From NCBI GenBank assembly GCA_965226795.1, contig CBDDDZ010000005.1:384001-448000 (forward strand): DNA of 64,000 nucleotides, in the 5' to 3' direction. Source of the stretch: Candidatus Latescibacterota bacterium (GTDB lineage Bacteria > Latescibacterota > UBA2968 > GCA-2709665). Each line of letters starts with the position of its first letter. Position 1 is the stretch's first letter. Below, piece by piece: positions 1-64,000 of the stretch. The position numbers and the translations under genes were made by a program. The notes under the pieces were generated by a model. It saw nothing but the letters and a program-made list of their open reading frames with translations. It was not told the DNA's origin and did not search any database.

Positions 1-306
1 ATTGTCGGAGTGGAGTGCGACGGCGGCGACATTGAATTCAGGGATGGAAAGCCATACTTCACCGGCAGCGACGGAATCAGCCCACACTACCGGATCATAG
101 CGATCGGAGACGCCGAGGACCACGGATTCAACGCGGACCTCGGCATTCACTATGACCGGTTCTTTGCGACCGTCGCGGTAAACGAGACCGAGTTCAAGGG
201 GACAGTCTTCACGGCGGCAACCATGGAATGGTCGCACGGTCTCTACCGGAACGGCGGTCCGGTGGCGCAGATCACCCGCAATGTCCTGAACCGACTGGGG
301 GGATAA
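1..306 (+). CDS. C-terminal fragment of an N,N-dimethylformamidase beta-subunit-like protein (5' end outside the window)
   Basis: Frame is open from base 1. The ending GTVFTAATMEWSHGL...VAQITRNVLNRL resembles the C-terminus of this family (recognised by eye). Confidence 0.6.
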   Translation: MVGVECDGGDIEFRDGKPYFTGSDGISPHYRIIAIGDAEDHGFNADLGIHYDRFFATVAVNETEFKGTVFTAATMEWSHGLYRNGGPVAQITRNVLNRLGG

Positions 307-383
307 CCAGCGTTCGCGGATTCTCCCACGCGCCCGTCGGCATTGCTGTCATTCTGCGCTTGACTTTGTCGGAGACGGGCTAC

Positions 384-1553
384 ATGATCCGTCTTATGGC
401 TAATGGCGGCACGACGTACGACGTGGTTGTGGCCGGACTGGGCGCGATGGGCAGTGCGGCCGTGTACCATCTGGCAAAGCGCGGAAAGCGAGTGGCGGGT
501 TTCGACCGGTTTCATCCGCCGCACACCCACGGTTCGTCCCACGGATACGCGCGGGTAATCCGGGAAGCATACGCCAGCGGGCCGGCCTATGTAAATTTAG
601 TCCGACGCGCGTACGCGCTGTGGGAAATGCTGGAAGACGAAAGCGGCACGGAACTTGTCAAGACCTACGGCCACCTGTCCATGCGACCCCCGGGCGGGGC
701 CGAACGCCACGGGGTTCTGGAAAGCGCGCGTGCGTACAATATCCCGGTTGAGCGGGTCTCGGCGGAAGACGTACGACGGCGGTATCCCATGTTTCGCGTC
801 GAGGGCGGCTGGGAGGGCGTCTATGAGCCGAGGGCGGGCGCCGTCTTTCCGGAGGCGTGCATCGACGCGCATCTGAGCCGGGCGGAAGCCGCGGGGGCAG
901 AATTGAACTTCGATTGCCCAGTGCTGGACTGGTCGCCCGATGGACGCGGGGTGCGGGTGAGGTTGCAGTCGGGCGTAATATCGGCGGGCAGGCTGGTCGT
1001 CTGTGCGGGCGCGTGGGTCTCCCGGCTCGTGGCGGATCTGGCGCTCCCTGTCGATATCGAGCGGATGACGCTGTTTTTTTTTCAGCCGTTACGGAACCCG
1101 GGGATGTTTGCGCCCGGGCGCTGCCCCAATAATTCCTGGGTGTGCGAGAACGGTGTTTCGTTCTACTGTCAGCCGGATTTCGGCCGCGGGTTCAAGGCGG
1201 CGATGCATTGCGGACGCGCCGGGGCAGACCCGGAAACGCTCGTGCGGACGACCACTGCGGAGGATGAAGCGGAGATACGTCCACTGGTGGAACGATTTAT
1301 ACCCGATGCGGCGGGGCCTGCGACGGAGAGCCACGTTTGCATGTACACGAATCTTCCGGATTCCAGGTGGCTCGTGGACTACCATCCCGAGTTTGAGCAG
1401 GTCATTATCGCCTCACCGTGTTCCGGACACGGGTTCAAGTTTTCTTCCGCGATCGGGGAAATCGTGGCGAATATGTGTATGGGTGAAGCCTATGAAGCGG
1501 ATCGCGGGATGTTCGGCATCTCGCCGCTTCTGGCGCGAGGATCGCGGACATGA
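384..1553 (+). CDS. solA: FAD-dependent monomeric sarcosine oxidase / N-methyl-L-tryptophan oxidase family protein
   Basis: GLGAMG dinucleotide motif, GSSHG..R.IR, CMYT and CSGHGFKF. ATG at 384 follows GGAGA. Confidence 0.85.
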   Translation: MIRLMANGGTTYDVVVAGLGAMGSAAVYHLAKRGKRVAGFDRFHPPHTHGSSHGYARVIREAYASGPAYVNLVRRAYALWEMLEDESGTELVKTYGHLSMRPPGGAERHGVLESARAYNIPVERVSAEDVRRRYPMFRVEGGWEGVYEPRAGAVFPEACIDAHLSRAEAAGAELNFDCPVLDWSPDGRGVRVRLQSGVISAGRLVVCAGAWVSRLVADLALPVDIERMTLFFFQPLRNPGMFAPGRCPNNSWVCENGVSFYCQPDFGRGFKAAMHCGRAGADPETLVRTTTAEDEAEIRPLVERFIPDAAGPATESHVCMYTNLPDSRWLVDYHPEFEQVIIASPCSGHGFKFSSAIGEIVANMCMGEAYEADRGMFGISPLLARGSRT

Positions 1554-2521
1554 CGATTCAGGATCACGTCTCCTGGGGCAGTTTCAACGATGATACGCTG
1601 CGTTTTTCGCGGGCGATCGGCGCGGACATGATTTGCCTGGATATTCGGGCGATGCATGGAGTGGATGCTTCGATGGATCTACGGGACGGCCGGGACAGCA
1701 GACCGTTTTTTGACGCCGCCCGAAAAAAGGTGGAAGCCTACGGCATGACGTTGAACAGCGTCTTTATGGCGGGGTGGGACGAACTGGCTTTCGGCCTCCC
1801 CGATCGCGACGAAAAGCTCGAAGCGTGGTGCCGGATGTTGCGGTGTATGGGCGACGTGGGCATTTCCGCGCTTGGTTACAATTTCAAGCCGATGGGTAAT
1901 TTCCGCACCGCATCCACGCCGCCCGGGAGAGGCGGCGCCAGATACAGTACGTTCGATTACGGCGAGTTTTCCCGGAACAGGCCCCAGCCCAGGGTTCCGC
2001 CGGTCGATGAGGCGGAAATGTGGGAGAACATGTCGTATTTCCTCAAGGGTGTGATACCGGTGGCCGAGGACGCCGGGGTACGGATGGCCCTGCACCCGGA
2101 CGACCCGCCAATCCCCGAACCGCTTGGCGGTGTTGCCCAGATCGTGTCCACGCTGGACCAGTACCGCCGGATTTTCGCAGCGGCGCCGGGGGACTGTAAC
2201 GGGATGTTGTTCTGCCAGGGCTGCGTGACGGAAATGGGGGTGGATGTCTACGGAACCATCCGTGAGATGGGACTCCGGAACAAGATCGTCTTCGTGCATT
2301 TCAGGAACGTCCGGGGGGCCTTGCCCAGTTTCCAGGAGGTGTTTCTGGATGAGGGTGACGTGAATATGCTTCGGGCGATGGAGGTATACAAGGAGGTCGG
2401 GTTCAACGGGCCTTTCATGATGGATCATACGCCGGGCATCCCTGGAGACGGGAAATTCAGGGCCGGGCACGCCTACGCCGTGGGATATATCCGCGCATTG
2501 ATACAGGCGGTCTACGGTTAG
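1550..2521 (+). CDS. uxuA: Mannonate dehydratase (UxuA)-like protein, paralog 1
   Basis: MALHPDDPP, FCQGC, VHFRNVRG, F.E.F.DEGD and MMDHTP motifs. ATGA overlap with the upstream gene. Confidence 0.8.
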   Translation: MTIQDHVSWGSFNDDTLRFSRAIGADMICLDIRAMHGVDASMDLRDGRDSRPFFDAARKKVEAYGMTLNSVFMAGWDELAFGLPDRDEKLEAWCRMLRCMGDVGISALGYNFKPMGNFRTASTPPGRGGARYSTFDYGEFSRNRPQPRVPPVDEAEMWENMSYFLKGVIPVAEDAGVRMALHPDDPPIPEPLGGVAQIVSTLDQYRRIFAAAPGDCNGMLFCQGCVTEMGVDVYGTIREMGLRNKIVFVHFRNVRGALPSFQEVFLDEGDVNMLRAMEVYKEVGFNGPFMMDHTPGIPGDGKFRAGHAYAVGYIRALIQAVYG

Positions 2522-2615
2522 ATATGGCCTGTCGGCGACTTTCGTGAGCAACCCCCGCCGGAATTGCGCCGTCAGCCACCTTTTGTCGATGTTTCAGAAT
2601 GGAGGGATTGTCCGA

Positions 2616-3569
2616 ATGTATATTCAGGAGCAGCTTCCGTGGGACCAGATCAATCACGACACGCTGAGTTTTTTTCAGGCGATCGGTGTCGATTACTTAA
2701 CCGTGAACTCGATTCCGCCAGACGTGCGACAGGGCCGGGACCGCACGGATTTCTGGAAGGATCTGAAAAAGCTGACCGAGTCACACGGGATGAAGCTGAT
2801 GAATCTGGCAGCAACCGGATGGGACGAGGTTTCCCTGGCGCTTGAGGATCGCGACGAAAAGATCGAGGCGTGGTGTGGGTTGTTGCGGAGCATGGGCGAG
2901 GTCGCCATTCCCACGCTGGGGTACAACTTCAAGCCGGCGGGCAATTTCCGCACGGAGTCCGTTCCGCCCGGCAGGGGGGGCGCCAGATACAGTACATTCG
3001 ACTACGGGAAGTTAATGGAGGATCCGCCGTACTACCCCGATAAGGCCATTTCCGAGGAGAAAATTCTAGAAAATATCCGGTATTTCCTGGAACGCGTTAT
3101 TCCCGTAGCAGAAGAAAACGGCGTTCGCATGGCGCTGCATCCCGACGATCCGCCCATTCCGGAACCGCTCGCCGGCGCTGCCAGGATCGTGTCCACCCTC
3201 GAACAATACCATCACATATTCGATATGGTCCCCAGCCGCAGCAACGCCATGTTGTTCTGCCAGGGCTGCGTCGCGGAGATGGGGGTGAATGTATGCGACG
3301 CCATCCGGGATATCGGAGGCCGGGACAGGATCGTATACGTGCATTTCCGGAATATCCGGGGCGGCCCCAGGAGTTTTCAGGAGGTCTTCGTGGATGAGGG
3401 GGATCAGGACATGTACGAGGCGATGCAGACCTACAAAGAAGTGGGCTTCGAGGGGCCGTTCATGATGGATCATACACCCGGTTTTCCGAACCCGGATTCC
3501 ACGGTATGGGCGGGACGCGCGTTTGCCGTAGGGTATATGCGGGCTTTGATCCAGGCGGTCTATCAATAG
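2616..3569 (+). CDS. uxuA: Mannonate dehydratase (UxuA)-like protein, paralog 2
   Basis: Same motifs as paralog 1. ATG at 2616 follows GGAGGG. Confidence 0.8.
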   Translation: MYIQEQLPWDQINHDTLSFFQAIGVDYLTVNSIPPDVRQGRDRTDFWKDLKKLTESHGMKLMNLAATGWDEVSLALEDRDEKIEAWCGLLRSMGEVAIPTLGYNFKPAGNFRTESVPPGRGGARYSTFDYGKLMEDPPYYPDKAISEEKILENIRYFLERVIPVAEENGVRMALHPDDPPIPEPLAGAARIVSTLEQYHHIFDMVPSRSNAMLFCQGCVAEMGVNVCDAIRDIGGRDRIVYVHFRNIRGGPRSFQEVFVDEGDQDMYEAMQTYKEVGFEGPFMMDHTPGFPNPDSTVWAGRAFAVGYMRALIQAVYQ

Positions 3570-3672
3570 ACAACCGGTCTCCGGGCTCCCGGCGACAGGA
3601 CGTCCTTCCCGGCGCCACCGGGCGCCGGCGGGTCGGAAATCGGGCCATGACGTGCAAAGACTGGAGGGGACT

Positions 3673-4680
3673 ATGGCGAAGTCGGAGAAGAAAACAAAAA
3701 AAAAGATCCAGCAGAAAAAAACCGTACGTGTGGCGATGATCGGCGCGGGCGGTCGCGCAACCAGTGCGCATTACCCCGCGCTCAAGGCACTGGAGGGCGT
3801 CGAGATGGTGGCCGTGTCGGAATTGAGCAGTCAAAGGATGGCCGATGCGGCCGAACGGTTCGGCATACCGGGGCAGTATTCGAATTACAGGGAGATGATT
3901 GAAAAGGAAAAACCCGATGCGGTGTATGCCATTATGCCGCCCCACCATCTGTACGATATCGCGGCAAACGTGATGGAGATGGGTTGCCACCTGTTCATCG
4001 AAAAACCCCCTGCGATGACAACGGAACAGACCCGGCAGATGGCGCTTCTGGCGCGGAAGCATAAAGTGCTGACCGGCGTGACGTTCCAGCGGCGATTTGC
4101 GCCTCTGATCCGCTACGGGAAGGAACTCTGCGAGAAGCGGGGGGCCGTTCACAGCGCCGTGGCCACGTTTTACAAAAATGCCGTGGGTGGCGCGCCGTAT
4201 TACAGGGGCGCGATCGATATCCTCACGTCCGACGCCATTCACGCGGTGGACACACTCCGCTACCTCTGCGGCGGCGAGGTGGAATCCGTGGCCAGCGATG
4301 TACGACGGGAGGGCGCCACCCACACCAATATTTACCTGGCGCTGGTGAGATTCAGTTCCGGGGCAACGGGTGTGCTTCTCACCAACTGGATGACGGGGCG
4401 TCGCATATTCTCCGTGGAAATCCATTCGCCCGGGATTTCGGTATTCGGGGATCCGGAAGAGGGCGGGCGGGTATACGCGGACAATAAGGACGAACCTATA
4501 GAAGTGCTCGATCCGTTCAGGCTCGGAGGTGGTGACGATGCCTGGCGTGCTTTCGGCGCGTACGATATCAACCGTCACTTTATCGACTGTATCAGAGACG
4601 GAAAACAGCCGGAAACGTGTCTGGAGGATGCGGTAAAGACAATGGAGCTTGTGGATCGGATTTATCAGTCACAGATTTAG
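3673..4680 (+). CDS. Gfo/Idh/MocA family oxidoreductase
   Basis: IGAGG Rossmann motif, EKP, FQRRF, D..IH..D. Confidence 0.9.
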   Translation: MAKSEKKTKKKIQQKKTVRVAMIGAGGRATSAHYPALKALEGVEMVAVSELSSQRMADAAERFGIPGQYSNYREMIEKEKPDAVYAIMPPHHLYDIAANVMEMGCHLFIEKPPAMTTEQTRQMALLARKHKVLTGVTFQRRFAPLIRYGKELCEKRGAVHSAVATFYKNAVGGAPYYRGAIDILTSDAIHAVDTLRYLCGGEVESVASDVRREGATHTNIYLALVRFSSGATGVLLTNWMTGRRIFSVEIHSPGISVFGDPEEGGRVYADNKDEPIEVLDPFRLGGGDDAWRAFGAYDINRHFIDCIRDGKQPETCLEDAVKTMELVDRIYQSQI

Positions 4681-4831
4681 ATTCCTGCAGTGTGACTTCT
4701 GCGAAAAATGGGTTTACGTTTATTCATACTGCTTGTTTAACGATTCGTGTTAATGACAATGAGTCATGGGCAGGGCGTGGCGTTTACGGCCTGCCTGCCG
4801 CACCAGGCGCTTGCTGATGGAGAGAGTTGAG

Positions 4832-5650
4832 ATGAAATACATCATGTTTACGAAACATCTGGAGGGTCTGGATGTGCCCGGCATCATTGCCGCGTTAAAA
4901 TCGGTCGGTGTACAGGGCGCCGACCTGTGCGTGCGCCCGGGCTATCCGGTACATCCCGGTAATGTCGAAACGGCGTTGCCGGAAGCGGCACGGAGGTTTG
5001 CCGACGAAGGGCTTTCCATTCCTCTGGTAACCACGCCGGGCGACTTCATCAGGCCCGAGTTGGATTATGCGGACCGGCTGTACGCGGCCTGCGGCGAAGC
5101 TGGCGTGAGGCATATCAAACTGGGGTACTGGCACTGGGCGGCGGGGATCGATTATTGGGAAGAATTGGAGGCGGTGCGGGGGCATCTCGAAGGATTTCAA
5201 ACCCTTTCCGAGAAACACGGGGTCCAGACCGTGGTGCACAACCACTCTGGCCTCTCGATGGGCCTCAACTCCTGTGCGGCCATGAATGCGGTCAAGGGCT
5301 TTGATCCCCGGCATATCGGTGTGTTCGCCGATCCCGGGCATCTTTCCATCTGTGGAGAGCCGATCGAACTGGCGCTGAATATCGTAAAGTCGCATCTGTC
5401 CGTGATGGCGCTCAAAGATCTGATCCGGCAGCCGATACTGCAGAACGGCAGGACAACCTGGCGCACAAGGGTGGTCCGGCTGGGAGAGGGGTTTGGAGAC
5501 TGGCCCGCATTGTTGCGCGCGTTCAAGGCGGTGAACTTCGACGGACCCCTGAGTTTCCATAGCGAATACAGCGGGGAACCGGTGGACACGGTTATCGATC
5601 TGGCCAGGTCGGACGTGCGGTTTTTCACCGCGTTGCAAAAAGAGGGGTAA
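4832..5650 (+). CDS. Sugar phosphate isomerase/epimerase (xylose-isomerase-like TIM barrel)
   Basis: HNHSG, DPGH, KD, G.G..DW and SFHSEY pattern. Alternative ATG at 4817. Confidence 0.8.
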   Translation: MKYIMFTKHLEGLDVPGIIAALKSVGVQGADLCVRPGYPVHPGNVETALPEAARRFADEGLSIPLVTTPGDFIRPELDYADRLYAACGEAGVRHIKLGYWHWAAGIDYWEELEAVRGHLEGFQTLSEKHGVQTVVHNHSGLSMGLNSCAAMNAVKGFDPRHIGVFADPGHLSICGEPIELALNIVKSHLSVMALKDLIRQPILQNGRTTWRTRVVRLGEGFGDWPALLRAFKAVNFDGPLSFHSEYSGEPVDTVIDLARSDVRFFTALQKEG

Positions 5651-5672
5651 CCGGCCTTCGAACCCGCAAACG

Positions 5673-5710
5673 CAGAGGGCGACCAGTAGAACCGGGTCGC
5701 CCTCTCTTTG
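5673..5710. terminator. Hairpin between convergent genes, likely terminator
   Basis: AGAGGGCGACC...GGTCGCCCTCT followed by CTTTG. Confidence 0.5.
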
Positions 5711-5728
5711 ATTTCCGGAAGCCGGCAC

Positions 5729-8700
5729 TCAGTCCAGGAACGCTCTGCAGTTCGCCCGGATTCGAAATCGCCCATCCTTTTGCCGGAGGGCCGTAGCCGT
5801 CGGCGTGACGGCTACGGAGTCGCCCGGTCCGATGTCGTAGAGATATGCTATTTCGCCAACCCTGAACCTTGCGGCGAGGTCGTGTTTGCCCACCAGCCGG
5901 ATGCCGGCATCGCGGCGTGCGCCTGGCCGGTGAGGCGCGAGGTCGACGTCGTCAACGGGCAGCCAGATGGTGTGGTCTTTGTCCGTGAGCCATGCGCCAC
6001 GGTAATAACCCTGGGCCGCCATATACAGGTTGGTCTTGGTGGACAAGCCCGTTCCATCCGGATTTCGTCCGGTGATCACGAACCGGCCTATTCGGAGACT
6101 GTCGGTACCGAAGCGGATGCGATATCGCCGGCCCTTGCCTTCCACGGCGGTGATATTGTAGGCTGTGGCACGGCGGGCGTTCCCGATACGGGCGACTTCA
6201 CCCTTGAGGCCCGCCGTGCGAAAGGCCTGGCTGTTGCGATCCCGTTCTATGGCAATGGTGGAAGACACCGGATCGATTTCTACGATATGCCCGTGAAGCG
6301 CTTTGGGTATGGAGAGACTACGCCCGTCGGCGCTGATGCTACCCGGGCCGGACAGGTGTAAGGAAATCAGTTTCCCCACCGCATCGTGGCGTACGATTCC
6401 GAAGCTGCTGCCGGAAGGGCCAAGGACATGGCGGATCGTATCTTCACCGTATTGGTGTTTAACTTTCAGCGCAAGGCTTTCGTCTCCGGCATCCAGTTGC
6501 TCGACGGCGTGGATCTTCTTACTACCTTTAAAGGGTTCATGAACGGCCACAAAGCGGCTGGCGACCCCCTCCCCCTCGTTGCGCAGCAGCACGTAAGTGA
6601 GTTGTTTCGGGTTGCCCGGCTTTCTGGGGGGATCTCCGTGGGCGACGATGGCTTCGCCCGAAGGCAGGAAAATCGTATTAAGGCCGATGCCGGTCTTTCC
6701 GTCTCGCCAGGTTGAGGACCACGCCGCGGTCGGATTCCCGCGTCGCGTGTCGTACAGATAGGAGTAGCCGCCCCCCCGGTAGGTGTAATAGGAGCGGCCC
6801 TTCCTTAACGGGTCGGTGAGGCCGTCGTCGTCGTAAATGGCGCCGTAAGGCACATCCGGGCCGGCAAGGGTGCCCTGCCGCTGCGGCGGGGTGAGTTCGA
6901 TGTCGTTCACCGTAAATTCACTCTCAAATCCGTGCAGGCTGTAGTCGTGTTGCGCTCCCCCCGCCACGCGGAAGCAGTCGAGGACGTAGCGGGCGTCCTT
7001 TGCGATTTCGATGAGCGCGACAGTCCGCCGGTATTCGGAAGTATGGTGATAGGTGTCCGGGGCGTCGACCTGCACCCAGGTCAGGCCGCCGGTGCTGACG
7101 AATTGCTCCAGTCTGCCTGGCCCCTGCGTATCCTGCCTTCGTCCGTCTACCACGACCGTGGCGTGGGCCACAGTGTTCTTTGTCCATATCGCGGGACGGT
7201 CTCCCTCGGCGGCGTGCTCGCCGTAACCGAGATCCGGTATGAGTTTTCGGCCGTATGCGAAGAGTTCGATGTTGAGTCGATCGAAATGCGCGTGTTCGGT
7301 GGCCGCCCGTCCGTAGTACAGCGCCGCGGCTATGCGTTCGCGCCCTCTCCCCGACCGCAGCAGGGCGAGGCCGCAGCCGCCCATGAGCCGGCTTTTTGTC
7401 GTCATCTCCTTGAGTTCTTCGGCGCCATCTTCGTGTAACGAGGGCACAACCGATTCTTCCAGCATGGACTCGAAACTGTTGACGCCGGTCTCCCGCCCGC
7501 GGAGAAGTTCGCCGACAAAGGCGTCGCCCGTGGCTCTGTACGCCGCCCGCAGGGTATCGCTTCCGAGGGCGACATGGCCGCCGATCACGGTTCCGGCGTC
7601 GCCAATGCACGGGGTGAAGTGATCCAGGCACGTCATTTCCGCGGCCCAGCGGTACATGCGCCGGAACTTTGGCCTGTCCCAGATCCGAATTCCCAGGTCT
7701 TCCAATAGGCGGGCGATAACCGTAAGGTGTGTGACCCACCCGCTGTTGTAGCTGGGGGAACTCTCCCATCCCATACCCTCACGGAAGATAAGGTTGTCCA
7801 GGGCGAAGTTGATCCCTTCCGCATGGGCGGCCTTGTCACGAAAGAGGTACCCGTCGAAGTGGGTGAGCATTTCTTTGAGTTCCGTGGCTTCGCCGGTGTT
7901 GTTCATTGTCCATTCTACAGCTTTGACGATTTCATTCCGGTCTCCCGAAGCGAGTGCGGCAATCAGCAGGGCTTCCTGGTGTCCGCCGTAGTTGCTTCGG
8001 ACGTGGCCCCCGTAGATTCCGTCGAGGCTCGCGCCGATAATGCCGGCTTCGAGCTTCCGTCGAAATCCGTCGCCATCTGAGGCGAAAACGGGGTCGTAGG
8101 GGATGGCGTCGCGGACGGCATCCAGGGCCTGGCAAAGCCGGCGTACGGTCCCCGCTTCGGAAATGAGATCGTTCATTTTTCCGGTATAGCCGGGTGAGAA
8201 CTCCAGGGCGTACATGGATTGCCTGCTGTAATCCATGTGTGGATAGACTTCCGCGAGCCGGTCCAGAATCACGAGCGCTTTGTGAGCGTAACGGCCGTCG
8301 CCGCTGAGCAGATAGGCCTGCCCAAGGGAGGTAAGGCCGGCAATGACCGCGTTCCAGATACCACCACAACAATAGGCGATAAACCAGTGGCGAAAGGGTC
8401 CGTCATCGCTCCGCCAGCCCCATCCGTCGTCCGCGTAGGGGCCGGTGAGCAGGCTGCGGTCTTCCATGCCGCTTTCGTAGAATGCCTCAAAGTCGTTGCT
8501 GGGATAGGACTCGCCGCCCAAGGCGCAGGTGACGCGCCATCTGTCCTTGAAGGGATCGTGTTTCCACCCACCCTGCGCGTACCCGCCGTACCCGTTGGGC
8601 CCGCTGCCGTGGACGGGACAGCCGCTGACGAAGTTGATCGTCCAGCTGCGAGGTACGCCAGAACTCGGCATCAGCCTGCGGATAAAATCCTGATCCCGGT

Positions 8701-8812
8701 CCAGCCATGGATTCGCGTCGTCAAAGACGCGCCCCGCGATTTTTTTGGCGGCCGGATCCTCCGCCGCGCGTTGCCGGGCAAGCTGGATCTGTTCCGGTGT
8801 GTAGAGATTCAC
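5729..8812 (-). CDS. Heparinase II/III-family (oligosaccharide lyase-like) protein
   Basis: About 1027 aa. Contains E.S..YN, HAHFDRLNIELFAYG, DLGY and HATVVVDG. GTG at 8812 follows AAGGAG. Confidence 0.75.
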   Translation of the reverse strand: MNLYTPEQIQLARQRAAEDPAAKKIAGRVFDDANPWLDRDQDFIRRLMPSSGVPRSWTINFVSGCPVHGSGPNGYGGYAQGGWKHDPFKDRWRVTCALGGESYPSNDFEAFYESGMEDRSLLTGPYADDGWGWRSDDGPFRHWFIAYCCGGIWNAVIAGLTSLGQAYLLSGDGRYAHKALVILDRLAEVYPHMDYSRQSMYALEFSPGYTGKMNDLISEAGTVRRLCQALDAVRDAIPYDPVFASDGDGFRRKLEAGIIGASLDGIYGGHVRSNYGGHQEALLIAALASGDRNEIVKAVEWTMNNTGEATELKEMLTHFDGYLFRDKAAHAEGINFALDNLIFREGMGWESSPSYNSGWVTHLTVIARLLEDLGIRIWDRPKFRRMYRWAAEMTCLDHFTPCIGDAGTVIGGHVALGSDTLRAAYRATGDAFVGELLRGRETGVNSFESMLEESVVPSLHEDGAEELKEMTTKSRLMGGCGLALLRSGRGRERIAAALYYGRAATEHAHFDRLNIELFAYGRKLIPDLGYGEHAAEGDRPAIWTKNTVAHATVVVDGRRQDTQGPGRLEQFVSTGGLTWVQVDAPDTYHHTSEYRRTVALIEIAKDARYVLDCFRVAGGAQHDYSLHGFESEFTVNDIELTPPQRQGTLAGPDVPYGAIYDDDGLTDPLRKGRSYYTYRGGGYSYLYDTRRGNPTAAWSSTWRDGKTGIGLNTIFLPSGEAIVAHGDPPRKPGNPKQLTYVLLRNEGEGVASRFVAVHEPFKGSKKIHAVEQLDAGDESLALKVKHQYGEDTIRHVLGPSGSSFGIVRHDAVGKLISLHLSGPGSISADGRSLSIPKALHGHIVEIDPVSSTIAIERDRNSQAFRTAGLKGEVARIGNARRATAYNITAVEGKGRRYRIRFGTDSLRIGRFVITGRNPDGTGLSTKTNLYMAAQGYYRGAWLTDKDHTIWLPVDDVDLAPHRPGARRDAGIRLVGKHDLAARFRVGEIAYLYDIGPGDSVAVTPTATALRQKDGRFRIRANCRAFLD

Positions 8813-9325
8813 TTGGGCTCCTTGTCCTTTGTGATACCCGACACGGACGTTCCGGTCCGCTCCGGTGAACATGCTGACCGGGCGCCCTTGGGCATCGATG
8901 CGGCGCCGCAAGATCGGGCCATCAGTATTTCGAAAGCGAGATGAATTCGCAAGGGTAATCTCGACCGCCGGTATGAAATATGGCAGGTGAATAGGCGCGC
9001 GGTGGATCACACACCCGGCCAACGAAAACGCTTGATCCCCGCGCCGGGCGCCGCCATCCTGCGCGAAGTTGATGCCGGGGATGGCGCGGGACGGGTTGTG
9101 ATGAACTCCATTCACGCGCCCCTTGCCGAAGCGCTTGACGGTTGGCCCGATTTTTGATAAATAGTCAATGTTCTCCGGCGGATTTGTCGCACCGGTTCAG
9201 CTTCAACGCATCAGCGAAGAACCGGGTTTCAGGCGGCAGTTCTCCGGGTCGAGCCTTGTCTTGGGCTTCATTTGCCGTCGCAGGGCCGGGTATACGGAAC
9301 AGCGCGCATTCGAGGGGGTACCTGT

Positions 9326-10267
9326 ATGGATTACCGCACGCTCGGACGAACGGGGCTTCGCGTTTCCGTCCTGGGCATTGGTACGGGCGGCCCGAGCCAA
9401 TTTGGACAGGGATCGGGCGTACCTGAGGCCGATGTTGGCCGAATGGTGCGCAGGGCACTGGCGTTGGGTGTCAACTTTTTCGATACCGCTGCGGGGTACG
9501 GGGAAAGCGAGGCCATTCTCGGCAGGGCATTGACGGGGGTGCCGCGGGAGGATTACGTACTGGCAACCAAGGTGCAGGTGGCACGGGATGAATGGACCGC
9601 CAAACCCGAAGACGTGGTTTCCTCCGTTGAGCGGAGTCTTGCGCGGCTCAGGGTGGACGCCATTGACATTATGCAGTTCCACGGCGTGAAACCGGAAGAC
9701 TATGCCCGCACGATGGAGCTTTTCCTGCCGGTGATGTCACGGCTTCGGGAGCAGGGCAAGTTCCGGTTTCTGGGCGTATCGGAGACATATTCACTGGATC
9801 CCGGACACGAGATGTTTCCGATGGCGCTTGCCGACGACTATTTTGACACGGCAATGGTCGGATACAATATGATCAGTCCCACGGCGGAGCATGCCTTGTT
9901 GCCGATGTGCCAGGAAAAAAACGTGGGTGTGATTTGTATGGTGGCGGTACGCCGGGCATTGAGCAAGCCGGAAGTATTGGCTGAACGCATCGCCTATGCG
10001 AAGGGGAAAGGCCTGATTGAGCGGGATTCCGTGCCGGCCGACGATCCGCTGGGTTGGCTGGTGAAGGGGCATGTGACTTCGCTGCCGGCGGCCGCTTATA
10101 AATACGTGGCGTCGCATCCGGCGATGGGCACGGTTCTGACCGGTACGGCGAACATCGAACACCTGGAGGCTAACGTGAAAGCCATTCTCGGTCCGCCGCT
10201 GCCGGAGGAAGACATGGCGCGGCTGCGAGGTATCTTCGGCGCTGTGTGGGAGCCCCTGGGGAATTGA
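9326..10267 (+). CDS. Aldo/keto reductase
   Basis: MDYRTLGRTGLRVS, FDTA..YG.SE, SL.RL..D.ID. Confidence 0.9.
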   Translation: MDYRTLGRTGLRVSVLGIGTGGPSQFGQGSGVPEADVGRMVRRALALGVNFFDTAAGYGESEAILGRALTGVPREDYVLATKVQVARDEWTAKPEDVVSSVERSLARLRVDAIDIMQFHGVKPEDYARTMELFLPVMSRLREQGKFRFLGVSETYSLDPGHEMFPMALADDYFDTAMVGYNMISPTAEHALLPMCQEKNVGVICMVAVRRALSKPEVLAERIAYAKGKGLIERDSVPADDPLGWLVKGHVTSLPAAAYKYVASHPAMGTVLTGTANIEHLEANVKAILGPPLPEEDMARLRGIFGAVWEPLGN

Positions 10268-10546
10268 CTCTGTGGGGAGAAAGGTGGATGTTGAGCAGCA
10301 GGGTTCCGAACATCGGAAAACGGGTCCACCCCGACACGGGCGGATCTTCGGTTTAGATACCTCCCGACGGGGCGTGCCGGTTTCCGGCGCATTGCACGCA
10401 GTGCTGTACCGATTCGGCCGGATGGCCATTCGCCCTGTGTTGATCATCCACGCTCAGCATGACATAGAGCTCCACTCGCTTGCATCCGATGCCGCTGAAT
10501 TCTGATAGCTATACGTTGACCGCTCGTTAGCCGAAAGGAGCGATCC

Positions 10547-11668
10547 ATGGCCGAGACGAAGGCCGAATCCGAGGTATTGGCGACCAACGGCCGGAAACCC
10601 GGTGTCACCCTTATAGATGCGGACGCCCACAATTACCCCGATTCAATGGACGAAATCACGCCCTATCTGTCGAAGCGGTGGCAGGCGTACGTGAAGCAGT
10701 CGGGCTTTACGATACCGTCGGTATCCATCTATCCAAAGCTCTATGCCCAGGCCGCCCGCCGCGACGCGTGGCCTTCAAACGGCAAGAGGCCCGGGTCGGA
10801 CGCCGAATTTGCCCGGGAACAGCTACTGGACACATGGGGTATCGACTATGCGGTCCTGAACCCGCTCGTCGCGGTGTCGGCCGTGCGCAATATCGATCTC
10901 GCCAACGCGCTGCAGCGGGCAGTCAACGAATGGACCAGAGAGGTATGGCTGGATGCCGACCGGCGGTGGCGCGGCTCGATCGTTGTCAATATCCAGGATG
11001 CGGACGCGGCCGCCGCCGAGATCCAGCGTCTCGCCACCGACCGCCGCTTTGTCCAGGTATTGCTGCTGGTCCGCTCTTATGCCCCTTACGGCCGGCGTGA
11101 ATTCAGGCCCATCTTTCGCGCCGCCGCGGCGGCCGACCTGCCCGTGGGCATTCATTTTGGCGGTGGCGGCAATCCCATTACGGCCAGCGGTTGGCCATCC
11201 TATTATATCGAGGATCACACCGGAATGTCGCAGGCCTTTGAGGCCCAGGTCATCAGCCTGGTATGCGAAGGTGTTTTCGAGGAATTGCCGTCGGCCCGGG
11301 TGGCCCTCGTTGAGGGTGGATTTGCCTGGCTGCCGGCACTGATGTGGCGGCTGGACAAGAACTACCGCGGGTTGCACGGCGAAGTACCCTGGCTCCGGAG
11401 GCTGCCCAGCGAATACATCCTGGATCACTTCCGCGCGACGACACAGCCCATGGAGGAACCGGCCGATCCCCGGCACCTGCTCGCCATTCTGGACATGATC
11501 GGGCGCGACGACTTTCTCATGTTCGCCACGGATTACCCGCACTGGGATTTCGACGCGCCCGACCGGGCCCTGCCGCGGGTGATCAAGGGCGCCCTGAGGC
11601 AACGCATCCTCGCCGCAAACGCGGCGGCTTTCTATGGCCTTGAAGACAATCGACATCGGGTCAGTTGA
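10547..11668 (+). CDS. Amidohydrolase_2 family protein
   Basis: IDADAH, PVGIH, EGG..W and FATDYPHWD. Confidence 0.85.
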   Translation: MAETKAESEVLATNGRKPGVTLIDADAHNYPDSMDEITPYLSKRWQAYVKQSGFTIPSVSIYPKLYAQAARRDAWPSNGKRPGSDAEFAREQLLDTWGIDYAVLNPLVAVSAVRNIDLANALQRAVNEWTREVWLDADRRWRGSIVVNIQDADAAAAEIQRLATDRRFVQVLLLVRSYAPYGRREFRPIFRAAAAADLPVGIHFGGGGNPITASGWPSYYIEDHTGMSQAFEAQVISLVCEGVFEELPSARVALVEGGFAWLPALMWRLDKNYRGLHGEVPWLRRLPSEYILDHFRATTQPMEEPADPRHLLAILDMIGRDDFLMFATDYPHWDFDAPDRALPRVIKGALRQRILAANAAAFYGLEDNRHRVS

Positions 11669-11999
11669 CGACTTTGAGGCTGGCCGGCCGCGTCGGGTCG
11701 AAGCGGGGGGGCGGGCGCTGATGGTGGTGCGGAGCGACCGGAGGTTCTTCGCGTTGCGCGATATCTGTCCTCACCAGGGTGCGCCGTTGTCCGCCGGAAA
11801 GTTGGACGGTACAGCCCTGCCGTGTCGTCCCGGCGAGGAGATCTCCTACGGGCGCATGGGCGAGATCCTTACCTGCCCCTGGCACGGGTGGCAATTCGAC
11901 CTGGCGTCCGGCCGCGCCCTGATCGAGCCCGATCGATTCCGGGTGCGGATCTATCCCGTCCACGTTGCAGGCGGCCGCGTGGTCGTACAGATGGATTAG
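11634..11999 (+). CDS. Rieske [2Fe-2S] ferredoxin
   Basis: CPHQG and CPWHG ligand motifs. Confidence 0.9.
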   Translation: MALKTIDIGSVDDFEAGRPRRVEAGGRALMVVRSDRRFFALRDICPHQGAPLSAGKLDGTALPCRPGEEISYGRMGEILTCPWHGWQFDLASGRALIEPDRFRVRIYPVHVAGGRVVVQMD

Positions 12000-12095
12000 C
12001 TCCCCTTCCGCGTTTTCCCGCCCCGTCCGGTCTTAAGGATTCCGGATTTTCGCAGACCCGATACTTAAACGACATTTCCCCGATCGGAGTAACGT

Positions 12096-13280
12096 TTGAT
12101 CCGGATCAGCAATCCGTTTTCCGAATGGAACCCGGACTTCCGACTACTGGGTGCGGCGGTGTTTTCCGTGGGCGTGTTTTTCGGAGTGCAACTTACGTTG
12201 TACAACAATTTCGCCGTGGAACGCCTGGGCATCGAGCCGCACGAACTGGGGTACGTGGAGGCCCTGCGCGAGATGTCGGGATTCATGAACGCGTTTTTCA
12301 TCGCGCTCATGATGCGTCTGGCGCCGCCGGTCGTCGCGGGTGCTTCCCTTGTCGTGATGGGTGCGGGACTTGCCGCGTACGCGGACGTGGATACGGTGTA
12401 TTCCCTCGCGGTATATTCGGCGCTGTGGGGCATCGGGTTCCATTGCTGGATTCCCATGGAGCAGTCCATGGCGTTGCGGTTTTCGCCCGATGGACAGAAG
12501 GGTAAATGGCTGGGTCAGTTGCGCAGCGTGCACGCTTTTGCGTGGCTGTTGACGATCGGGGTCTGCAATCTGGTCTTTCATATGATCCGCTACGACTGGC
12601 TGTTCGTGGGCGCCGGAGCGATCACCGTGCTGGGCGGGCTGGTGATTTTCCTTGCCAGCAGAAAACGCCCGGAAGTGCGGGAGAAGAGTTTTGTATTCCG
12701 ACGGCGCTACGGTCTGTATTACGCGCTGAATTTTCTGCAGGGCTGCCGGAAGCAGATGTTTATCACGTTTGCCATCTTCGCACTGGTGAAAGTCCATGGG
12801 ATGCCGGTGGAAACGACGATGGTACTGGTTCTGATCAATCAGACGCTGATAACGTTAACGGCCCCGTTGATGGGCCGGTTGGTAGACAGGCATGGAGAAC
12901 GGGCCGTGCTCAGCTGGAGCTATATTGGGCTGGTGTTTGTTTTTTTCGGATATGGCGCGATTCAGCACCGTCCGACGCTGTACGTGCTTTATTGTGTCGA
13001 CAATCTTATTTTTTTCGGGGGTATAGCGCTGACAACCTTCCTGCACAAGATCGCACCTCAGGAGGACCTGAAACCGACGCTGTCCATGGGCGTGACAATG
13101 AACCATTTCGCCGCGGTGGCGGCGCCGCTGGCCGGCGGGCTGGTCTGGCGTTACTTCGGTTACCAGGTGATCTTTTTCAGCGGCGCGATCCTGGCTCTGA
13201 TTTCCCTGCTCGTGAGCCAGTGGGTGGATCCGGAGGGAATGCTGCGGCGCGAGCGGGAGGCGGTTGCGTTGGCGGATTGA
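12096..13280 (+). CDS. MFS transporter
   Basis: About 12 hydrophobic segments and the G.LVDRHGER motif A. Confidence 0.85.
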   Translation: MIRISNPFSEWNPDFRLLGAAVFSVGVFFGVQLTLYNNFAVERLGIEPHELGYVEALREMSGFMNAFFIALMMRLAPPVVAGASLVVMGAGLAAYADVDTVYSLAVYSALWGIGFHCWIPMEQSMALRFSPDGQKGKWLGQLRSVHAFAWLLTIGVCNLVFHMIRYDWLFVGAGAITVLGGLVIFLASRKRPEVREKSFVFRRRYGLYYALNFLQGCRKQMFITFAIFALVKVHGMPVETTMVLVLINQTLITLTAPLMGRLVDRHGERAVLSWSYIGLVFVFFGYGAIQHRPTLYVLYCVDNLIFFGGIALTTFLHKIAPQEDLKPTLSMGVTMNHFAAVAAPLAGGLVWRYFGYQVIFFSGAILALISLLVSQWVDPEGMLRREREAVALAD

Positions 13281-13434
13281 CCTGTGCGCCGTACCGCGGC
13301 GAATAAGGGGAGGTGGGTCCGGCACCCGGCCGTCCGGCGCTGTCGGGCGTGGTAATGGACGAAAGACGAACCGGATTCTGTCTTGGCAACTCATTGCGCG
13401 ATAACGGCCGGTTTCATCGGATTTGGAGGGAAGG

Positions 13435-14388
13435 ATGGAATTTCGAGAACTTGGAAAAACTGGAATTCGAATTTCGGAGGTGGGGCTGGGCTGCTGGCCC
13501 ATTGGCGGGGCGTCGTTCAGGGGGGGCAGTCCAACGGGATGGTCCGGCGTGGACGTGATGGAGTCGATCGAAACGGTCCGCCGTTCGTGGGAGCAGAGTG
13601 TGACATTCTACGATACCGCGGACGCGTACGGTCGGGGGAAGAGCGAAGTGCTGGTGGGTATGGGACTTTACGAAAACAAAAACGAGGCCGTGATCTGCAC
13701 CAAGGTCGGGATGAGTCTGGCGGCGCCGGGCCAGGACTTCTCGGAGCCGTATATCCTGGGCGCGTTGGATGCGAGTCTTACTCGTCTGGAGCGCGATTAC
13801 GTGGATCTTTATTTGCTGCACGGTCCTCCCCTTGAGGGGATGACCGATGCGTTGTTCGGACTTATGAAGGACTTGAAGGGATCGGGCAAGATTCGTGCAT
13901 GGGGCGTGTCGATCAGTCCGGTGGAGACCTCCGACAGGGTCGTGGAGGAAGGACTGCGCGCCATGGAAGGAGGAGCCGAGGCCATCCAGCTGGTGTACAA
14001 TATTCTGCAGCAGAAGGAGGGCGACGCGCTGTTCCCCGTAGCCATGGAAAAAGGGGTGGGGATGATCGCGCGTGTTCCGCTGGCTTCGGGCTGGCTGACG
14101 GGGAAATACAACGCGCAAACGGCGTTTCCCGCAGACGATTTACGTAGTCTCAGATACACGCCCGAGAGGGTGCGAGAGACTGCCGAATTGGTCGCGAAGC
14201 TGGATTTTCTGCTGGAAGAGGCAGATTCGATGGTCGAAGCAGCCCTGCGGTTCGTGCTCTCCAATCCGGCGGTTTCAACCGTTATTCCCGGCGCGAAGAC
14301 ACCCGCGCAACTTAGAGGTATCGTCAACGCCGCCGGGATGACGCTTTCTCGCAACTCGCTGGATCGGATTAGGGAGTTGTTCGGCTGA
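13435..14388 (+). CDS. Aldo/keto reductase
   Basis: LGKTGIRISEVGLG, YDTADAYG, SL.RL..DYVDLYLLH. Confidence 0.9.
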   Translation: MEFRELGKTGIRISEVGLGCWPIGGASFRGGSPTGWSGVDVMESIETVRRSWEQSVTFYDTADAYGRGKSEVLVGMGLYENKNEAVICTKVGMSLAAPGQDFSEPYILGALDASLTRLERDYVDLYLLHGPPLEGMTDALFGLMKDLKGSGKIRAWGVSISPVETSDRVVEEGLRAMEGGAEAIQLVYNILQQKEGDALFPVAMEKGVGMIARVPLASGWLTGKYNAQTAFPADDLRSLRYTPERVRETAELVAKLDFLLEEADSMVEAALRFVLSNPAVSTVIPGAKTPAQLRGIVNAAGMTLSRNSLDRIRELFG

Positions 14389-14516
14389 ACGTACACGGTT
14401 GGCGAACGACCGGGGAAGTGACGCCGGATCCGCAACGAGGTGTTGGCGCGAATCTTGTGTTTGTACAAGGCGCACGGACAGAACCTGCGATGAAATAAAC
14501 GGATGGAGGGTTCAAT

Positions 14517-15500
14517 ATGGTTGGGTTTGCGGTGGTTGGCCTGGGTATGGGACACAACAGGTCCAGGATTATACAGGAAACCGACGGAGCGGAATTGAAG
14601 GTGGTGGTGGATCTGGACAAAACTCGGCTCAAGAGGGTAAGTTCAGAACTGGGCGTGGAGGGAACAACGGATCTGGACGCGGCGTTGAATCGTGATGACG
14701 TGGACGTGGTGATGGTGATGACGCCCAGCGGGACCCATGCCGGTTTGGGCATTCAAGCCGCTCGCGCGGGCAAACATGTCATCACGACCAAGCCCATGGA
14801 TGTGTCTACCGGGGCGTGCGATCGGCTGATTGCGGCATGCGACGAGGCGGGTGTGCTCTGCGGCGTGGATTACCAGAGCCGGTACGTCGACAACAACTAT
14901 CGGGTGGCCGAGGCGCTGCGGCAGGGGTGGTTGGGAAAGCCCATTCTCGGTGAGGTGCGATTCAAATGGTTCCGCGCGCCGTCCTATTTCACGGCAAGCG
15001 GCGGCTGGCGTGGCACCTGGAAAATGGACGGCGGCGGATCGCTGGCCAACCAGGGTGCGCATTTGCTGGACGTGCTGTGCTGGTTTATGGGCGACGCGGT
15101 TTCTGTCTATGGCGAAATGGCTATTATGAATCACGAAATCGAGACAGAGGATATCGGGTTGGCAATCGTGAATTTCGAGAATGGCGCAAAAGGTACGGTT
15201 CTGGGGACCACCACGTTTCCAACGAGTATCTATTTCAGCGCCGAAGTTCACGGGACGGACGGCGGGGTGTTGATCGACGACGTGCTAAGTGGCAATATGC
15301 GGGTATTCGGTGAGGGTCTGCAGGAGCGTCTGGCGGCGGTGGAGAACCCGCTTCAGAATATCGTGCAGGACGTGGTCAGCGCGGTGGAGAGAAAGACGCC
15401 GCTCCGTGTCGACGGAAGGGAAGGCCGCCGGACTGTGGCGTTGCTGGAGGCCATCTATGCGTCCGCTCGGGAGGGTCGGCCGCTTAAGGTCGGCGCATGA
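14517..15500 (+). CDS. Gfo/Idh/MocA family oxidoreductase
   Basis: VGLGMG, TPSGTH, TKP, WRG.W..DGGG.L.NQG.H. Confidence 0.9.
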   Translation: MVGFAVVGLGMGHNRSRIIQETDGAELKVVVDLDKTRLKRVSSELGVEGTTDLDAALNRDDVDVVMVMTPSGTHAGLGIQAARAGKHVITTKPMDVSTGACDRLIAACDEAGVLCGVDYQSRYVDNNYRVAEALRQGWLGKPILGEVRFKWFRAPSYFTASGGWRGTWKMDGGGSLANQGAHLLDVLCWFMGDAVSVYGEMAIMNHEIETEDIGLAIVNFENGAKGTVLGTTTFPTSIYFSAEVHGTDGGVLIDDVLSGNMRVFGEGLQERLAAVENPLQNIVQDVVSAVERKTPLRVDGREGRRTVALLEAIYASAREGRPLKVGA

Positions 15501-15580
15501 GTGATGGGATGGGTCTCCGTCATTCCCGGCGAGGCCCACCGCCGGGAATCGAGCTCCGCGATCGGCTCCGCGCCCGCCGG

Positions 15581-15931
15581 CTACGCGTGGCCGTGGTCGT
15601 GATCCTCGTGTGAATCCGAGGCGTATTCCAGTGTCTTTGCCGCCAGTTGTTCGCGGGCGACAAGGCCCATTTCGACGGCCAATTTCTCAAGCGAAGCCAC
15701 CCATCGGGCGTAGTAACTCGATGGGTCGTTTTCTTTTTCTGCGGCGGCAATCCTGGAAGCCAACGCCGCGCTGAATTCGCGCCATTCGTACACGCCCCTC
15801 TCACAAAGCGCTACGGCCAGACCGAAAGCGCGTGCTTCCCACGGGGCATGGAAAAGCAGTTCTCCGTTTTCTCTGGGCAGCGCAAACTCTGCGTTCGCCT
15901 CTGCGATTTTCCGGTCGATGCCGCGGGTCAT
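15581..15931 (-). CDS. Nitrile hydratase accessory (activator) protein
   Basis: F.APWEARAF, W.EF and YY..W..SLE motifs, a His-rich C-terminus, and position directly after the alpha subunit. Confidence 0.85.
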   Translation of the reverse strand: MTRGIDRKIAEANAEFALPRENGELLFHAPWEARAFGLAVALCERGVYEWREFSAALASRIAAAEKENDPSSYYARWVASLEKLAVEMGLVAREQLAAKTLEYASDSHEDHDHGHA

Positions 15932-15938
15932 TTTCGTC

Positions 15939-16547
15939 TCACGTTTCCGGAAATTCTATTTTGGCCACTCCGATCATTGCATCGCGCGTGACCAGCGGGA
16001 CAAGCTCCCCTTCGGTATAGCCTTCCGTGCCGTCGGGCTGTTCCGGCAGTACCATATAGCGGAGATCCGAATTGCTGTCCCAGACGCGGACCTCTACTGA
16101 ATCCGGCAGATGAAGGTCGAATTCCCGAAGCACGGCTCGGGGTTCCCGGACGAGGCGTGAGCGATAGGCGTAGGACTTGTACCAGCCGGGCGGCAGGCCG
16201 AGCACCGGCCAGGGATAACAGGAGCAAAGGGTGCAGACGACGACGTGGTGGACCGTTGACGTGTTTTCCAGGACAACGATATCGGCGCTTTCTTTGCCGA
16301 CGAAACCCAGTTCGGCTATCGCCGTCGTGCCGTTCTCCAGCAGTCTGCGCTTGTAGTCGGGGTCCGTCCAGGCGTGGGCTACCACCCTGGCGCCGTTGAG
16401 CGGCCCCACGTCTTTCTCGTACCTGTCTACGACTCTATCTATGATGTCGGTCGTCAGCAACCCTTTTTCAACCAGGAGCGATTCAAGGGCCCGGGTGCGC
16501 AGGGCCGCGTCGGACTCGCTCGGGACAGTTTCTCCATCTCTGCTCAT
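15939..16547 (-). CDS. nthA: Nitrile hydratase alpha subunit, cobalt type
   Basis: VCTLCSCY metal-binding motif (Thr/Tyr indicates Co type), plus GARVVA.AW.DP and GLPP.WYK...YR.R. Confidence 0.95.
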
Positions 16548-16577
16548 GGTAGCCGATCTCCTCTATTCAAATTGTGA

Positions 16578-17249
16578 TTACGCCGGTTCCAGGTAGCCTT
16601 CCCACATGTCCAGATACACGGCGTTTTCGGCTTCGGCCGACTCCCCCCACAATTCACGGGATTCGAAGCGGACGGCATAAAGCGGTTGCTCGCGGCGCAC
16701 GCTCCCTCCGGGCATTACGGTGTCCTGGAGCTTGTGGATTCCGTAGAAGCGTGCGACGGTACCGACCTTGCCCCGGACGTATCGGGGAAGCCGGGTGTGT
16801 CCTTCGGGGTGGATGTTGCGCGCCATTACCGGGTCGCCCTTTTGAAATTGCCACCGGATATCCACTTGCGATCCGGGCGATGAAACGGGACCTGGACCTG
16901 CGCGTCCTGCCCGGACGGCATCCGGGTCGGGGTGGACCGGGGTCACGGCGTCCGGCCTGTTTCGGAATAGAGACATTCTCGTCTCCAATTCGTCTGCTGT
17001 CAGCACTTGGGCGTCGATCAGGCCCTTGATTCTGGAATGCAGCCATTTTTCATAGTAGGAGGAAGACAGGTAGAATGCCGGATCCATATTTTCGATATTG
17101 CTGCGTGAACCTCCGGGGACGGGTACGGGTGTGGCTACGGCGACGCCCAGCACGCGCCTTTCCCACCGATGGTGAAATAACGGTTCGTTTTCTTCGCGTA
17201 CGATAGGGCCGAATCCGTGCATGCCGCCCATGTCGTGTATGCCGTCCAT
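16578..17249 (-). CDS. nthB: Nitrile hydratase beta subunit
   Basis: MDGIHDMGG, YYEKW, HTRLPRY.RGK.G, DMWE.YLEPA. Confidence 0.95.
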   Translation of the reverse strand: MDGIHDMGGMHGFGPIVREENEPLFHHRWERRVLGVAVATPVPVPGGSRSNIENMDPAFYLSSSYYEKWLHSRIKGLIDAQVLTADELETRMSLFRNRPDAVTPVHPDPDAVRAGRAGPGPVSSPGSQVDIRWQFQKGDPVMARNIHPEGHTRLPRYVRGKVGTVARFYGIHKLQDTVMPGGSVRREQPLYAVRFESRELWGESAEAENAVYLDMWEGYLEPA

Positions 17250-17331
17250 GTTTCGCTCCTGTGGTTCTGTGCGGCCCGTGTACCCGCTTCGGCACGTCCA
17301 GGGGCGTTTCGTGTTGAGGAGGATCGCTCAA

Positions 17332-18042
17332 TCAGGTTCTTCGGGCGTCGTTTCCGTCGTACACGATATTGCCGCGGATCCGAATGCGTTTGGGGTTTGC
17401 CACATCGGAGAGTTCATCCACACTGTGGTATCCGATGGTCATACTCATGCGGGTGCTGCCTGTACGGTTCTGACCGATGCCGTGCATAATCATGCTGTCG
17501 ATCACCAGCATGCCGCCCGCGGGCATGGGCGCGACCAGCGCCTGCCCGAGTAAGGAGCTGGTCCACGCCGGTCCGTAAAGGGGACCGCCGATGCCGGGAA
17601 AATGGTGGGAGCCAGGCACGAGAAGAGTGGCTCCGTTTTCGGCCGTCGTCTCTTCCAGGTAGAAGATTACCGTAAAGATCGTCCGTGTCCATTGTCTGAC
17701 GTCGCGGTGCAATCCGTCCGTCCGAGTCTCCGCTGACATGTTCAGCGTTGCGTGGTTGTGCCGGTTCTTGACGAGTTCAATATTCGGCCCCATCAGACAT
17801 TCCAGCGGGTCGAGCACAATGGAGGTGGACGCGGTATCAAGGAAGATCGGATCTCTGTCCACCAGATCTGAAATCCTGACCACCCTTCCGTCTATGTTCC
17901 TCACCACGGGCTCGACCTCCGCCTCAATATCCGCCAGAATAGCCCGCCGGAGACCTTCAATCGTCTCTAGGGGAATACGATCCGGCAGTTTCAGGAAGCC
18001 GTTGTGGCGAAACAGGTGTACCTGTTCGGGTGAGAGGGACAT
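17332..18042 (-). CDS. Phytanoyl-CoA dioxygenase (PhyH) family Fe(II)/2OG oxygenase with canonical HxD...H
   Basis: LHRD, ENGAT..VPGSH, MHGIGQN..R. Confidence 0.85.
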   Translation of the reverse strand: MSLSPEQVHLFRHNGFLKLPDRIPLETIEGLRRAILADIEAEVEPVVRNIDGRVVRISDLVDRDPIFLDTASTSIVLDPLECLMGPNIELVKNRHNHATLNMSAETRTDGLHRDVRQWTRTIFTVIFYLEETTAENGATLLVPGSHHFPGIGGPLYGPAWTSSLLGQALVAPMPAGGMLVIDSMIMHGIGQNRTGSTRMSMTIGYHSVDELSDVANPKRIRIRGNIVYDGNDARRT

Positions 18043-18056
18043 AGACGATGTTCCCG

Positions 18057-18794
18057 TTATGCGTGTTGCGGGAAAGGGTGGGGGTGCCCGATGTAGATTC
18101 GTTCTCCGGCCGCGAGTATTTTTTCCGGGTCGTCTTTTACCACGTCGTGCGGGTCGTGCGCCTGGTAGGCCAGGGTCATGCTTCTGCGGGAAGTGCCGGT
18201 GCCGTTGACGCCCGCGCCGTGGAAACAGCAGTCGTTGAAGAGCAGCACACCGCCCCGGGACATAGGCACCGGAAGGGATTTGTGGTAGAGATCGCTCGAT
18301 TCGAATCCCTCTTCCGGACGCCGCTGGCGCTGGAAGGGGCGCCGATGACTTCCCGGCACGATGCGGATGCAGCCGTTCTCCAGGTTGGATTCCTCGAGGT
18401 AGATGAGGGCGGTGACCAGCGTGGGATGGTAGGGTTCCTCCCCGCTGTGCCAGTAAACGTGTTCGGACCCGGGCGGGCGCACCATGATGTGATTGTGTTT
18501 GTTCGTGAGCAGTTCGATATTGGGCCCAAGGATGGATGTCAGTGGATCCAGGACGACAGGATGAACGGCAGCTTCCAGGTACGCACGGTCGCGTGAGAGA
18601 ATCTTTGAGAGCCGTCGCACGTCATGCGGTTCGCGGGAGCCGGTTTTCTCCCATACAACCGGCTCGATCATCCCGGTGATCTGCTGATCGGTCACGGTAT
18701 TAAGGCGTTCGACCAGGTCGCCGGGCAGTGGTTCCGGAACCCTGTGGAAGCCGGTGTGGTTGAAATACCAGAGATCCTCTTCGTTCAGGGGCAA
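18057..18794 (-). CDS. PhyH family Fe(II)/2OG enzyme with non-canonical HxG motif
   Basis: WHSG in place of WHxD, plus ENGC..IVPGSH and FHGAG.N....RR. TTG start after GGGAGA. Confidence 0.8.
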   Translation of the reverse strand: MPLNEEDLWYFNHTGFHRVPEPLPGDLVERLNTVTDQQITGMIEPVVWEKTGSREPHDVRRLSKILSRDRAYLEAAVHPVVLDPLTSILGPNIELLTNKHNHIMVRPPGSEHVYWHSGEEPYHPTLVTALIYLEESNLENGCIRIVPGSHRRPFQRQRRPEEGFESSDLYHKSLPVPMSRGGVLLFNDCCFHGAGVNGTGTSRRSMTLAYQAHDPHDVVKDDPEKILAAGERIYIGHPHPFPQHA

Positions 18795-19140
18795 GACATT
18801 CTCCCGCGCTTTGTGAGCGGTTGAACCCAGCAGATCCGAGATTCGAATTTCTCGGGTATGTTATAACGTTTCCAGACGCTCTGTCAAGGTTAATCTGGAG
18901 GTCCGGGCGGTGGATGGATGCCCGTCCGTTCGAAGCCCGGCGCTGGCGGATAGTGGGGAGGCGACACCGGTCATTTTTACTTTGGCGTGAATCCCAAAAA
19001 CCATTATATTCTAACTAGAAGTGTTTGATGCCCACTCCTGTCGGGCGTCAGCACGTCAGGATGGGTAGACGATCTGCTATGGTCGTGTGGCCATTCCCGA
19101 ATGGTCGGTCTTTTTATGTGAACTTGGAAAGGGTTGCTAC

Positions 19141-20988
19141 ATGCCGAATGCGTTGCTGGTCAGTCCCCAGAATCCGGTTACGTTCTGGAGTTTTGAGGAA
19201 GCCCTCAAAATGGTCGATAGGAAAGTCGCATTTCCGCCACTGGGTCTGCTGACCATTGCGGGAATGATGCCCGATTCCTACAAAATGCGGATGGTCGACA
19301 TGAATGCGCGCCCGCTGATCGACGAGGAGCTTGAGTGGGCCGATATTGTCATAACGTCGTCGATGATCATACATTGGCACTCTTTGGAAGACGTGATTGC
19401 ACGCTGCAACCGGATGGGCGTGCCGGTATTGAACGGAGGCCCTCTGCCCACTCAATACTACGAAGAGATCGAGGGGGATGCGATATTTTATCTGGGCGAG
19501 GCCGAAAACGGGTTTTTGGATATTGTAGATCGACTCGCTTCCGGTACAGGAGAGGTTGAACGGGAATACGTGGATCGTCGCGGCAAATTTCTGGATCTGG
19601 CGGCAACACCGCTCCCGCGCTGGTCCCTCGTCGATTTCGAAGACTATAGCAATATGGTATTCCAGGTCACGCGCGGGTGCCCCGAAAGCTGCACATTCTG
19701 CAATATTCCTTCGTTATATGGAAAAACAACGCGCCTTAAGAGCAAGAGCAGAATGGTCGAGGAACTGGACGCGCTCTACAATGTGGGGTGGCGTGGTGCC
19801 GTGATGGCGGTCGACGATAATTTCGTGGGTAACCGGGACGCCATTCGGCACGCTCTGACCGATGAGGTCGTGCCGTGGCAGCAGGAGCGCGGGTATCCGT
19901 TCCAGTTCCATACCCAGGCCAGCATCCGCGTGAGCGACGATCCGGAATTGCTCGACGCCATGTATCACGCGGGGTTCGACAAAGTGTTCGCCGGAATTGA
20001 GTCACCGGTTGAAGAGAGCCTGAAATTCATGGGTGCCCAGAAGAATCTGCAGGGCAAGGCCTCGTTGATGGACAAGGTCAAAATTCTCCAGAAAACCGGG
20101 TTCGAAGTGCAGGCGGGATTCATTATCGGCCTGGACACCGACCCGGACGATATCGCCGAACGGACCATCGCCTTCATCAGGGAGGCGGGCATTCCGGTAG
20201 CTATGGTGGGTATTCTGGGTGTGTTGCGGGATACGCCCGACTACAAGCGGTTCAGCAGGCAGGGGCGGTTGGTGGAGGGTGCGAAGTACACCGGAGATTC
20301 GGGAATTTTCAGCCGTGAACTGAGCTACGTCCCGCTGATCGATCCGGATACGTTGCTGGAACGGCATCGGAAGACGGTTGAAATATTAAACAGCCCGGAG
20401 AACTTTTTCGAACGATGCCTCACATTCCTGAATCACCGGGGGCGTAATCCGATTTCCAGAGGACCTATCCGGATGCTCGAGGTCAAGGCGGTTTTCAGGT
20501 CGATCTGGCGCCAGGGCATCTGGGGCCGGAATTACCGGTGGCACTACTGGAAGTTTCTGTTACAAGTGCTCATTAAACATCCCGCCAGTCTGCCGGACGG
20601 GGTGCGTCTGGCCGTGCAGGGGCATCACCTGATACTGACCACGCAACGCGCGTTGCAGGTAGACGAGGTGAAGACGTTTCTTGACGAGGCGTCCGAACAT
20701 CTGGAGCATTTCAGGAATGGCTATCGCGCGGCCTACCGGAAGAACATGGGCGCGTACGCCAGCCGGCTCATGAGATCGGTGCACCATCGCTTCGAGCACT
20801 TTCAGGACGACCAGAGGACCCTTCAGCATCACGCCAAGGTGCTCCGGGGGGCCGCCCAGGAGTACTATCAGGCAACCTGTGAGGAATTCCGGCACCAGAT
20901 CCAGGAGCCGCTGGAACGATTTCAACAGGATACCGATCACTTGCTGCGGACCCTCTCGGCCGAGCAGGCCGCACTTCAGAGGTCGTAG
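19141..20988 (+). CDS. B12-binding radical SAM protein (DUF4070-type) with a helical C-terminal extension
   Basis: PPLGLLT N-terminal region, RGCPESCTFC, VDDNF, GFIIGLD.D. Confidence 0.85.
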   Translation: MPNALLVSPQNPVTFWSFEEALKMVDRKVAFPPLGLLTIAGMMPDSYKMRMVDMNARPLIDEELEWADIVITSSMIIHWHSLEDVIARCNRMGVPVLNGGPLPTQYYEEIEGDAIFYLGEAENGFLDIVDRLASGTGEVEREYVDRRGKFLDLAATPLPRWSLVDFEDYSNMVFQVTRGCPESCTFCNIPSLYGKTTRLKSKSRMVEELDALYNVGWRGAVMAVDDNFVGNRDAIRHALTDEVVPWQQERGYPFQFHTQASIRVSDDPELLDAMYHAGFDKVFAGIESPVEESLKFMGAQKNLQGKASLMDKVKILQKTGFEVQAGFIIGLDTDPDDIAERTIAFIREAGIPVAMVGILGVLRDTPDYKRFSRQGRLVEGAKYTGDSGIFSRELSYVPLIDPDTLLERHRKTVEILNSPENFFERCLTFLNHRGRNPISRGPIRMLEVKAVFRSIWRQGIWGRNYRWHYWKFLLQVLIKHPASLPDGVRLAVQGHHLILTTQRALQVDEVKTFLDEASEHLEHFRNGYRAAYRKNMGAYASRLMRSVHHRFEHFQDDQRTLQHHAKVLRGAAQEYYQATCEEFRHQIQEPLERFQQDTDHLLRTLSAEQAALQRS

Positions 20989-21064
20989 TGTAAGCGCCGC
21001 GCTGTTCCCGGATTCAGTTTGAAGGCGGTGGTTTGCCAACCATACCCGGGTACGGCGCGGCGCT

Positions 21065-22279
21065 TTACAGTTTCCAGTAATCGTCGATGTCGCTCTGATA
21101 GGCGCTGATTTTCCCGCTGAGCACGTCGATGACCTTGACGACTTCGCCAGAATTTCCCGATTCATACAGCGCTTCGCCTACGGCCTTGCTGCGCAGGCCT
21201 TCTTCGGCGTCTATTTCCACGTTTCTCCCGGTACTTATCGCGTCAATGAAGTCCCAGAGTTCCAGGGGCATGCCGCCGGTGATGCCGTAGGGAAACAGAC
21301 GTTCGTTCTCTTCTTTGCTCAGGCTTTTCCGAAACATATCCACGACTCTTTCCATGCTGAAGGTCACACCATCCAGGAGCTGGCATTCGCCGCGATGGGT
21401 GCTTGCCGCAGGATGGAAAATATCGTATTCCACAATGGTGCCCTTGCTGCCGGTCAGGCTGAGTTGAAGAAATCCTTTTCCCGGGGCGCTGTTAGTCCAT
21501 GACCAGGTTCCGATAACGCCGTTCTTGAAGTTGAAAATACTGGTCCAGAAGTCTTCTCGTGTATCGTTGATGATCCTCCGCCCCTTCATGTGGGGGCGTT
21601 TTTCGATTTGTTCCACGCGGGCGTACACGCTGTGGACTTCACCGAACCAGTAGCGCATGGTGTCCACCCAGTGGGCGCCGCTGTCCATCAGCATGCCGCA
21701 TCCCCCCAGGTGGCGGTCAACCCGCCAGTGCCAGGCCGGGGTGTTTTCGGGGTCCTGCCACGAGGCGCTGGCTGCCAGCCAGAATCGGGGTTTCCCCAGC
21801 ATCCCTCCCGCGTTAAGCACCCAGTGGATGGCGCGCTGGCCGACGCTGCGGCGGCATTGTTCGGCCGTTGCGGCGATACGTTTGTGTTTTTTTGCCGCGG
21901 CGATTATTTTTTTCGTGGCTTTCACCGTGATGCCGATGGGTTTTTCGCAGAGGATATTCACGCCGCCGGCGAGAAGCTCACAGGCCAGGACGTGATGCAG
22001 GCCGTGGGGCCCGCAGATGTCGGCGCCATCCAGATGTTTCTCGCCGTTGAGCAATTCCTCCACGGTCCGGTAGGCGGTAACCGGCTGACCGGTGTGGCTT
22101 TCAATCCGGTCTGCCATGTCTCTGGCGCGTTCCGGGACGTCGTCTACGGTAGCGACAATGCGGAAGCGCGTTTCGTTTCTTTCGAGGAGTTCGGCGTAAC
22201 CCCTGAGATGGGCTCCGGCAATGCCGCCGCATCCAACAATGGCGAGATTCACCCGTCTGCCGTTGGGTTGCTTGGCCAT
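21065..22279 (-). CDS. Gfo/Idh/MocA family oxidoreductase
   Basis: VGCGGIA, PHGLH, CEKP, DSGAH. Confidence 0.9.
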   Translation of the reverse strand: MAKQPNGRRVNLAIVGCGGIAGAHLRGYAELLERNETRFRIVATVDDVPERARDMADRIESHTGQPVTAYRTVEELLNGEKHLDGADICGPHGLHHVLACELLAGGVNILCEKPIGITVKATKKIIAAAKKHKRIAATAEQCRRSVGQRAIHWVLNAGGMLGKPRFWLAASASWQDPENTPAWHWRVDRHLGGCGMLMDSGAHWVDTMRYWFGEVHSVYARVEQIEKRPHMKGRRIINDTREDFWTSIFNFKNGVIGTWSWTNSAPGKGFLQLSLTGSKGTIVEYDIFHPAASTHRGECQLLDGVTFSMERVVDMFRKSLSKEENERLFPYGITGGMPLELWDFIDAISTGRNVEIDAEEGLRSKAVGEALYESGNSGEVVKVIDVLSGKISAYQSDIDDYWKL

Positions 22280-22584
22280 ACGATTCCTTTTACTCGTCCG
22301 TGTGATCTGTCGTGGCGACCGTGTGAGTAGACGGCGCTGGATTCCTGAGTGCGGGCTCCATGTTACCCGGTTGGGTGGATTTGTCAAGTCGTTTGTTGGT
22401 GCTGTAGAAAGACCCTGCCGCAACCGAAAGACTCTTTTCCAAGTCGAGTCTGCGGTGTCTTGCCAATTGGCCGGGGACTGGCGGTCTCCCGAAATTGACA
22501 GCCTTCCAATGAAGCGGTTGAACGTACTGATGTCCTCGTGTTCTGGCGTCTTTGTTTGAGACCTTACCTAGGAGGTGAATTGAA

Positions 22585-23454
22585 ATGCTGATCGACGCCC
22601 ACAACCACCCGAATTGGCACGGTTACGATGCAAAGAGAATTCTGAACAATATGGATGAGCAGGGCATCGACAGGATGTGGTTGTTTACCTGGGAGGTGCC
22701 GGAAAACGAATATGATCCGTCCTATCACAAAGTCCTGCCTCCCGGCGGGATGGGCATTCCACTGGAAGACGTGCTGCAGGTGGGAAGGGAGGCGCGCGAC
22801 CGCTTCGTGCTGGGCTATTTTCCGCACCCCAAAAGGCCCGACGCGGCGGACCGCCTGCGGGCGGCTCATGAAATACATGGTATCCAGGTTGCCAGTGAGA
22901 TGAAGGTACGCGTATTGTTCGACGATCCGGATGCGATTCAACTCTATAACGCATGCGCGGAAATGAAACTACCCATTACGATCCACCTCGACTATCCCAT
23001 CAATCACAGCCGGGGGAACTATCCCCGACCGAACTACTGGTACGGCGGGAGTATCGAGGCGTTCGAACGGGCGATCGCGGCCTGCCCCGAAACGACGTTC
23101 ATCGGCCATGCGCCGGGGTTCTGGGCTCATATTTCGGGAGACGATCTCTACGACAAAGAGTCATATCCTCGGGCGCCGGTACTTCCGGGGGGAAAATTGT
23201 GGGATTTGATGCGCCAGTACGGCAATCTATGGGCGGATCTCTCGGCGGGTTCGGCGCTGAATGCCCTAAAGCGGGACCCTGAGGCCGGAAAGAAATTCCT
23301 TGTCGAGTTTCAGGATAAACTGCTGTGGGGGCGAGACTATTTCGACACGGCGCTGATGGATTTCTTCCGGGGCCTTTCGTTGCCCCAGGGCGCGTATGAG
23401 AAGATTACGTATCAGAACGCGCTGCGAATTCTGGGTGAGTCCGTGCCGGGTTAG
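22585..23454 (+). CDS. Amidohydrolase family protein
   Basis: MLIDAHNH, FIGHA, ADLSA, WGRD. Strong AGGAGG RBS. Confidence 0.8.
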   Translation: MLIDAHNHPNWHGYDAKRILNNMDEQGIDRMWLFTWEVPENEYDPSYHKVLPPGGMGIPLEDVLQVGREARDRFVLGYFPHPKRPDAADRLRAAHEIHGIQVASEMKVRVLFDDPDAIQLYNACAEMKLPITIHLDYPINHSRGNYPRPNYWYGGSIEAFERAIAACPETTFIGHAPGFWAHISGDDLYDKESYPRAPVLPGGKLWDLMRQYGNLWADLSAGSALNALKRDPEAGKKFLVEFQDKLLWGRDYFDTALMDFFRGLSLPQGAYEKITYQNALRILGESVPG

Positions 23455-23479
23455 GTGGCATGCACACGTAATCACAAGC

Positions 23480-23511
23480 GCCTCCGGACGATCGCATCCG
23501 GAGGCTTTTTT
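23480..23511 (+). terminator. Rho-independent terminator
   Basis: GCCTCCGGA-8 nt-TCCGGAGGC-TTTTTT. Confidence 0.75.
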
Positions 23512-23540
23512 GAATTGGGGCGTTCGCAACCTGAACGTCC

Positions 23541-24659
23541 CTATTTTTTCACGAATTCCGAGAGTTTCCTGGCATACGCAACGTTGCCATACTCCTTGAG
23601 GATGCGGTCCTGCGCGCGCGCCGCGGCATGTTTCCGCCGGGTGTCGTGGGAAAGCCACCATCGCGCCTTGTCCCTGAGTTCCTCCAGGTTGGTCCACGTG
23701 TCGATCTCCGTTCCGATGTCGAAGATTTCTTCTATACCGGCGACATAGTCCGTGAGCATAAATCCGCCGCTGCCGGTGATTGCGGTGTCCCGCTGATTCA
23801 GATAACCGTACGCATCGGGAGAATTGTGCTGGTTGATATTGATCCCGGAGGCCCTGTATACCCCTGGAAGTTCCATGTAGCTCCGGAAGCCGCGATAGGA
23901 AGACCGGGGCAGGCCCCGGAACGTGCCGAATCCCAGGCCGCCGTAGACGTGGACCCTTCCAATGTCCGTGAGTGCGGCGACCACTTCCTGCCTCAGTGCG
24001 CGCTGGCGGGGGAAGGGGATTGTGTGGGTGATTCGTTTGACCAGGTCTTCCGATTCCAGGTATTCCTCCTGGCTGCCGCCTTCCTTGGTGTAGAGAGACA
24101 TGATGGTGATGGAGAAGTCACACTGCTCGTGCCGTGCCGGTCTTGCGAAACGATGCAGCTCCGTCGACGGAGGTGGATAGAGCACGATGGCACGGATGCC
24201 CCGACTGGCGTAGACGTCGACGCTTTCCTTGCAACAGGTGGCCGCGAATTCGAATTCCTGAGTGAAATGTGGGCTTCGGAGCATGTCCCACGGATCGTCC
24301 TGGGTGTGTGTGACGGTTTTGCACCAGGGGAACCTTTCTCGCAGTTCCGCTATGAGCCCGGGCGGGCGGTCGTCTTTGCTGAACCACCAGATGAACAGTT
24401 CCGGTTCGTGTTCCATGATGATTTTAAACAGACCCTCCCGGAAAGCGCCGATATCCTTGTATTTCAGATCCCACGTTTCGTGCGGAGGGATGATGTCGGC
24501 CTCCTCCTTTGCGAGCGCGATATCCGCCTCGAGATGGGCTTCAATGCACCCGCGCGTGGGCTGATAGAGGACGTCGTAGCCGATGCTTTTGAATCCCTGC
24601 TGAATGCTCCAGAGGGATTGGCCGGGTTGGAACCCTCCCAACAAGAGGACCCTTGGCAT
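23541..24659 (-). CDS. Glycosyltransferase (CgeB-like, GT-B)
   Basis: DDP motif, Y...ININ.H, N.R...GSGGF.LTD, EL......L pattern. Confidence 0.75.
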   Translation of the reverse strand: MPRVLLLGGFQPGQSLWSIQQGFKSIGYDVLYQPTRGCIEAHLEADIALAKEEADIIPPHETWDLKYKDIGAFREGLFKIIMEHEPELFIWWFSKDDRPPGLIAELRERFPWCKTVTHTQDDPWDMLRSPHFTQEFEFAATCCKESVDVYASRGIRAIVLYPPPSTELHRFARPARHEQCDFSITIMSLYTKEGGSQEEYLESEDLVKRITHTIPFPRQRALRQEVVAALTDIGRVHVYGGLGFGTFRGLPRSSYRGFRSYMELPGVYRASGININQHNSPDAYGYLNQRDTAITGSGGFMLTDYVAGIEEIFDIGTEIDTWTNLEELRDKARWWLSHDTRRKHAAARAQDRILKEYGNVAYARKLSEFVKK

Positions 24660-24713
24660 TGACGATTCCTTTCGGTTCAGCCATTGCGTCTGTGTGAGGT
24701 AATTCTACCGCAA

Positions 24714-24755
24714 GAGGTTAGAGGCAAGAAGCAAGAGGCAAGAAGGGAGAGGAGC
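24714..24755 (+). repeat. Degenerate tandem heptamers
   Basis: GAGGTTA GAGGCAA GAAGCAA GAGGCAA GAAGGGA GAGGAGC. Confidence 0.55.
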
Positions 24756-24884
24756 TGGTAACTTTGTCGTATGACATCCTCGGAACCGGACTGTCGCTAA
24801 CGGGAAAACAGAAGTGCATCACGAAAGAGGGCGCGAAACCGGTGGGTGGTGGAGCGGTCGTCTCACTTCTCGCGGTTTTTCAGG

Positions 24885-24914
24885 TACCCGCCGGAGGCAG
24901 GGAATTCGGGGGAG
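24885..24914 (+). repeat. Isolated tail of the subtype B element
   Basis: ACCCGCCGGAGGCAGGGAATT is also found at ~28811 and ~60376. Confidence 0.65.
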
Positions 24915-25209
24915 CAGTGGATGTTGAATTTGCTTTTCGCCTTTCCTTTCGCCCCCGCGCCAATGCCAGGAAACCGGATCCCTCCTCCGGGCGTATATAT
25001 GTACAGGGGCGGCCCCCGCCGATTCTGTCCATGATCCCGGGCGGTCCGGCGTCGGGCGATGGCAAAAAGATAGGTGAATCGAGGTTCTTGCGAAAGACGA
25101 AAGCAGCCCGGTCTTCTCGCCTCGCTTTTTGGGTTGCCCGCGCCTGATTTTCGTCCTTATTTGGAAGCGCAGGCCTTCGCAAGTGGCAACGTCGAACGGA
25201 GGTGTTACG

Positions 25210-26070
25210 TTGACTACGGACACGAATCTGGCCGTGCCCCGGTCTTCAATACGTTCCTGGTGGTCAACCGCCGGTCATCAATTCCTGCCGCCGGCGCTCA
25301 TCACGTGCATTCTGATTGGCAGTCAGATTACATTTGGAATCCTTGAGGGTCTGACAAAAACGGCGTTGGCCATCGCGGTTGCAGTTGGCGCGGAGGCGGT
25401 GCTGGGATGGTTGCATGGGAGCCGCAAGCCGAATTTCGTGAGCGGATACATTACCGGAATCAGCGTGGGGATTCTCATCCGGTCGCTCTGGCTCTGGCCC
25501 TATGTGCTTTGCAGCGCGGTGTCAATTCTGTCCAAGTACGTGATCCGTTGGCGCGGGCGGCATCTCTGGAATCCCTCCAATCTGGGTGTGAGCGCGATGT
25601 TCTTCCTGGCGCCTGAGATGGCGGCGGGGCTGAGCATTCAGTGGGGCAACGCCGTCTGGGTCATGCTCATGATCTGGGTCTTTGGCTGGATGGCGGTCTG
25701 GCGAGTGAAGCGGCTGCATATCTGCTTGACCTACGTGGTAACCTTCCTGGCGCTCGGGTTTGCTCGAAGTCTTGTGACGGGGCAGGCGTATCTGGCGGGC
25801 ATCGCGCCTATTACGGGGCCGATGTACCAACTGTTTATTTTTTTTATGATTACGGATCCAAAGACTACGGTGAAAACAAGGCGGGGACAGTGCTGGGTAG
25901 CGTTTTCCGTGGCTTCGGTGGAGGCAGTATTACGACTGTATGAACAGGTTTATGCCCCGTTCTATGCGTTATTCCTCGTGGGGCCCTTCGCGACAGCCGC
26001 GGAAATCTGGTTTGAGACGCGAGGTGCCGTATCTAAAGATGGTCGAACCCGTGGTGTAATCGGCGGTTGA
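25210..26070 (+). CDS. RnfD/NqrB-like integral membrane protein (stand-alone)
   Basis: SK......HLWNPSN.G and FFMITDPKT motifs in a hydrophobic protein. TTG follows GGAGG. Confidence 0.7.
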   Translation: MTTDTNLAVPRSSIRSWWSTAGHQFLPPALITCILIGSQITFGILEGLTKTALAIAVAVGAEAVLGWLHGSRKPNFVSGYITGISVGILIRSLWLWPYVLCSAVSILSKYVIRWRGRHLWNPSNLGVSAMFFLAPEMAAGLSIQWGNAVWVMLMIWVFGWMAVWRVKRLHICLTYVVTFLALGFARSLVTGQAYLAGIAPITGPMYQLFIFFMITDPKTTVKTRRGQCWVAFSVASVEAVLRLYEQVYAPFYALFLVGPFATAAEIWFETRGAVSKDGRTRGVIGG

Positions 26071-26098
26071 CGGTGCAACCATACGCAAGGAGGTGGCA

Positions 26099-26410
26099 AT
26101 GAAAACTGAAATTACGGGGAAACACTTCGAGCTGTCGGTCCGCTTGCGTGAGTATATCGAAAAAGAAACAGAAAGGCTGAACCAGTATTATGAACCGATT
26201 CTGGACACGCGAATAACGCTGGAGCGGGAGAATCGGATGTACAGAGTCGAGATTGTGGTGCACATTCATAACCACATATTGAAAGCCACAGACGAACAGG
26301 ATGTCGTTCACTACGCGCTGGGCGGCGCGATCGACAAAATGGTCCGACAGCTCAAGCGGGTTAAGGAAAGACAACGCAGGCCGCGGGTCCCCGTCGCAGC
26401 ACGGGACTGA
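26099..26410 (+). CDS. hpf: Ribosome hibernation promoting factor (short HPF/RaiA)
   Basis: I.ITGKH....LREY..K and AIDKM.RQL.R.K motifs. Confidence 0.9.
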   Translation: MKTEITGKHFELSVRLREYIEKETERLNQYYEPILDTRITLERENRMYRVEIVVHIHNHILKATDEQDVVHYALGGAIDKMVRQLKRVKERQRRPRVPVAARD

Positions 26411-26428
26411 GCGCCGGCAGTTATATCG

Positions 26429-26468
26429 AAACGCTCCCTGAACGGTTGCCGCCGAAGGGAGCGTTTTT
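26429..26468 (+). terminator. Rho-independent terminator
   Basis: AAACGCTCCCT...AGGGAGCGTTTTT. Confidence 0.65.
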
Positions 26469-26481
26469 GTCTTTGTGCCAA

Positions 26482-27909
26482 TCAGGGCGCGTCGGCATTG
26501 GCGGCAGGGCTGCGCCAGGTCACCCATAGGTTGCAGGCCAGCACCGCCGCCGCCAGCCACCCGAGGACGCCGGAGAGACCGAATGCTGTCATCGATGCCG
26601 GCAGACCGTAAGGAACACGGTCCAGAATCTCTGCCAGGAGCAGCGGAGCGATGCGGCAGATCGCGGCGGCCGTCGCCAGGTAGAAGGTTGCAACCACCAG
26701 TCCAGGAAAGGCCACTTTGCGTTTGTGGAGGAAACCGGGCACCATTCGAGGCGCCATGCCCAGCAGAAGGAGGGTGATAAATCCCGCGAGATGGGTGTGT
26801 CGCAAGGCATCCGGATCGAAGGGAGATTCGAACCGGAAAAGGACCAGGGCGCCGTCCAGCAGCTCAACCGCGGCGGCCAGCGCCAGGAAGACGAATGCGG
26901 CGTAAAGCAGCAGTTCGAACCGGCCGAACTCGCCGTAGTCCGGCAAGCCCGGGCGTGTCGGGCGTCTGTCGGGCCCGGGTTCGCCGATGCGATTCACGGT
27001 CCAGGGAGGATACCACCGAACGAGTATGTCCAGTTTCCAGATGAAGAGGAGGAGGGCGCCACCTCTGAGGACTTTTCCGATGGGCGACAGATGCGCAAGA
27101 GTTGACGCGAAGGACATCTCTGTGAGTTGCGCCAATACTGGCAGGTGGATCAGGATGAGCGCCAGGAGATAGACCTGCCCGAATCGAGCAACGGGCCAGC
27201 GGACGGCGGGCAGGCGCAGGTAGAGCGGAAACGTGCGAACGGAAAACGCCATCGCGGTCGGTAGAATGACAGAACCGGTGAAGAATTCAATGCCGAATCT
27301 GTTCCATGCGATGTGTAGAAGAGGGTTGTTTTCGATGCTCGCGTAAAAAGCGAGCGCGCCCGCGAGCAGTGCATACAATCCCCATCCCGCGATCGCAATT
27401 ACCAGGAAGATGCGCACCGTCTGCAGGGCGGGGCGATTCGGAGCTGCACCGCGTAAGGTGATGACCAGCACGGCAATGTAACAATAGACGCCAGTGGTTT
27501 CCAACAACGCGGAGAAACCCAGTGCCCATCTCAGTCCATTTTGAAACGGGCTATCGAATCCCGCCGCCAGCAGCGGCTGCGAGACCGCGCGCAGCAGGAT
27601 GCCGGTTGCAAGGAGGCAAAGAATCCACGCCGGAAGCCGGGGAAAGCGGAGCGGCGTACCTGCCAGACGAGGCAGGAAGTAGAGGTTGACTCCGATGATA
27701 AAGAGGCCAATCCAACCCAGGAGTTGGGCGTGGCCATGGGCCTGGAGCATGGCCACCCACCAATCGCCCATGGATAACTGAAAGCCGATCAGCACGGCCA
27801 GGATGGCCGCATAGCCGAATCCGACCGTCAGCGCGACAAAAAGCGACGCCAGCACAAAGCCGAAATGGAAATGGGTATGGTTGCGATTCTGGCTAACGGA
27901 CAAGGTCAT
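26482..27909 (-). CDS. NnrS-like polytopic membrane protein
   Basis: HGH.QL.GW, P.L, R..P, DALRH...GF...L.GM..RMVP.F. Confidence 0.6.
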   Translation of the reverse strand: MTLSVSQNRNHTHFHFGFVLASLFVALTVGFGYAAILAVLIGFQLSMGDWWVAMLQAHGHAQLLGWIGLFIIGVNLYFLPRLAGTPLRFPRLPAWILCLLATGILLRAVSQPLLAAGFDSPFQNGLRWALGFSALLETTGVYCYIAVLVITLRGAAPNRPALQTVRIFLVIAIAGWGLYALLAGALAFYASIENNPLLHIAWNRFGIEFFTGSVILPTAMAFSVRTFPLYLRLPAVRWPVARFGQVYLLALILIHLPVLAQLTEMSFASTLAHLSPIGKVLRGGALLLFIWKLDILVRWYPPWTVNRIGEPGPDRRPTRPGLPDYGEFGRFELLLYAAFVFLALAAAVELLDGALVLFRFESPFDPDALRHTHLAGFITLLLLGMAPRMVPGFLHKRKVAFPGLVVATFYLATAAAICRIAPLLLAEILDRVPYGLPASMTAFGLSGVLGWLAAAVLACNLWVTWRSPAANADAP

Positions 27910-28157
27910 CTCCTCGAATTGGTCCGGATGACAATTCGAAATCGTAACGAATGTGGAGAGATAAATCGGTAGACCGATTTCACTGGCAGGAACGTGGAGT
28001 CGAACTCCCTTGTCCTTGCCGACGCGACAATCGTGTGTTCTCGATCGATCGAGTATTCGATAAATAAACCCGTTCTTCGGATTCGGCAACCTCTTTCGCA
28101 CGATCGTTCGATCATGTCGATCGATCGCCGTCCCACCCTCGATTTTTTTATTCTTCG

Positions 28158-28377
28158 TCCTTTTTCTTGTACGCCCAAGAAAAAGGACCAAAAAGAACGG
28201 CGCCTGCCTGCCGAGCACGGCTCGGCGCAGGCAGGCCGCTCGGCGCGGGGCCGGTTTTTCCACGAATCTCGTCTGTGGCGTAGACTAGCGATTGTGCCCT
28301 ATGTACGCATGCCGACGCCCGTAGCTTCGGTGCTGAACGGAATAGCGTGGAAAACCCCCCCACTCCACCACCGGGCG
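28158..28377 (-). repeat. Structured dispersed element, subtype A, copy A1 (contains nested hairpin 28203-28235)
   Basis: Aligns by eye with the copies at 34.1, 47.5 and 56.4 kb. The 62-nt cassette is at 28272-28333. Confidence 0.85.
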
Positions 28378-28443
28378 TACGGGAGGGAAAACGAGGGAAC
28401 GCAAATCCGTCCACCCGGATTGGGCGGGCGACGTATGCCACGC

Positions 28444-28586
28444 GAGGACGCAAACCCTCCCGCGCCGCGTTTTTGTTCGTAGGGGCAACCCTTGTAGTCG
28501 CCCTCTCAAAGGCGCAGATATCGACCATTGATATCGCCAGGCCATATCGCTATCCGGTTCAAGCTGACTGCCTAAGGCTGACCGCC
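28444..28586 (+). repeat. Repeat module D (GTAG-REP, conserved linker, GCTGAC heptamers)
   Basis: Similar to 47821-47967, 56975-57126, 59820-59916 and 60826-60912. Confidence 0.7.
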
Positions 28587-28604
28587 AATTACTGTTCGCG
28601 TTCA

Positions 28605-28854
28605 GGTAGCCACACTGTTGTCTAACGCAATGCCTATCGAGAGCGCCACCAGAGCAGAGCGCGTGGTTCCGTCCAGCGCCGGGGATCGGTTTTCTTTAAG
28701 AGCTCGTAGGGCAGCGGCTGAAGTGCGACTCGTGCGGCAATTCGCGCTATGCATATGGCAGGCCCCGCGCCAGCGGCGACTTTTGGTTCCTTTTGGTCGC
28801 TTCAAAAGGAACCCGCCGGAGGCAGGGAATTTGGGGAGAGGTTACGAATTTGGA
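28605..28854 (+). repeat. Structured dispersed element, subtype B, copy B1
   Basis: Near-identical to 60169-60419 except in the cassette 28676-28735. Confidence 0.9.
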
Positions 28855-28888
28855 CCGAGTGCTGGACGAATTCCGTGAATGGACGCAG

Positions 28889-28916
28889 GTAGGGGCGGTT
28901 CGCGAACCGCCCCTAC
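28889..28916. repeat. GTAG-type REP, perfect 28-bp palindrome
   Basis: GTAGGGGCGGTTCGCGAACCGCCCCTAC. Confidence 0.85.
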
Positions 28917-28961
28917 AAAGACACTGTCGGTGTAAACATCCTTTTCCATCTGGATTCTATT

Positions 28962-30779
28962 ATGAAATCTGAAAATGTGGTTTCCATTGCCGTCCTGCTC
29001 CTGCTGAATCTCGTCGGATGTACGCCCGAGGAGACGGTGACCGTGTCTGGCGCGGTGAGCCGGCCTGGAGACGTGGCGTTTCGCCCTGGATGGGGTGTGC
29101 ACAACTATGTAACGGCCGCCGGAGGATATCTGGCCGAGGCGGATACGGGCCGCGTCGCTCTGGTTCGGGAGATGGCGGATAGCGTCCTTGTCGGGCAACG
29201 GGGAAGTTTCCGCAGATGGATGATTGAGGACGTGTCTGCCGTGATGGCAGGCGACATGATCAGTGTCCCGCTGAAGGCATATCGGGTCCGGTTCGATACG
29301 GTGCTGGCGGTGAGGAATCTGGAACAGAATTGGAAGGACCACATCTACCGTATGGAGCGTGGAAAGGTTGCGCTGGGCACGACACTGCGGGGGGTCGTGG
29401 CGGCGGTGTTCTTCGGGAATGGCGAGGTAATCAAGCAGACTTCCGGTACAGCAGCCGGCCCGTTTCAATACCTCTATCTCACAATGCATCCGGACAGATC
29501 CGGCGTCCTGCTTCCGGCGCTCAGAGAGCCGGTCTCGGATCTGGAGGCGCAGGAGGACGCGGCATGTCCTTTATCCGGATGGCAGGGTGGAGATCGAGGT
29601 GCAGGGCGGCGTGCGGGAGACGCGGTATCCCGATGGAAGTGTCTTCGCATTAACGCACGAGGGGCACCGGATCACGGTCTTCAAGGACGGCCGGCAGTTT
29701 ACGAAAATGAACGATGGTACCACGATTGAACAGTATCCGGATGGGCGAAAGATCCAGAAACATCCTTCCGGCGAGACGCTGGAGGTTTTCGCGGATCGAT
29801 CCAGGCGCATTGTGTATCCGGACGGCTCGGAAACGGTACGCCGCCCTGATGGCGTGCGCGTCGCAAGGCTCGCGGATGGGACCGTGATTGAGGAGTTCCC
29901 GGACGGCAGGATTGTGTACAGACCGATACGTCGGGAGTGCGGCTTGAGGTCCTTTCTCCTGATCGATATGTAATTACGGACGGGGATGGCAACCGCGTTG
30001 AGGCGCGTCCCGATGGAACATCTCAATGGTAATTGGCAGAACCCTATCGGTACCGCGGTTCGATACGGCCCGACCTGATCCGGCTGGAGCGCGCGCCGGA
30101 ACGCATCTCTCCGGGTATGGTTGCGTTCGTCCGGGGATCGGTGGAGGATGCCGTGAAGAAGATGTCGATGTCGGTGTTCGCGCTTCCGGACGGGGACGTC
30201 CAGGATATGGAGATCCTGCTTGACGCGGGGCAATTCGAGGGGACGTTGCAAGTAGGGGAGCCCGGGTATTATCGGTTGCAGATCCAGTGCGAGATGGAAA
30301 ACGGCGATGCTTTAGTGGCGGAAGATCGCATGTTGAAAGTTGGCAACCCGAAGCCTCTCGAGGCGCCTGTAATCGAGGTCGCGCCCTTTCCCGGCGACGC
30401 GGCCGCGGGCCGGCGCCTGATGGAGTCGGTGAACCATGTGCGCGGCAGGAAGAGCCGCATGTTGTTGGAGTGGGACGACGACCTGGTCTACGCGGCCGCG
30501 TCACATTTGCAGAACATGCTGGCGTACGGTTCGGTTTCGCACTGGTCGCCTATGTATGGAGACCTGGTAAATCGTTTGGAACGGCTGGGCATTTCGTTTG
30601 AGGTCGCGCTGGAGAACCTGGCGATGGCGCCCTCGCCGGAGGAAGCGCACTGGCACCTGATGTTGAGCGCCGAACACAGGCGCAATATTCTTGACGAGCG
30701 CTTAACCCATATCGGCGTCGCAGTGGCGAGCGAGCGGGGCCAGGTGTGGGTGGTGGAAATCTTCAAGCGGAGAGAATAG
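28962..30779 (+). pseudogene. Fragmented lipoprotein gene: SLBB domain, (Y/F)PDG beta-hairpin repeats, CAP/SCP domain
   Basis: Lipobox LVGC and SLBB-like VTVSGAVSRPG. Frame changes at ~29560 and ~29913. TAA at 30030-30032 is in frame with the CAP ORF (ENLA, S.EHR.NIL, T.IGV.V). Confidence 0.7.
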
Positions 30780-30809
30780 GCGGAACCACGTGCGGAAACC
30801 TGCTCATTG

Positions 30810-31226
30810 TTGAAGGTGTACCCTGAAGACAAGGACGCATTGCTGTTCGTCGGGTTGGGCTAACACGTCAGCGGATATCTGGATAATGCATGACATTTTT
30901 ACGTCCGGGCGCTGGCGGAGACCGCAGGAAAAGTGCGTTTGCGGGTCTGAGCGGTCCGGGAAGACGGTCCTGCCGAATATCATGTCAGATACATTCCCTC
31001 GGTGAGAAATAGAGTTTCATGGTCGATCCGAAATTTCGACAGGAATACGGGCGAAACAGCGGTGACCGTGCAGTACGAAGGAGACCGGACCGATGATTTC
31101 ACCTATCTTCAAATCGATCTGTAAAGGGTACCCGTGGGCATCCACGAACTGACGGTGAAGATGCAGGATCTGAACAGTGATGGAAAGGGCAACGAACGGC
31201 GCGTGTTGTTCCGCGTGATCGAATGA
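30810..31226 (+). pseudogene. Internally deleted remnant of a paralog of the downstream GWxTD gene
   Basis: YPEDKDALLFVGLG*...HFYVRAL and QYEGDRTDDFTYLQIDL*RVPVGIHELTVK...LFRVIE* match two segments of the 31606-33924 protein. Confidence 0.85.
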
Positions 31227-31605
31227 AGCCGGGAGCACGGCGGGCTATTTCGGAGCATGCATGGTCACAATAGATGCTTCGAGGTGCGTGTGAGGCAAAC
31301 GCGAAGAAATGAAGGGAAGTTGAACGGATAACACGGGCGTGTGCAGACGGGTTTTGTGACATTGCAGGTAAGGGTCCGGAAAGAACATCTTCCGGGCCTT
31401 TCTTTCTTTTACTGAACCGGTTCCGTCTGTTTGGTGTCTTTAGGCGTGGAAGGGCGTCGGGGATGCTCACATGAGTAAGTCTGGATGAACGACTCCATGC
31501 CCGGTTGCTCCGATATCCTTTGTCGCCAAGGAACATGAAGAATTATCGGTTCCGGGTCGCACGCTGCACCCAAAGGTCACCATTGCAAGCTCCGGAGGTT
31601 TCGAC

Positions 31606-33924
31606 ATGTCGGTCCTGCGAGGACAGGAAATACTACGATGCCGCACATGGTTGACTTTGTTAGTTCCGACCCTTTTGGGTCTTGCGTTCGCCTTCACAAC
31701 GGTACTGGCAGCCAGCAAACCGCAGCATGCGGAAAGTCTTTATCAAATTGCGTTGGCGCGCGTGGAGAGCATTTCTGTAAAGGAGAACCTCGAGGCCTTC
31801 GGTGACGTATTGAATGTGGATCGGAACCATGCACCGGCTCACTATGAGATGGCGAAGTTGTATATGTCGATGGATACGCCGTTGGGTCGCCAGAGCGCAC
31901 GCAAGGCGCTGGATGAGGCGATTCGGCTGGATCCCGGCAACGGGGATTATCAGCTGATGCTAGGGGAGATACTCGGCAAGCAGGGACTGTGGTTGAAGGC
32001 GGAACGACATTACGAAAAGGTATGTGAGACGCATCCGGAAAAGCGGGCCCAGGCGGCGTATATGGTAGGCTTCTTTGCCATGCAAGCGTTCTTTAAATAT
32101 ATCGATATGGAGCATATCGATATATTAGGTGGGCCGGGTGGTTCGACATACCACCTGTTTCGATGGGAGAAATACGGCACGCACGACCGTGAGAAAGCAC
32201 TGATGTTCTTGATAAAGAGCATCGAGGCCGATCCTGGATTTCGAGACGCCTATTACGATTTGGGGCTGATCCATTATGAGAGCAAGAACCCCAAAGGATT
32301 GGTGACGGCATCAAAGCTATGTTTGGAACAATATCCCGATGATAAGGATGCGCTGCTTTATTGTGGACTGGGATACCAGGGGATGGGTGAATGGGAAACT
32401 GCCCATGAGTATTATATACGCGCGTTGGAGCGAATGTCGGCGGAGGAACGCGCGCTGATGGAGTCCGTGGACCTGATTGCAAGCCAGGAGGAACAATCGG
32501 TACTTGATTCGATTGCGACGACCGATACGACCCGAATCGGATCGCCGGACCACGGTGAACGAATGCGGTTTTGGCGGAAGCGTGATCCGCTGTATCTGAC
32601 GGTATTCAGTGAGCGTCAGATGGAGCACTACGGGCGTGTGGCGTATGCCAATCTTCGATATGGGCAGCGATTGAAAGGGAAACCGGGATGGAAAACTGAC
32701 CGGGGGAAAGCGCATATCAAATTCGGGCGGTTTCTCAGCAAAACGGCAACACGGCTGGAGTTACCCGGAGGTGCTGGTGGGGCGGACACACGGATTAGCA
32801 GAGTCGTTCAGGGTGGTAATGAGGAATGGTACTATGAAGGATTTTCAATCTCGTTTGTCAACAGCGACGGTCTGGATGCGTGGCGTTTCGACACCCGGCC
32901 GGGTAGGACATCGGCTCGATATACGTTCAATCATCAACCGACTCACTTTATGGACCCCTATCGTCATTACAAATACAGAATCCCATACCACGTGGCAAGC
33001 TTCAAGGATGGGGACAGCGTCCGCGTGGAACTGGCGTATGCGCTACCGAAGTACAACGTGTCTGCCTCGGATGCAGACAGTGGCTTTGTCTTGGAAAACG
33101 GAGTATTTCTGTTTGACGAGGACTGGGACGAGGTGTATCGGAAGCGGTCGGATCTCAACCTGAGGTGGCCTGAGTTAACGCCCAGCGGGTATCCTGCTGC
33201 GGACAGCCTGCGCAATAGTCATCTGGTGTTTCAGTTGGCATTCAGGGTGGCCCCCGGCACGTACCATCTGGTTGGCGAGGTTCGGGACAGGAAGCACGGG
33301 TCGATCGGGATGTTCCGCGAGGAGCGTGGTTTTGCGACTTTGGACTCTTCCCTGTCGATGAGCGATTTGCTGCTGGCCACGCAGATTGAAACTGGATCGC
33401 CGTTTCCGGAGAAAAGAAGCCACCTCAACGTCGTGGCGAATCCGCTGCGGACCTATCATCGGTCCGAACCTGCGTTCATCTATCTGGAGGTGTATAACCT
33501 GAAGCGAGATGAATACGGGCGCACGGAGTATGAGATCTCCTATCGGATCGGCCGGCCCGGGGAAGAGGAGATCGATCCGTACCTGTTCGTGGCGCAGCGG
33601 TTGCCAGGGGATGGCGATGCATCGGCAGCTGCACAGGTGATTATGACCCGCAACGAGAAATTAGAGGTGATGCGAGTTAACGAGGTTCTGGACCGGGAAG
33701 AAGACGAAATCGGGGACTGGATCAAAGAAACAGGAGGGAACCGGCAGGGCACGGAGACGGCAATTACAAGTCGTTATGAGGGCTCTCGTGGGGATGACTT
33801 CACGTATTTGCAGATTGACGTGCGCCACGTGCCCGTGGGTGTGCACCGGTTATCGGTGCGGGTGAAAGACATGCATACCCGCCAGATGGCAACGAGGGAG
33901 GAATTATTCCGTGTAGTTGAGTGA
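31606..33924 (+). CDS. Exported TPR and GWxTD domain protein
   Basis: Hydrophobic signal-like segment, TPR repeats, FW...DP, R..YAN, GWKTDRG. Confidence 0.85.
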   Translation: MSVLRGQEILRCRTWLTLLVPTLLGLAFAFTTVLAASKPQHAESLYQIALARVESISVKENLEAFGDVLNVDRNHAPAHYEMAKLYMSMDTPLGRQSARKALDEAIRLDPGNGDYQLMLGEILGKQGLWLKAERHYEKVCETHPEKRAQAAYMVGFFAMQAFFKYIDMEHIDILGGPGGSTYHLFRWEKYGTHDREKALMFLIKSIEADPGFRDAYYDLGLIHYESKNPKGLVTASKLCLEQYPDDKDALLYCGLGYQGMGEWETAHEYYIRALERMSAEERALMESVDLIASQEEQSVLDSIATTDTTRIGSPDHGERMRFWRKRDPLYLTVFSERQMEHYGRVAYANLRYGQRLKGKPGWKTDRGKAHIKFGRFLSKTATRLELPGGAGGADTRISRVVQGGNEEWYYEGFSISFVNSDGLDAWRFDTRPGRTSARYTFNHQPTHFMDPYRHYKYRIPYHVASFKDGDSVRVELAYALPKYNVSASDADSGFVLENGVFLFDEDWDEVYRKRSDLNLRWPELTPSGYPAADSLRNSHLVFQLAFRVAPGTYHLVGEVRDRKHGSIGMFREERGFATLDSSLSMSDLLLATQIETGSPFPEKRSHLNVVANPLRTYHRSEPAFIYLEVYNLKRDEYGRTEYEISYRIGRPGEEEIDPYLFVAQRLPGDGDASAAAQVIMTRNEKLEVMRVNEVLDREEDEIGDWIKETGGNRQGTETAITSRYEGSRGDDFTYLQIDVRHVPVGVHRLSVRVKDMHTRQMATREELFRVVE

Positions 33925-34111
33925 AAGTGGAAACACCTTGTGAAAGTGGCCCGAAGGCAGCAAATAACCGTCGGCGATCGTCCCGCCCATCCATGCCAAT
34001 GCAGAAACGTGAGACTTTGTGGCTGTCGCAAATTGCAACGTTAGCTCTCAGCAGACAGCAAATTGCGGGTCGACGCCGTACCACCCGGCGTTCCTTTCCT
34101 ATATTTCTCAC

Positions 34112-34302
34112 GCCCGCCCGGTTGTAGGGGGGGACTTTTCCGCGTTTTTCCGTCCAGAAATACGGCTCATCAACGCCCTCGATATTGTCAGGCCATCAAC
34201 TCAAGTTTATGCCCCTGAGGCGATTCGCGGAAAAGCAGCCCCGCGGCGTTTAAGCGGCGCCGTTCTTTTTGGTCCTTTTTCTTTGGCGAGAAAGAAAAAG
34301 GA
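34112..34302 (+). repeat. Structured dispersed element, subtype A, copy A2
   Basis: TTTTCCGCG...TCCGTCCA-[34157-34218]-GGCGATT-CGCGGAAAA...terminal T/A hairpin. Confidence 0.85.
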
Positions 34303-34353
34303 TATAAAAAAAGAAAAAATAAGAATTTATTTAGAAATATGTGGTTATCCGCT

Positions 34354-35157
34354 TCATTCGAGGCGGATGACGTCACTGGGCACTCTTAGCTCGAACCGGC
34401 GATCCGGAACGCCAGCGTTTATTGTACGGCTGGCAACCTGAATCAGGATCCTGTCGTTTCCCTGGATCATCTCCATCCTGCCGGGAAGAACCACGCCGTT
34501 TTGCCGCCGGTATTCCGATAGGAGTCGGCGAGATATCAATGCCCCGTCGGGCGTGTATACCCGTTCTTCCAGCAGGACGGCGGCGCGGGGGTCAAATCGA
34601 AGGCGGCGTGTCCAGAGCGGTTCGATGATTTCCACGGTGAGGCTGTCCCGGTGTGACGCGAATTCGCCGACGCGAGGTAAATTGAGTGGGGAGAGGTTGA
34701 CGAGGCCAAGCAACGCGTGCCGAACGCCGTAAGGCGCGAGATCGACGCCCGTGATGGCACGCAGCACGTCTTCCGAAGGTCCTTCCAGGTAGTGGTTGGT
34801 CCTGGGCAGATAGACGGCCATGGTGTCCCCCTGCGCGCGGGCAGACAGCACGCCGATGCCGAGCAGGGCATGTTTAATCTCGATCTTCAGTTCGTCGGGC
34901 GATCGATAGAAGAGTACGGCGAACCCCTTTTGTTTGACGCCGTCTATACGCATGTTGATTCCGGCGCGGATTTCCAGATCCACAAGGCTGTCGGCGCGTG
35001 AGGATACAATGCGCAGCAGGTCGTCCGGGGTTGGAACCGGCCCGACGTCCGGGAGGCGTGAAAGAGTTGCGGCGCAGCCGGGAAGCAACAGGAGAAGGAA
35101 ATAAAGGAAAGGTGTTGGGGTGAGGGAGCGCGTTCCGGACCGCTGACGGCATGCCAT
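34354..35157 (-). CDS. Lipoprotein, LolB/DUF4292-like
   Basis: Lipobox LLLPGC, beta-rich sequence, C-terminal N..VP...F...P, and position downstream of a TPR lipoprotein. Confidence 0.6.
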   Translation of the reverse strand: MACRQRSGTRSLTPTPFLYFLLLLLPGCAATLSRLPDVGPVPTPDDLLRIVSSRADSLVDLEIRAGINMRIDGVKQKGFAVLFYRSPDELKIEIKHALLGIGVLSARAQGDTMAVYLPRTNHYLEGPSEDVLRAITGVDLAPYGVRHALLGLVNLSPLNLPRVGEFASHRDSLTVEIIEPLWTRRLRFDPRAAVLLEERVYTPDGALISRRLLSEYRRQNGVVLPGRMEMIQGNDRILIQVASRTINAGVPDRRFELRVPSDVIRLE

Positions 35158-35158
35158 T

Positions 35159-37069
35159 TCAGGGTCCGTTTGCGTTGCTGGGGCCGATTGATTGCAGTTT
35201 TCGTCGAATGGTTTCGTTATCCGGGTTCAGATCAACCGCCCGTTGCCAGTGTTCGAGCGCTTCGTCGATATTACCCAGGGCCTGGGCGGTATCGCCGACG
35301 TGATCCAAAATGACCGATAGATTTTCGCGCTGACCGTCCGTTCGGAATTCCATCTCGATCTTGTTCAGCCTGTTTTCTTCTGCTTTCAGTGCAAGCTTGA
35401 GATACTTCATCGCTTCGTCGTATCGCTGTTGCTGAAAATGAACCCATCCCATGCTATCCAGATACGCGCCGTTTTGAGGGTCGCCCTGCAAGGCGCGTTC
35501 AATATAGTCTTCCGCTTCCCTGAGTCGCACTCCTTTTTCCGCGAACATGTAACCCAGGTAGTTCAACGCCTGGTGGTGGTCGGGCGCCCTGGCAAGAAGG
35601 CGTTGGAAAATGGCAACGGCGCTATCGAACCGCCCGGTGCGCTCGTAACTGTGACCCAGGTCGTAAAGTACTTTCTCCAGGAGGTCCGGGTCTTCTTCAA
35701 GGCGATTTTTCAGGCTTTCAAGGGCCGGAATCGCCTCCTTCCATTTTTTCTCGGCCAGATAGGTACGGCCAACCTCCAGTTGATAACGAAGCTCGTCTGG
35801 CCGGGCGTTAACGGCCTGGCTGTAGACCGTTCTCGCGCGCGCTGGGCGGTTGCTCACGGCGTACGCCCGTCCCAGCGCAAACACGATCTGGGAATAGAGT
35901 TCGGATTCCGCGGGTGTTTCGCCGAAGAGTCCATCAAGAATATCGATGGCGGGGTCCCAATCCCGTTCATTCAGATATGTATGTGCAACGCCCAGCCGGT
36001 ACCTCGGATCGGACTCAAGGGATATCGCCCGGTGGAAGATGCGTCGGGCTTCTTCCGGACGGTCCGTGTATAGGAGCAGCGACGCCTTCCGGCCAAGCAG
36101 ATCGTGTCGTTCCGGCATTTCCTGGATGAGGCGGTCCAGAAGGGTTTCCGTATGTCGATACCGGCGCGTCTCCAGGCCGCTTTCGGTGCCCGAACGTGGA
36201 ATGCTCCGCGGGAGGTGAGTTGACAACCGGTCCAGAAAAAGCGTATCCAGGGGTGTTTCCGAGATCAGGGCTTCCACGTGCTCGTCACGGTCGTAGATTG
36301 CAACGAGCTTCTGCCAGAGCGTGCCCGTGGTCTTGTTCAAGCGGTGTTGAAAATGCGTCAGTCCGGAACGATAGATGGCTGCGGCTTCAAGGCTGTCGCC
36401 CGCGGCAATCGTCAGGTCGCCAAGTCGATTCCAGATCTGCGCCTGCTCCGGGTCGCGATGCAGGATGCGGCGGTAGATACCGGCTGCCTTCCGGGGCAGA
36501 TTCAGCCGCTGATAACCGTCGGCTATCAACAGATCGTACCGGATGTTCGGAGCCGGCACGGACGCGGCCTGATCCAGCACACGGAGGACGTTCTCGCGCT
36601 GCCGTTTGGCAGTGTAGATTTGGAGCAGATGGGTATATGCCCGGAAATCCGCGGGATTCAGGCGGGCGATGGCTTCAAGCTGGGCCGTCGCCAGCAGCGA
36701 ATCCTCCTGCCCCTTGACCAGGGTGTGGTAGAGCAGCCATCGATGGGCTGGCGCTCGGGGTTCCAACCGCACGGCTTTTCGTGCGACTTGACCGGCTTCA
36801 CCAATCCGGTTCAACGAGATCAGATTGTGGGCAAGTGAACTGTACAGGGTGGCTGCAGTGGAGTCGATGGCAATGGCCGCTCTCAGCGACGCCACGGCGT
36901 CTTCAATTCGCCCTGCAAGTTCGAACCGCTTAGCGTCTATGTAGTGACCCATCGCGCGGGGGTCTGGGCCGCGAGGTTTCGGCTGCGGAGGGTTGACCGC
37001 CTTGAGGGAAGCTGCGCACCCCGCAAGGGCCATCAGAAGGAAGAGACAAATGATTGGACGTGTTTTCAT
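35159..37069 (-). CDS. TPR-repeat lipoprotein
   Basis: Lipobox LAGC, ALNYLGY, YLDSMGW, DHVGD. Confidence 0.85.
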   Translation of the reverse strand: MKTRPIICLFLLMALAGCAASLKAVNPPQPKPRGPDPRAMGHYIDAKRFELAGRIEDAVASLRAAIAIDSTAATLYSSLAHNLISLNRIGEAGQVARKAVRLEPRAPAHRWLLYHTLVKGQEDSLLATAQLEAIARLNPADFRAYTHLLQIYTAKRQRENVLRVLDQAASVPAPNIRYDLLIADGYQRLNLPRKAAGIYRRILHRDPEQAQIWNRLGDLTIAAGDSLEAAAIYRSGLTHFQHRLNKTTGTLWQKLVAIYDRDEHVEALISETPLDTLFLDRLSTHLPRSIPRSGTESGLETRRYRHTETLLDRLIQEMPERHDLLGRKASLLLYTDRPEEARRIFHRAISLESDPRYRLGVAHTYLNERDWDPAIDILDGLFGETPAESELYSQIVFALGRAYAVSNRPARARTVYSQAVNARPDELRYQLEVGRTYLAEKKWKEAIPALESLKNRLEEDPDLLEKVLYDLGHSYERTGRFDSAVAIFQRLLARAPDHHQALNYLGYMFAEKGVRLREAEDYIERALQGDPQNGAYLDSMGWVHFQQQRYDEAMKYLKLALKAEENRLNKIEMEFRTDGQRENLSVILDHVGDTAQALGNIDEALEHWQRAVDLNPDNETIRRKLQSIGPSNANGP

Positions 37070-37155
37070 ATTTTACGCTGTAAACCGGGAAGAATGGGGG
37101 ACGGACAGGCAAAGCAACCGCCTGTGAAGAGATTCTGAAGCTTTTACGATCCGGA

Positions 37156-38568
37156 TTAAAAAAAGTTGCCCGCTCGTTTCTCAAGGAGCAGCTTGCCGGT
37201 TTCGTTCTCGATGGGGATCGGATAGTCTTGCGTGAAACAGGCGGTGCAATACTGGAGAGACGAGTTAGGGGCCACGCTGAGCATGCCGTCCAGTGAGAGA
37301 TAACCCAGACTGTCGACGCCCAGGTGTTCGCGGATCTGTTCCACGGTTTTCGCGCTGGCGATCAGTTCCTTCTCGGTCTGAAAGTCAATTCCGTAAAAGC
37401 AGGGACCGACAATTGGCGGGCAGCTTACACGTACATGAACCTGGCGGGCGCCCGCTTCCCGCAACATTCGAACCAGATGTCTAAGTGTTGTGCCTCGGAC
37501 AATTGAATCTTCCACGACAACCACCCGTTTTCCGTTCAGAACACCCCTGACGGGGTTGAATTTGAGGCGAACCTTGGACGATCGACTGTCCTGTCCGGGT
37601 GTAATAAAGGTGCGCCCTACATAGTGGTTCCGTATAAGGCCGATCTCGTGTTTGATGCCGGATTGATTGGCATATCCCAGCGTCGCGGTATTGCTGGAGT
37701 CCGGCACGGATATCACGATGTCCGCGGCGGCAGGCTGTTCAATGGCGAGTTGTCTGCCGAGCCGGCGCCGGGTCTTGTCGACGTTGTCGCTGAAGATGAT
37801 GCTGTCGGGCCGTGAGAAGTAAATGTATTCGAAGATGCAGAACGCGTGGCGATCCGCTTTCGCGGTCGTGAAGGCGCGGAGACCGTGCGCGTCTATCATG
37901 ATAAGTTCGCCGGGTTCGATGTCGCGAATATAACGTGCTGAGATGATGTCCAGCGCGCATGATTCGGAGGCGACAATCCAGGCATCGCCGAGTTTCCCCA
38001 GGCACAACGGACGGAATCCGAAGGGATCGCGGGCGGCGAACAGCTGGCTTTCCGTCGCCAGGACGAGCGAATACGCGCCCTCGATCTGCCGCAAAGCGTC
38101 CGTAATGCGATCGACCATTTTTTCTTCTCTGCACCTGGCGACGAGATGGAGAATCAGTTCGCTGTCGGTTGTCGTCTGGAAGATGGAGCCGTCGTTCTGC
38201 ATCCGGCTTCGGAGCACGGCTGTATTGGTAAGGTTGCCGTTGTGCGCGACGGCGACAAAGGCGTCCCGGCATTCCGCCAGAAAGGGTTGGGCGTTGGCGA
38301 GGGTGTCGGATCCGGTGGTGGAATACCGGTTGTGTCCGATGGCAAGATGACCCGGCAGCCGGTCCAATACACCTTCGCCGGAGAACACATCGGCCACGTG
38401 CCCCATTGCGGTGTGGCGAAACACGTATTCACCGTTGCCGGAAACGATGCCGCTGCTCTCCTCACCCCGGTGCTGCAGGGCATGCAGGCCCAGCGTGGTG
38501 AGTTTCGCCGCATCTCCATTCCCGTAAATGCCGAAGATGCCGCAAAAGTGTTTGACACTCTGGTCCAT
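37156..38568 (-). CDS. purF: Amidophosphoribosyltransferase
   Basis: Short propeptide then CGIFG, LQHRG, HNRYSTTG, HNGN, VEDSIVRGTT, YCTACF. Confidence 0.97.
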   Translation of the reverse strand: MDQSVKHFCGIFGIYGNGDAAKLTTLGLHALQHRGEESSGIVSGNGEYVFRHTAMGHVADVFSGEGVLDRLPGHLAIGHNRYSTTGSDTLANAQPFLAECRDAFVAVAHNGNLTNTAVLRSRMQNDGSIFQTTTDSELILHLVARCREEKMVDRITDALRQIEGAYSLVLATESQLFAARDPFGFRPLCLGKLGDAWIVASESCALDIISARYIRDIEPGELIMIDAHGLRAFTTAKADRHAFCIFEYIYFSRPDSIIFSDNVDKTRRRLGRQLAIEQPAAADIVISVPDSSNTATLGYANQSGIKHEIGLIRNHYVGRTFITPGQDSRSSKVRLKFNPVRGVLNGKRVVVVEDSIVRGTTLRHLVRMLREAGARQVHVRVSCPPIVGPCFYGIDFQTEKELIASAKTVEQIREHLGVDSLGYLSLDGMLSVAPNSSLQYCTACFTQDYPIPIENETGKLLLEKRAGNFF

Positions 38569-38773
38569 CGGCCCTCCTGTCGGGGGTTTGCAGGTTGATT
38601 GTGCCGGGATAAATCGTCAAGTAGCTGTTTTTAAATCTCCTGGTGCGTTCCCGCGCGCGCGGGGCGCAGCGTTGTCGTTCGGAACCCGGACAGTGGACGA
38701 CACAGGGCTCTCGTCTTACGCTGGGCAGACCGGCAAACCGTATCCGGACACCAGCGAACGCCCGCCTGTAACG

Positions 38774-40939
38774 TTAGTGCCTGCTTCGTCGGCGCCTTCC
38801 GTTTCTCCCTCTGTGGCGGCGGTCTCGTTCGGGCGTGGAACCACCTTCTTTAAGCAGAAAGTCGAGCCGGCGGAATCTACGGTCCGCCCGTACAAGCTGA
38901 ACCACCACCGGGTCGCCCAACCGGAATCGCCGGCCGGTGCGGTTTCCGGTAAGGGCGCCTTCGGTTTCGTGATACACGTAGTAATCGTCTTCCAGTGTAC
39001 TTACTCTCACGAGTCCGTCGATAAAAAAATCGTCCAACTGCGCGAAGAAACCAATGGAACGGACCCCAACGATAACGGCTTTGAAGGCGTCGCCGACGCG
39101 GTTTTCCAGAAAGCGGATCTGTTTGACCTTGATGGACGCTCTTTCCGCCTCCTGAGCCACTTTTTCCCGGCCGGTTGCGATGTCGCCGAGTGCGGGTAAT
39201 CGTTCCCGGAGCCTGTTCGTTTTTTCTTCGGTCAATCCTCCGGGTTCTCTTAAGAGGCGATGGACCAGCAGGTCCGGGTATCGTCTGATGGGGGAGGTGA
39301 AGTGGGTGTAGGTGTCACAGGCAAGGCCGAAGTGGCCGATGTTTTCGGGAGAGTAGACGGCCTTTTTCATGGACTGCAACAACCATGCGTTCAGCATCTG
39401 GCCGGAACGCTTCCCTTCAACAGCGGCCAGAAACTTCTGAATGTCGGCTGAAGTGATCCTGTCCCTGCGCGGAAATCCGAATCCGAAGGCGGCGGCCGTG
39501 TCTGCAAAATCCGCAAGTTTCCGCGCATCCGGCCTTTCGTGAACCCGGTACAGGCCAGGCAGTTTCCGGTCTCGCAGATGGCAGGCTACGGTTTCGTTGG
39601 CCAGTAGCATAAATTCTTCGATAATGCGATGACTGTCGAGGCGTTCGCTCTTGCAAATGTCGGTGACGTTACCCTCGTGATCCACGACGATACGTGGTTC
39701 GGCAATGTTGAAATCGATCGCGCCCCGCTCCCTGCGCCCGCGGGTGATACGCCTGCGCAGGCTGTCCATCTTGCGCAAGAGGGCGCCGTGGGGCGTTGCA
39801 TCGGACGATCCGCCTCCATTGAGGAACTTCTGGGCATGCCGGTAGGACAGCTTCGCCCTGCTTCGGACCACGGAGGGTGCGATCTCCGTTTTCAGCGACC
39901 GGCCGTTCGCATCCAGATCGATAAGTACGCTGACGGCAAGCCGGTCCTTTTCGGGCAGAAGGGAACACAGATCTGCGGACAGGCGCTGCGGCAGCATGGG
40001 AATCGCGCGGTCCGCGAGGTAGACGCTGGTCCCTCGCGTCAGTGCCTCATGATCCAGTGGGCTACCTTCTTTAACGTAGTAGCCAACGTCGGCAATGTGT
40101 ACGCCCAGCCGGTATCCGCCTCCCGGTCGATCTTCCAGTGAGACGGCGTCGTCGTGGTCGCGGGCGTCTTCCGGGTCGATGGTAACGCACAAGAGATGAC
40201 GAAGGTCCAGCCGGTTTCTGGTTTCCGTTGCGGGGAGCTTGTCTCGAAATTCGTCTGCAGCTTCCAATACGTGCGGGGGAAACTCAATGGGCAGGCCGTA
40301 CTCTTTCACGATGGAAAGGGTATCGATGCCGGGGTCGTCGGGGAGTCCGAGGACTTCGACGATTTCACCTTCGGGATCGGGATTTCCCGGGAGCCAGGAT
40401 CGTAGGCGGGCAACGACCACCTGACCGTCCCGGGCTCCTCCGACATCTTCGGGGGAGATGTAGACATCCCTGAGAAATCGGGGATCGTCAGGTTCCACAA
40501 AGCCAAAACGCGTTCCGGCGCGATAGATTCCCACTATGCCTCTGGCGCCGCGTTCCAGCACACGGACGATCTCGCCTTCCGGCTTGCCGCCGGCTCTGCG
40601 GGAAACCCGGGCTACGACTCGGTCGCCGTGCAACGCGCCGCGCAGGCCGCCAGCCCCGACAAAGATGTCCGGGCCTGCTTCGTCGCGGCAGACAAATCCG
40701 AAGCCGTCGGGGTTAACGCTCAGTCGACCCGTGGCGAGGTTAAGTCTGTCGGGAGGTCCAAAGCGGTTGTTGCGCAGCCTGACGATGGCTCCTTCCCGCT
40801 CGAGTCGGACGAGCAGGCGTCGAAATCCCCGGTAGTCGTTTTCGGGCACCCTCAACGCCCGGCTCAGCTCGCGAGGTTTGAGCGGGCGTCCCGCTTCCTT
40901 ACGGATATAATCCAGAACCCGGTCTCGGGTTATGGGCAT
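38774..40939 (-). CDS. rnr: Ribonuclease R
   Basis: TIDPEDARDHDDA, IEEFMLLAN, YTHFTSPIRRYPDL, C-terminal S1 domain and basic tail. Confidence 0.95.
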   Translation of the reverse strand: MPITRDRVLDYIRKEAGRPLKPRELSRALRVPENDYRGFRRLLVRLEREGAIVRLRNNRFGPPDRLNLATGRLSVNPDGFGFVCRDEAGPDIFVGAGGLRGALHGDRVVARVSRRAGGKPEGEIVRVLERGARGIVGIYRAGTRFGFVEPDDPRFLRDVYISPEDVGGARDGQVVVARLRSWLPGNPDPEGEIVEVLGLPDDPGIDTLSIVKEYGLPIEFPPHVLEAADEFRDKLPATETRNRLDLRHLLCVTIDPEDARDHDDAVSLEDRPGGGYRLGVHIADVGYYVKEGSPLDHEALTRGTSVYLADRAIPMLPQRLSADLCSLLPEKDRLAVSVLIDLDANGRSLKTEIAPSVVRSRAKLSYRHAQKFLNGGGSSDATPHGALLRKMDSLRRRITRGRRERGAIDFNIAEPRIVVDHEGNVTDICKSERLDSHRIIEEFMLLANETVACHLRDRKLPGLYRVHERPDARKLADFADTAAAFGFGFPRRDRITSADIQKFLAAVEGKRSGQMLNAWLLQSMKKAVYSPENIGHFGLACDTYTHFTSPIRRYPDLLVHRLLREPGGLTEEKTNRLRERLPALGDIATGREKVAQEAERASIKVKQIRFLENRVGDAFKAVIVGVRSIGFFAQLDDFFIDGLVRVSTLEDDYYVYHETEGALTGNRTGRRFRLGDPVVVQLVRADRRFRRLDFLLKEGGSTPERDRRHRGRNGRRRRSRH

Positions 40940-41212
40940 GTCGATATTCCATCCCGGGCGCGGGAGATCCTGAAACCGTCCTGAGGGGTCGGCGCCACCG
41001 CTATTTTCTTGATGCAGGGAGGCGAATTCCTTAACTTTGTGCCACCGTCTGAGTCTACATTTAATATATAGGTTAGCACAAAGAAAATCAAAAATAAATA
41101 GGCAAGAAAAACGAAACCTGCACAAAGAGAGAAGGAGGTGTTGGAGCGGTTCATTCGGGCTAATCAGGTCTAGTGTCCTTTCCCAGAAATATGTCACCAA
41201 AGGAGCTTCGTT

Positions 41213-41674
41213 ATGAGACGTCTGGTTCCGGTAATTCTCCTCCCGCTTATTCTGTTGACTTTGCACGGGTCGGCGCTTTCACACTGTGAAATCCCCTGTG
41301 GGATCTACGGCGACGAGGCCAGGTTCGCAACCATTGCTGAGAATTTGAAGACCATTGAGAAGTCGATGAATCAGATTATCCAGCTTTCGGCCGATCCGGG
41401 CAAGAACATGAATCAGCTGGTGCGGTGGGTGAATAACAAAGAATCTCATGCGGATCACATTCGTGAGATTGCGGCGCAGTACTTCCTCGCGCAACGCATC
41501 AAGGCTCCCGCAGGCGTCGATCCGACCGCGCACAAGGCATATTCCGAGAAACTCGCATTGCTTCATCAGATAATCGTTTCGGCGATGAAATGCAAGCAGA
41601 CTACCGACATTGCCCACGTGAAGAAATCGCGGGAACTATTGCAGGCGTTCCAGGCGCTGTACAACCAAAAATGA
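41213..41674 (+). CDS. sodN: Nickel superoxide dismutase precursor
   Basis: Ni-hook HCEIPCGIY after a 23-aa leader. Confidence 0.92.
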   Translation: MRRLVPVILLPLILLTLHGSALSHCEIPCGIYGDEARFATIAENLKTIEKSMNQIIQLSADPGKNMNQLVRWVNNKESHADHIREIAAQYFLAQRIKAPAGVDPTAHKAYSEKLALLHQIIVSAMKCKQTTDIAHVKKSRELLQAFQALYNQK

Positions 41675-41719
41675 AGCGCCACGGGCTCCTTTTGCCCTGG
41701 ATCCACGAGAAATATCACG

Positions 41720-41752
41720 CCGGGTCTTCCGAGGAAGGCCCGGTATTTTTTT
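41720..41752 (+). terminator. Rho-independent terminator after sodN
   Basis: CCGGGTCTTC-CGAG-GAAGGCCCGG followed by a T run. Confidence 0.7.
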
Positions 41753-41811
41753 CGTGCAACGGCCAGATTTTCCTTGCGAAGAATACGCCAGTTTGATATA
41801 TTGATTGAGTG

Positions 41812-41838
41812 TTAGCACTCAACAAGTCAGAGTGCTAA
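41812..41838 (+). promoter_or_regulatory. CIRCE operator (HrcA binding site)
   Basis: Perfect TTAGCACTC-N9-GAGTGCTAA upstream of groES. Confidence 0.97.
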
Positions 41839-41911
41839 CAACGACGTTAAGCAATTAAAATCAATAAGTTTAACGCCGATCCAGTCTCATTTTTTCAAGG
41901 AGGTTAGAGAC

Positions 41912-42208
41912 ATGGCAGTCAAGGTGAAGCCGCTGGGAGATCGTGTGCTGGTCAGGCCCCAGGAAGAAGAAGAACAGGTAAAGGGTGGCATCATCATTCC
42001 CGACACGGCAAAAGAGAAGCCTCAGCGCGGAAAAGTCGTGGCCGTCGGACAAGGCAAACTGGATGATTCCGGCAACAGGATCGCGCCGTCCGTGTCATCC
42101 GGAGACGTGGTGCTTTACGGCAAATATTCCGGCACCGAGGTACGGCTGGACGACGAGGACCATCTCATTATGTCTGAGAGCGATATCCTGGCGATTATTG
42201 AAGACTAA
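41912..42208 (+). CDS. groES: Co-chaperonin GroES
   Basis: [22 protein letters not shown]. Confidence 0.98.
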
Positions 42209-42222
42209 GGCGATTCCCTTAA

Positions 42223-43866
<1,644 letters not shown>

Positions 43867-43910
43867 GAGCAGCGTCTCCACTCCCCGGCGAGGTAGAGCG
43901 GAGGTCAGCA

Positions 43911-43952
43911 TAAAAAAGAAACGCGCCCCGAACAGGGCGCGTTTCTTTTTTA
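43911..43952. terminator. Bidirectional terminator between groEL and moeB
   Basis: AAAAAAGAAACGCGCCC...GGGCGCGTTTCTTTTTT. Confidence 0.85.
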
Positions 43953-43974
43953 TCGATTCCGCCGTTGCGGCGTC

Positions 43975-45153
43975 TCAATCGTCTGCGGCTTCATGCTGCG
44001 TCACACCGTTGCAGAAGGCGACGTAGTCGATGAGTTCGGTAATCTCGGGATTGTCGCCACAGACCGGGCAGCCGGGGTCGCGGCGAATCTTAAAGGTTCG
44101 GAAACTCATGGCCAGCGCATCGTACATGAGCAATCTGCCGATAAGCGGTTCGCCCTGGCCAAGAATCAGCTTGACCACTTCGGTGGCCTGAATCAGGCCC
44201 ACCGTGCCCGGAAGTACCCCTAGAACCCCCGCTTCGGCGCACGACGGCGCGAGTTCTGCGGGCGGCGGTTCGGGATATAGGCAGCGGTAGCACGGGCCCT
44301 CCAGGTCGCAGGGGTAGATGGTCACCTGGCCCTCAAAACGGAAGATACTTCCGTCTACGATGGGCTTGCGCGCGAAAACGCAGGCGTCGTTCACCATGTA
44401 ACGCGTGGGAAAGTTGTCGCAGCCGTTCACCACGATGTCGTATTCCACGACAATGTCCATCACGTTTTCGGAATTGAGGAATTCGACATACGGGACCACC
44501 TTACAGCCAGGATTGAGGTCTTGCAGGGTTTCCCGCGCAGAGATGGCCTTCGGCCTGCCCAGATCGGATGTGCCGTGCAGGATCTGGCGCTGGAGATTGG
44601 TGACGTCCACCACGTCCGCATCGACGATCCCCAGGGTTCCAACGCCCGCCGCTGCGAGATAGTAGGCCGCGGGACACCCGAGGCCGCCGGCGCCGACCAT
44701 AAGAACCTTTGCATCCAGCAGCTTTCCCTGGCCCTTTTCGCCCACTTCGGGGACAAGTAGATGCCGGGAATACCGACGGACTTCGGCCTTGCTGAGCGTC
44801 CGGTCGCGCTGAACCGGGAGACCCGCCGCCACCCAGGCGTCGTAGCCGCCCTCGAGGTAGGCGACGTTTTCATATCCCATATTCTGCAGGTCCCGCGCCG
44901 CCAGGGGTCCCTGGTTATCGTCGCCGTATATGAGGATGGCGGTTGAGCGGTCGTTCGCCAGGGTTTCGATGCGCAGTTCGAGGAATCCCCTGGAGAGGTT
45001 TTCCGCCCCCTCGATATAACCCAGGGCGTAGTCTTCCCTTTCCCTTACGTCCAGCAGCAGGACGCTGTCCAACCGCCCCCGGGCGTCTTCAGGTGAAATG
45101 CCCCTCACCTCGCTCCTGACGGTATCCATCAGGGTTTCAAATGCCGTGCTCAT
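43975..45153 (-). CDS. moeB: MoeB/MoeZ-type sulfur-carrier adenylyltransferase with N-terminal rhodanese-like domain
   Basis: RYSRH, GAGGLG, NLQRQ, CYRC, CAEAGVLG, CPVC. The rhodanese region contains no Cys. Confidence 0.9.
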   Translation of the reverse strand: MSTAFETLMDTVRSEVRGISPEDARGRLDSVLLLDVREREDYALGYIEGAENLSRGFLELRIETLANDRSTAILIYGDDNQGPLAARDLQNMGYENVAYLEGGYDAWVAAGLPVQRDRTLSKAEVRRYSRHLLVPEVGEKGQGKLLDAKVLMVGAGGLGCPAAYYLAAAGVGTLGIVDADVVDVTNLQRQILHGTSDLGRPKAISARETLQDLNPGCKVVPYVEFLNSENVMDIVVEYDIVVNGCDNFPTRYMVNDACVFARKPIVDGSIFRFEGQVTIYPCDLEGPCYRCLYPEPPPAELAPSCAEAGVLGVLPGTVGLIQATEVVKLILGQGEPLIGRLLMYDALAMSFRTFKIRRDPGCPVCGDNPEITELIDYVAFCNGVTQHEAADD

Positions 45154-45354
45154 AAAATTCCCCCGGCGCAAAGTGGTTGGAATCACGTACCGGTAATGTA
45201 TCCAATTCCGTCCGGGAACGCAAAACTTAATGACGACGTTGGACTTTTGGCGTTGAAGGCGATTGCCCGGGAGAGAATCGGCCCGTGTTCCGCTCAGAGT
45301 GTCGGGCATTCAAGCGTATGGATCCGAATCTCCGTTAATCCCGTTCCGGGTTTT

Positions 45355-46173
45355 TCACGAAATGGTGATTCGAGGTCCCGGTTGTTCAAAGGTGTCGATC
45401 TGATCCACGATCTTCTGTGCGATTTCGAGGAAGGTTTGTGTCTCGTCGGATTCCCGTGCGGCAATCGGATTGCCGGTGTCGCCGCCTTCCCGAATCGCGG
45501 GCAGAATGGGCAGCCGGCCCAGCACCGGGATGTTGAAGTACATGGCGATCTTGTCGCCGCCGCCATCCCCGAAGATTGGCGCCCGCTCGCCGCAGCATGG
45601 ACATATAAAGCCGCTCATGTTTTCGACGGCGCCGAGGATGGGAACGTCTAATTTCCGGAACATCTCGATGCCTCGAGTGACGTCTTCAAGCGCGACGTCC
45701 TGCGGCGTGGTGACAATGACCGCGCCGCTGAGCGGAACGGTTTGCGCGAGGGTGAGTTGGGCGTCACCGGTTCCCGGCGGAAGGTCGACAACGAGGAAAT
45801 CAAGCGCACCCCAGGCGACGTCGGACATGAACTGCTGGATCATCTTTCCCACGATAGGGCCGCGCCAGATCACGGGTGCGTCCTCGCCGGCGATGAGCCC
45901 GAGAGACATCAATTTGACGCCATGGTTTTCGAGCGGGATGATCTTGCCGCTCACCGCCCGGGGTTGCCCGGTGGCGCCCATCATCCTGGGGACGTTGGGC
46001 CCGTAGATGTCGGCATCGAGCAGTCCAACGGACTGCCCCTGCCGCGCCAGGGCAATGGACAGGTTCACACTGACGGTGGTTTTACCCACGCCTCCCTTGC
46101 CGCTGGAAACGGCCACAATATGCTCGACCTCGGGGATGGGGCGGGGTTTCGGCATGCCGGGTGGGATTTGCAT
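45355..46173 (-). CDS. apbC: Mrp/ApbC Fe-S carrier ATPase
   Basis: SGKGGVGKTT, DADIYGP, WRGP, DLPPGTGD, ENMS...CPCC. Confidence 0.93.
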   Translation of the reverse strand: MQIPPGMPKPRPIPEVEHIVAVSSGKGGVGKTTVSVNLSIALARQGQSVGLLDADIYGPNVPRMMGATGQPRAVSGKIIPLENHGVKLMSLGLIAGEDAPVIWRGPIVGKMIQQFMSDVAWGALDFLVVDLPPGTGDAQLTLAQTVPLSGAVIVTTPQDVALEDVTRGIEMFRKLDVPILGAVENMSGFICPCCGERAPIFGDGGGDKIAMYFNIPVLGRLPILPAIREGGDTGNPIAARESDETQTFLEIAQKIVDQIDTFEQPGPRITIS

Positions 46174-46227
46174 GGGTTCGGTCCCTGACTTGAATTGAGG
46201 GTTTCGGGATCTGTATTTCAGGGCGCG

Positions 46228-47406
46228 CTACCTGCGTCGCTGCCTTGCGTCGGAATATGGTGAAATTTCTCGCAGCCGTCCGACTTCGTCGACGACGCGC
46301 CCGGCCACATGGTCGATCTCGGCTTCGGTGTTGAACCTTCCCAGGCCGAAGCGGATGCTGCTTTCGGCCAGGCGGGTCGGCACCCCCAGCGCCCGCAGCA
46401 CGTATGAGGGTTCCATCGCCGCCGAGGTGCAGGCCGAGCCGGACGAGAGCGCGATGTCATCAAGGCCCACCAGCAGGCTTTCGCCATCCACGCCTTCGAA
46501 GCTGATGTTCAGGTTCCCGTCCAGTCGCTCCTCCGGATGTCCATTGAGATAAATACCGTCCAGGCCGTCGAACAGGTGTGTTCTCAGTCGTTCGCGCAAC
46601 GCCCGGAGGCGGGTCCCTTCAGCGAACATTTCCGCGCGCGCGAGTTCGCAGGCCGCGCCGAGACCCACAATGCCCGGCACGTTGAGCGTACCCGAGCGCA
46701 TGCCGCGTTCGTGGCCGCCCCCGTCGATTTCCGCAACGAGGCGCACGCGTGGCCGGCTGCGAACGTAGAGCGCGCCGACGCCTTTGGGGCCGTACAATTT
46801 GTGGGCGGATATCGAGAGCAGGTCGATGCCGAGGGCCTGGACGTCGATGGGTAACTTACCCACGGCCTGCGTGGCATCGCAGTGGAAAAGGATGTTCCGT
46901 TCCCTGCAGATCGCTCCGATTTCGTCCAGTGGCTGTACGGTGCCGATTTCGTTGCTGGCCGCCATAATGGAGACAAGCATGGTGTCTCCACGGATCGCGT
47001 CCGAGACGGTTCCCGGGGCAACCTGTCCGTAACGGTCTACGGGCAGGACGGTAAGTTCGAAACCCCGCCGTTCTAGCGCCTTGCACGAATCGAGGACCGC
47101 GTGGTGTTCGGTGGCCTGAGTGATGAGGTGTCCGCCTCTCTCCCGGTGCACGGAGGCCACGCCCTTAATGGCCAGGTTGTCCGATTCAGTCGCGCCGCTG
47201 GTAAAGATAATCTCCCTGGCATCCGCATGGATCAGCTCCGCAATCTGTTCCCGCGCCCGGTCCACGGCTGCTTCAGCGGTCCACCCGAAGCTGTGGGTAC
47301 GGCTGGCCGCATTGCCGAAATCCGCCTTGAAATAGGGCAGCATCGCGTCCAGCACCCTCGGGTCGACCGGGGTCGTGGCCTGGTTGTCCATGTAGATGTG
47401 GGTCAT
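46228..47406 (-). CDS. iscS: Cysteine desulfurase
   Basis: [34 protein letters not shown]. Confidence 0.95.
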
Positions 47407-47503
47407 AGAGGCCAAATCTTTAAATGGTGATCCGGTGGAGTAAAGGATTAATGGTGGAAGGCAATTTTCCCACCCCACCTCTTCCCTTTTATTCTTTTTT
47501 TAC

Positions 47504-47685
47504 GCCCTTTTTCTTTCTCGCCAAAGAAAAAGGGCCAAAAAGAACGGCGCCGATCGGCGCGGGGCCGGTTTTTCCACAAATTACTTCAAGGGAAAACACC
47601 AGCAACGGTGGCCTGCTGGCCACCCGGCCGCTCCAGCGCTGCGTTGCGGGACGGAATAACGCGGAAAAACCCCCCACTGCACCGT
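47504..47685 (-). repeat. Structured dispersed element, subtype A, copy A3
   Basis: Same scaffold, cassette 47586-47647, no nested hairpin. Confidence 0.85.
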
Positions 47686-47820
47686 TCTCGCATTTTGTGC
47701 GACTTTGGAACGCGGTCGTGCCGCCCGCCCTATCGCTGGTCGATATTGCAAAGGATTCTCGCGGGTTAGATGCTTTTGGTTTCTCGCTGGCTGCTGCCCG
47801 CTACCCGTTCCTCCCGGGAG

Positions 47821-47967
47821 CGAGGGCTTCCAGCCCTCGATGCGCCGCCGTTGTATTTGTAAGGGCAGCCCTTGTGGTTGCCCGCGAATTGGCGCGGTAA
47901 TCGCTGATAACCATCGCGGGTCCGTATCGCGAACCGGTTTTAGCTGACTGCTGACGGCTGATCGCTG
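47821..47967 (+). repeat. Repeat module D
   Basis: CGAGGGCTTCCAGCCCTCGA hairpin, REP, CATCGCGGGTCCGTATCGC, GCTGACT-GCTGACG-GCTGATC. Confidence 0.8.
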
Positions 47968-47970
47968 TTT

Positions 47971-48903
47971 TTAGTCCCCTTCGAAGAGAGCCGTGACGAA
48001 GGCCTCCGGTTCAAAGTCACTCAAATCATCCTGGCCTTCACCCAGGCCGATCATACGCACGGGGAGGCCGAGTTCGTCGGCAATGGCGAAGATGACGCCG
48101 CCCCTGGCCGTGCCATCCAATTTCGCCAGAACAAGACCGGTGATGCCAATGTCCGCATGGAATTTCCGGGCCTGGGCTACGGCGTTCTGTCCCGTCGTGG
48201 CGTCCAGGACCAGAAGGGTTTCGTGAGGGGCGTCCGGGAGGCATTTTCCCAGGACGCGACGGATTTTTTTTAATTCCCCCATCAGATTGATACTGGTGTG
48301 CAGGCGCCCCGCGGTGTCGATTATGACGACGTCCATATCGCGGGATCGGGCGGCGGCAAGGGCGTCGAAGGCCACGGAGGCGGCGTCCGCGCCGGGCCGG
48401 TGGCGTACGATGTCCGCGCCGGAACGTTCTGCCCAGATGGATAGCTGCTCGATCGCGGCAGCCCGATACGTGTCGCAGGCGGCCAGGAGTACCCCCTTGC
48501 CCTGCGCGCCGTACCGGCAGGCCAGTTTTCCGATCGTGGTCGTTTTGCCCGATCCGTTGACACCGGCGACCAGGATGACGTGAGGCGTGGTCCACGGAGG
48601 CGCCGGGGTTGGAGGTTGGACGGCACGGAGGATCTCCAGCAGTTCGGCCTCCAGCCGTCCACGGACCCACTCTTCCCGCCGTTCCGGCTCCGCCTCGCGC
48701 TGGAGGCGCTCCCGAAGACGGTCGATGATCCGCAGCGTCGCGTTGACACCGACGTCTGCCCGTATGAGAATTTCCTCGATTTCCTCCAATGTTTCTTCAT
48801 CCAGCCGGGGGCTGCGGCGCAGAACCTCGCTGATCCTACCGGACAGCCCGTCTCGTGTTCTTGAAAGGCCGCGTTTGAATTTCTCCAGGAAATTTCCGAG
48901 CAT
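47971..48903 (-). CDS. ftsY: SRP receptor
   Basis: GVNGSGKTTTIGKLA, DTAGRLH, AKLDGTARGG. Confidence 0.97.
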   Translation of the reverse strand: MLGNFLEKFKRGLSRTRDGLSGRISEVLRRSPRLDEETLEEIEEILIRADVGVNATLRIIDRLRERLQREAEPERREEWVRGRLEAELLEILRAVQPPTPAPPWTTPHVILVAGVNGSGKTTTIGKLACRYGAQGKGVLLAACDTYRAAAIEQLSIWAERSGADIVRHRPGADAASVAFDALAAARSRDMDVVIIDTAGRLHTSINLMGELKKIRRVLGKCLPDAPHETLLVLDATTGQNAVAQARKFHADIGITGLVLAKLDGTARGGVIFAIADELGLPVRMIGLGEGQDDLSDFEPEAFVTALFEGD

Positions 48904-49016
48904 GCTGCCACTGACTCCTCGTTTGGCGCTTGCGTTCGCCCTGTGAACGGACACAACCAGACAGGGGGAACGGCGCGCCGTGCCCCCGTGGCGGGATCAT
49001 CGGTGGGCGGCGACCG

Positions 49017-49922
49017 TCAGTACGATGTTTCCCGGAGGAGGTCCAGGATGCGCTCAAGGTCGTCGTCCGTGTAGAACTCGATTTCGATCCTTCCCTTTTT
49101 GCCCCGGCGGGTGATATTCACCCCAGTGCCAAAGCGCCGTTGAAGGTCTTCTTCCAACGATAGGGTCTGAGGGTCTTTGCCCTGGGGCAGGGGCCTGGGC
49201 GGTTCACGTCGCCCTTCTCTGCCAGCCTTGACAAGGTTTTCAACCTGGCGTACGGAAAGGCCGGCAGCGACAATTTTCTTGCAGAGAATCGCCTGCAGGC
49301 GGTCGTCGTCCAGGCCCAGGAGCGCGCGGGCGTGACCCATGGAGATCTGTTTGTCCTGGAGGGCGATTCTGACCTCTTCCGTGAGGTGGAGAAGGCGCAG
49401 CGTGTTGGTGACGGTGGATCTGTTTTTGCCGACCTTCTGCGCCACCTCTTCCTGAGTCAGGAAACAGGATTCCATCAGGGCCCGGTAAGCTCTGGCTTCT
49501 TCGATCGGATTCAGGTCTTCCCGCTGCACGTTTTCGATCAGGGAGATTTCCATCATCTCCCGATCGGTTTCCACGTCCGTGAGGATGGCCGGAATGGTCT
49601 CCAGGCCCGCCTTCTTCGCGGCGCGGAGGCGGCGCTCCCCGGCGATGAGCTGATATCCGGACCCGTAGCGTCGAACGACAACGGGCTGGATGACCCCCTT
49701 TTCCCTTATTGAATCGGCCAATTCCTGCACAGCGTCCGGATCGAAATCCGCCCGCGGTTGGTGCGTGTTGGGCTCAAGATCTCCAATGCCGATCTCGAGC
49801 ACACGCGCGCCAGGGCGGATGTCACCGGTCTCCGATGACCTGCCGGGTTGTTCCAGTGGTGATTCGTCGGCGCCGGGGATGAGGGCGCCCAGGCCTCGGC
49901 CCAGAGCGTTACGCTTGGCCAT
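49017..49922 (-). CDS. parB: Chromosome partitioning protein ParB
   Basis: LGRGL.AL, QPR, AGERR.RA, IENVQREDLNP. Confidence 0.95.
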   Translation of the reverse strand: MAKRNALGRGLGALIPGADESPLEQPGRSSETGDIRPGARVLEIGIGDLEPNTHQPRADFDPDAVQELADSIREKGVIQPVVVRRYGSGYQLIAGERRLRAAKKAGLETIPAILTDVETDREMMEISLIENVQREDLNPIEEARAYRALMESCFLTQEEVAQKVGKNRSTVTNTLRLLHLTEEVRIALQDKQISMGHARALLGLDDDRLQAILCKKIVAAGLSVRQVENLVKAGREGRREPPRPLPQGKDPQTLSLEEDLQRRFGTGVNITRRGKKGRIEIEFYTDDDLERILDLLRETSY

Positions 49923-50676
49923 GGTTGATAACCTCCCCAGCCAGGCTCATGTAATTCCGGGCCCCTGTAGACATTATATCGTACAGAATAATGGGTTTTC
50001 CGAAACTGGGCGCCTCGCCGAGTTTGACGTTTCGGCCGATGACGGTGTTGTAAACGCGCTCTCCAAAGTGGTGGCGGGCCTCATCCGCGACCTGCCGGGA
50101 AAGATTGAGCCGGGTGTCGAACATCGTGAGCAGTACGCCCTCGATCCTGAGCGGAGGATTCAGCTGGCGCTGAACCAGCTTCAGTGTATTCAACAGTTTA
50201 CCCACACCTTCCAGGGCATAGTATTCGCACTGTATCGGAATGAGGACGGAGCCGGCGGCGGTAAGCGCGTTGAGGGTAAGCAACCCCAGGGATGGTGGAC
50301 AATCGATCAACAGGAAATCGTAGGTGTCGTCGGCACTTTCCAGCGCAACCCGGAGTCTGTGCTCCCGGGCGCCGAGGTTGACCATTTCGACTTCCGCCCC
50401 GGTGAGGCGCATATGCGAAGGCGCCACGTTCAGGTAGGGAATCTCGGTTTCCCTGGTGATGTCGGAAAGCGGAAACTCCTGGAGTAGCACTTCGTAGATG
50501 CATGGGTCCTCTCGAGCCACCGACACGCCAAAACTGCTGGTGGCGTTGGACTGCGGATCCAGGTCAACGAGCAGGGTCTTCATTTCTGCAGCCGCCAGGC
50601 AAGCGGAGAGATTGACCGCTGTGGTGGTTTTCCCGACGCCGCCTTTCTGGTTGGCAATGGCAATGATTCGAGGCAT
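49909..50676 (-). CDS. parA: Chromosome partitioning ATPase ParA/Soj
   Basis: NQKGGVGKTT, DLDPQ, DCPPSLG, EAPSFG. Confidence 0.95.
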   Translation of the reverse strand: MPRIIAIANQKGGVGKTTTAVNLSACLAAAEMKTLLVDLDPQSNATSSFGVSVAREDPCIYEVLLQEFPLSDITRETEIPYLNVAPSHMRLTGAEVEMVNLGAREHRLRVALESADDTYDFLLIDCPPSLGLLTLNALTAAGSVLIPIQCEYYALEGVGKLLNTLKLVQRQLNPPLRIEGVLLTMFDTRLNLSRQVADEARHHFGERVYNTVIGRNVKLGEAPSFGKPIILYDIMSTGARNYMSLAGEVINHGQA

Positions 50677-50958
50677 AAATGGAAAACCCTGAGCGGCACC
50701 ACGCCCGCCTGAAAATACGATGAAAATATAGGCTAACGCATATCGGAAATCAAGCGTGGCGCGGCCGGAAGCCATCGCGGCCGGGCCGGTCGAAATGCAT
50801 CAGGAACCGCGTTTTCGGATCGGTCTAGAGCCGACGATGGAAAACGCTGCAACAGGAATCTCGGGGGAAACCGCAGCCGGAAGCGAACGCCCATCTGACG
50901 TTCCGTTCGGGCTTGACGACAACGTGGGCGGGACCGCGCCCCGGCCAGGCGGATTCGG

Positions 50959-53619
50959 CTATTCGATGGCGGCCTGAGCGGCGGCCAGGCGGGCGATAGG
51001 CACCCGGTACGGAGAGCAGGAGACGTAGTCCAGGCCCACCCGGTGGCAGAATTTAACCGATTCAGGGTCGCCGCCATGCTCGCCGCAAATGCCCACTTTG
51101 AGGGTTTTTCGCGTGGAGCGTCCGCGGTCGGTTCCGATGATTACAAGCTGTCCCACGCCGACCTGGTCGAGGCTCTGGAAGGGGTCCTGTTCGAGAATAC
51201 CCTGTTTGATGTATTCAGGCAGGAATTTTCCGGCGTCGTCGCGGGAGAAACCGAATGTCATCTGGGTGAGGTCGTTGGTACCAAAGCTGAAGAATTCGGC
51301 CGATTCCGCAATGGTGTCCGCCACCAGTGCCGCCCGGGGAATTTCGACCATAGTGCCGACGAGATAGTCTATCCTGGCCTTGCCGCCGCCCATTACCTCA
51401 TTGGCGACACGGTCCACGATTTTACGAAGCTCGGTGAATTCCTTGACCGTGCCGACCAGGGGTATCATGATTTCGGGGATGGCCTTGATTCTCCGTTTGC
51501 GCGCGTTTACGGCCGCTTCGAAAATTGCCCGTGCCTGCATTTCGTAGATCTCGGGGAAGGTAACGCCCAGGCGGCAGCCCCGATGCCCCAGCATGGGGTT
51601 GAACTCGTGCAGATTATCCACTTTCTCCTGGATGGTCTTTAGCGTGACCCCCATCTGACGCGCCATTTCGCGCTGCTGTTCGGGCTCGTGGGGCAGGAAC
51701 TCGTGCAGGGGCGGGTCGAGCAGCCGGATCGTGACGGGCAGGCCCCGCATGGCCTTGAAAATGCCCTCGAAGTCGCCGCGCTGCATGGGCAGGAGTTTTT
51801 CCAGCGCCTTTCTGCGGCCCGATTCGTCGCCTGCAAGGATCATCTCACGTACGGCCAGGATACGGTCGCCTTCAAAAAACATGTGTTCCGTCCGGCACAG
51901 ACCGATGCCCTCGGCGCCGAACTTCCGCGCGATATCCGAATCGTGCGGCGTATCCGCGTTGGTGCGCACGTTCAGCTTCCGCATCTCGTCCGCCCATTTC
52001 ATGATGGTGGCGAAATTGGCGGAAAGTTTCGGATTCCGGGTGGGCACGCGGCCGAGCATCACTTCGCCCCTGGAACCGTCCAGTGAAATCCAGTCCCCGG
52101 CCTTAACCGTCTTTCCGTTGACGGTAAACAGGTCGTTCTTGTAGTCGATCGCGATGGCGCCACAGCCGGCCACGCAACATTTTCCCATGCCCCGCGCCAC
52201 GACGGCGGCGTGGCTGGTCTGGCCGCCGCGTGCGGTTAGAATGCCGTTAGCGGCGTGCATGCCGCCGATATCTTCGGGCGAGGTTTCGAGGCGAACCAGG
52301 ATGACTTCTTCGCCGTCGGCCGCTAACGTCTCGGCTTCGTCGGCTGTGAACACCGCCTTGCCGGCGGCGGCGCCGGGCGAAGCAGGAAGCCCGGACGCCA
52401 GAACCTCGCGGGGCGCGTCGGGGTCGAACGTGGGGTGCAGGAGATGGTCGAGTTGGGCCGGATCGATGCGGGCGATTGCTTCTTCCTTGGTGATGAGGCC
52501 CTCTTTCACCATATCTACCGCTATTTTGAGCGCGGACGCGGCGGTGCGCTTGCCGGTTCGGGTCTGCAACATCCAGAGTTCACCTTCCTGAACAGTAAAC
52601 TCGATGTCCTGCATGTCCCGGTAGTGCAATTCCAGTTTCTTGTAAATTTGCTCCAGAGTTTCGTAGGCCTGGGGCAGCTGTCTTTTCATTTTCGCGACCG
52701 GTTCCGGCGTGCGAACCCCGGCCACGACGTCTTCGCCCTGGGCGTTGATGAGGTATTCACCGTAAAACTTCCGCGCACCGGTCGATGGGTCGCGGGTGAA
52801 CGCTACACCCGTAGCGCAGTCGTCGCCCATATTGCCGTAGACCATGGATTGAACATTAACGGCGGTTCCCCAACTATGGGGTATGTCGTGGATGTTTCGA
52901 TAGACGATCGCCCGATGTCCGTTCCAGGAATCGAAAACGGCGCTCACGCCTCCCCACAGTTGTTCCATCGGGCTCTCCGGAAAAGAACGGCCAGCGCGTT
53001 TCGTGACGAGGTCCTTGAAAACGTCCACGAGTTCCCGAAGATCATTGGTTGTGAGGTCGGTATCCAGTGTAATGCCCCGCCTGGCCTTTACCCTGTCGAT
53101 GGCGGATTCGAAGGGATCGTGTTCGCGTTCTTCGGGCTGCACGCCCATCACAACGTCGCCGTATGTCTGAATGAAGCGTCGGTACACGTCCCAGACAAAG
53201 CGCTCATTGCCGGATTTTGCAATCAGCCCCTCGGCAATCTCGTCGTTGAGGCCCAGGTTAAGGACGGTCTCCATCATTCCGGGCATGGAGACACGCGCGC
53301 CCGACCGGACCGACAAAAGAAGCGGATTGCCTGCGTCGCCGAAACGCCCACCCATGGCTTTCTCAACGTTTCTCAGGTTCGATACAACCTGGCTCTCCAG
53401 CGCCGGAGGGTGATTTTTCTCGTGGCCGTAGTAGTAGGCGCAAACGTCCGTGGTAATGGTGAACCCTGCGGGAACCGGAATGCCGATGCGAGACATTTCT
53501 GCCAGGTTGGCGCCTTTGCCACCTAGCAGATTGCGTCTGTCACCGTCGCCGTCGGCCGTGCCATTGCCGAAGAAATAGACGTATTTTTCAGTTTTCGAAA
53601 TCCGGTTCGACATGTTCAT
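50959..53619 (-). CDS. ppdK: Pyruvate, phosphate dikinase
   Basis: GGKGANLAEM, GGQTSHAAVVAR, SFGTNDLTQ. Confidence 0.98.
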   Translation of the reverse strand: MNMSNRISKTEKYVYFFGNGTADGDGDRRNLLGGKGANLAEMSRIGIPVPAGFTITTDVCAYYYGHEKNHPPALESQVVSNLRNVEKAMGGRFGDAGNPLLLSVRSGARVSMPGMMETVLNLGLNDEIAEGLIAKSGNERFVWDVYRRFIQTYGDVVMGVQPEEREHDPFESAIDRVKARRGITLDTDLTTNDLRELVDVFKDLVTKRAGRSFPESPMEQLWGGVSAVFDSWNGHRAIVYRNIHDIPHSWGTAVNVQSMVYGNMGDDCATGVAFTRDPSTGARKFYGEYLINAQGEDVVAGVRTPEPVAKMKRQLPQAYETLEQIYKKLELHYRDMQDIEFTVQEGELWMLQTRTGKRTAASALKIAVDMVKEGLITKEEAIARIDPAQLDHLLHPTFDPDAPREVLASGLPASPGAAAGKAVFTADEAETLAADGEEVILVRLETSPEDIGGMHAANGILTARGGQTSHAAVVARGMGKCCVAGCGAIAIDYKNDLFTVNGKTVKAGDWISLDGSRGEVMLGRVPTRNPKLSANFATIMKWADEMRKLNVRTNADTPHDSDIARKFGAEGIGLCRTEHMFFEGDRILAVREMILAGDESGRRKALEKLLPMQRGDFEGIFKAMRGLPVTIRLLDPPLHEFLPHEPEQQREMARQMGVTLKTIQEKVDNLHEFNPMLGHRGCRLGVTFPEIYEMQARAIFEAAVNARKRRIKAIPEIMIPLVGTVKEFTELRKIVDRVANEVMGGGKARIDYLVGTMVEIPRAALVADTIAESAEFFSFGTNDLTQMTFGFSRDDAGKFLPEYIKQGILEQDPFQSLDQVGVGQLVIIGTDRGRSTRKTLKVGICGEHGGDPESVKFCHRVGLDYVSCSPYRVPIARLAAAQAAIE

Positions 53620-53633
53620 CCTCGTCGTGAATG

Positions 53634-54869
53634 TTAGGGATTCCGCTCCGCCGCCGTTCCCCGGCCTGAATCAGCCGGAGTGGTGCTCCTGGATGACGTC
53701 GTGATCACTGTATCGGATGCGGTTTGACGGGACGGGGAAGGTTGTGTTTCGCCAAGTCCGCGTGGATCACGGAGTTCCTGGCGACTGGCCTGGACCACAT
53801 CGCGGTCATCGATATTCAGAAGGGTTTTGAGGATGCTTCGCCTGCCCACAATAATGCGCAGGTCTGCCGTGGAGCCGTATTTGAGTCGTAGCGGGGTTTC
53901 CACAATGCGAATTTCCAACTCAAAGGTGCGGACGCCGCCACCGTGCACCGCATACCCGTAAAACCTGGAGATTTCGCCGGCGCCGATGAATTTCTCGCGG
54001 TCCGTAAAGAGATTGCTCAGGATTTCGACGGGGTGGCCCAGCCGGACCTTCCAGGCGTTGGTTTCCGGGACCCATGCTTCGATGGTATCGTCCCCGCCTT
54101 CACCGGCGATGATGAGTACGATCTGACCCTGTTCGGCCAGCATGCCGGGATGCAGGTCTCGCCTGGCCACAGTGCCGTTTACCGGCGACCGAAGGGTGGT
54201 CAGTTCGAGGCTTTCCCTCGCCGCCTTCAAAGCGTTTCGTGCTTTGTCCAGCGCGGCGCCGGCGCGGCGAACCTCGGCCGCCGCCTGTCTGAGTTCCGCG
54301 GGCGACGCGCCACGCCGGGTGAGGTTGAGAATCTCGGTTACGACTTTCAGATTGGTTTCCGCGAGTTGATAGTTGGTTTTTGCGCGTTCGAGTTCCTCGA
54401 CGCTCCAGAGGCGCTCGCCCAGGTAGAGGTGTTCGGCCCTCTGCATTTCCTGCTTGCGAGCCTTCAGTGCGATCCGTGCATGTTCGAGCCTGGATTCCGC
54501 AATTTTCAACGCTTCCGGAGTAGGTTTTTCTTTCTGCAGCGCCAGATTCGCCCGGGCGTGTTCCAGGTTGGCTTCGCTGCGCTGGACTTCCTTTTCGGCC
54601 TCTTCGACGGCGGCAAGGAGGTCGCCGCTGTAGAGTTGGACAACCGCCTGCCCGGCTTTGACCGGCGTTCCGGCCTCGCAATGAATGGCTTTAATGACCC
54701 GCTTGAGCGGTGAATCGATATAGATTTTTTCCCCGGGCTCGACAATGCCCTGGGCCATGACCACGTCGTCAATCTCGATAAAAGCCAGGGTAAGTATTAC
54801 AGCCGCCAGCAAACCCGAAATCCACAGCACCCACTTTAACACGCGGTGCCTGCGTCGCCTGCGCATCAT
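53634..54869 (-). CDS. HlyD-family membrane fusion (periplasmic adaptor) protein
   Basis: N-terminal TM helix, lipoyl-like half motifs (G..VKAGQ; LRSPVNGTV) flanking a coiled coil. Confidence 0.8.
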   Translation of the reverse strand: MMRRRRRHRVLKWVLWISGLLAAVILTLAFIEIDDVVMAQGIVEPGEKIYIDSPLKRVIKAIHCEAGTPVKAGQAVVQLYSGDLLAAVEEAEKEVQRSEANLEHARANLALQKEKPTPEALKIAESRLEHARIALKARKQEMQRAEHLYLGERLWSVEELERAKTNYQLAETNLKVVTEILNLTRRGASPAELRQAAAEVRRAGAALDKARNALKAARESLELTTLRSPVNGTVARRDLHPGMLAEQGQIVLIIAGEGGDDTIEAWVPETNAWKVRLGHPVEILSNLFTDREKFIGAGEISRFYGYAVHGGGVRTFELEIRIVETPLRLKYGSTADLRIIVGRRSILKTLLNIDDRDVVQASRQELRDPRGLGETQPSPSRQTASDTVITTSSRSTTPADSGRGTAAERNP

Positions 54870-54886
54870 TACGGAAACCCTTTTGC

Positions 54887-54915
54887 TTGACAGCGGAGAA
54901 CGGCTTGTCTATATT
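54887..54915 (+). promoter_or_regulatory. Sigma70-type promoter for tRNA-Lys
   Basis: TTGACA-17 bp-TATATT. Confidence 0.7.
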
Positions 54916-54969
54916 GATCACTTTGCCCGATCACGCACCGGTTTTCGAGGTTTGATCCGGGAACGGAAT

Positions 54970-55041
54970 GGGCCCGTAGCTCAGGGGTAGAGCAGCGGCC
55001 TTTTAAGCCGTTGGTCGAAGGTTCAAATCCTTCCGGGCTCA
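54970..55041 (+). tRNA. tRNA-Lys(UUU), CCA not encoded
   Basis: Acceptor stem GGGCCCG/CGGGCTC, D arm TAGCTCAG..GGTAGAGC, anticodon loop CTTTTAA, T loop GGTTCAAATCC. Confidence 0.95.
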
Positions 55042-55079
55042 TTTAACTTTTTCAAAATAAAATACTTGCATTATAAAAT

Positions 55080-55109
55080 GGCCCGGATCGAAACAGATCG
55101 GGCTTTTTT
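55080..55109 (+). terminator. Terminator after tRNA-Lys
   Basis: GGCCCG.GATC-GAAACA-GATCGGGC followed by TTTTTT. Confidence 0.65.
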
Positions 55110-55285
55110 GTTACTTACATCGAATGGTTCCACGATGACGCGAAACGCCAGCGATTTTGGAGTCTTTTAAGTTATCATATCCCATGTTAAAAGTCAAGGC
55201 GATTCAACTCTCCAATTGCGCGGGTACTGACGATCTCCGTCCAATCAGCCGGCTCTCCGGACTATCGGAATTTTGCATTAATGAC

Positions 55286-55335
55286 TTGACAAGGCGCAAT
55301 GACTTTATTATTGTTGACTAACTTGATCAACAATA
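55286..55335 (+). promoter_or_regulatory. cysH promoter with overlapping palindromic operator
   Basis: TTGACA(55286)-17-TATTGT. Inverted repeat TATTGTTGA-N9-TCAACAATA at 55309-55335. Confidence 0.65.
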
Positions 55336-55363
55336 TAGTAAAATAAGCCAGTAGAGGATGTGC

Positions 55364-56113
55364 ATGGATTTCGACCAGCAGAAGATTGGCCGGTTGGCCG
55401 ATGCATTGGAGGGGGCGCCGCCCGAGGAAATCCTGGAGTGGGCCTGGCGAGACCTGGGTCCCGCAGTCGCGATGAGTACGGCATTCGGGGCCAGTGGTGT
55501 GGTTCTCGTGGAAATGGCGCAGAGGGTGGTCCCGCAACTTCCTTTTTTTACAATCGACACCGGGTATCTGTTTCCTGAAACACTTGCGCTCAAAACGCGT
55601 ATCGAGGCGCGGTACGATATTGAGATTCAGTCCTTACGCCCCCGCTTGAGCGTACCCGAGCAGGATCGCGTCTGCGGCCCCGATCTGTACAACCGGGATC
55701 CGGGTCGATGCTGCCGGATGCGCAAGGTGGAACCGCTGCAGCGCAAATTGGCAATCCTGAACGGCTGGATTGCAGGTCTTCGGAGAGATCAGTCCGGAAC
55801 GAGGGCGGGTGTACGCGTCGTGGAAGGATACCGAACCAGCGGCGGTCGGGACGTCACCAAGATAAATCCGCTTGCCGCCTGGACGCGGAAGCAGGTGTGG
55901 GATTACATCATTGAAAATGATCTGCCGTACAATTCGCTCATGGACCAGGGCTATTCAAGCATCGGCTGTTGGCCCTGCACCCGGCCGGCAGCGCCCGGCG
56001 CCGACGAACGCGCGGGCCGCTGGGCGGGCACGTCCAAATCGGAATGCGGCATGCACGTACCGTTGATAGAGGTCGAAATACCGGAAGCGGAGGGGCAACT
56101 GGCGGCGGGATAA
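55364..56113 (+). CDS. cysH: APS/PAPS reductase, Fe-S (APS) type
   Basis: DTGYLFPET, CC..RKVEPL, GLRRDQS, SIGCWPCT, ECGMH. Confidence 0.93.
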   Translation: MDFDQQKIGRLADALEGAPPEEILEWAWRDLGPAVAMSTAFGASGVVLVEMAQRVVPQLPFFTIDTGYLFPETLALKTRIEARYDIEIQSLRPRLSVPEQDRVCGPDLYNRDPGRCCRMRKVEPLQRKLAILNGWIAGLRRDQSGTRAGVRVVEGYRTSGGRDVTKINPLAAWTRKQVWDYIIENDLPYNSLMDQGYSSIGCWPCTRPAAPGADERAGRWAGTSKSECGMHVPLIEVEIPEAEGQLAAG

Positions 56114-56218
56114 TCGGAGCTGAATAGACAACGGTACCGGACAGACCTGATCTTCATTGGCGGAAGCCCTACAAGCTTCCGCCTTTGTATTTCGTCCGGC
56201 GAACCCGCTTTTGGATCT

Positions 56219-56243
56219 GTAGGGGCAACCCTTGTGGTTGCCC
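56219..56243 (+). repeat. GTAG-type REP
   Basis: GTAGGGGCAACCCTTGTGGTTGCCC, identical at 59840-59864. Variants at 28479, 47859, 57013 and 57131. Confidence 0.85.
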
Positions 56244-56354
56244 ACGGTATGGCGAGGATCTCGCTGGTTTCCATGGGCAGTCCGTAATACCATCTACTTT
56301 AGCATGAACGCTGAAGCTTGTTGCCAACTAAGCTATTATTTTGTCTTTTTTTAC

Positions 56355-56570
56355 GCCCTTTTTCTTTCTCGCCAAAGAAAAAGGGCCAAAAAGAACGGCG
56401 CCTGCCTGCCGAGCACGACTCGGCGCAGGCAGGCCGCTCGGCGTGGGGCCGGTTTTTCCGCGAATCGCCTAACTGGTGAATACAGGCGCCTGTGCCCTGC
56501 GTGCAAGTCAGGTGTACGAGTAACATGGTGGTGGACGGATTAACGCGGAAAAACCCCCCTCACCCCCGGA
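56355..56570 (-). repeat. Structured dispersed element, subtype A, copy A4 (nested hairpin 56401-56433)
   Basis: Cassette at 56470-56531. Confidence 0.85.
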
Positions 56571-56677
56571 AGCGCGAGGGATGGAGCGCGAAGAATCCGC
56601 CTCCGCCCGCGCAGCGGGTGACCTGTTGGCCGGCGGTTTATCGGGACAACAGGGGACGCCTGGTTCTGGCGTTCGAG

Positions 56678-56848
56678 GCTGATGGTGAGCGGCGCGATTG
56701 TTGCCGCGAACAAACCCCCCACTCCGCCACCGGTCGCATGGGGGATAAATCACAGCATGGGGCGCTTAGTGTTGGTGTTCCAGGTTGCTGGTGAGCGGCG
56801 CGATTCTTGCGGCGAACAGGCCCCCCACTCCACTACCGAGCGGGGGGC
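56678..56848 (+). repeat. Repeat module C, two tandem copies (third copy at 59728-59790)
   Basis: TGGTGAGCGGCGCG(A/G)TTnTTGCnnCGAACA..CCCC. Confidence 0.75.
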
Positions 56849-56974
56849 CTGTTTTCTCGCGCAGTACCGCCGTATGGATTGACGGTCGTACCGCTTTTTC
56901 CCTGTCTGATGCCCGATTGGTTAAACTCCCTCTCTCCTCACAGGTGAGGGGGCCGGGGGAGATGTCCCCGGGAC

Positions 56975-57155
56975 CGAGGGCTTCCAGCCCTCGACGCGCC
57001 GTTGTTGCATTTGCAGGGGCACTCTCAGAGTTGCCCACATAACGGCGCAGACTTCGCTGATTAACATCGCGGGTCCGTATCGCTGCCGGTGTTAGCTGAT
57101 TGCTGTAAACTGACTGCTGATCGCTGCTTTGTAGGGGCAACTTTCAAAGTTACCC
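56975..57155 (+). repeat. Repeat module D plus an additional REP
   Basis: Closely matches 47821-47967. Confidence 0.8.
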
Positions 57156-57363
57156 GCATATTGGCATTGCGGGAGACTTACATTCGGTGAGCATCTTATG
57201 GGGAATTGAGAGCTTGGTGCGGAAGGGTGCCGACTATGTTTTCGAGTGCGTTCAGCGGACAGAATAGAGAACGCCGATAGGGATCAGACGCAAGAATCTC
57301 GACAGGCAGGATGGCTGCTTCTACGATATAAACGTGTACAATCACAGTCCGGACAAGATAGAG

Positions 57364-59413
57364 CTAACTGTCGAAGTTCGTTCCGAAGGCCCTCGAGAAA
57401 ATCAGAAAGTCTGAAAAGCCAACCTCGGCATCCTCATCCAGATCGAACGAGGGATCGAAATTCTCGTCGGCTGAGGACAGGCCGAACGCTTTCGCAAATG
57501 CAATGAAATCCGGGAACGCGACCGTCCCGTCGCGGTCGAAGTCGGGAGAAGGCGGTTTCCCTTCTACGACGGTCAATTTATAGTAATGAAACATAAAGAA
57601 CCCACCACCACCCGGGAAATCAGCACCCTTAAAGTCCTGCTGTGCCCCCACATTGAGCAAATATTCTCCGATTTCTCCCCGGGCAAAAAAGATGTTTCTA
57701 CTGAATCGCCCGTTCGTGACCGGTGCTCGCAAGATTTTCTCGTGTTCGTCGTTATAGATATGAAATTTGACTTCAATAGAAAAGGACGAATCGGACACGG
57801 TGCCACTGATCCAGATGGCCTGCCTGGTGCTGACTTGGAGAGGTAGTGGAGGGTGTAAGGTAATACGGGGCGGATAACCCGCCGGCAGATCAAGACGCGG
57901 AGAATAATCCTTCGGGATGGGAATAAACTGGGCGCGAATTTTGCCGTTTGGATCGGCATGAATGGTCAGTGTTGTCGGGCTTCGATCTCCCATAACGACG
58001 TATATAGGTCGAAGATAGTTGGTGAATCACCCCACTGACGGTGACTGCGCCGAAAGAGTCCGGTTTGACGGCCCATTGGTCGTGGTTGTGTTGATACCCA
58101 CCCTCAGGCCAAAGCACATATTCCATGGGGAGCGGGAAGGCTCGACCTTGCGAAATGTTGTTTACGAGAGGAGCTGTCGTATAATTGAGCCTGGGGTTGA
58201 GGCCCAGCCCACTCAAAAACAACCTCGATACGTGCCGCTCGAAGATGTCTACGATTGGGCTACCGGTTGCATTCTCGATATTTGCAACTCCAGATTTACT
58301 TGTTTGTACCAGCCGTGTCACAATTCCCGAGCCAAATTCCTCAATGAGACTGCGTATGAACATGTAGGCGGCGCCTCGTCTCGCTTGTTCCGGAGAAGAC
58401 GGTGCACCAAGGGCTCCCCTCTCCGTATTCCGGAAGAAGACATCGACATCCAGGCGCTTGCTTCTGCTAAACTCACCGATCAGATCTTCAGCGACATGAG
58501 ATAACCCTTCATTGAGCCATGTTTCTTCCGATTGCCCGTTACGTAGCAACACGTGTTGATTGAAGCTGATGAGATGTTGAAACTCATGGGCAATCACGGG
58601 ATCGAAGTCGTTGGGCTTAAGATCTGGATTGACGTAGAACATATCCGATCGATTTCCATTGCCTCCCTGGCGCGCGGGCAGAAGCGCCAGGGCATCGAAA
58701 ATACCCCATGCACCTGCGAAAAGAACGTTGGGGTCAGGATCCGTCAGGTGGGTGTAGAGGAAATGGACTCTGCCATCGTTATCTACGTCTGATTCACTTC
58801 CGAATGCGGATGTGATTTTGGGATAGGTCTTTGTACTGAAGCGGTCGACTTGTGCCTGGATCTGCTCCTTGCTCACTCTGCTGGTATCGGCCACGTCCAC
58901 ATAGGCATTTGCCCGCTGGCTCGTCGCATAGAGGACGGCTGTAATTGTGGTATCTTCCTCGATAATCCAGCAAGCATAGCCAGGAAAGACAAAATCTCGG
59001 GTACTGCCGATTTGTTGGGATACAATCTTCGCTGCCGGTGCGTGATAACCACCGGACTGTTGAAGGCGGCCCGCAAGTCCGCGTTCTTGGTTTCGCAGCG
59101 TGGCTTCTAGACTGGCGCTGTTCGGGAGGTTTGTTGGCCGTCTTGCCCCGTCAAAATGCACCATTGCCGGTTCCGAATCGCCAAAGGCGGCAGTTTCGGA
59201 GAAGCCGAACGGATGGCCAATTCCAAATCCACTGGTTTCCACGTCAGTCTGTGTGGAATAGACGATCAACTGATAGTCGCGGTCTGAAAAATCCAGTGTC
59301 AATGTGGTTGAACCTTCAGCGAGATCGACCTTGAAGGGTTCGCCGATTTCCTGAGCGAAAAGCGGCTGAAAGCAGATCAATAACAAGAACAAAGAACTAG
59401 CAAGGTATCTCAT
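57364..59413 (-). pseudogene. Frameshifted exported zinc metallopeptidase-like gene (HEFQH) with C-terminal EF-hand/dockerin-like repeats
   Basis: Signal peptide and HEFQH...WLNEGLS. A frame change near 57990 joins it to an ORF ending PDFDRDGTVAFPDF...FDLDEDAEVGFSDF. Confidence 0.7.
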
Positions 59414-59727
59414 TCTGAGCCTCGACTCACGATGTAGACCGACCTCACCTTTGAATGCGGATATGCATGGTGTCCCACAAGTGACTAAGATAGTTCGCCT
59501 GGCGTGTCGGGCCAAGTATATTTTTCGCGCATTAGTTGGACTCATAGTAAGAATGTAGCCTCCCGGCGTCCAATGCCCTGTGATCTGCGTGGTCAGATTT
59601 TGGGAAGTCCATCTGGCTCAGAACGCCGGTTGCCACGAGCGGTTTGAACTGGATGTTGGGCTGCCAGTTGATCTTAGCGCAGAAAGTCCGGATTTCATGT
59701 CAGACGCCTCAGGTGTCGCCGTTCTAT

Positions 59728-59962
59728 GCTGATGGTGAGCGGCGCGGTTTTTGCCACGAACAAACCCCTATCACCACAACCGGGCGGGCGACTGGAGTAC
59801 CCATGAAGCCGCAAGCCATTGCGCGCCGCGTTTGTGTTTGTAGGGGCAACCCTTGTGGTTGCCCACATAACGGCGCAGACTTCGCCAATTGACATCGCGG
59901 GCCCGTATCGCTGACTCTACGCCGAACGAAATCTGTAGGGGCGACCGGCCGGTCGCCCCTAC
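59728..59962 (+). repeat. Module C, module D and a perfect REP palindrome
   Basis: GTAGGGGCGACCGGCCGGTCGCCCCTAC at 59935-59962. Confidence 0.75.
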
Positions 59963-60168
59963 CCCAATCGGACGAAACGCCCCGATGATGTCGAAGAGGC
60001 TCTGTAGCCGGTGTAGGGCTAATCAGAGTCGCACGCGTCGCATTGTGCGACACATTGGAACGAGGGCGTATCTTCCGCTCAATTGTCGGACAATATAGCC
60101 AAAGATTCTCGCGGGTTCTGTGCTGTATGTTCACGCTGACCGCTAATCGCTATTCGCACCTTTATCAA

Positions 60169-60419
60169 AGGAAACCACGCCGGTATCTAACGTGATGCCT
60201 TTCGAGAGGACTTCCAGAGCAGAGCGCGCAGTTCCGTCCATCTCCAAGTACGGGTATGCGCCTTCGTTGTCAGGGCAGCAGGTCATGTGCGACCCGTGAG
60301 GCAATTCGCGCTGTGCATATGGCAGGCCCCGCGCCCAGCGGCGACTTTTGGTTCCTTTTGGTCGCTTCAAAAGGAACCCGCCGGAGGCAGGGAATTTGGG
60401 GAGAGGTTGCGAATTTGGA
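60169..60419 (+). repeat. Structured dispersed element, subtype B, copy B2
   Basis: Cassette at 60241-60299; flanks near-identical to B1. Confidence 0.9.
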
Positions 60420-60628
60420 TTCCATTTTTTCGATTTTAATTTATGCCCTTTTTCTTTCTCGTCAAGAAAGTCGCAAAAGGAACGATGCTGCCCAGGCGCT
60501 GCGGGCTATGTAGGCGTTTCCGGACTGCCATGCTGAGCGGACGAGCGCAGAAAGGCCCCTTCCCCCCAGACTGGGCACCTGCAAGACGGGGCGACCGATA
60601 TAGCGCAGGCCTTTCCCTTCCTCCCCGC

Positions 60629-60912
60629 GGGCGGTTCGCGAACCGCCCCTACAAAACCTGGCATCCTTGATATTGATATCGCCCTGTTTCGCGTCGCCCT
60701 GGCATTCGTAGGGGCGACCGGCGGTCGCCCTACAGAGATATTTCCGAGAATTGACTTCGTCAGGCCATCTCGATGTCTGGAGGACGCGGGGTGGTGTCCT
60801 CGACCGTCTCCCTTCTCACCGCCTTTCGTGGTTGCCCGCCTGATGTCGCAGATATAACTGATTGACGTCGCGCGTCCGTATCGCTAACCGTTTTGGCTGA
60901 CAGCTAACCGCT
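60629..60912 (+). repeat. REP palindromes (60629-60652, 60708-60733) and degenerate module D with heptamers
   Basis: Direct similarity to the other copies in the window. Confidence 0.7.
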
Positions 60913-61056
60913 GTTCTTGCTGACTTCCGCCGTTTACGCTTGACAAAGCCGGTCGTCGGTATATATTATTTTTGCTGCTTGGTCCCGGGCAACACGGGGC
61001 CATTTTTATAGGTGATCGGGGTGTATCCCACCCGCACGATCGGGAAGAGGTGGCTT

Positions 61057-62004
61057 GTGGGGCATCAGGCGCGGACGTCAAAGAAAAGTTCCCGAATTCA
61101 GCCGACAATTGTCGACGCCATCGGCAAGACGCCGCTTTTGCGCATCCGGAAGTTTGCGGATCACCTGGCTGGCGTTGAGATTTACGCGAAAATGGAGATG
61201 TTCAACCCGGGCGGATCGGTGAAGGACCGGCCGGCGTTGCAGATGATCCGGGATGCCATCGCGTCCGGTGAGTTGACACCCGATCGGGTGATTATCGATT
61301 CGACGTCCGGCAATACGGGAATCGCCTACGCGATGATCGGCGCGGCGCTGGGGTATCGGGTGGAACTGGTGATGCCGGGCAGCGTGAGCGTGGAACGCCG
61401 GCACGTGATTCAGGCCTACGGGGCGAGCCTTGTTATGAGCGATCCGCTGGAAGGCTCCGATGGCGCCATTCTGAAGTGCAGGGAGATTCTGGCGGCCAAG
61501 CCGGAGCGTTATTACAAACCGGATCAGTACAATAACCCTTCGAATCCCAGGGCGCACTATCTGCAGACGGCGCCGGAGATCTGGCGGCAGACGCGGGGGC
61601 GCGTGACCCATTTCGTGGCGACCCTCGGCACCAGCGGCACGTTGATCGGCACCGGCCGGCGGTTGAAGGAGTACAACCCCGACGTCCGGATAGTGGCCGT
61701 GGAACCGCACGAGTTTCACGGAATCGAAGGCCTGAAGAATATGGACGTATCCATCGTGCCGGGAATTTACGACCCTTCGGTGTGGGATCAGAAGATCCGC
61801 GTGGAGACCGAAGATGCCTACGCGGCCGCGAGGCGGTTGACGCGCGAGCTAGGCATTCCTGCCGGACAGTCGTGCGGTGCGGCCTTCGCGGGGGCTTTGC
61901 GCGTGGCCGAGGAGGCGGGCGAAGGGGTTGTGGTTACCCTTTTCGCGGACAGCGGAGAGAAATATATGAGCACCCCGTTGTGGCGTCTGGACGAGCCGGT
62001 TTGA
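61057..62004 (+). CDS. cysM: PLP-dependent cysteine synthase (CysM-like)
   Basis: NPGGSVKDR, STSGNTG, GTSGT. Start uncertain (GTG at 61057 or 61012). Confidence 0.85.
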   Translation: MGHQARTSKKSSRIQPTIVDAIGKTPLLRIRKFADHLAGVEIYAKMEMFNPGGSVKDRPALQMIRDAIASGELTPDRVIIDSTSGNTGIAYAMIGAALGYRVELVMPGSVSVERRHVIQAYGASLVMSDPLEGSDGAILKCREILAAKPERYYKPDQYNNPSNPRAHYLQTAPEIWRQTRGRVTHFVATLGTSGTLIGTGRRLKEYNPDVRIVAVEPHEFHGIEGLKNMDVSIVPGIYDPSVWDQKIRVETEDAYAAARRLTRELGIPAGQSCGAAFAGALRVAEEAGEGVVVTLFADSGEKYMSTPLWRLDEPV

Positions 62005-62016
62005 AGGAGGGCGGTT

Positions 62017-62484
62017 TTGGATCGGGCGGTCTGGAAACAGATTTACGAACATGCGCGCAAGGATTATCCGGCCGAGTGCTGCGGGATCGTGGCAGTCGGG
62101 ACGGACGGCGTCTACAAGGTGCATCCGTGCGAGAATATACAGGACCGGCTGCACGCCCGAAACCCTGAGGAACACCCCCGCACCTCCAGGAACGCTTACC
62201 GGATGGACGATCTGGAGGTTCACCGGATATTTACGGAGACAGAAAGCGCGGGCGGCCATGTGGTGGCGTTTTATCATTCGCACATCGACTGCGGCGCGTA
62301 TTTTTCCGAGGAAGATCGCCAGGCCGCCATGTTTATGGACGAACCGGCTTTTCCGAATGTGGTGTACATCGTGGTCTCCGTTGTGGACGGAGCTGTTCGG
62401 GACGCGGCCGGGTTCGGATGGGACGAAAATACGAAGACATTTGCGGAGACGGCGCTGGAGGGTTACAATCCCGCAATCCATTAG
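62017..62484 (+). CDS. JAMM/MPN+ (M67) metallopeptidase, Mec-like
   Basis: YP.ECCG and YHSH.....FS.ED. Confidence 0.9.
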   Translation: MDRAVWKQIYEHARKDYPAECCGIVAVGTDGVYKVHPCENIQDRLHARNPEEHPRTSRNAYRMDDLEVHRIFTETESAGGHVVAFYHSHIDCGAYFSEEDRQAAMFMDEPAFPNVVYIVVSVVDGAVRDAAGFGWDENTKTFAETALEGYNPAIH

Positions 62485-62636
62485 AAATCGGATCGCAAGT
62501 GGGTATGGCTATGGGTGGAGTATCGGTCGCGCATGGGGGAAGAAGTGGCCTCACTCGGGAAAGAACGGACAGATTCGACACAGCTGAATTGCAATCCCGG
62601 CAACGCAATACAACCACCATTCAGGAGGTTCATACG

Positions 62637-62921
62637 ATGGGCTTGACCGTACGGATTCCGACGCCATTGCGAAAATTCACGGGTGATCGCACGGATGTCG
62701 AAGCCAGCGGAGCAACACTGGGCGAGCTGCTCGACGATCTGGAATCGAAACATCCGGGTATCAAGGAGAATCTGGTCGACGCCGGCACCGGTGGTTTGCG
62801 CCGGTTCGTAAACGTGTACGTCAACGACGAGGACGTTCGTTTTCTGGAGGGTACGGAGACGCCGCTGAAAGACGGCGACAGCGTGACGATTGTTCCGGCC
62901 ATCGCCGGAGGGCGGTGTTAA
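62637..62921 (+). CDS. Ubiquitin-like sulfur carrier (CysO/MoaD/ThiS family) ending GG-RC
   Basis: VRIPTPLR, RRFVNVYVN.ED.R, PAIAGGRC. Confidence 0.9.
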   Translation: MGLTVRIPTPLRKFTGDRTDVEASGATLGELLDDLESKHPGIKENLVDAGTGGLRRFVNVYVNDEDVRFLEGTETPLKDGDSVTIVPAIAGGRC

Positions 62922-62981
62922 ACTGAAAAACGTTTTGCAGGTGGGGTATGTGTCACCCGCCTGTCCATTGGGAGGCCGCCT

Positions 62982-63410
62982 GTGCAAATCTCCTCAAAGG
63001 GAAACTACGGATTGCGGGCCATATTGGATCTGGCGCTGCATTACGGCGAGGGGGTTGTACAGAGTGCGGATATTGCCTCCCGGCAGGATATTCCGGAATC
63101 CTATCTTGTACAGTTGCTGAATCTGCTGCGCAATGCCGGGCTGGTGCGGAGCGTCAGAGGTCCCAGGGGCGGCCACGAACTGATCCGGCGGCCCGAGGAT
63201 ATTACAGTGGGGGCGGTCCTGGAGGTCCTTGAGGGTCCGATCCAACTCACCGGAGAATCGACGGAGAGCGAGTACGGGGCAAAGGATGTTTTGCGGGAAG
63301 TCTATGAACGGTTGGAGGCAGCGGTGGAGGAAGTTCTGGCATCAGTAACGATAGGTGACCTCTGCACGAGATACCGAACCCAACGCGGGCGTATCGTCTT
63401 TCGAATCTAG
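62982..63410 (+). CDS. Rrf2-family regulator, CymR-like (no Fe-S Cys triad)
   Basis: S.KG.YGLRA, YL.Q....L...GLV.S.RGP.GG, C-terminus IVFRI. Confidence 0.88.
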
Positions 63411-63447
63411 ATCGGAAGTGGATCGATCCCACCCCACGGCATATTGC

Positions 63448-64000
63448 ATGGATACCCTCAGAAAAGGCGATAATATTCTGGATCTCATCGGCGCAACGCC
63501 GATGGTGCGTCTGAACCGGGTGGTCGATCCGGAGGGTGCTGTCGTCTGGGCCAAGCTGGAGGCGTTCAACCCGGCAGGCAGCGTGAAAGACCGGACGGCG
63601 CTGGCCATGATCGAGGCGGCCGAAGCGCACGGCGACCTGAAGCCCGGAATGAGGATTATAGAGCCCACCAGTGGGAATACGGGCATCGGCCTGGCGATGG
63701 TGGCAGCCGTGAAGGGGTACCGGCTGACGATTACCATGCCGGAAGGCGTCAGCGACGAGCGCCAGAAGTTGCTCAGGGCGCTGGGCGCGGAAGTCGTGTT
63801 GACATCGGCCTTTGACGGGATGCAGGGCACCATCGAAAAGGCGCTGGAACTGGTCGAGGATGGCGCGGAATGTTATATGCCGCAACAGTTTGAAAACCCG
63901 GCCAATCCGGATGTTCACCGCCGCACGACCGCGCGGGAGATCCTGAGGCAGATGGAGGGAGCGCCCGACGTCTTCGTTGCGGGCGTGGGGACGGGTGGGA
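63448..64000 (+). CDS. cysK: Cysteine synthase A (runs off the window end)
   Basis: Translated by hand: [23 protein letters not shown]...[14 protein letters not shown]...EPTSGNTG...QQFENPANP...GVGTGG. Confidence 0.9.

Follow-up and report, generated by a model that had tools for sequence, protein, structure and literature searches.

Six intergenic elements in a 64,000-nucleotide stretch of a Candidatus Latescibacterota genome (the window, i.e. the whole stretch of DNA that was analysed) share a conserved scaffold around cassettes that vary in sequence at a fixed length. The question raised by this locus is what such a repeat is: a carrier of guides or cargo or a ruler-type protein-binding element, as a preliminary description had proposed, or an element that moves.

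The elements in the window

All cassettes, anchors and anchor variants described earlier were found again at the six sites. The lengths of the first variable segment (V1), the central anchor and the second variable segment (V2) were re-measured and agree, being 33+6+23 in A1 to A4, 32+6+22 in B1 and 31+6+22 in B2. The covarying stems and the GT nine bases past AGGSCA were both seen again. The element is longer than was thought, as it also comprises a 3' terminal hairpin module and, in B copies, a fixed-length 5' extension. A1 and B1 moreover form a back-to-back doublet, which was absent from the earlier description. The features are as follows.

24880..24938 (+): remnant of a B-type 3' end that lacks both stem and cassette
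28145..28371 (-): A1 element; cassette 28272-28333; basal stem 28346-28355/28255-28264; optional inserted hairpin 28202-28236; terminal hairpin 28157-28193
28374..28594 (strand.): stretch between the divergent A1 and B1 copies, containing a REP-like palindrome of the GTAG type at 28479-28503 and, ahead of B1, short degenerate GCTGA-type repeats
28595..28855 (+): B1 element; fixed-length 5' extension starting at about 28595; cassette 28676-28735; basal stem 28654-28663/28743-28752; terminal hairpin 28781-28811; end hairpin at 28814
34122..34315 (+): A2 element, solo; cassette 34157-34218; terminal hairpin 34267-34303
47492..47684 (-): A3 element, solo; cassette 47586-47647; terminal hairpin 47504-47540
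56344..56567 (-): A4 element; cassette 56470-56531; optional hairpin 56400-56434; terminal hairpin 56355-56391
56568..57130 (-): mosaic region on the 5' side of A4, in which repeated head motifs give way to decayed units resembling heads, to palindromes and to short tandem repeats
60160..60428 (+): B2 element; 5' extension; cassette 60241-60299; basal stem 60219-60228/60307-60316; terminal hairpin 60346-60376

Modules of the mosaic region ahead of A4, itself read from the sequence, are also present elsewhere.

Copy number, distribution and neighbours

Profile searches gave 83 A and 37 B matches in this genome, about 120 copies, with full-length copies scoring 120-240 bits, far above chance. 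Back-to-back placement with an A copy is seen for 32 of the 37 B copies, and 25 of the 26 loci that hold two copies pair an A and a B divergently. The repeat family spans one Latescibacterota order: model R1 matches 12/12 and 28/29 genomes of the order's two families (f1 and f2) and 0/41 genomes of family f3. Five distant genomes (G054, G057, G069, G078 and G120) gave weak candidate matches only. The element had no match in the plasmid and phage collections, and four matches obtained in viral scans with the core were judged to be due to chance. The comparison with Rfam, as suggested earlier, returned no matching family (gathering, E 5): the window yields tRNA only, and 14 loci yield a group II intron domain beside one copy and otherwise weak, unrelated matches. 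The papers found do not describe the family.

REP words accompany the elements, with 49 of 129 lying within 500 bp of one (2% of the genome), and both are depleted around the terminus. Copies are scattered, occur in both orientations and often adjoin core genes, and in low-copy genomes the remaining copies adjoin ordinary genes. Based on crude ORF calls, there is no preference in orientation relative to the next gene, and a riboswitch or other cis-regulator was rejected on this ground. One might think of attC-like sites, used by an atypical integron integrase to shuffle neighbouring genes. A folded single-strand substrate with a variable loop would suit this, as would the neighbours, which include variable glycosyltransferase-like and paralogous genes (as judged from similarity clusters only). 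However, attC loops vary in length and the present loop does not, the copies are scattered beside core genes as described above, and the dense clusters in genome G013 are doublet arrays rather than one gene per site. Such a role is highly improbable.

The loop: length, sequence and turnover

In 288 of 298 copies, the loop enclosed by the basal stem is 78-82 nt long. Per substitution, length changes occur at 0.017 in A and 0.023 in B versus 0.098 for intergenic indel events, i.e. about five times more rarely, which bears out the view that this is not ordinary decay. The covariation check gave a positive result for the basal stem, with pair counts such as CG 105/TA 30/TG 7 and TA 86/CG 43. Inside the loop, pairing covariation is absent, and folding of V1+V2 in 107 copies gave a mean z of +0.29 (RNA) and +0.16 (DNA). 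The loop is predicted to be an unpaired segment of fixed length and loose sequence. A hidden peptide was also considered: one frame across the loops has fewer stops than column shuffles (30 vs 47.8 +/- 4.1, of 93). This candidate was rejected because loop lengths from 78 to 82 all occur and because TAG and TAA are depleted genome-wide (0.42 and 0.73).

The six V1 segments are largely unrelated among themselves, as first noted (A copies are pairwise identical at 7-14 of 33 positions), but this does not hold genome-wide, where mean V1 identity is 45% (A) and 53-56% (B) with a continuum up to 100%. The cassettes are in fact related, mosaic sequences. Linkage within the loop declines with distance (rho -0.20, p 0.001), tail type and V1 are unlinked (rho 0.03), and V1 G+C tracks lineage (0.58 vs 0.47-0.49).

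These data bear directly on the idea of a programmable carrier, in which V1 and V2 would steer a nuclease or recombinase, like IS110 bridge RNAs. In its favour, the lengths are fixed and fall in the range of guides, the anchors are constant, the loop is unstructured and the cassettes are stable within the species. IS110 bridge RNAs (PMC11208160) and UG27 RT ncRNA arrays (10.64898/2026.09.22.753630) likewise have a constant scaffold with short motifs flanking variable sequence. Unlike these, the element is not arrayed beside an RT or recombinase, shows no target complementarity, and its variable part lacks pairing. No match was obtained for the cassettes in the masked host genome (best 34.2 bits, below the 36.2 bits of shuffles), in their own flanks (114 A and 45 B copies in 40 permutation tests, of which none, including that with the smallest p of 0.015, survives correction) or in phages. 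Instead of discrete acquisitions, cassettes derive from each other by scattered substitutions and patch exchange, and the IS110 DEDD recombinase (PF01548) was not found in the genome, which is 95.9% complete. Targets may lie in unsampled phages, or guides may be very short. Still, none of the tests run supports a guide RNA role, and we regard this reading as improbable. A CRISPR-like spacer array was rejected, given the related continuum and the lack of host or phage matches.

The earlier caveat that substitution rather than acquisition might explain V1 was correct regarding substitution, but in-place change is not fast. Among orthologous sites in a sister species, 10/31 cassettes have at most one mismatch and 15/31 were replaced. 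Sites occupied in one species only, same-site cassette replacement and local bursts of one cassette are all seen. At the A2 junction, no copy is present in the regions of genomes G008 and G013 examined, and the B2 site in G008 holds another cassette, with a tail that is 93% identical. Within the species, cassettes are stable, except for one conspecific contig with a one-base insertion in V1 of A4. In-place hypermutation was rejected by the orthologous-site and within-species comparisons. No co-transfer of flanking coding DNA is seen beside near-identical islands (mismatch 9.2% at 0-50 bp vs 7.8% beyond).

Another possibility might be a host-domesticated family of small RNAs, with one RNA of about 150 nt per copy ending at a U-run past a small hairpin. 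Here, the fixed-length loop would bind or sponge a protein, in the way suggested for Csr/Rsm and TwoAYGGAY RNAs, and spread would be secondary. In line with this, the A stem, on the strand as read, has more G-T wobbles than A-C mismatches (45 vs 17), a GC hairpin and T-run follow directly past the stem, where many truncated copies break, and the family persists across the order. Retained orthologous cassettes also resemble each other more closely than neutral sites do (10/31 vs 26/257 intergenic windows with at most one mismatch). However, at near-identical sites the likeness extends equally over the entire island with its REP words and tandem repeats, and is therefore not specific to the cassette. 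Copies are freely gained, lost and replaced, the AYGGAY motif occurs in only 3/107 loops, the A1/B1 doublet lacks a sigma-70-like site, no terminator was called at the hairpin, and orientation to the next gene shows no preference, as noted. RNA-run contigs cover A1 and A4; these contigs do not show strand, ends or level and may be DNA. On balance, a small-RNA family seems rather unlikely.

An element that moves through an RNA intermediate, copied in trans by an error-prone RT, would account for diversity consisting of substitutions only and for degenerate 5-7-mer repeats at junctions. RT genes are present in the genome, truncated copies run on from the T-run into degenerate 7-mer repeats, and other unpaired segments also vary at fixed length, namely the B 5' extension (81 nt in 37/50) and an A-rich segment (42-45 nt in 14/20). 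Against this, the substitution spectrum is not restricted to adenine (C/T 358, A/G 207, transversions 465), and recent burst copies differ by patches shared with other copies rather than by scattered new sites. Most copies also reach past the T-run (full tail in 255/291 by a loose test), and the RT matches, none of which has an element nearby, resemble group II intron proteins or fragments. We therefore give this reading little credence. A diversity-generating retroelement target was rejected, as all six substitution types are common and no element lies near the RT matches.

The 3' hairpin module and a mobile reading

A profile of the tail, built from Latescibacterota copies only, reaches at least 10 bits (the threshold) downstream of 18/27 loci of RF01731 (TwoAYGGAY of Pseudomonas), at a fixed place, and in 0/54 control windows (0/28 and 0/26). 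The terminal hairpin modules of B2 and locus L193 agree at 31/38 letters. The 3' hairpin module of the Latescibacterota repeat thus also stands behind Pseudomonas TwoAYGGAY elements, which is new. The repeat does not qualify as RF01731 itself: the genome has 0 matches at E 10 (150 of 251 candidates scored), with none in the window, and the TwoAYGGAY 5' body scores at best 4 bits against the Latescibacterota element over 28 loci. Given this 5' mismatch and the 9/27 TwoAYGGAY loci that stay under 10 bits, the tail common to both may reflect convergence, or it may move as a module of its own. Scans with the tail turned up 7 and 22 loci; many are Pseudomonas TwoAYGGAY elements and others have different payloads, with no recurring partner gene by eye. 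One plasmid bears a Pseudomonas element, and no transposase lies beside it.

The extended TwoAYGGAY elements are presumably the R200 repeat (Silby et al. 2009, PMC2718517), with 47 vs 48 copies in SBW25. According to a 2026 preprint (10.64898/2026.09.22.753630), the TwoAYGGAY family forms divergent doublets, varies in copy number and adjoins REP arrays, and its spread to tens to hundreds of copies is called unresolved. Both families have the 3' hairpin module at a fixed place, a basal stem enclosing a payload, divergent doublets (25/26 here vs 68% there), co-location with REP and large variation in copy number. Short degenerate repeats, here 5' of B, may be a further common feature: per 200 bp, the GCTGA word occurs 0.77 times ahead of B, 0.12 times ahead of A and 0.23 times in the genome, and it differs from the Pseudomonas set. 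The Latescibacterota element differs in having neither AYGGAY hairpins nor an RF01731 match and in doublets that join two distinct subfamilies, A and B. Its payload is a loop without structure, fixed in length and variable in sequence; in TwoAYGGAY, by contrast, most positions are reportedly highly conserved.

The absence of an evident partner protein in the window extends to the family. No mobilising gene was found among genes adjoining elements (148/275 neighbour clusters scanned; 93 without a family at E 1e-14). Conversely, 71 Y1/RAYT, IS91 and RT loci have no element or tail nearby, apart from one 10-bit partial match; both are absent from 25 Y1 and 30 RAYT-like loci. The IS91/ISCR Y2 transposase (PF04986) occurs in 7/41 genomes, G000 not being one of them, and the partial match is among its 10 loci. 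The filled/empty site pairs listed (14 submitted) show no clean boundary or target duplication. REPIN/BIME (PMC3337134) are similar in being non-autonomous, hairpin-forming and intergenic, in inverted pairs and mosaic clusters, and terminus-depleted with REP words. The present element is much longer and asymmetric and has no RAYT at its flanks, and the genome's RAYT-like gene has its own, unlike palindromes. Prokaryotic MITEs (PMC3184786) share high copy number, presence/absence between species and a lack of coding capacity; a single element here lacks terminal inverted repeats, and its ends are ragged and modular.

Taken together, we hold it rather probable that the repeats are a non-autonomous mobile element whose folded strand is handled by an enzyme encoded elsewhere and whose loop is diversified by mutation and recombination. 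Since the loop is constant in length though not in sequence, and since the end hairpin matches that of TwoAYGGAY, the repeat likely belongs to a broader type of mobile DNA element that extends across phyla. Tail and stem would serve as cis-signals for mobility, with the folded single strand (DNA or RNA) likely processed by the trans-encoded enzyme. The three short anchors at fixed spacing may be read by a protein, so that indels would be purged and substitutions tolerated. The ruler-type part of the first proposal is thus consistent with the length data, and its guide or cargo part lacks support. Heads, cassettes and tails would swap between copies with crossovers in the scaffold, the loop likely being diversified by ordinary mutation and in-register recombination between copies. 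Evidence against the mobile reading is that no mobilising gene and no clean boundary were found, that one V1 indel occurs within the species, and that conservation shows no helical periodicity (p 0.08-0.99 over 12 tests) that would back a double-stranded ruler. A cross-phylum superfamily with TwoAYGGAY is a more tentative and doubtful proposal. It would combine a common 3' hairpin signal, a swappable stem payload, one enzyme class, whole repeat islands that home into the same sites from one co-resident species to another, and a loop whose length the enzyme measures.

A terminal module common to two phyla with unlike payloads in front points to a cis-signal, and it can be used as bait for finding the mobilising enzyme. 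In the Latescibacterota branch, a loop that keeps its length and not its sequence constrains how the substrate would be read by an enzyme or bound protein. It also urges caution elsewhere, as a constant scaffold with fixed-length variable cassettes can arise without guide acquisition.

Architecture of the element and its loop

Rereading the window sequence bears out the preliminary description of all six copies (A1–A4, B1 and B2), with the positions of their cassettes, the anchors, lengths and stems as claimed and a GT nine bases past the middle anchor in every cassette. Profiles trained on 21 A and 13 B copies, the two subfamilies, gave 83 A and 37 B matches above threshold in the 5.41-Mb genome that includes the window (G000); sponge metagenomes are among the sequencing runs containing the window. 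The element family is real. The Rfam comparison matched only a tRNA in the window and no element family.

From 5' to 3', a copy consists of a 5' region, basal stem, loop, stem, small GC hairpin, T-run, a large T/A-rich terminal hairpin and an end module, with the loop running N4, anchor, V1, anchor, V2, anchor. Stem covariation, as claimed earlier, is present in 146 non-redundant A copies, in which pairing reaches 92–99% across ten positions (covarying pairs being, for example, CG 105/TA 30/TG 7 and TA 86/CG 43). As read, the A stem has 45 G-T wobbles versus 17 A-C mismatches. This excess favours the strand as read and is equally compatible with RNA and single-stranded DNA; a domesticated small RNA is an unlikely reading. 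Within the loop, covariation analysis of A copies revealed no pairing covariation, and folding was no better than for shuffles.

Among 298 distinct loops from the genus, the order and metagenomes, 288 measure 78–82 nt, with V1 at 31–34 nt in 287/293 and V2 at 22–24 nt in 283/293. By parsimony, net length changes per substitution amount to 0.017 (181 A) and 0.023 (72 B), while a comparison of intergenic DNA from G000 and its sister species G008 has 304 indel events for 3096 substitutions. This fivefold gap is only approximate: recombination makes substitutions look too numerous, and indels that compensate each other would go unseen.

Tandem head motifs, 32–40 nt apart, often precede A copies (L207:2340-2500; window 56568-57130); after every motif comes a decayed head-like unit, so that the whole resembles a mini-array. 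About half of 36 flagged tail-less copies, A and B alike, break at the T-run (L204, L212, L031, L199) and give way to tandem repeats of degenerate 7-mers, at junctions that differ.

Cassette variation and possible movement

The statement that V1 is largely unrelated between copies holds among the six; genome-wide, A copies average 45% V1 identity, in a continuum reaching identical pairs. V1 differences include all six substitution types. V1 distance shows no relation to distance in the tail, the 3' terminal hairpin module (rho 0.03), and a weak one to distance in V2 (rho 0.18) and scaffold (rho 0.28). Linkage of variable columns drops with distance (rho -0.20, p 0.001, 88 copies). In the relative G013, cassettes occur in local bursts whose members have patches in common with neighbours. 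A dense array in this genome (C1:1546000-1570000; L031, L032) holds repeated A/B doublets and recently amplified cassettes, one pair enclosing a gene named by eye as membrane pyrophosphatase-like.

Orthologous sites were compared for 71 G008 copies, a subset picked by pattern and BLAST hits. At 31 projected G000 sites a same-family copy is present: 10 with at most one mismatch, three at 93–95%, three at 78–86% and 15 no higher than 63%. For the remaining 40, G000 has no such copy or the flank could not be mapped. At the A1 site, G013 keeps tail and flank with a different cassette and G008 has no element. In conspecific contigs, A1 and B2 are unchanged, B1 and A2 carry one change each, and A4 is unchanged in one run with one extra base in another. 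These same-site comparisons and the near-unchanged conspecific copies rule out in-place hypermutation; therefore, cassettes are exchanged rather than hypermutated in place.

At retained G000/G008 sites, the whole intergenic island (element, REP words and tandem repeats) is often 97–100% identical, against a background of 20% difference at fourfold sites and 12% in other intergenic DNA; at most one mismatch was seen in only 26/257 control windows. Lateral transfer between co-resident species may carry islands into the same site; alternatively, islands may be shielded from recombination that replaced the flanking DNA. The latter is allowed by the 44/660 coding windows likewise at 98% identity or more; no identity gradient was seen in coding DNA adjoining the islands.

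A guide or cargo role for V1 and V2, proposed in the preliminary description, met null results in host, flank and phage tests. The best cassette match to the element-masked host genome scored 34.2 bits versus 36.2 for shuffles, and in forty tests of cassettes against their own flanks the smallest p was 0.015. Neither the A1/B1 doublet (50,697 phage records) nor two V1 24-mers (IMG/VR) found a match, and no IS110 recombinase was found in G000. Very short guides or targets in unsampled sequence may be compatible with these nulls; the element is not demonstrated as a guide system, and a guide carrier is quite improbable.

With moderate confidence, the element is read as non-autonomous: an enzyme encoded elsewhere would recognise its stem and tail in folded, single-stranded form. 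REP and IS200-type systems suggest, by analogy, an HUH-type enzyme as our first guess for the mover. The anchors would serve as a ruler through their fixed spacing. A fixed-length mosaic would result from mutation throughout the order's history, combined with in-register exchange between roughly a hundred copies. That the copies are attC-like sites is hardly to be expected. Near 629500 on G000 C3, two A tails lie head to head, fused at the terminal-hairpin loop, which suggests strand exchange at the palindrome.

Distribution and neighbouring genes

For 32/37 B matches in G000, a back-to-back A partner is found at most 600 bp away; 25/26 two-copy loci are divergent A/B pairs, and 53 loci are single-copy. 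Both the elements and GTAG-type REP words are sparser around the skew switch marking the likely terminus, and 49/129 such words fall within 500 bp of an element, zones making up 2% of the genome. A covariance-model scan matched 47/121 genomes of the phylum, including 12/12 and 28/29 in the order's two families and 0/41 in family f3; some weak matches consist of the tail only. A metagenome scan listed at least 120 loci (estimated 210), of which 36 passed the stem test and 29 of these resembled true copies by eye. V1 G+C tracks lineage (0.58 here vs 0.47–0.49 in other sets).

As first described, no partner protein is evident in the window, where the neighbours are ordinary genes. The ORFs lying at most 900 bp from 264 copies formed 275 clusters; 148 representatives were scanned, leaving out long or plainly metabolic ones, and for 93 of these no family was assigned at E 1e-14. 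No mobile-gene match came up in more than one lineage: an IS1380-type transposase was seen at three loci in one genome, and the others were a DUF559 protein, an IS256-type transposase and a group II RT. Around 25 Y1, 30 RAYT-like, 10 IS91 and 6 RT loci, one 10-bit partial match was the only trace of element or tail; a retro-element is a quite improbable reading. In two lineages (L119:2150-2500; L138:1188-1350), group II introns are inserted some 130–150 bases 5' to an element, perhaps using hairpin-rich islands as targets. Other genes of note are:

Window 31606-33924, plus strand: TPR gene, with tandem paralogues in variable number in relatives.
Window 57364-59545, minus strand, between A4 and B2: ORFs of 551 aa (HExxH-like motif by eye) and 209 aa (EF-hand/dockerin-like end by eye), without Pfam hit, possibly one frameshifted secreted protein.
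G000 C2:153770-154525 (L016:1771-2526): RAYT-like gene that has palindromic repeats of its own, beside two 1200-aa methyltransferase-like ORFs ending in a similar Y1 domain.

Link to TwoAYGGAY repeats

The element fails membership of RF01731, the TwoAYGGAY repeats of Pseudomonas. A profile built from 40 Latescibacterota tails nevertheless scores at least 10 bits, at a near-fixed place, downstream of 18/27 full-length RF01731 loci from eight Pseudomonas genomes (3/30 were cut by contig ends), with 0/28 in upstream and 0/26 in distant control windows. These loci were picked by their AYGGAY hairpins, not the tail; being mutually related, they do not count as 18 independent tests. No similarity was seen between the 5' parts of the two families. 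Viral contigs of other lineages likewise carry the tail pattern, ahead of unrelated structured payloads (L163, L164, L161, L162, L412).

For TwoAYGGAY, a preprint (10.64898/2026.09.22.753630) reports 68.4% divergent doublets, short repeats on the 5' side, linkage to REP words and as many as 202 copies, and leaves mobility unresolved. The Latescibacterota family is undescribed in the literature searched, and relative to that literature its tie to the TwoAYGGAY repeats through the 3' module is new.
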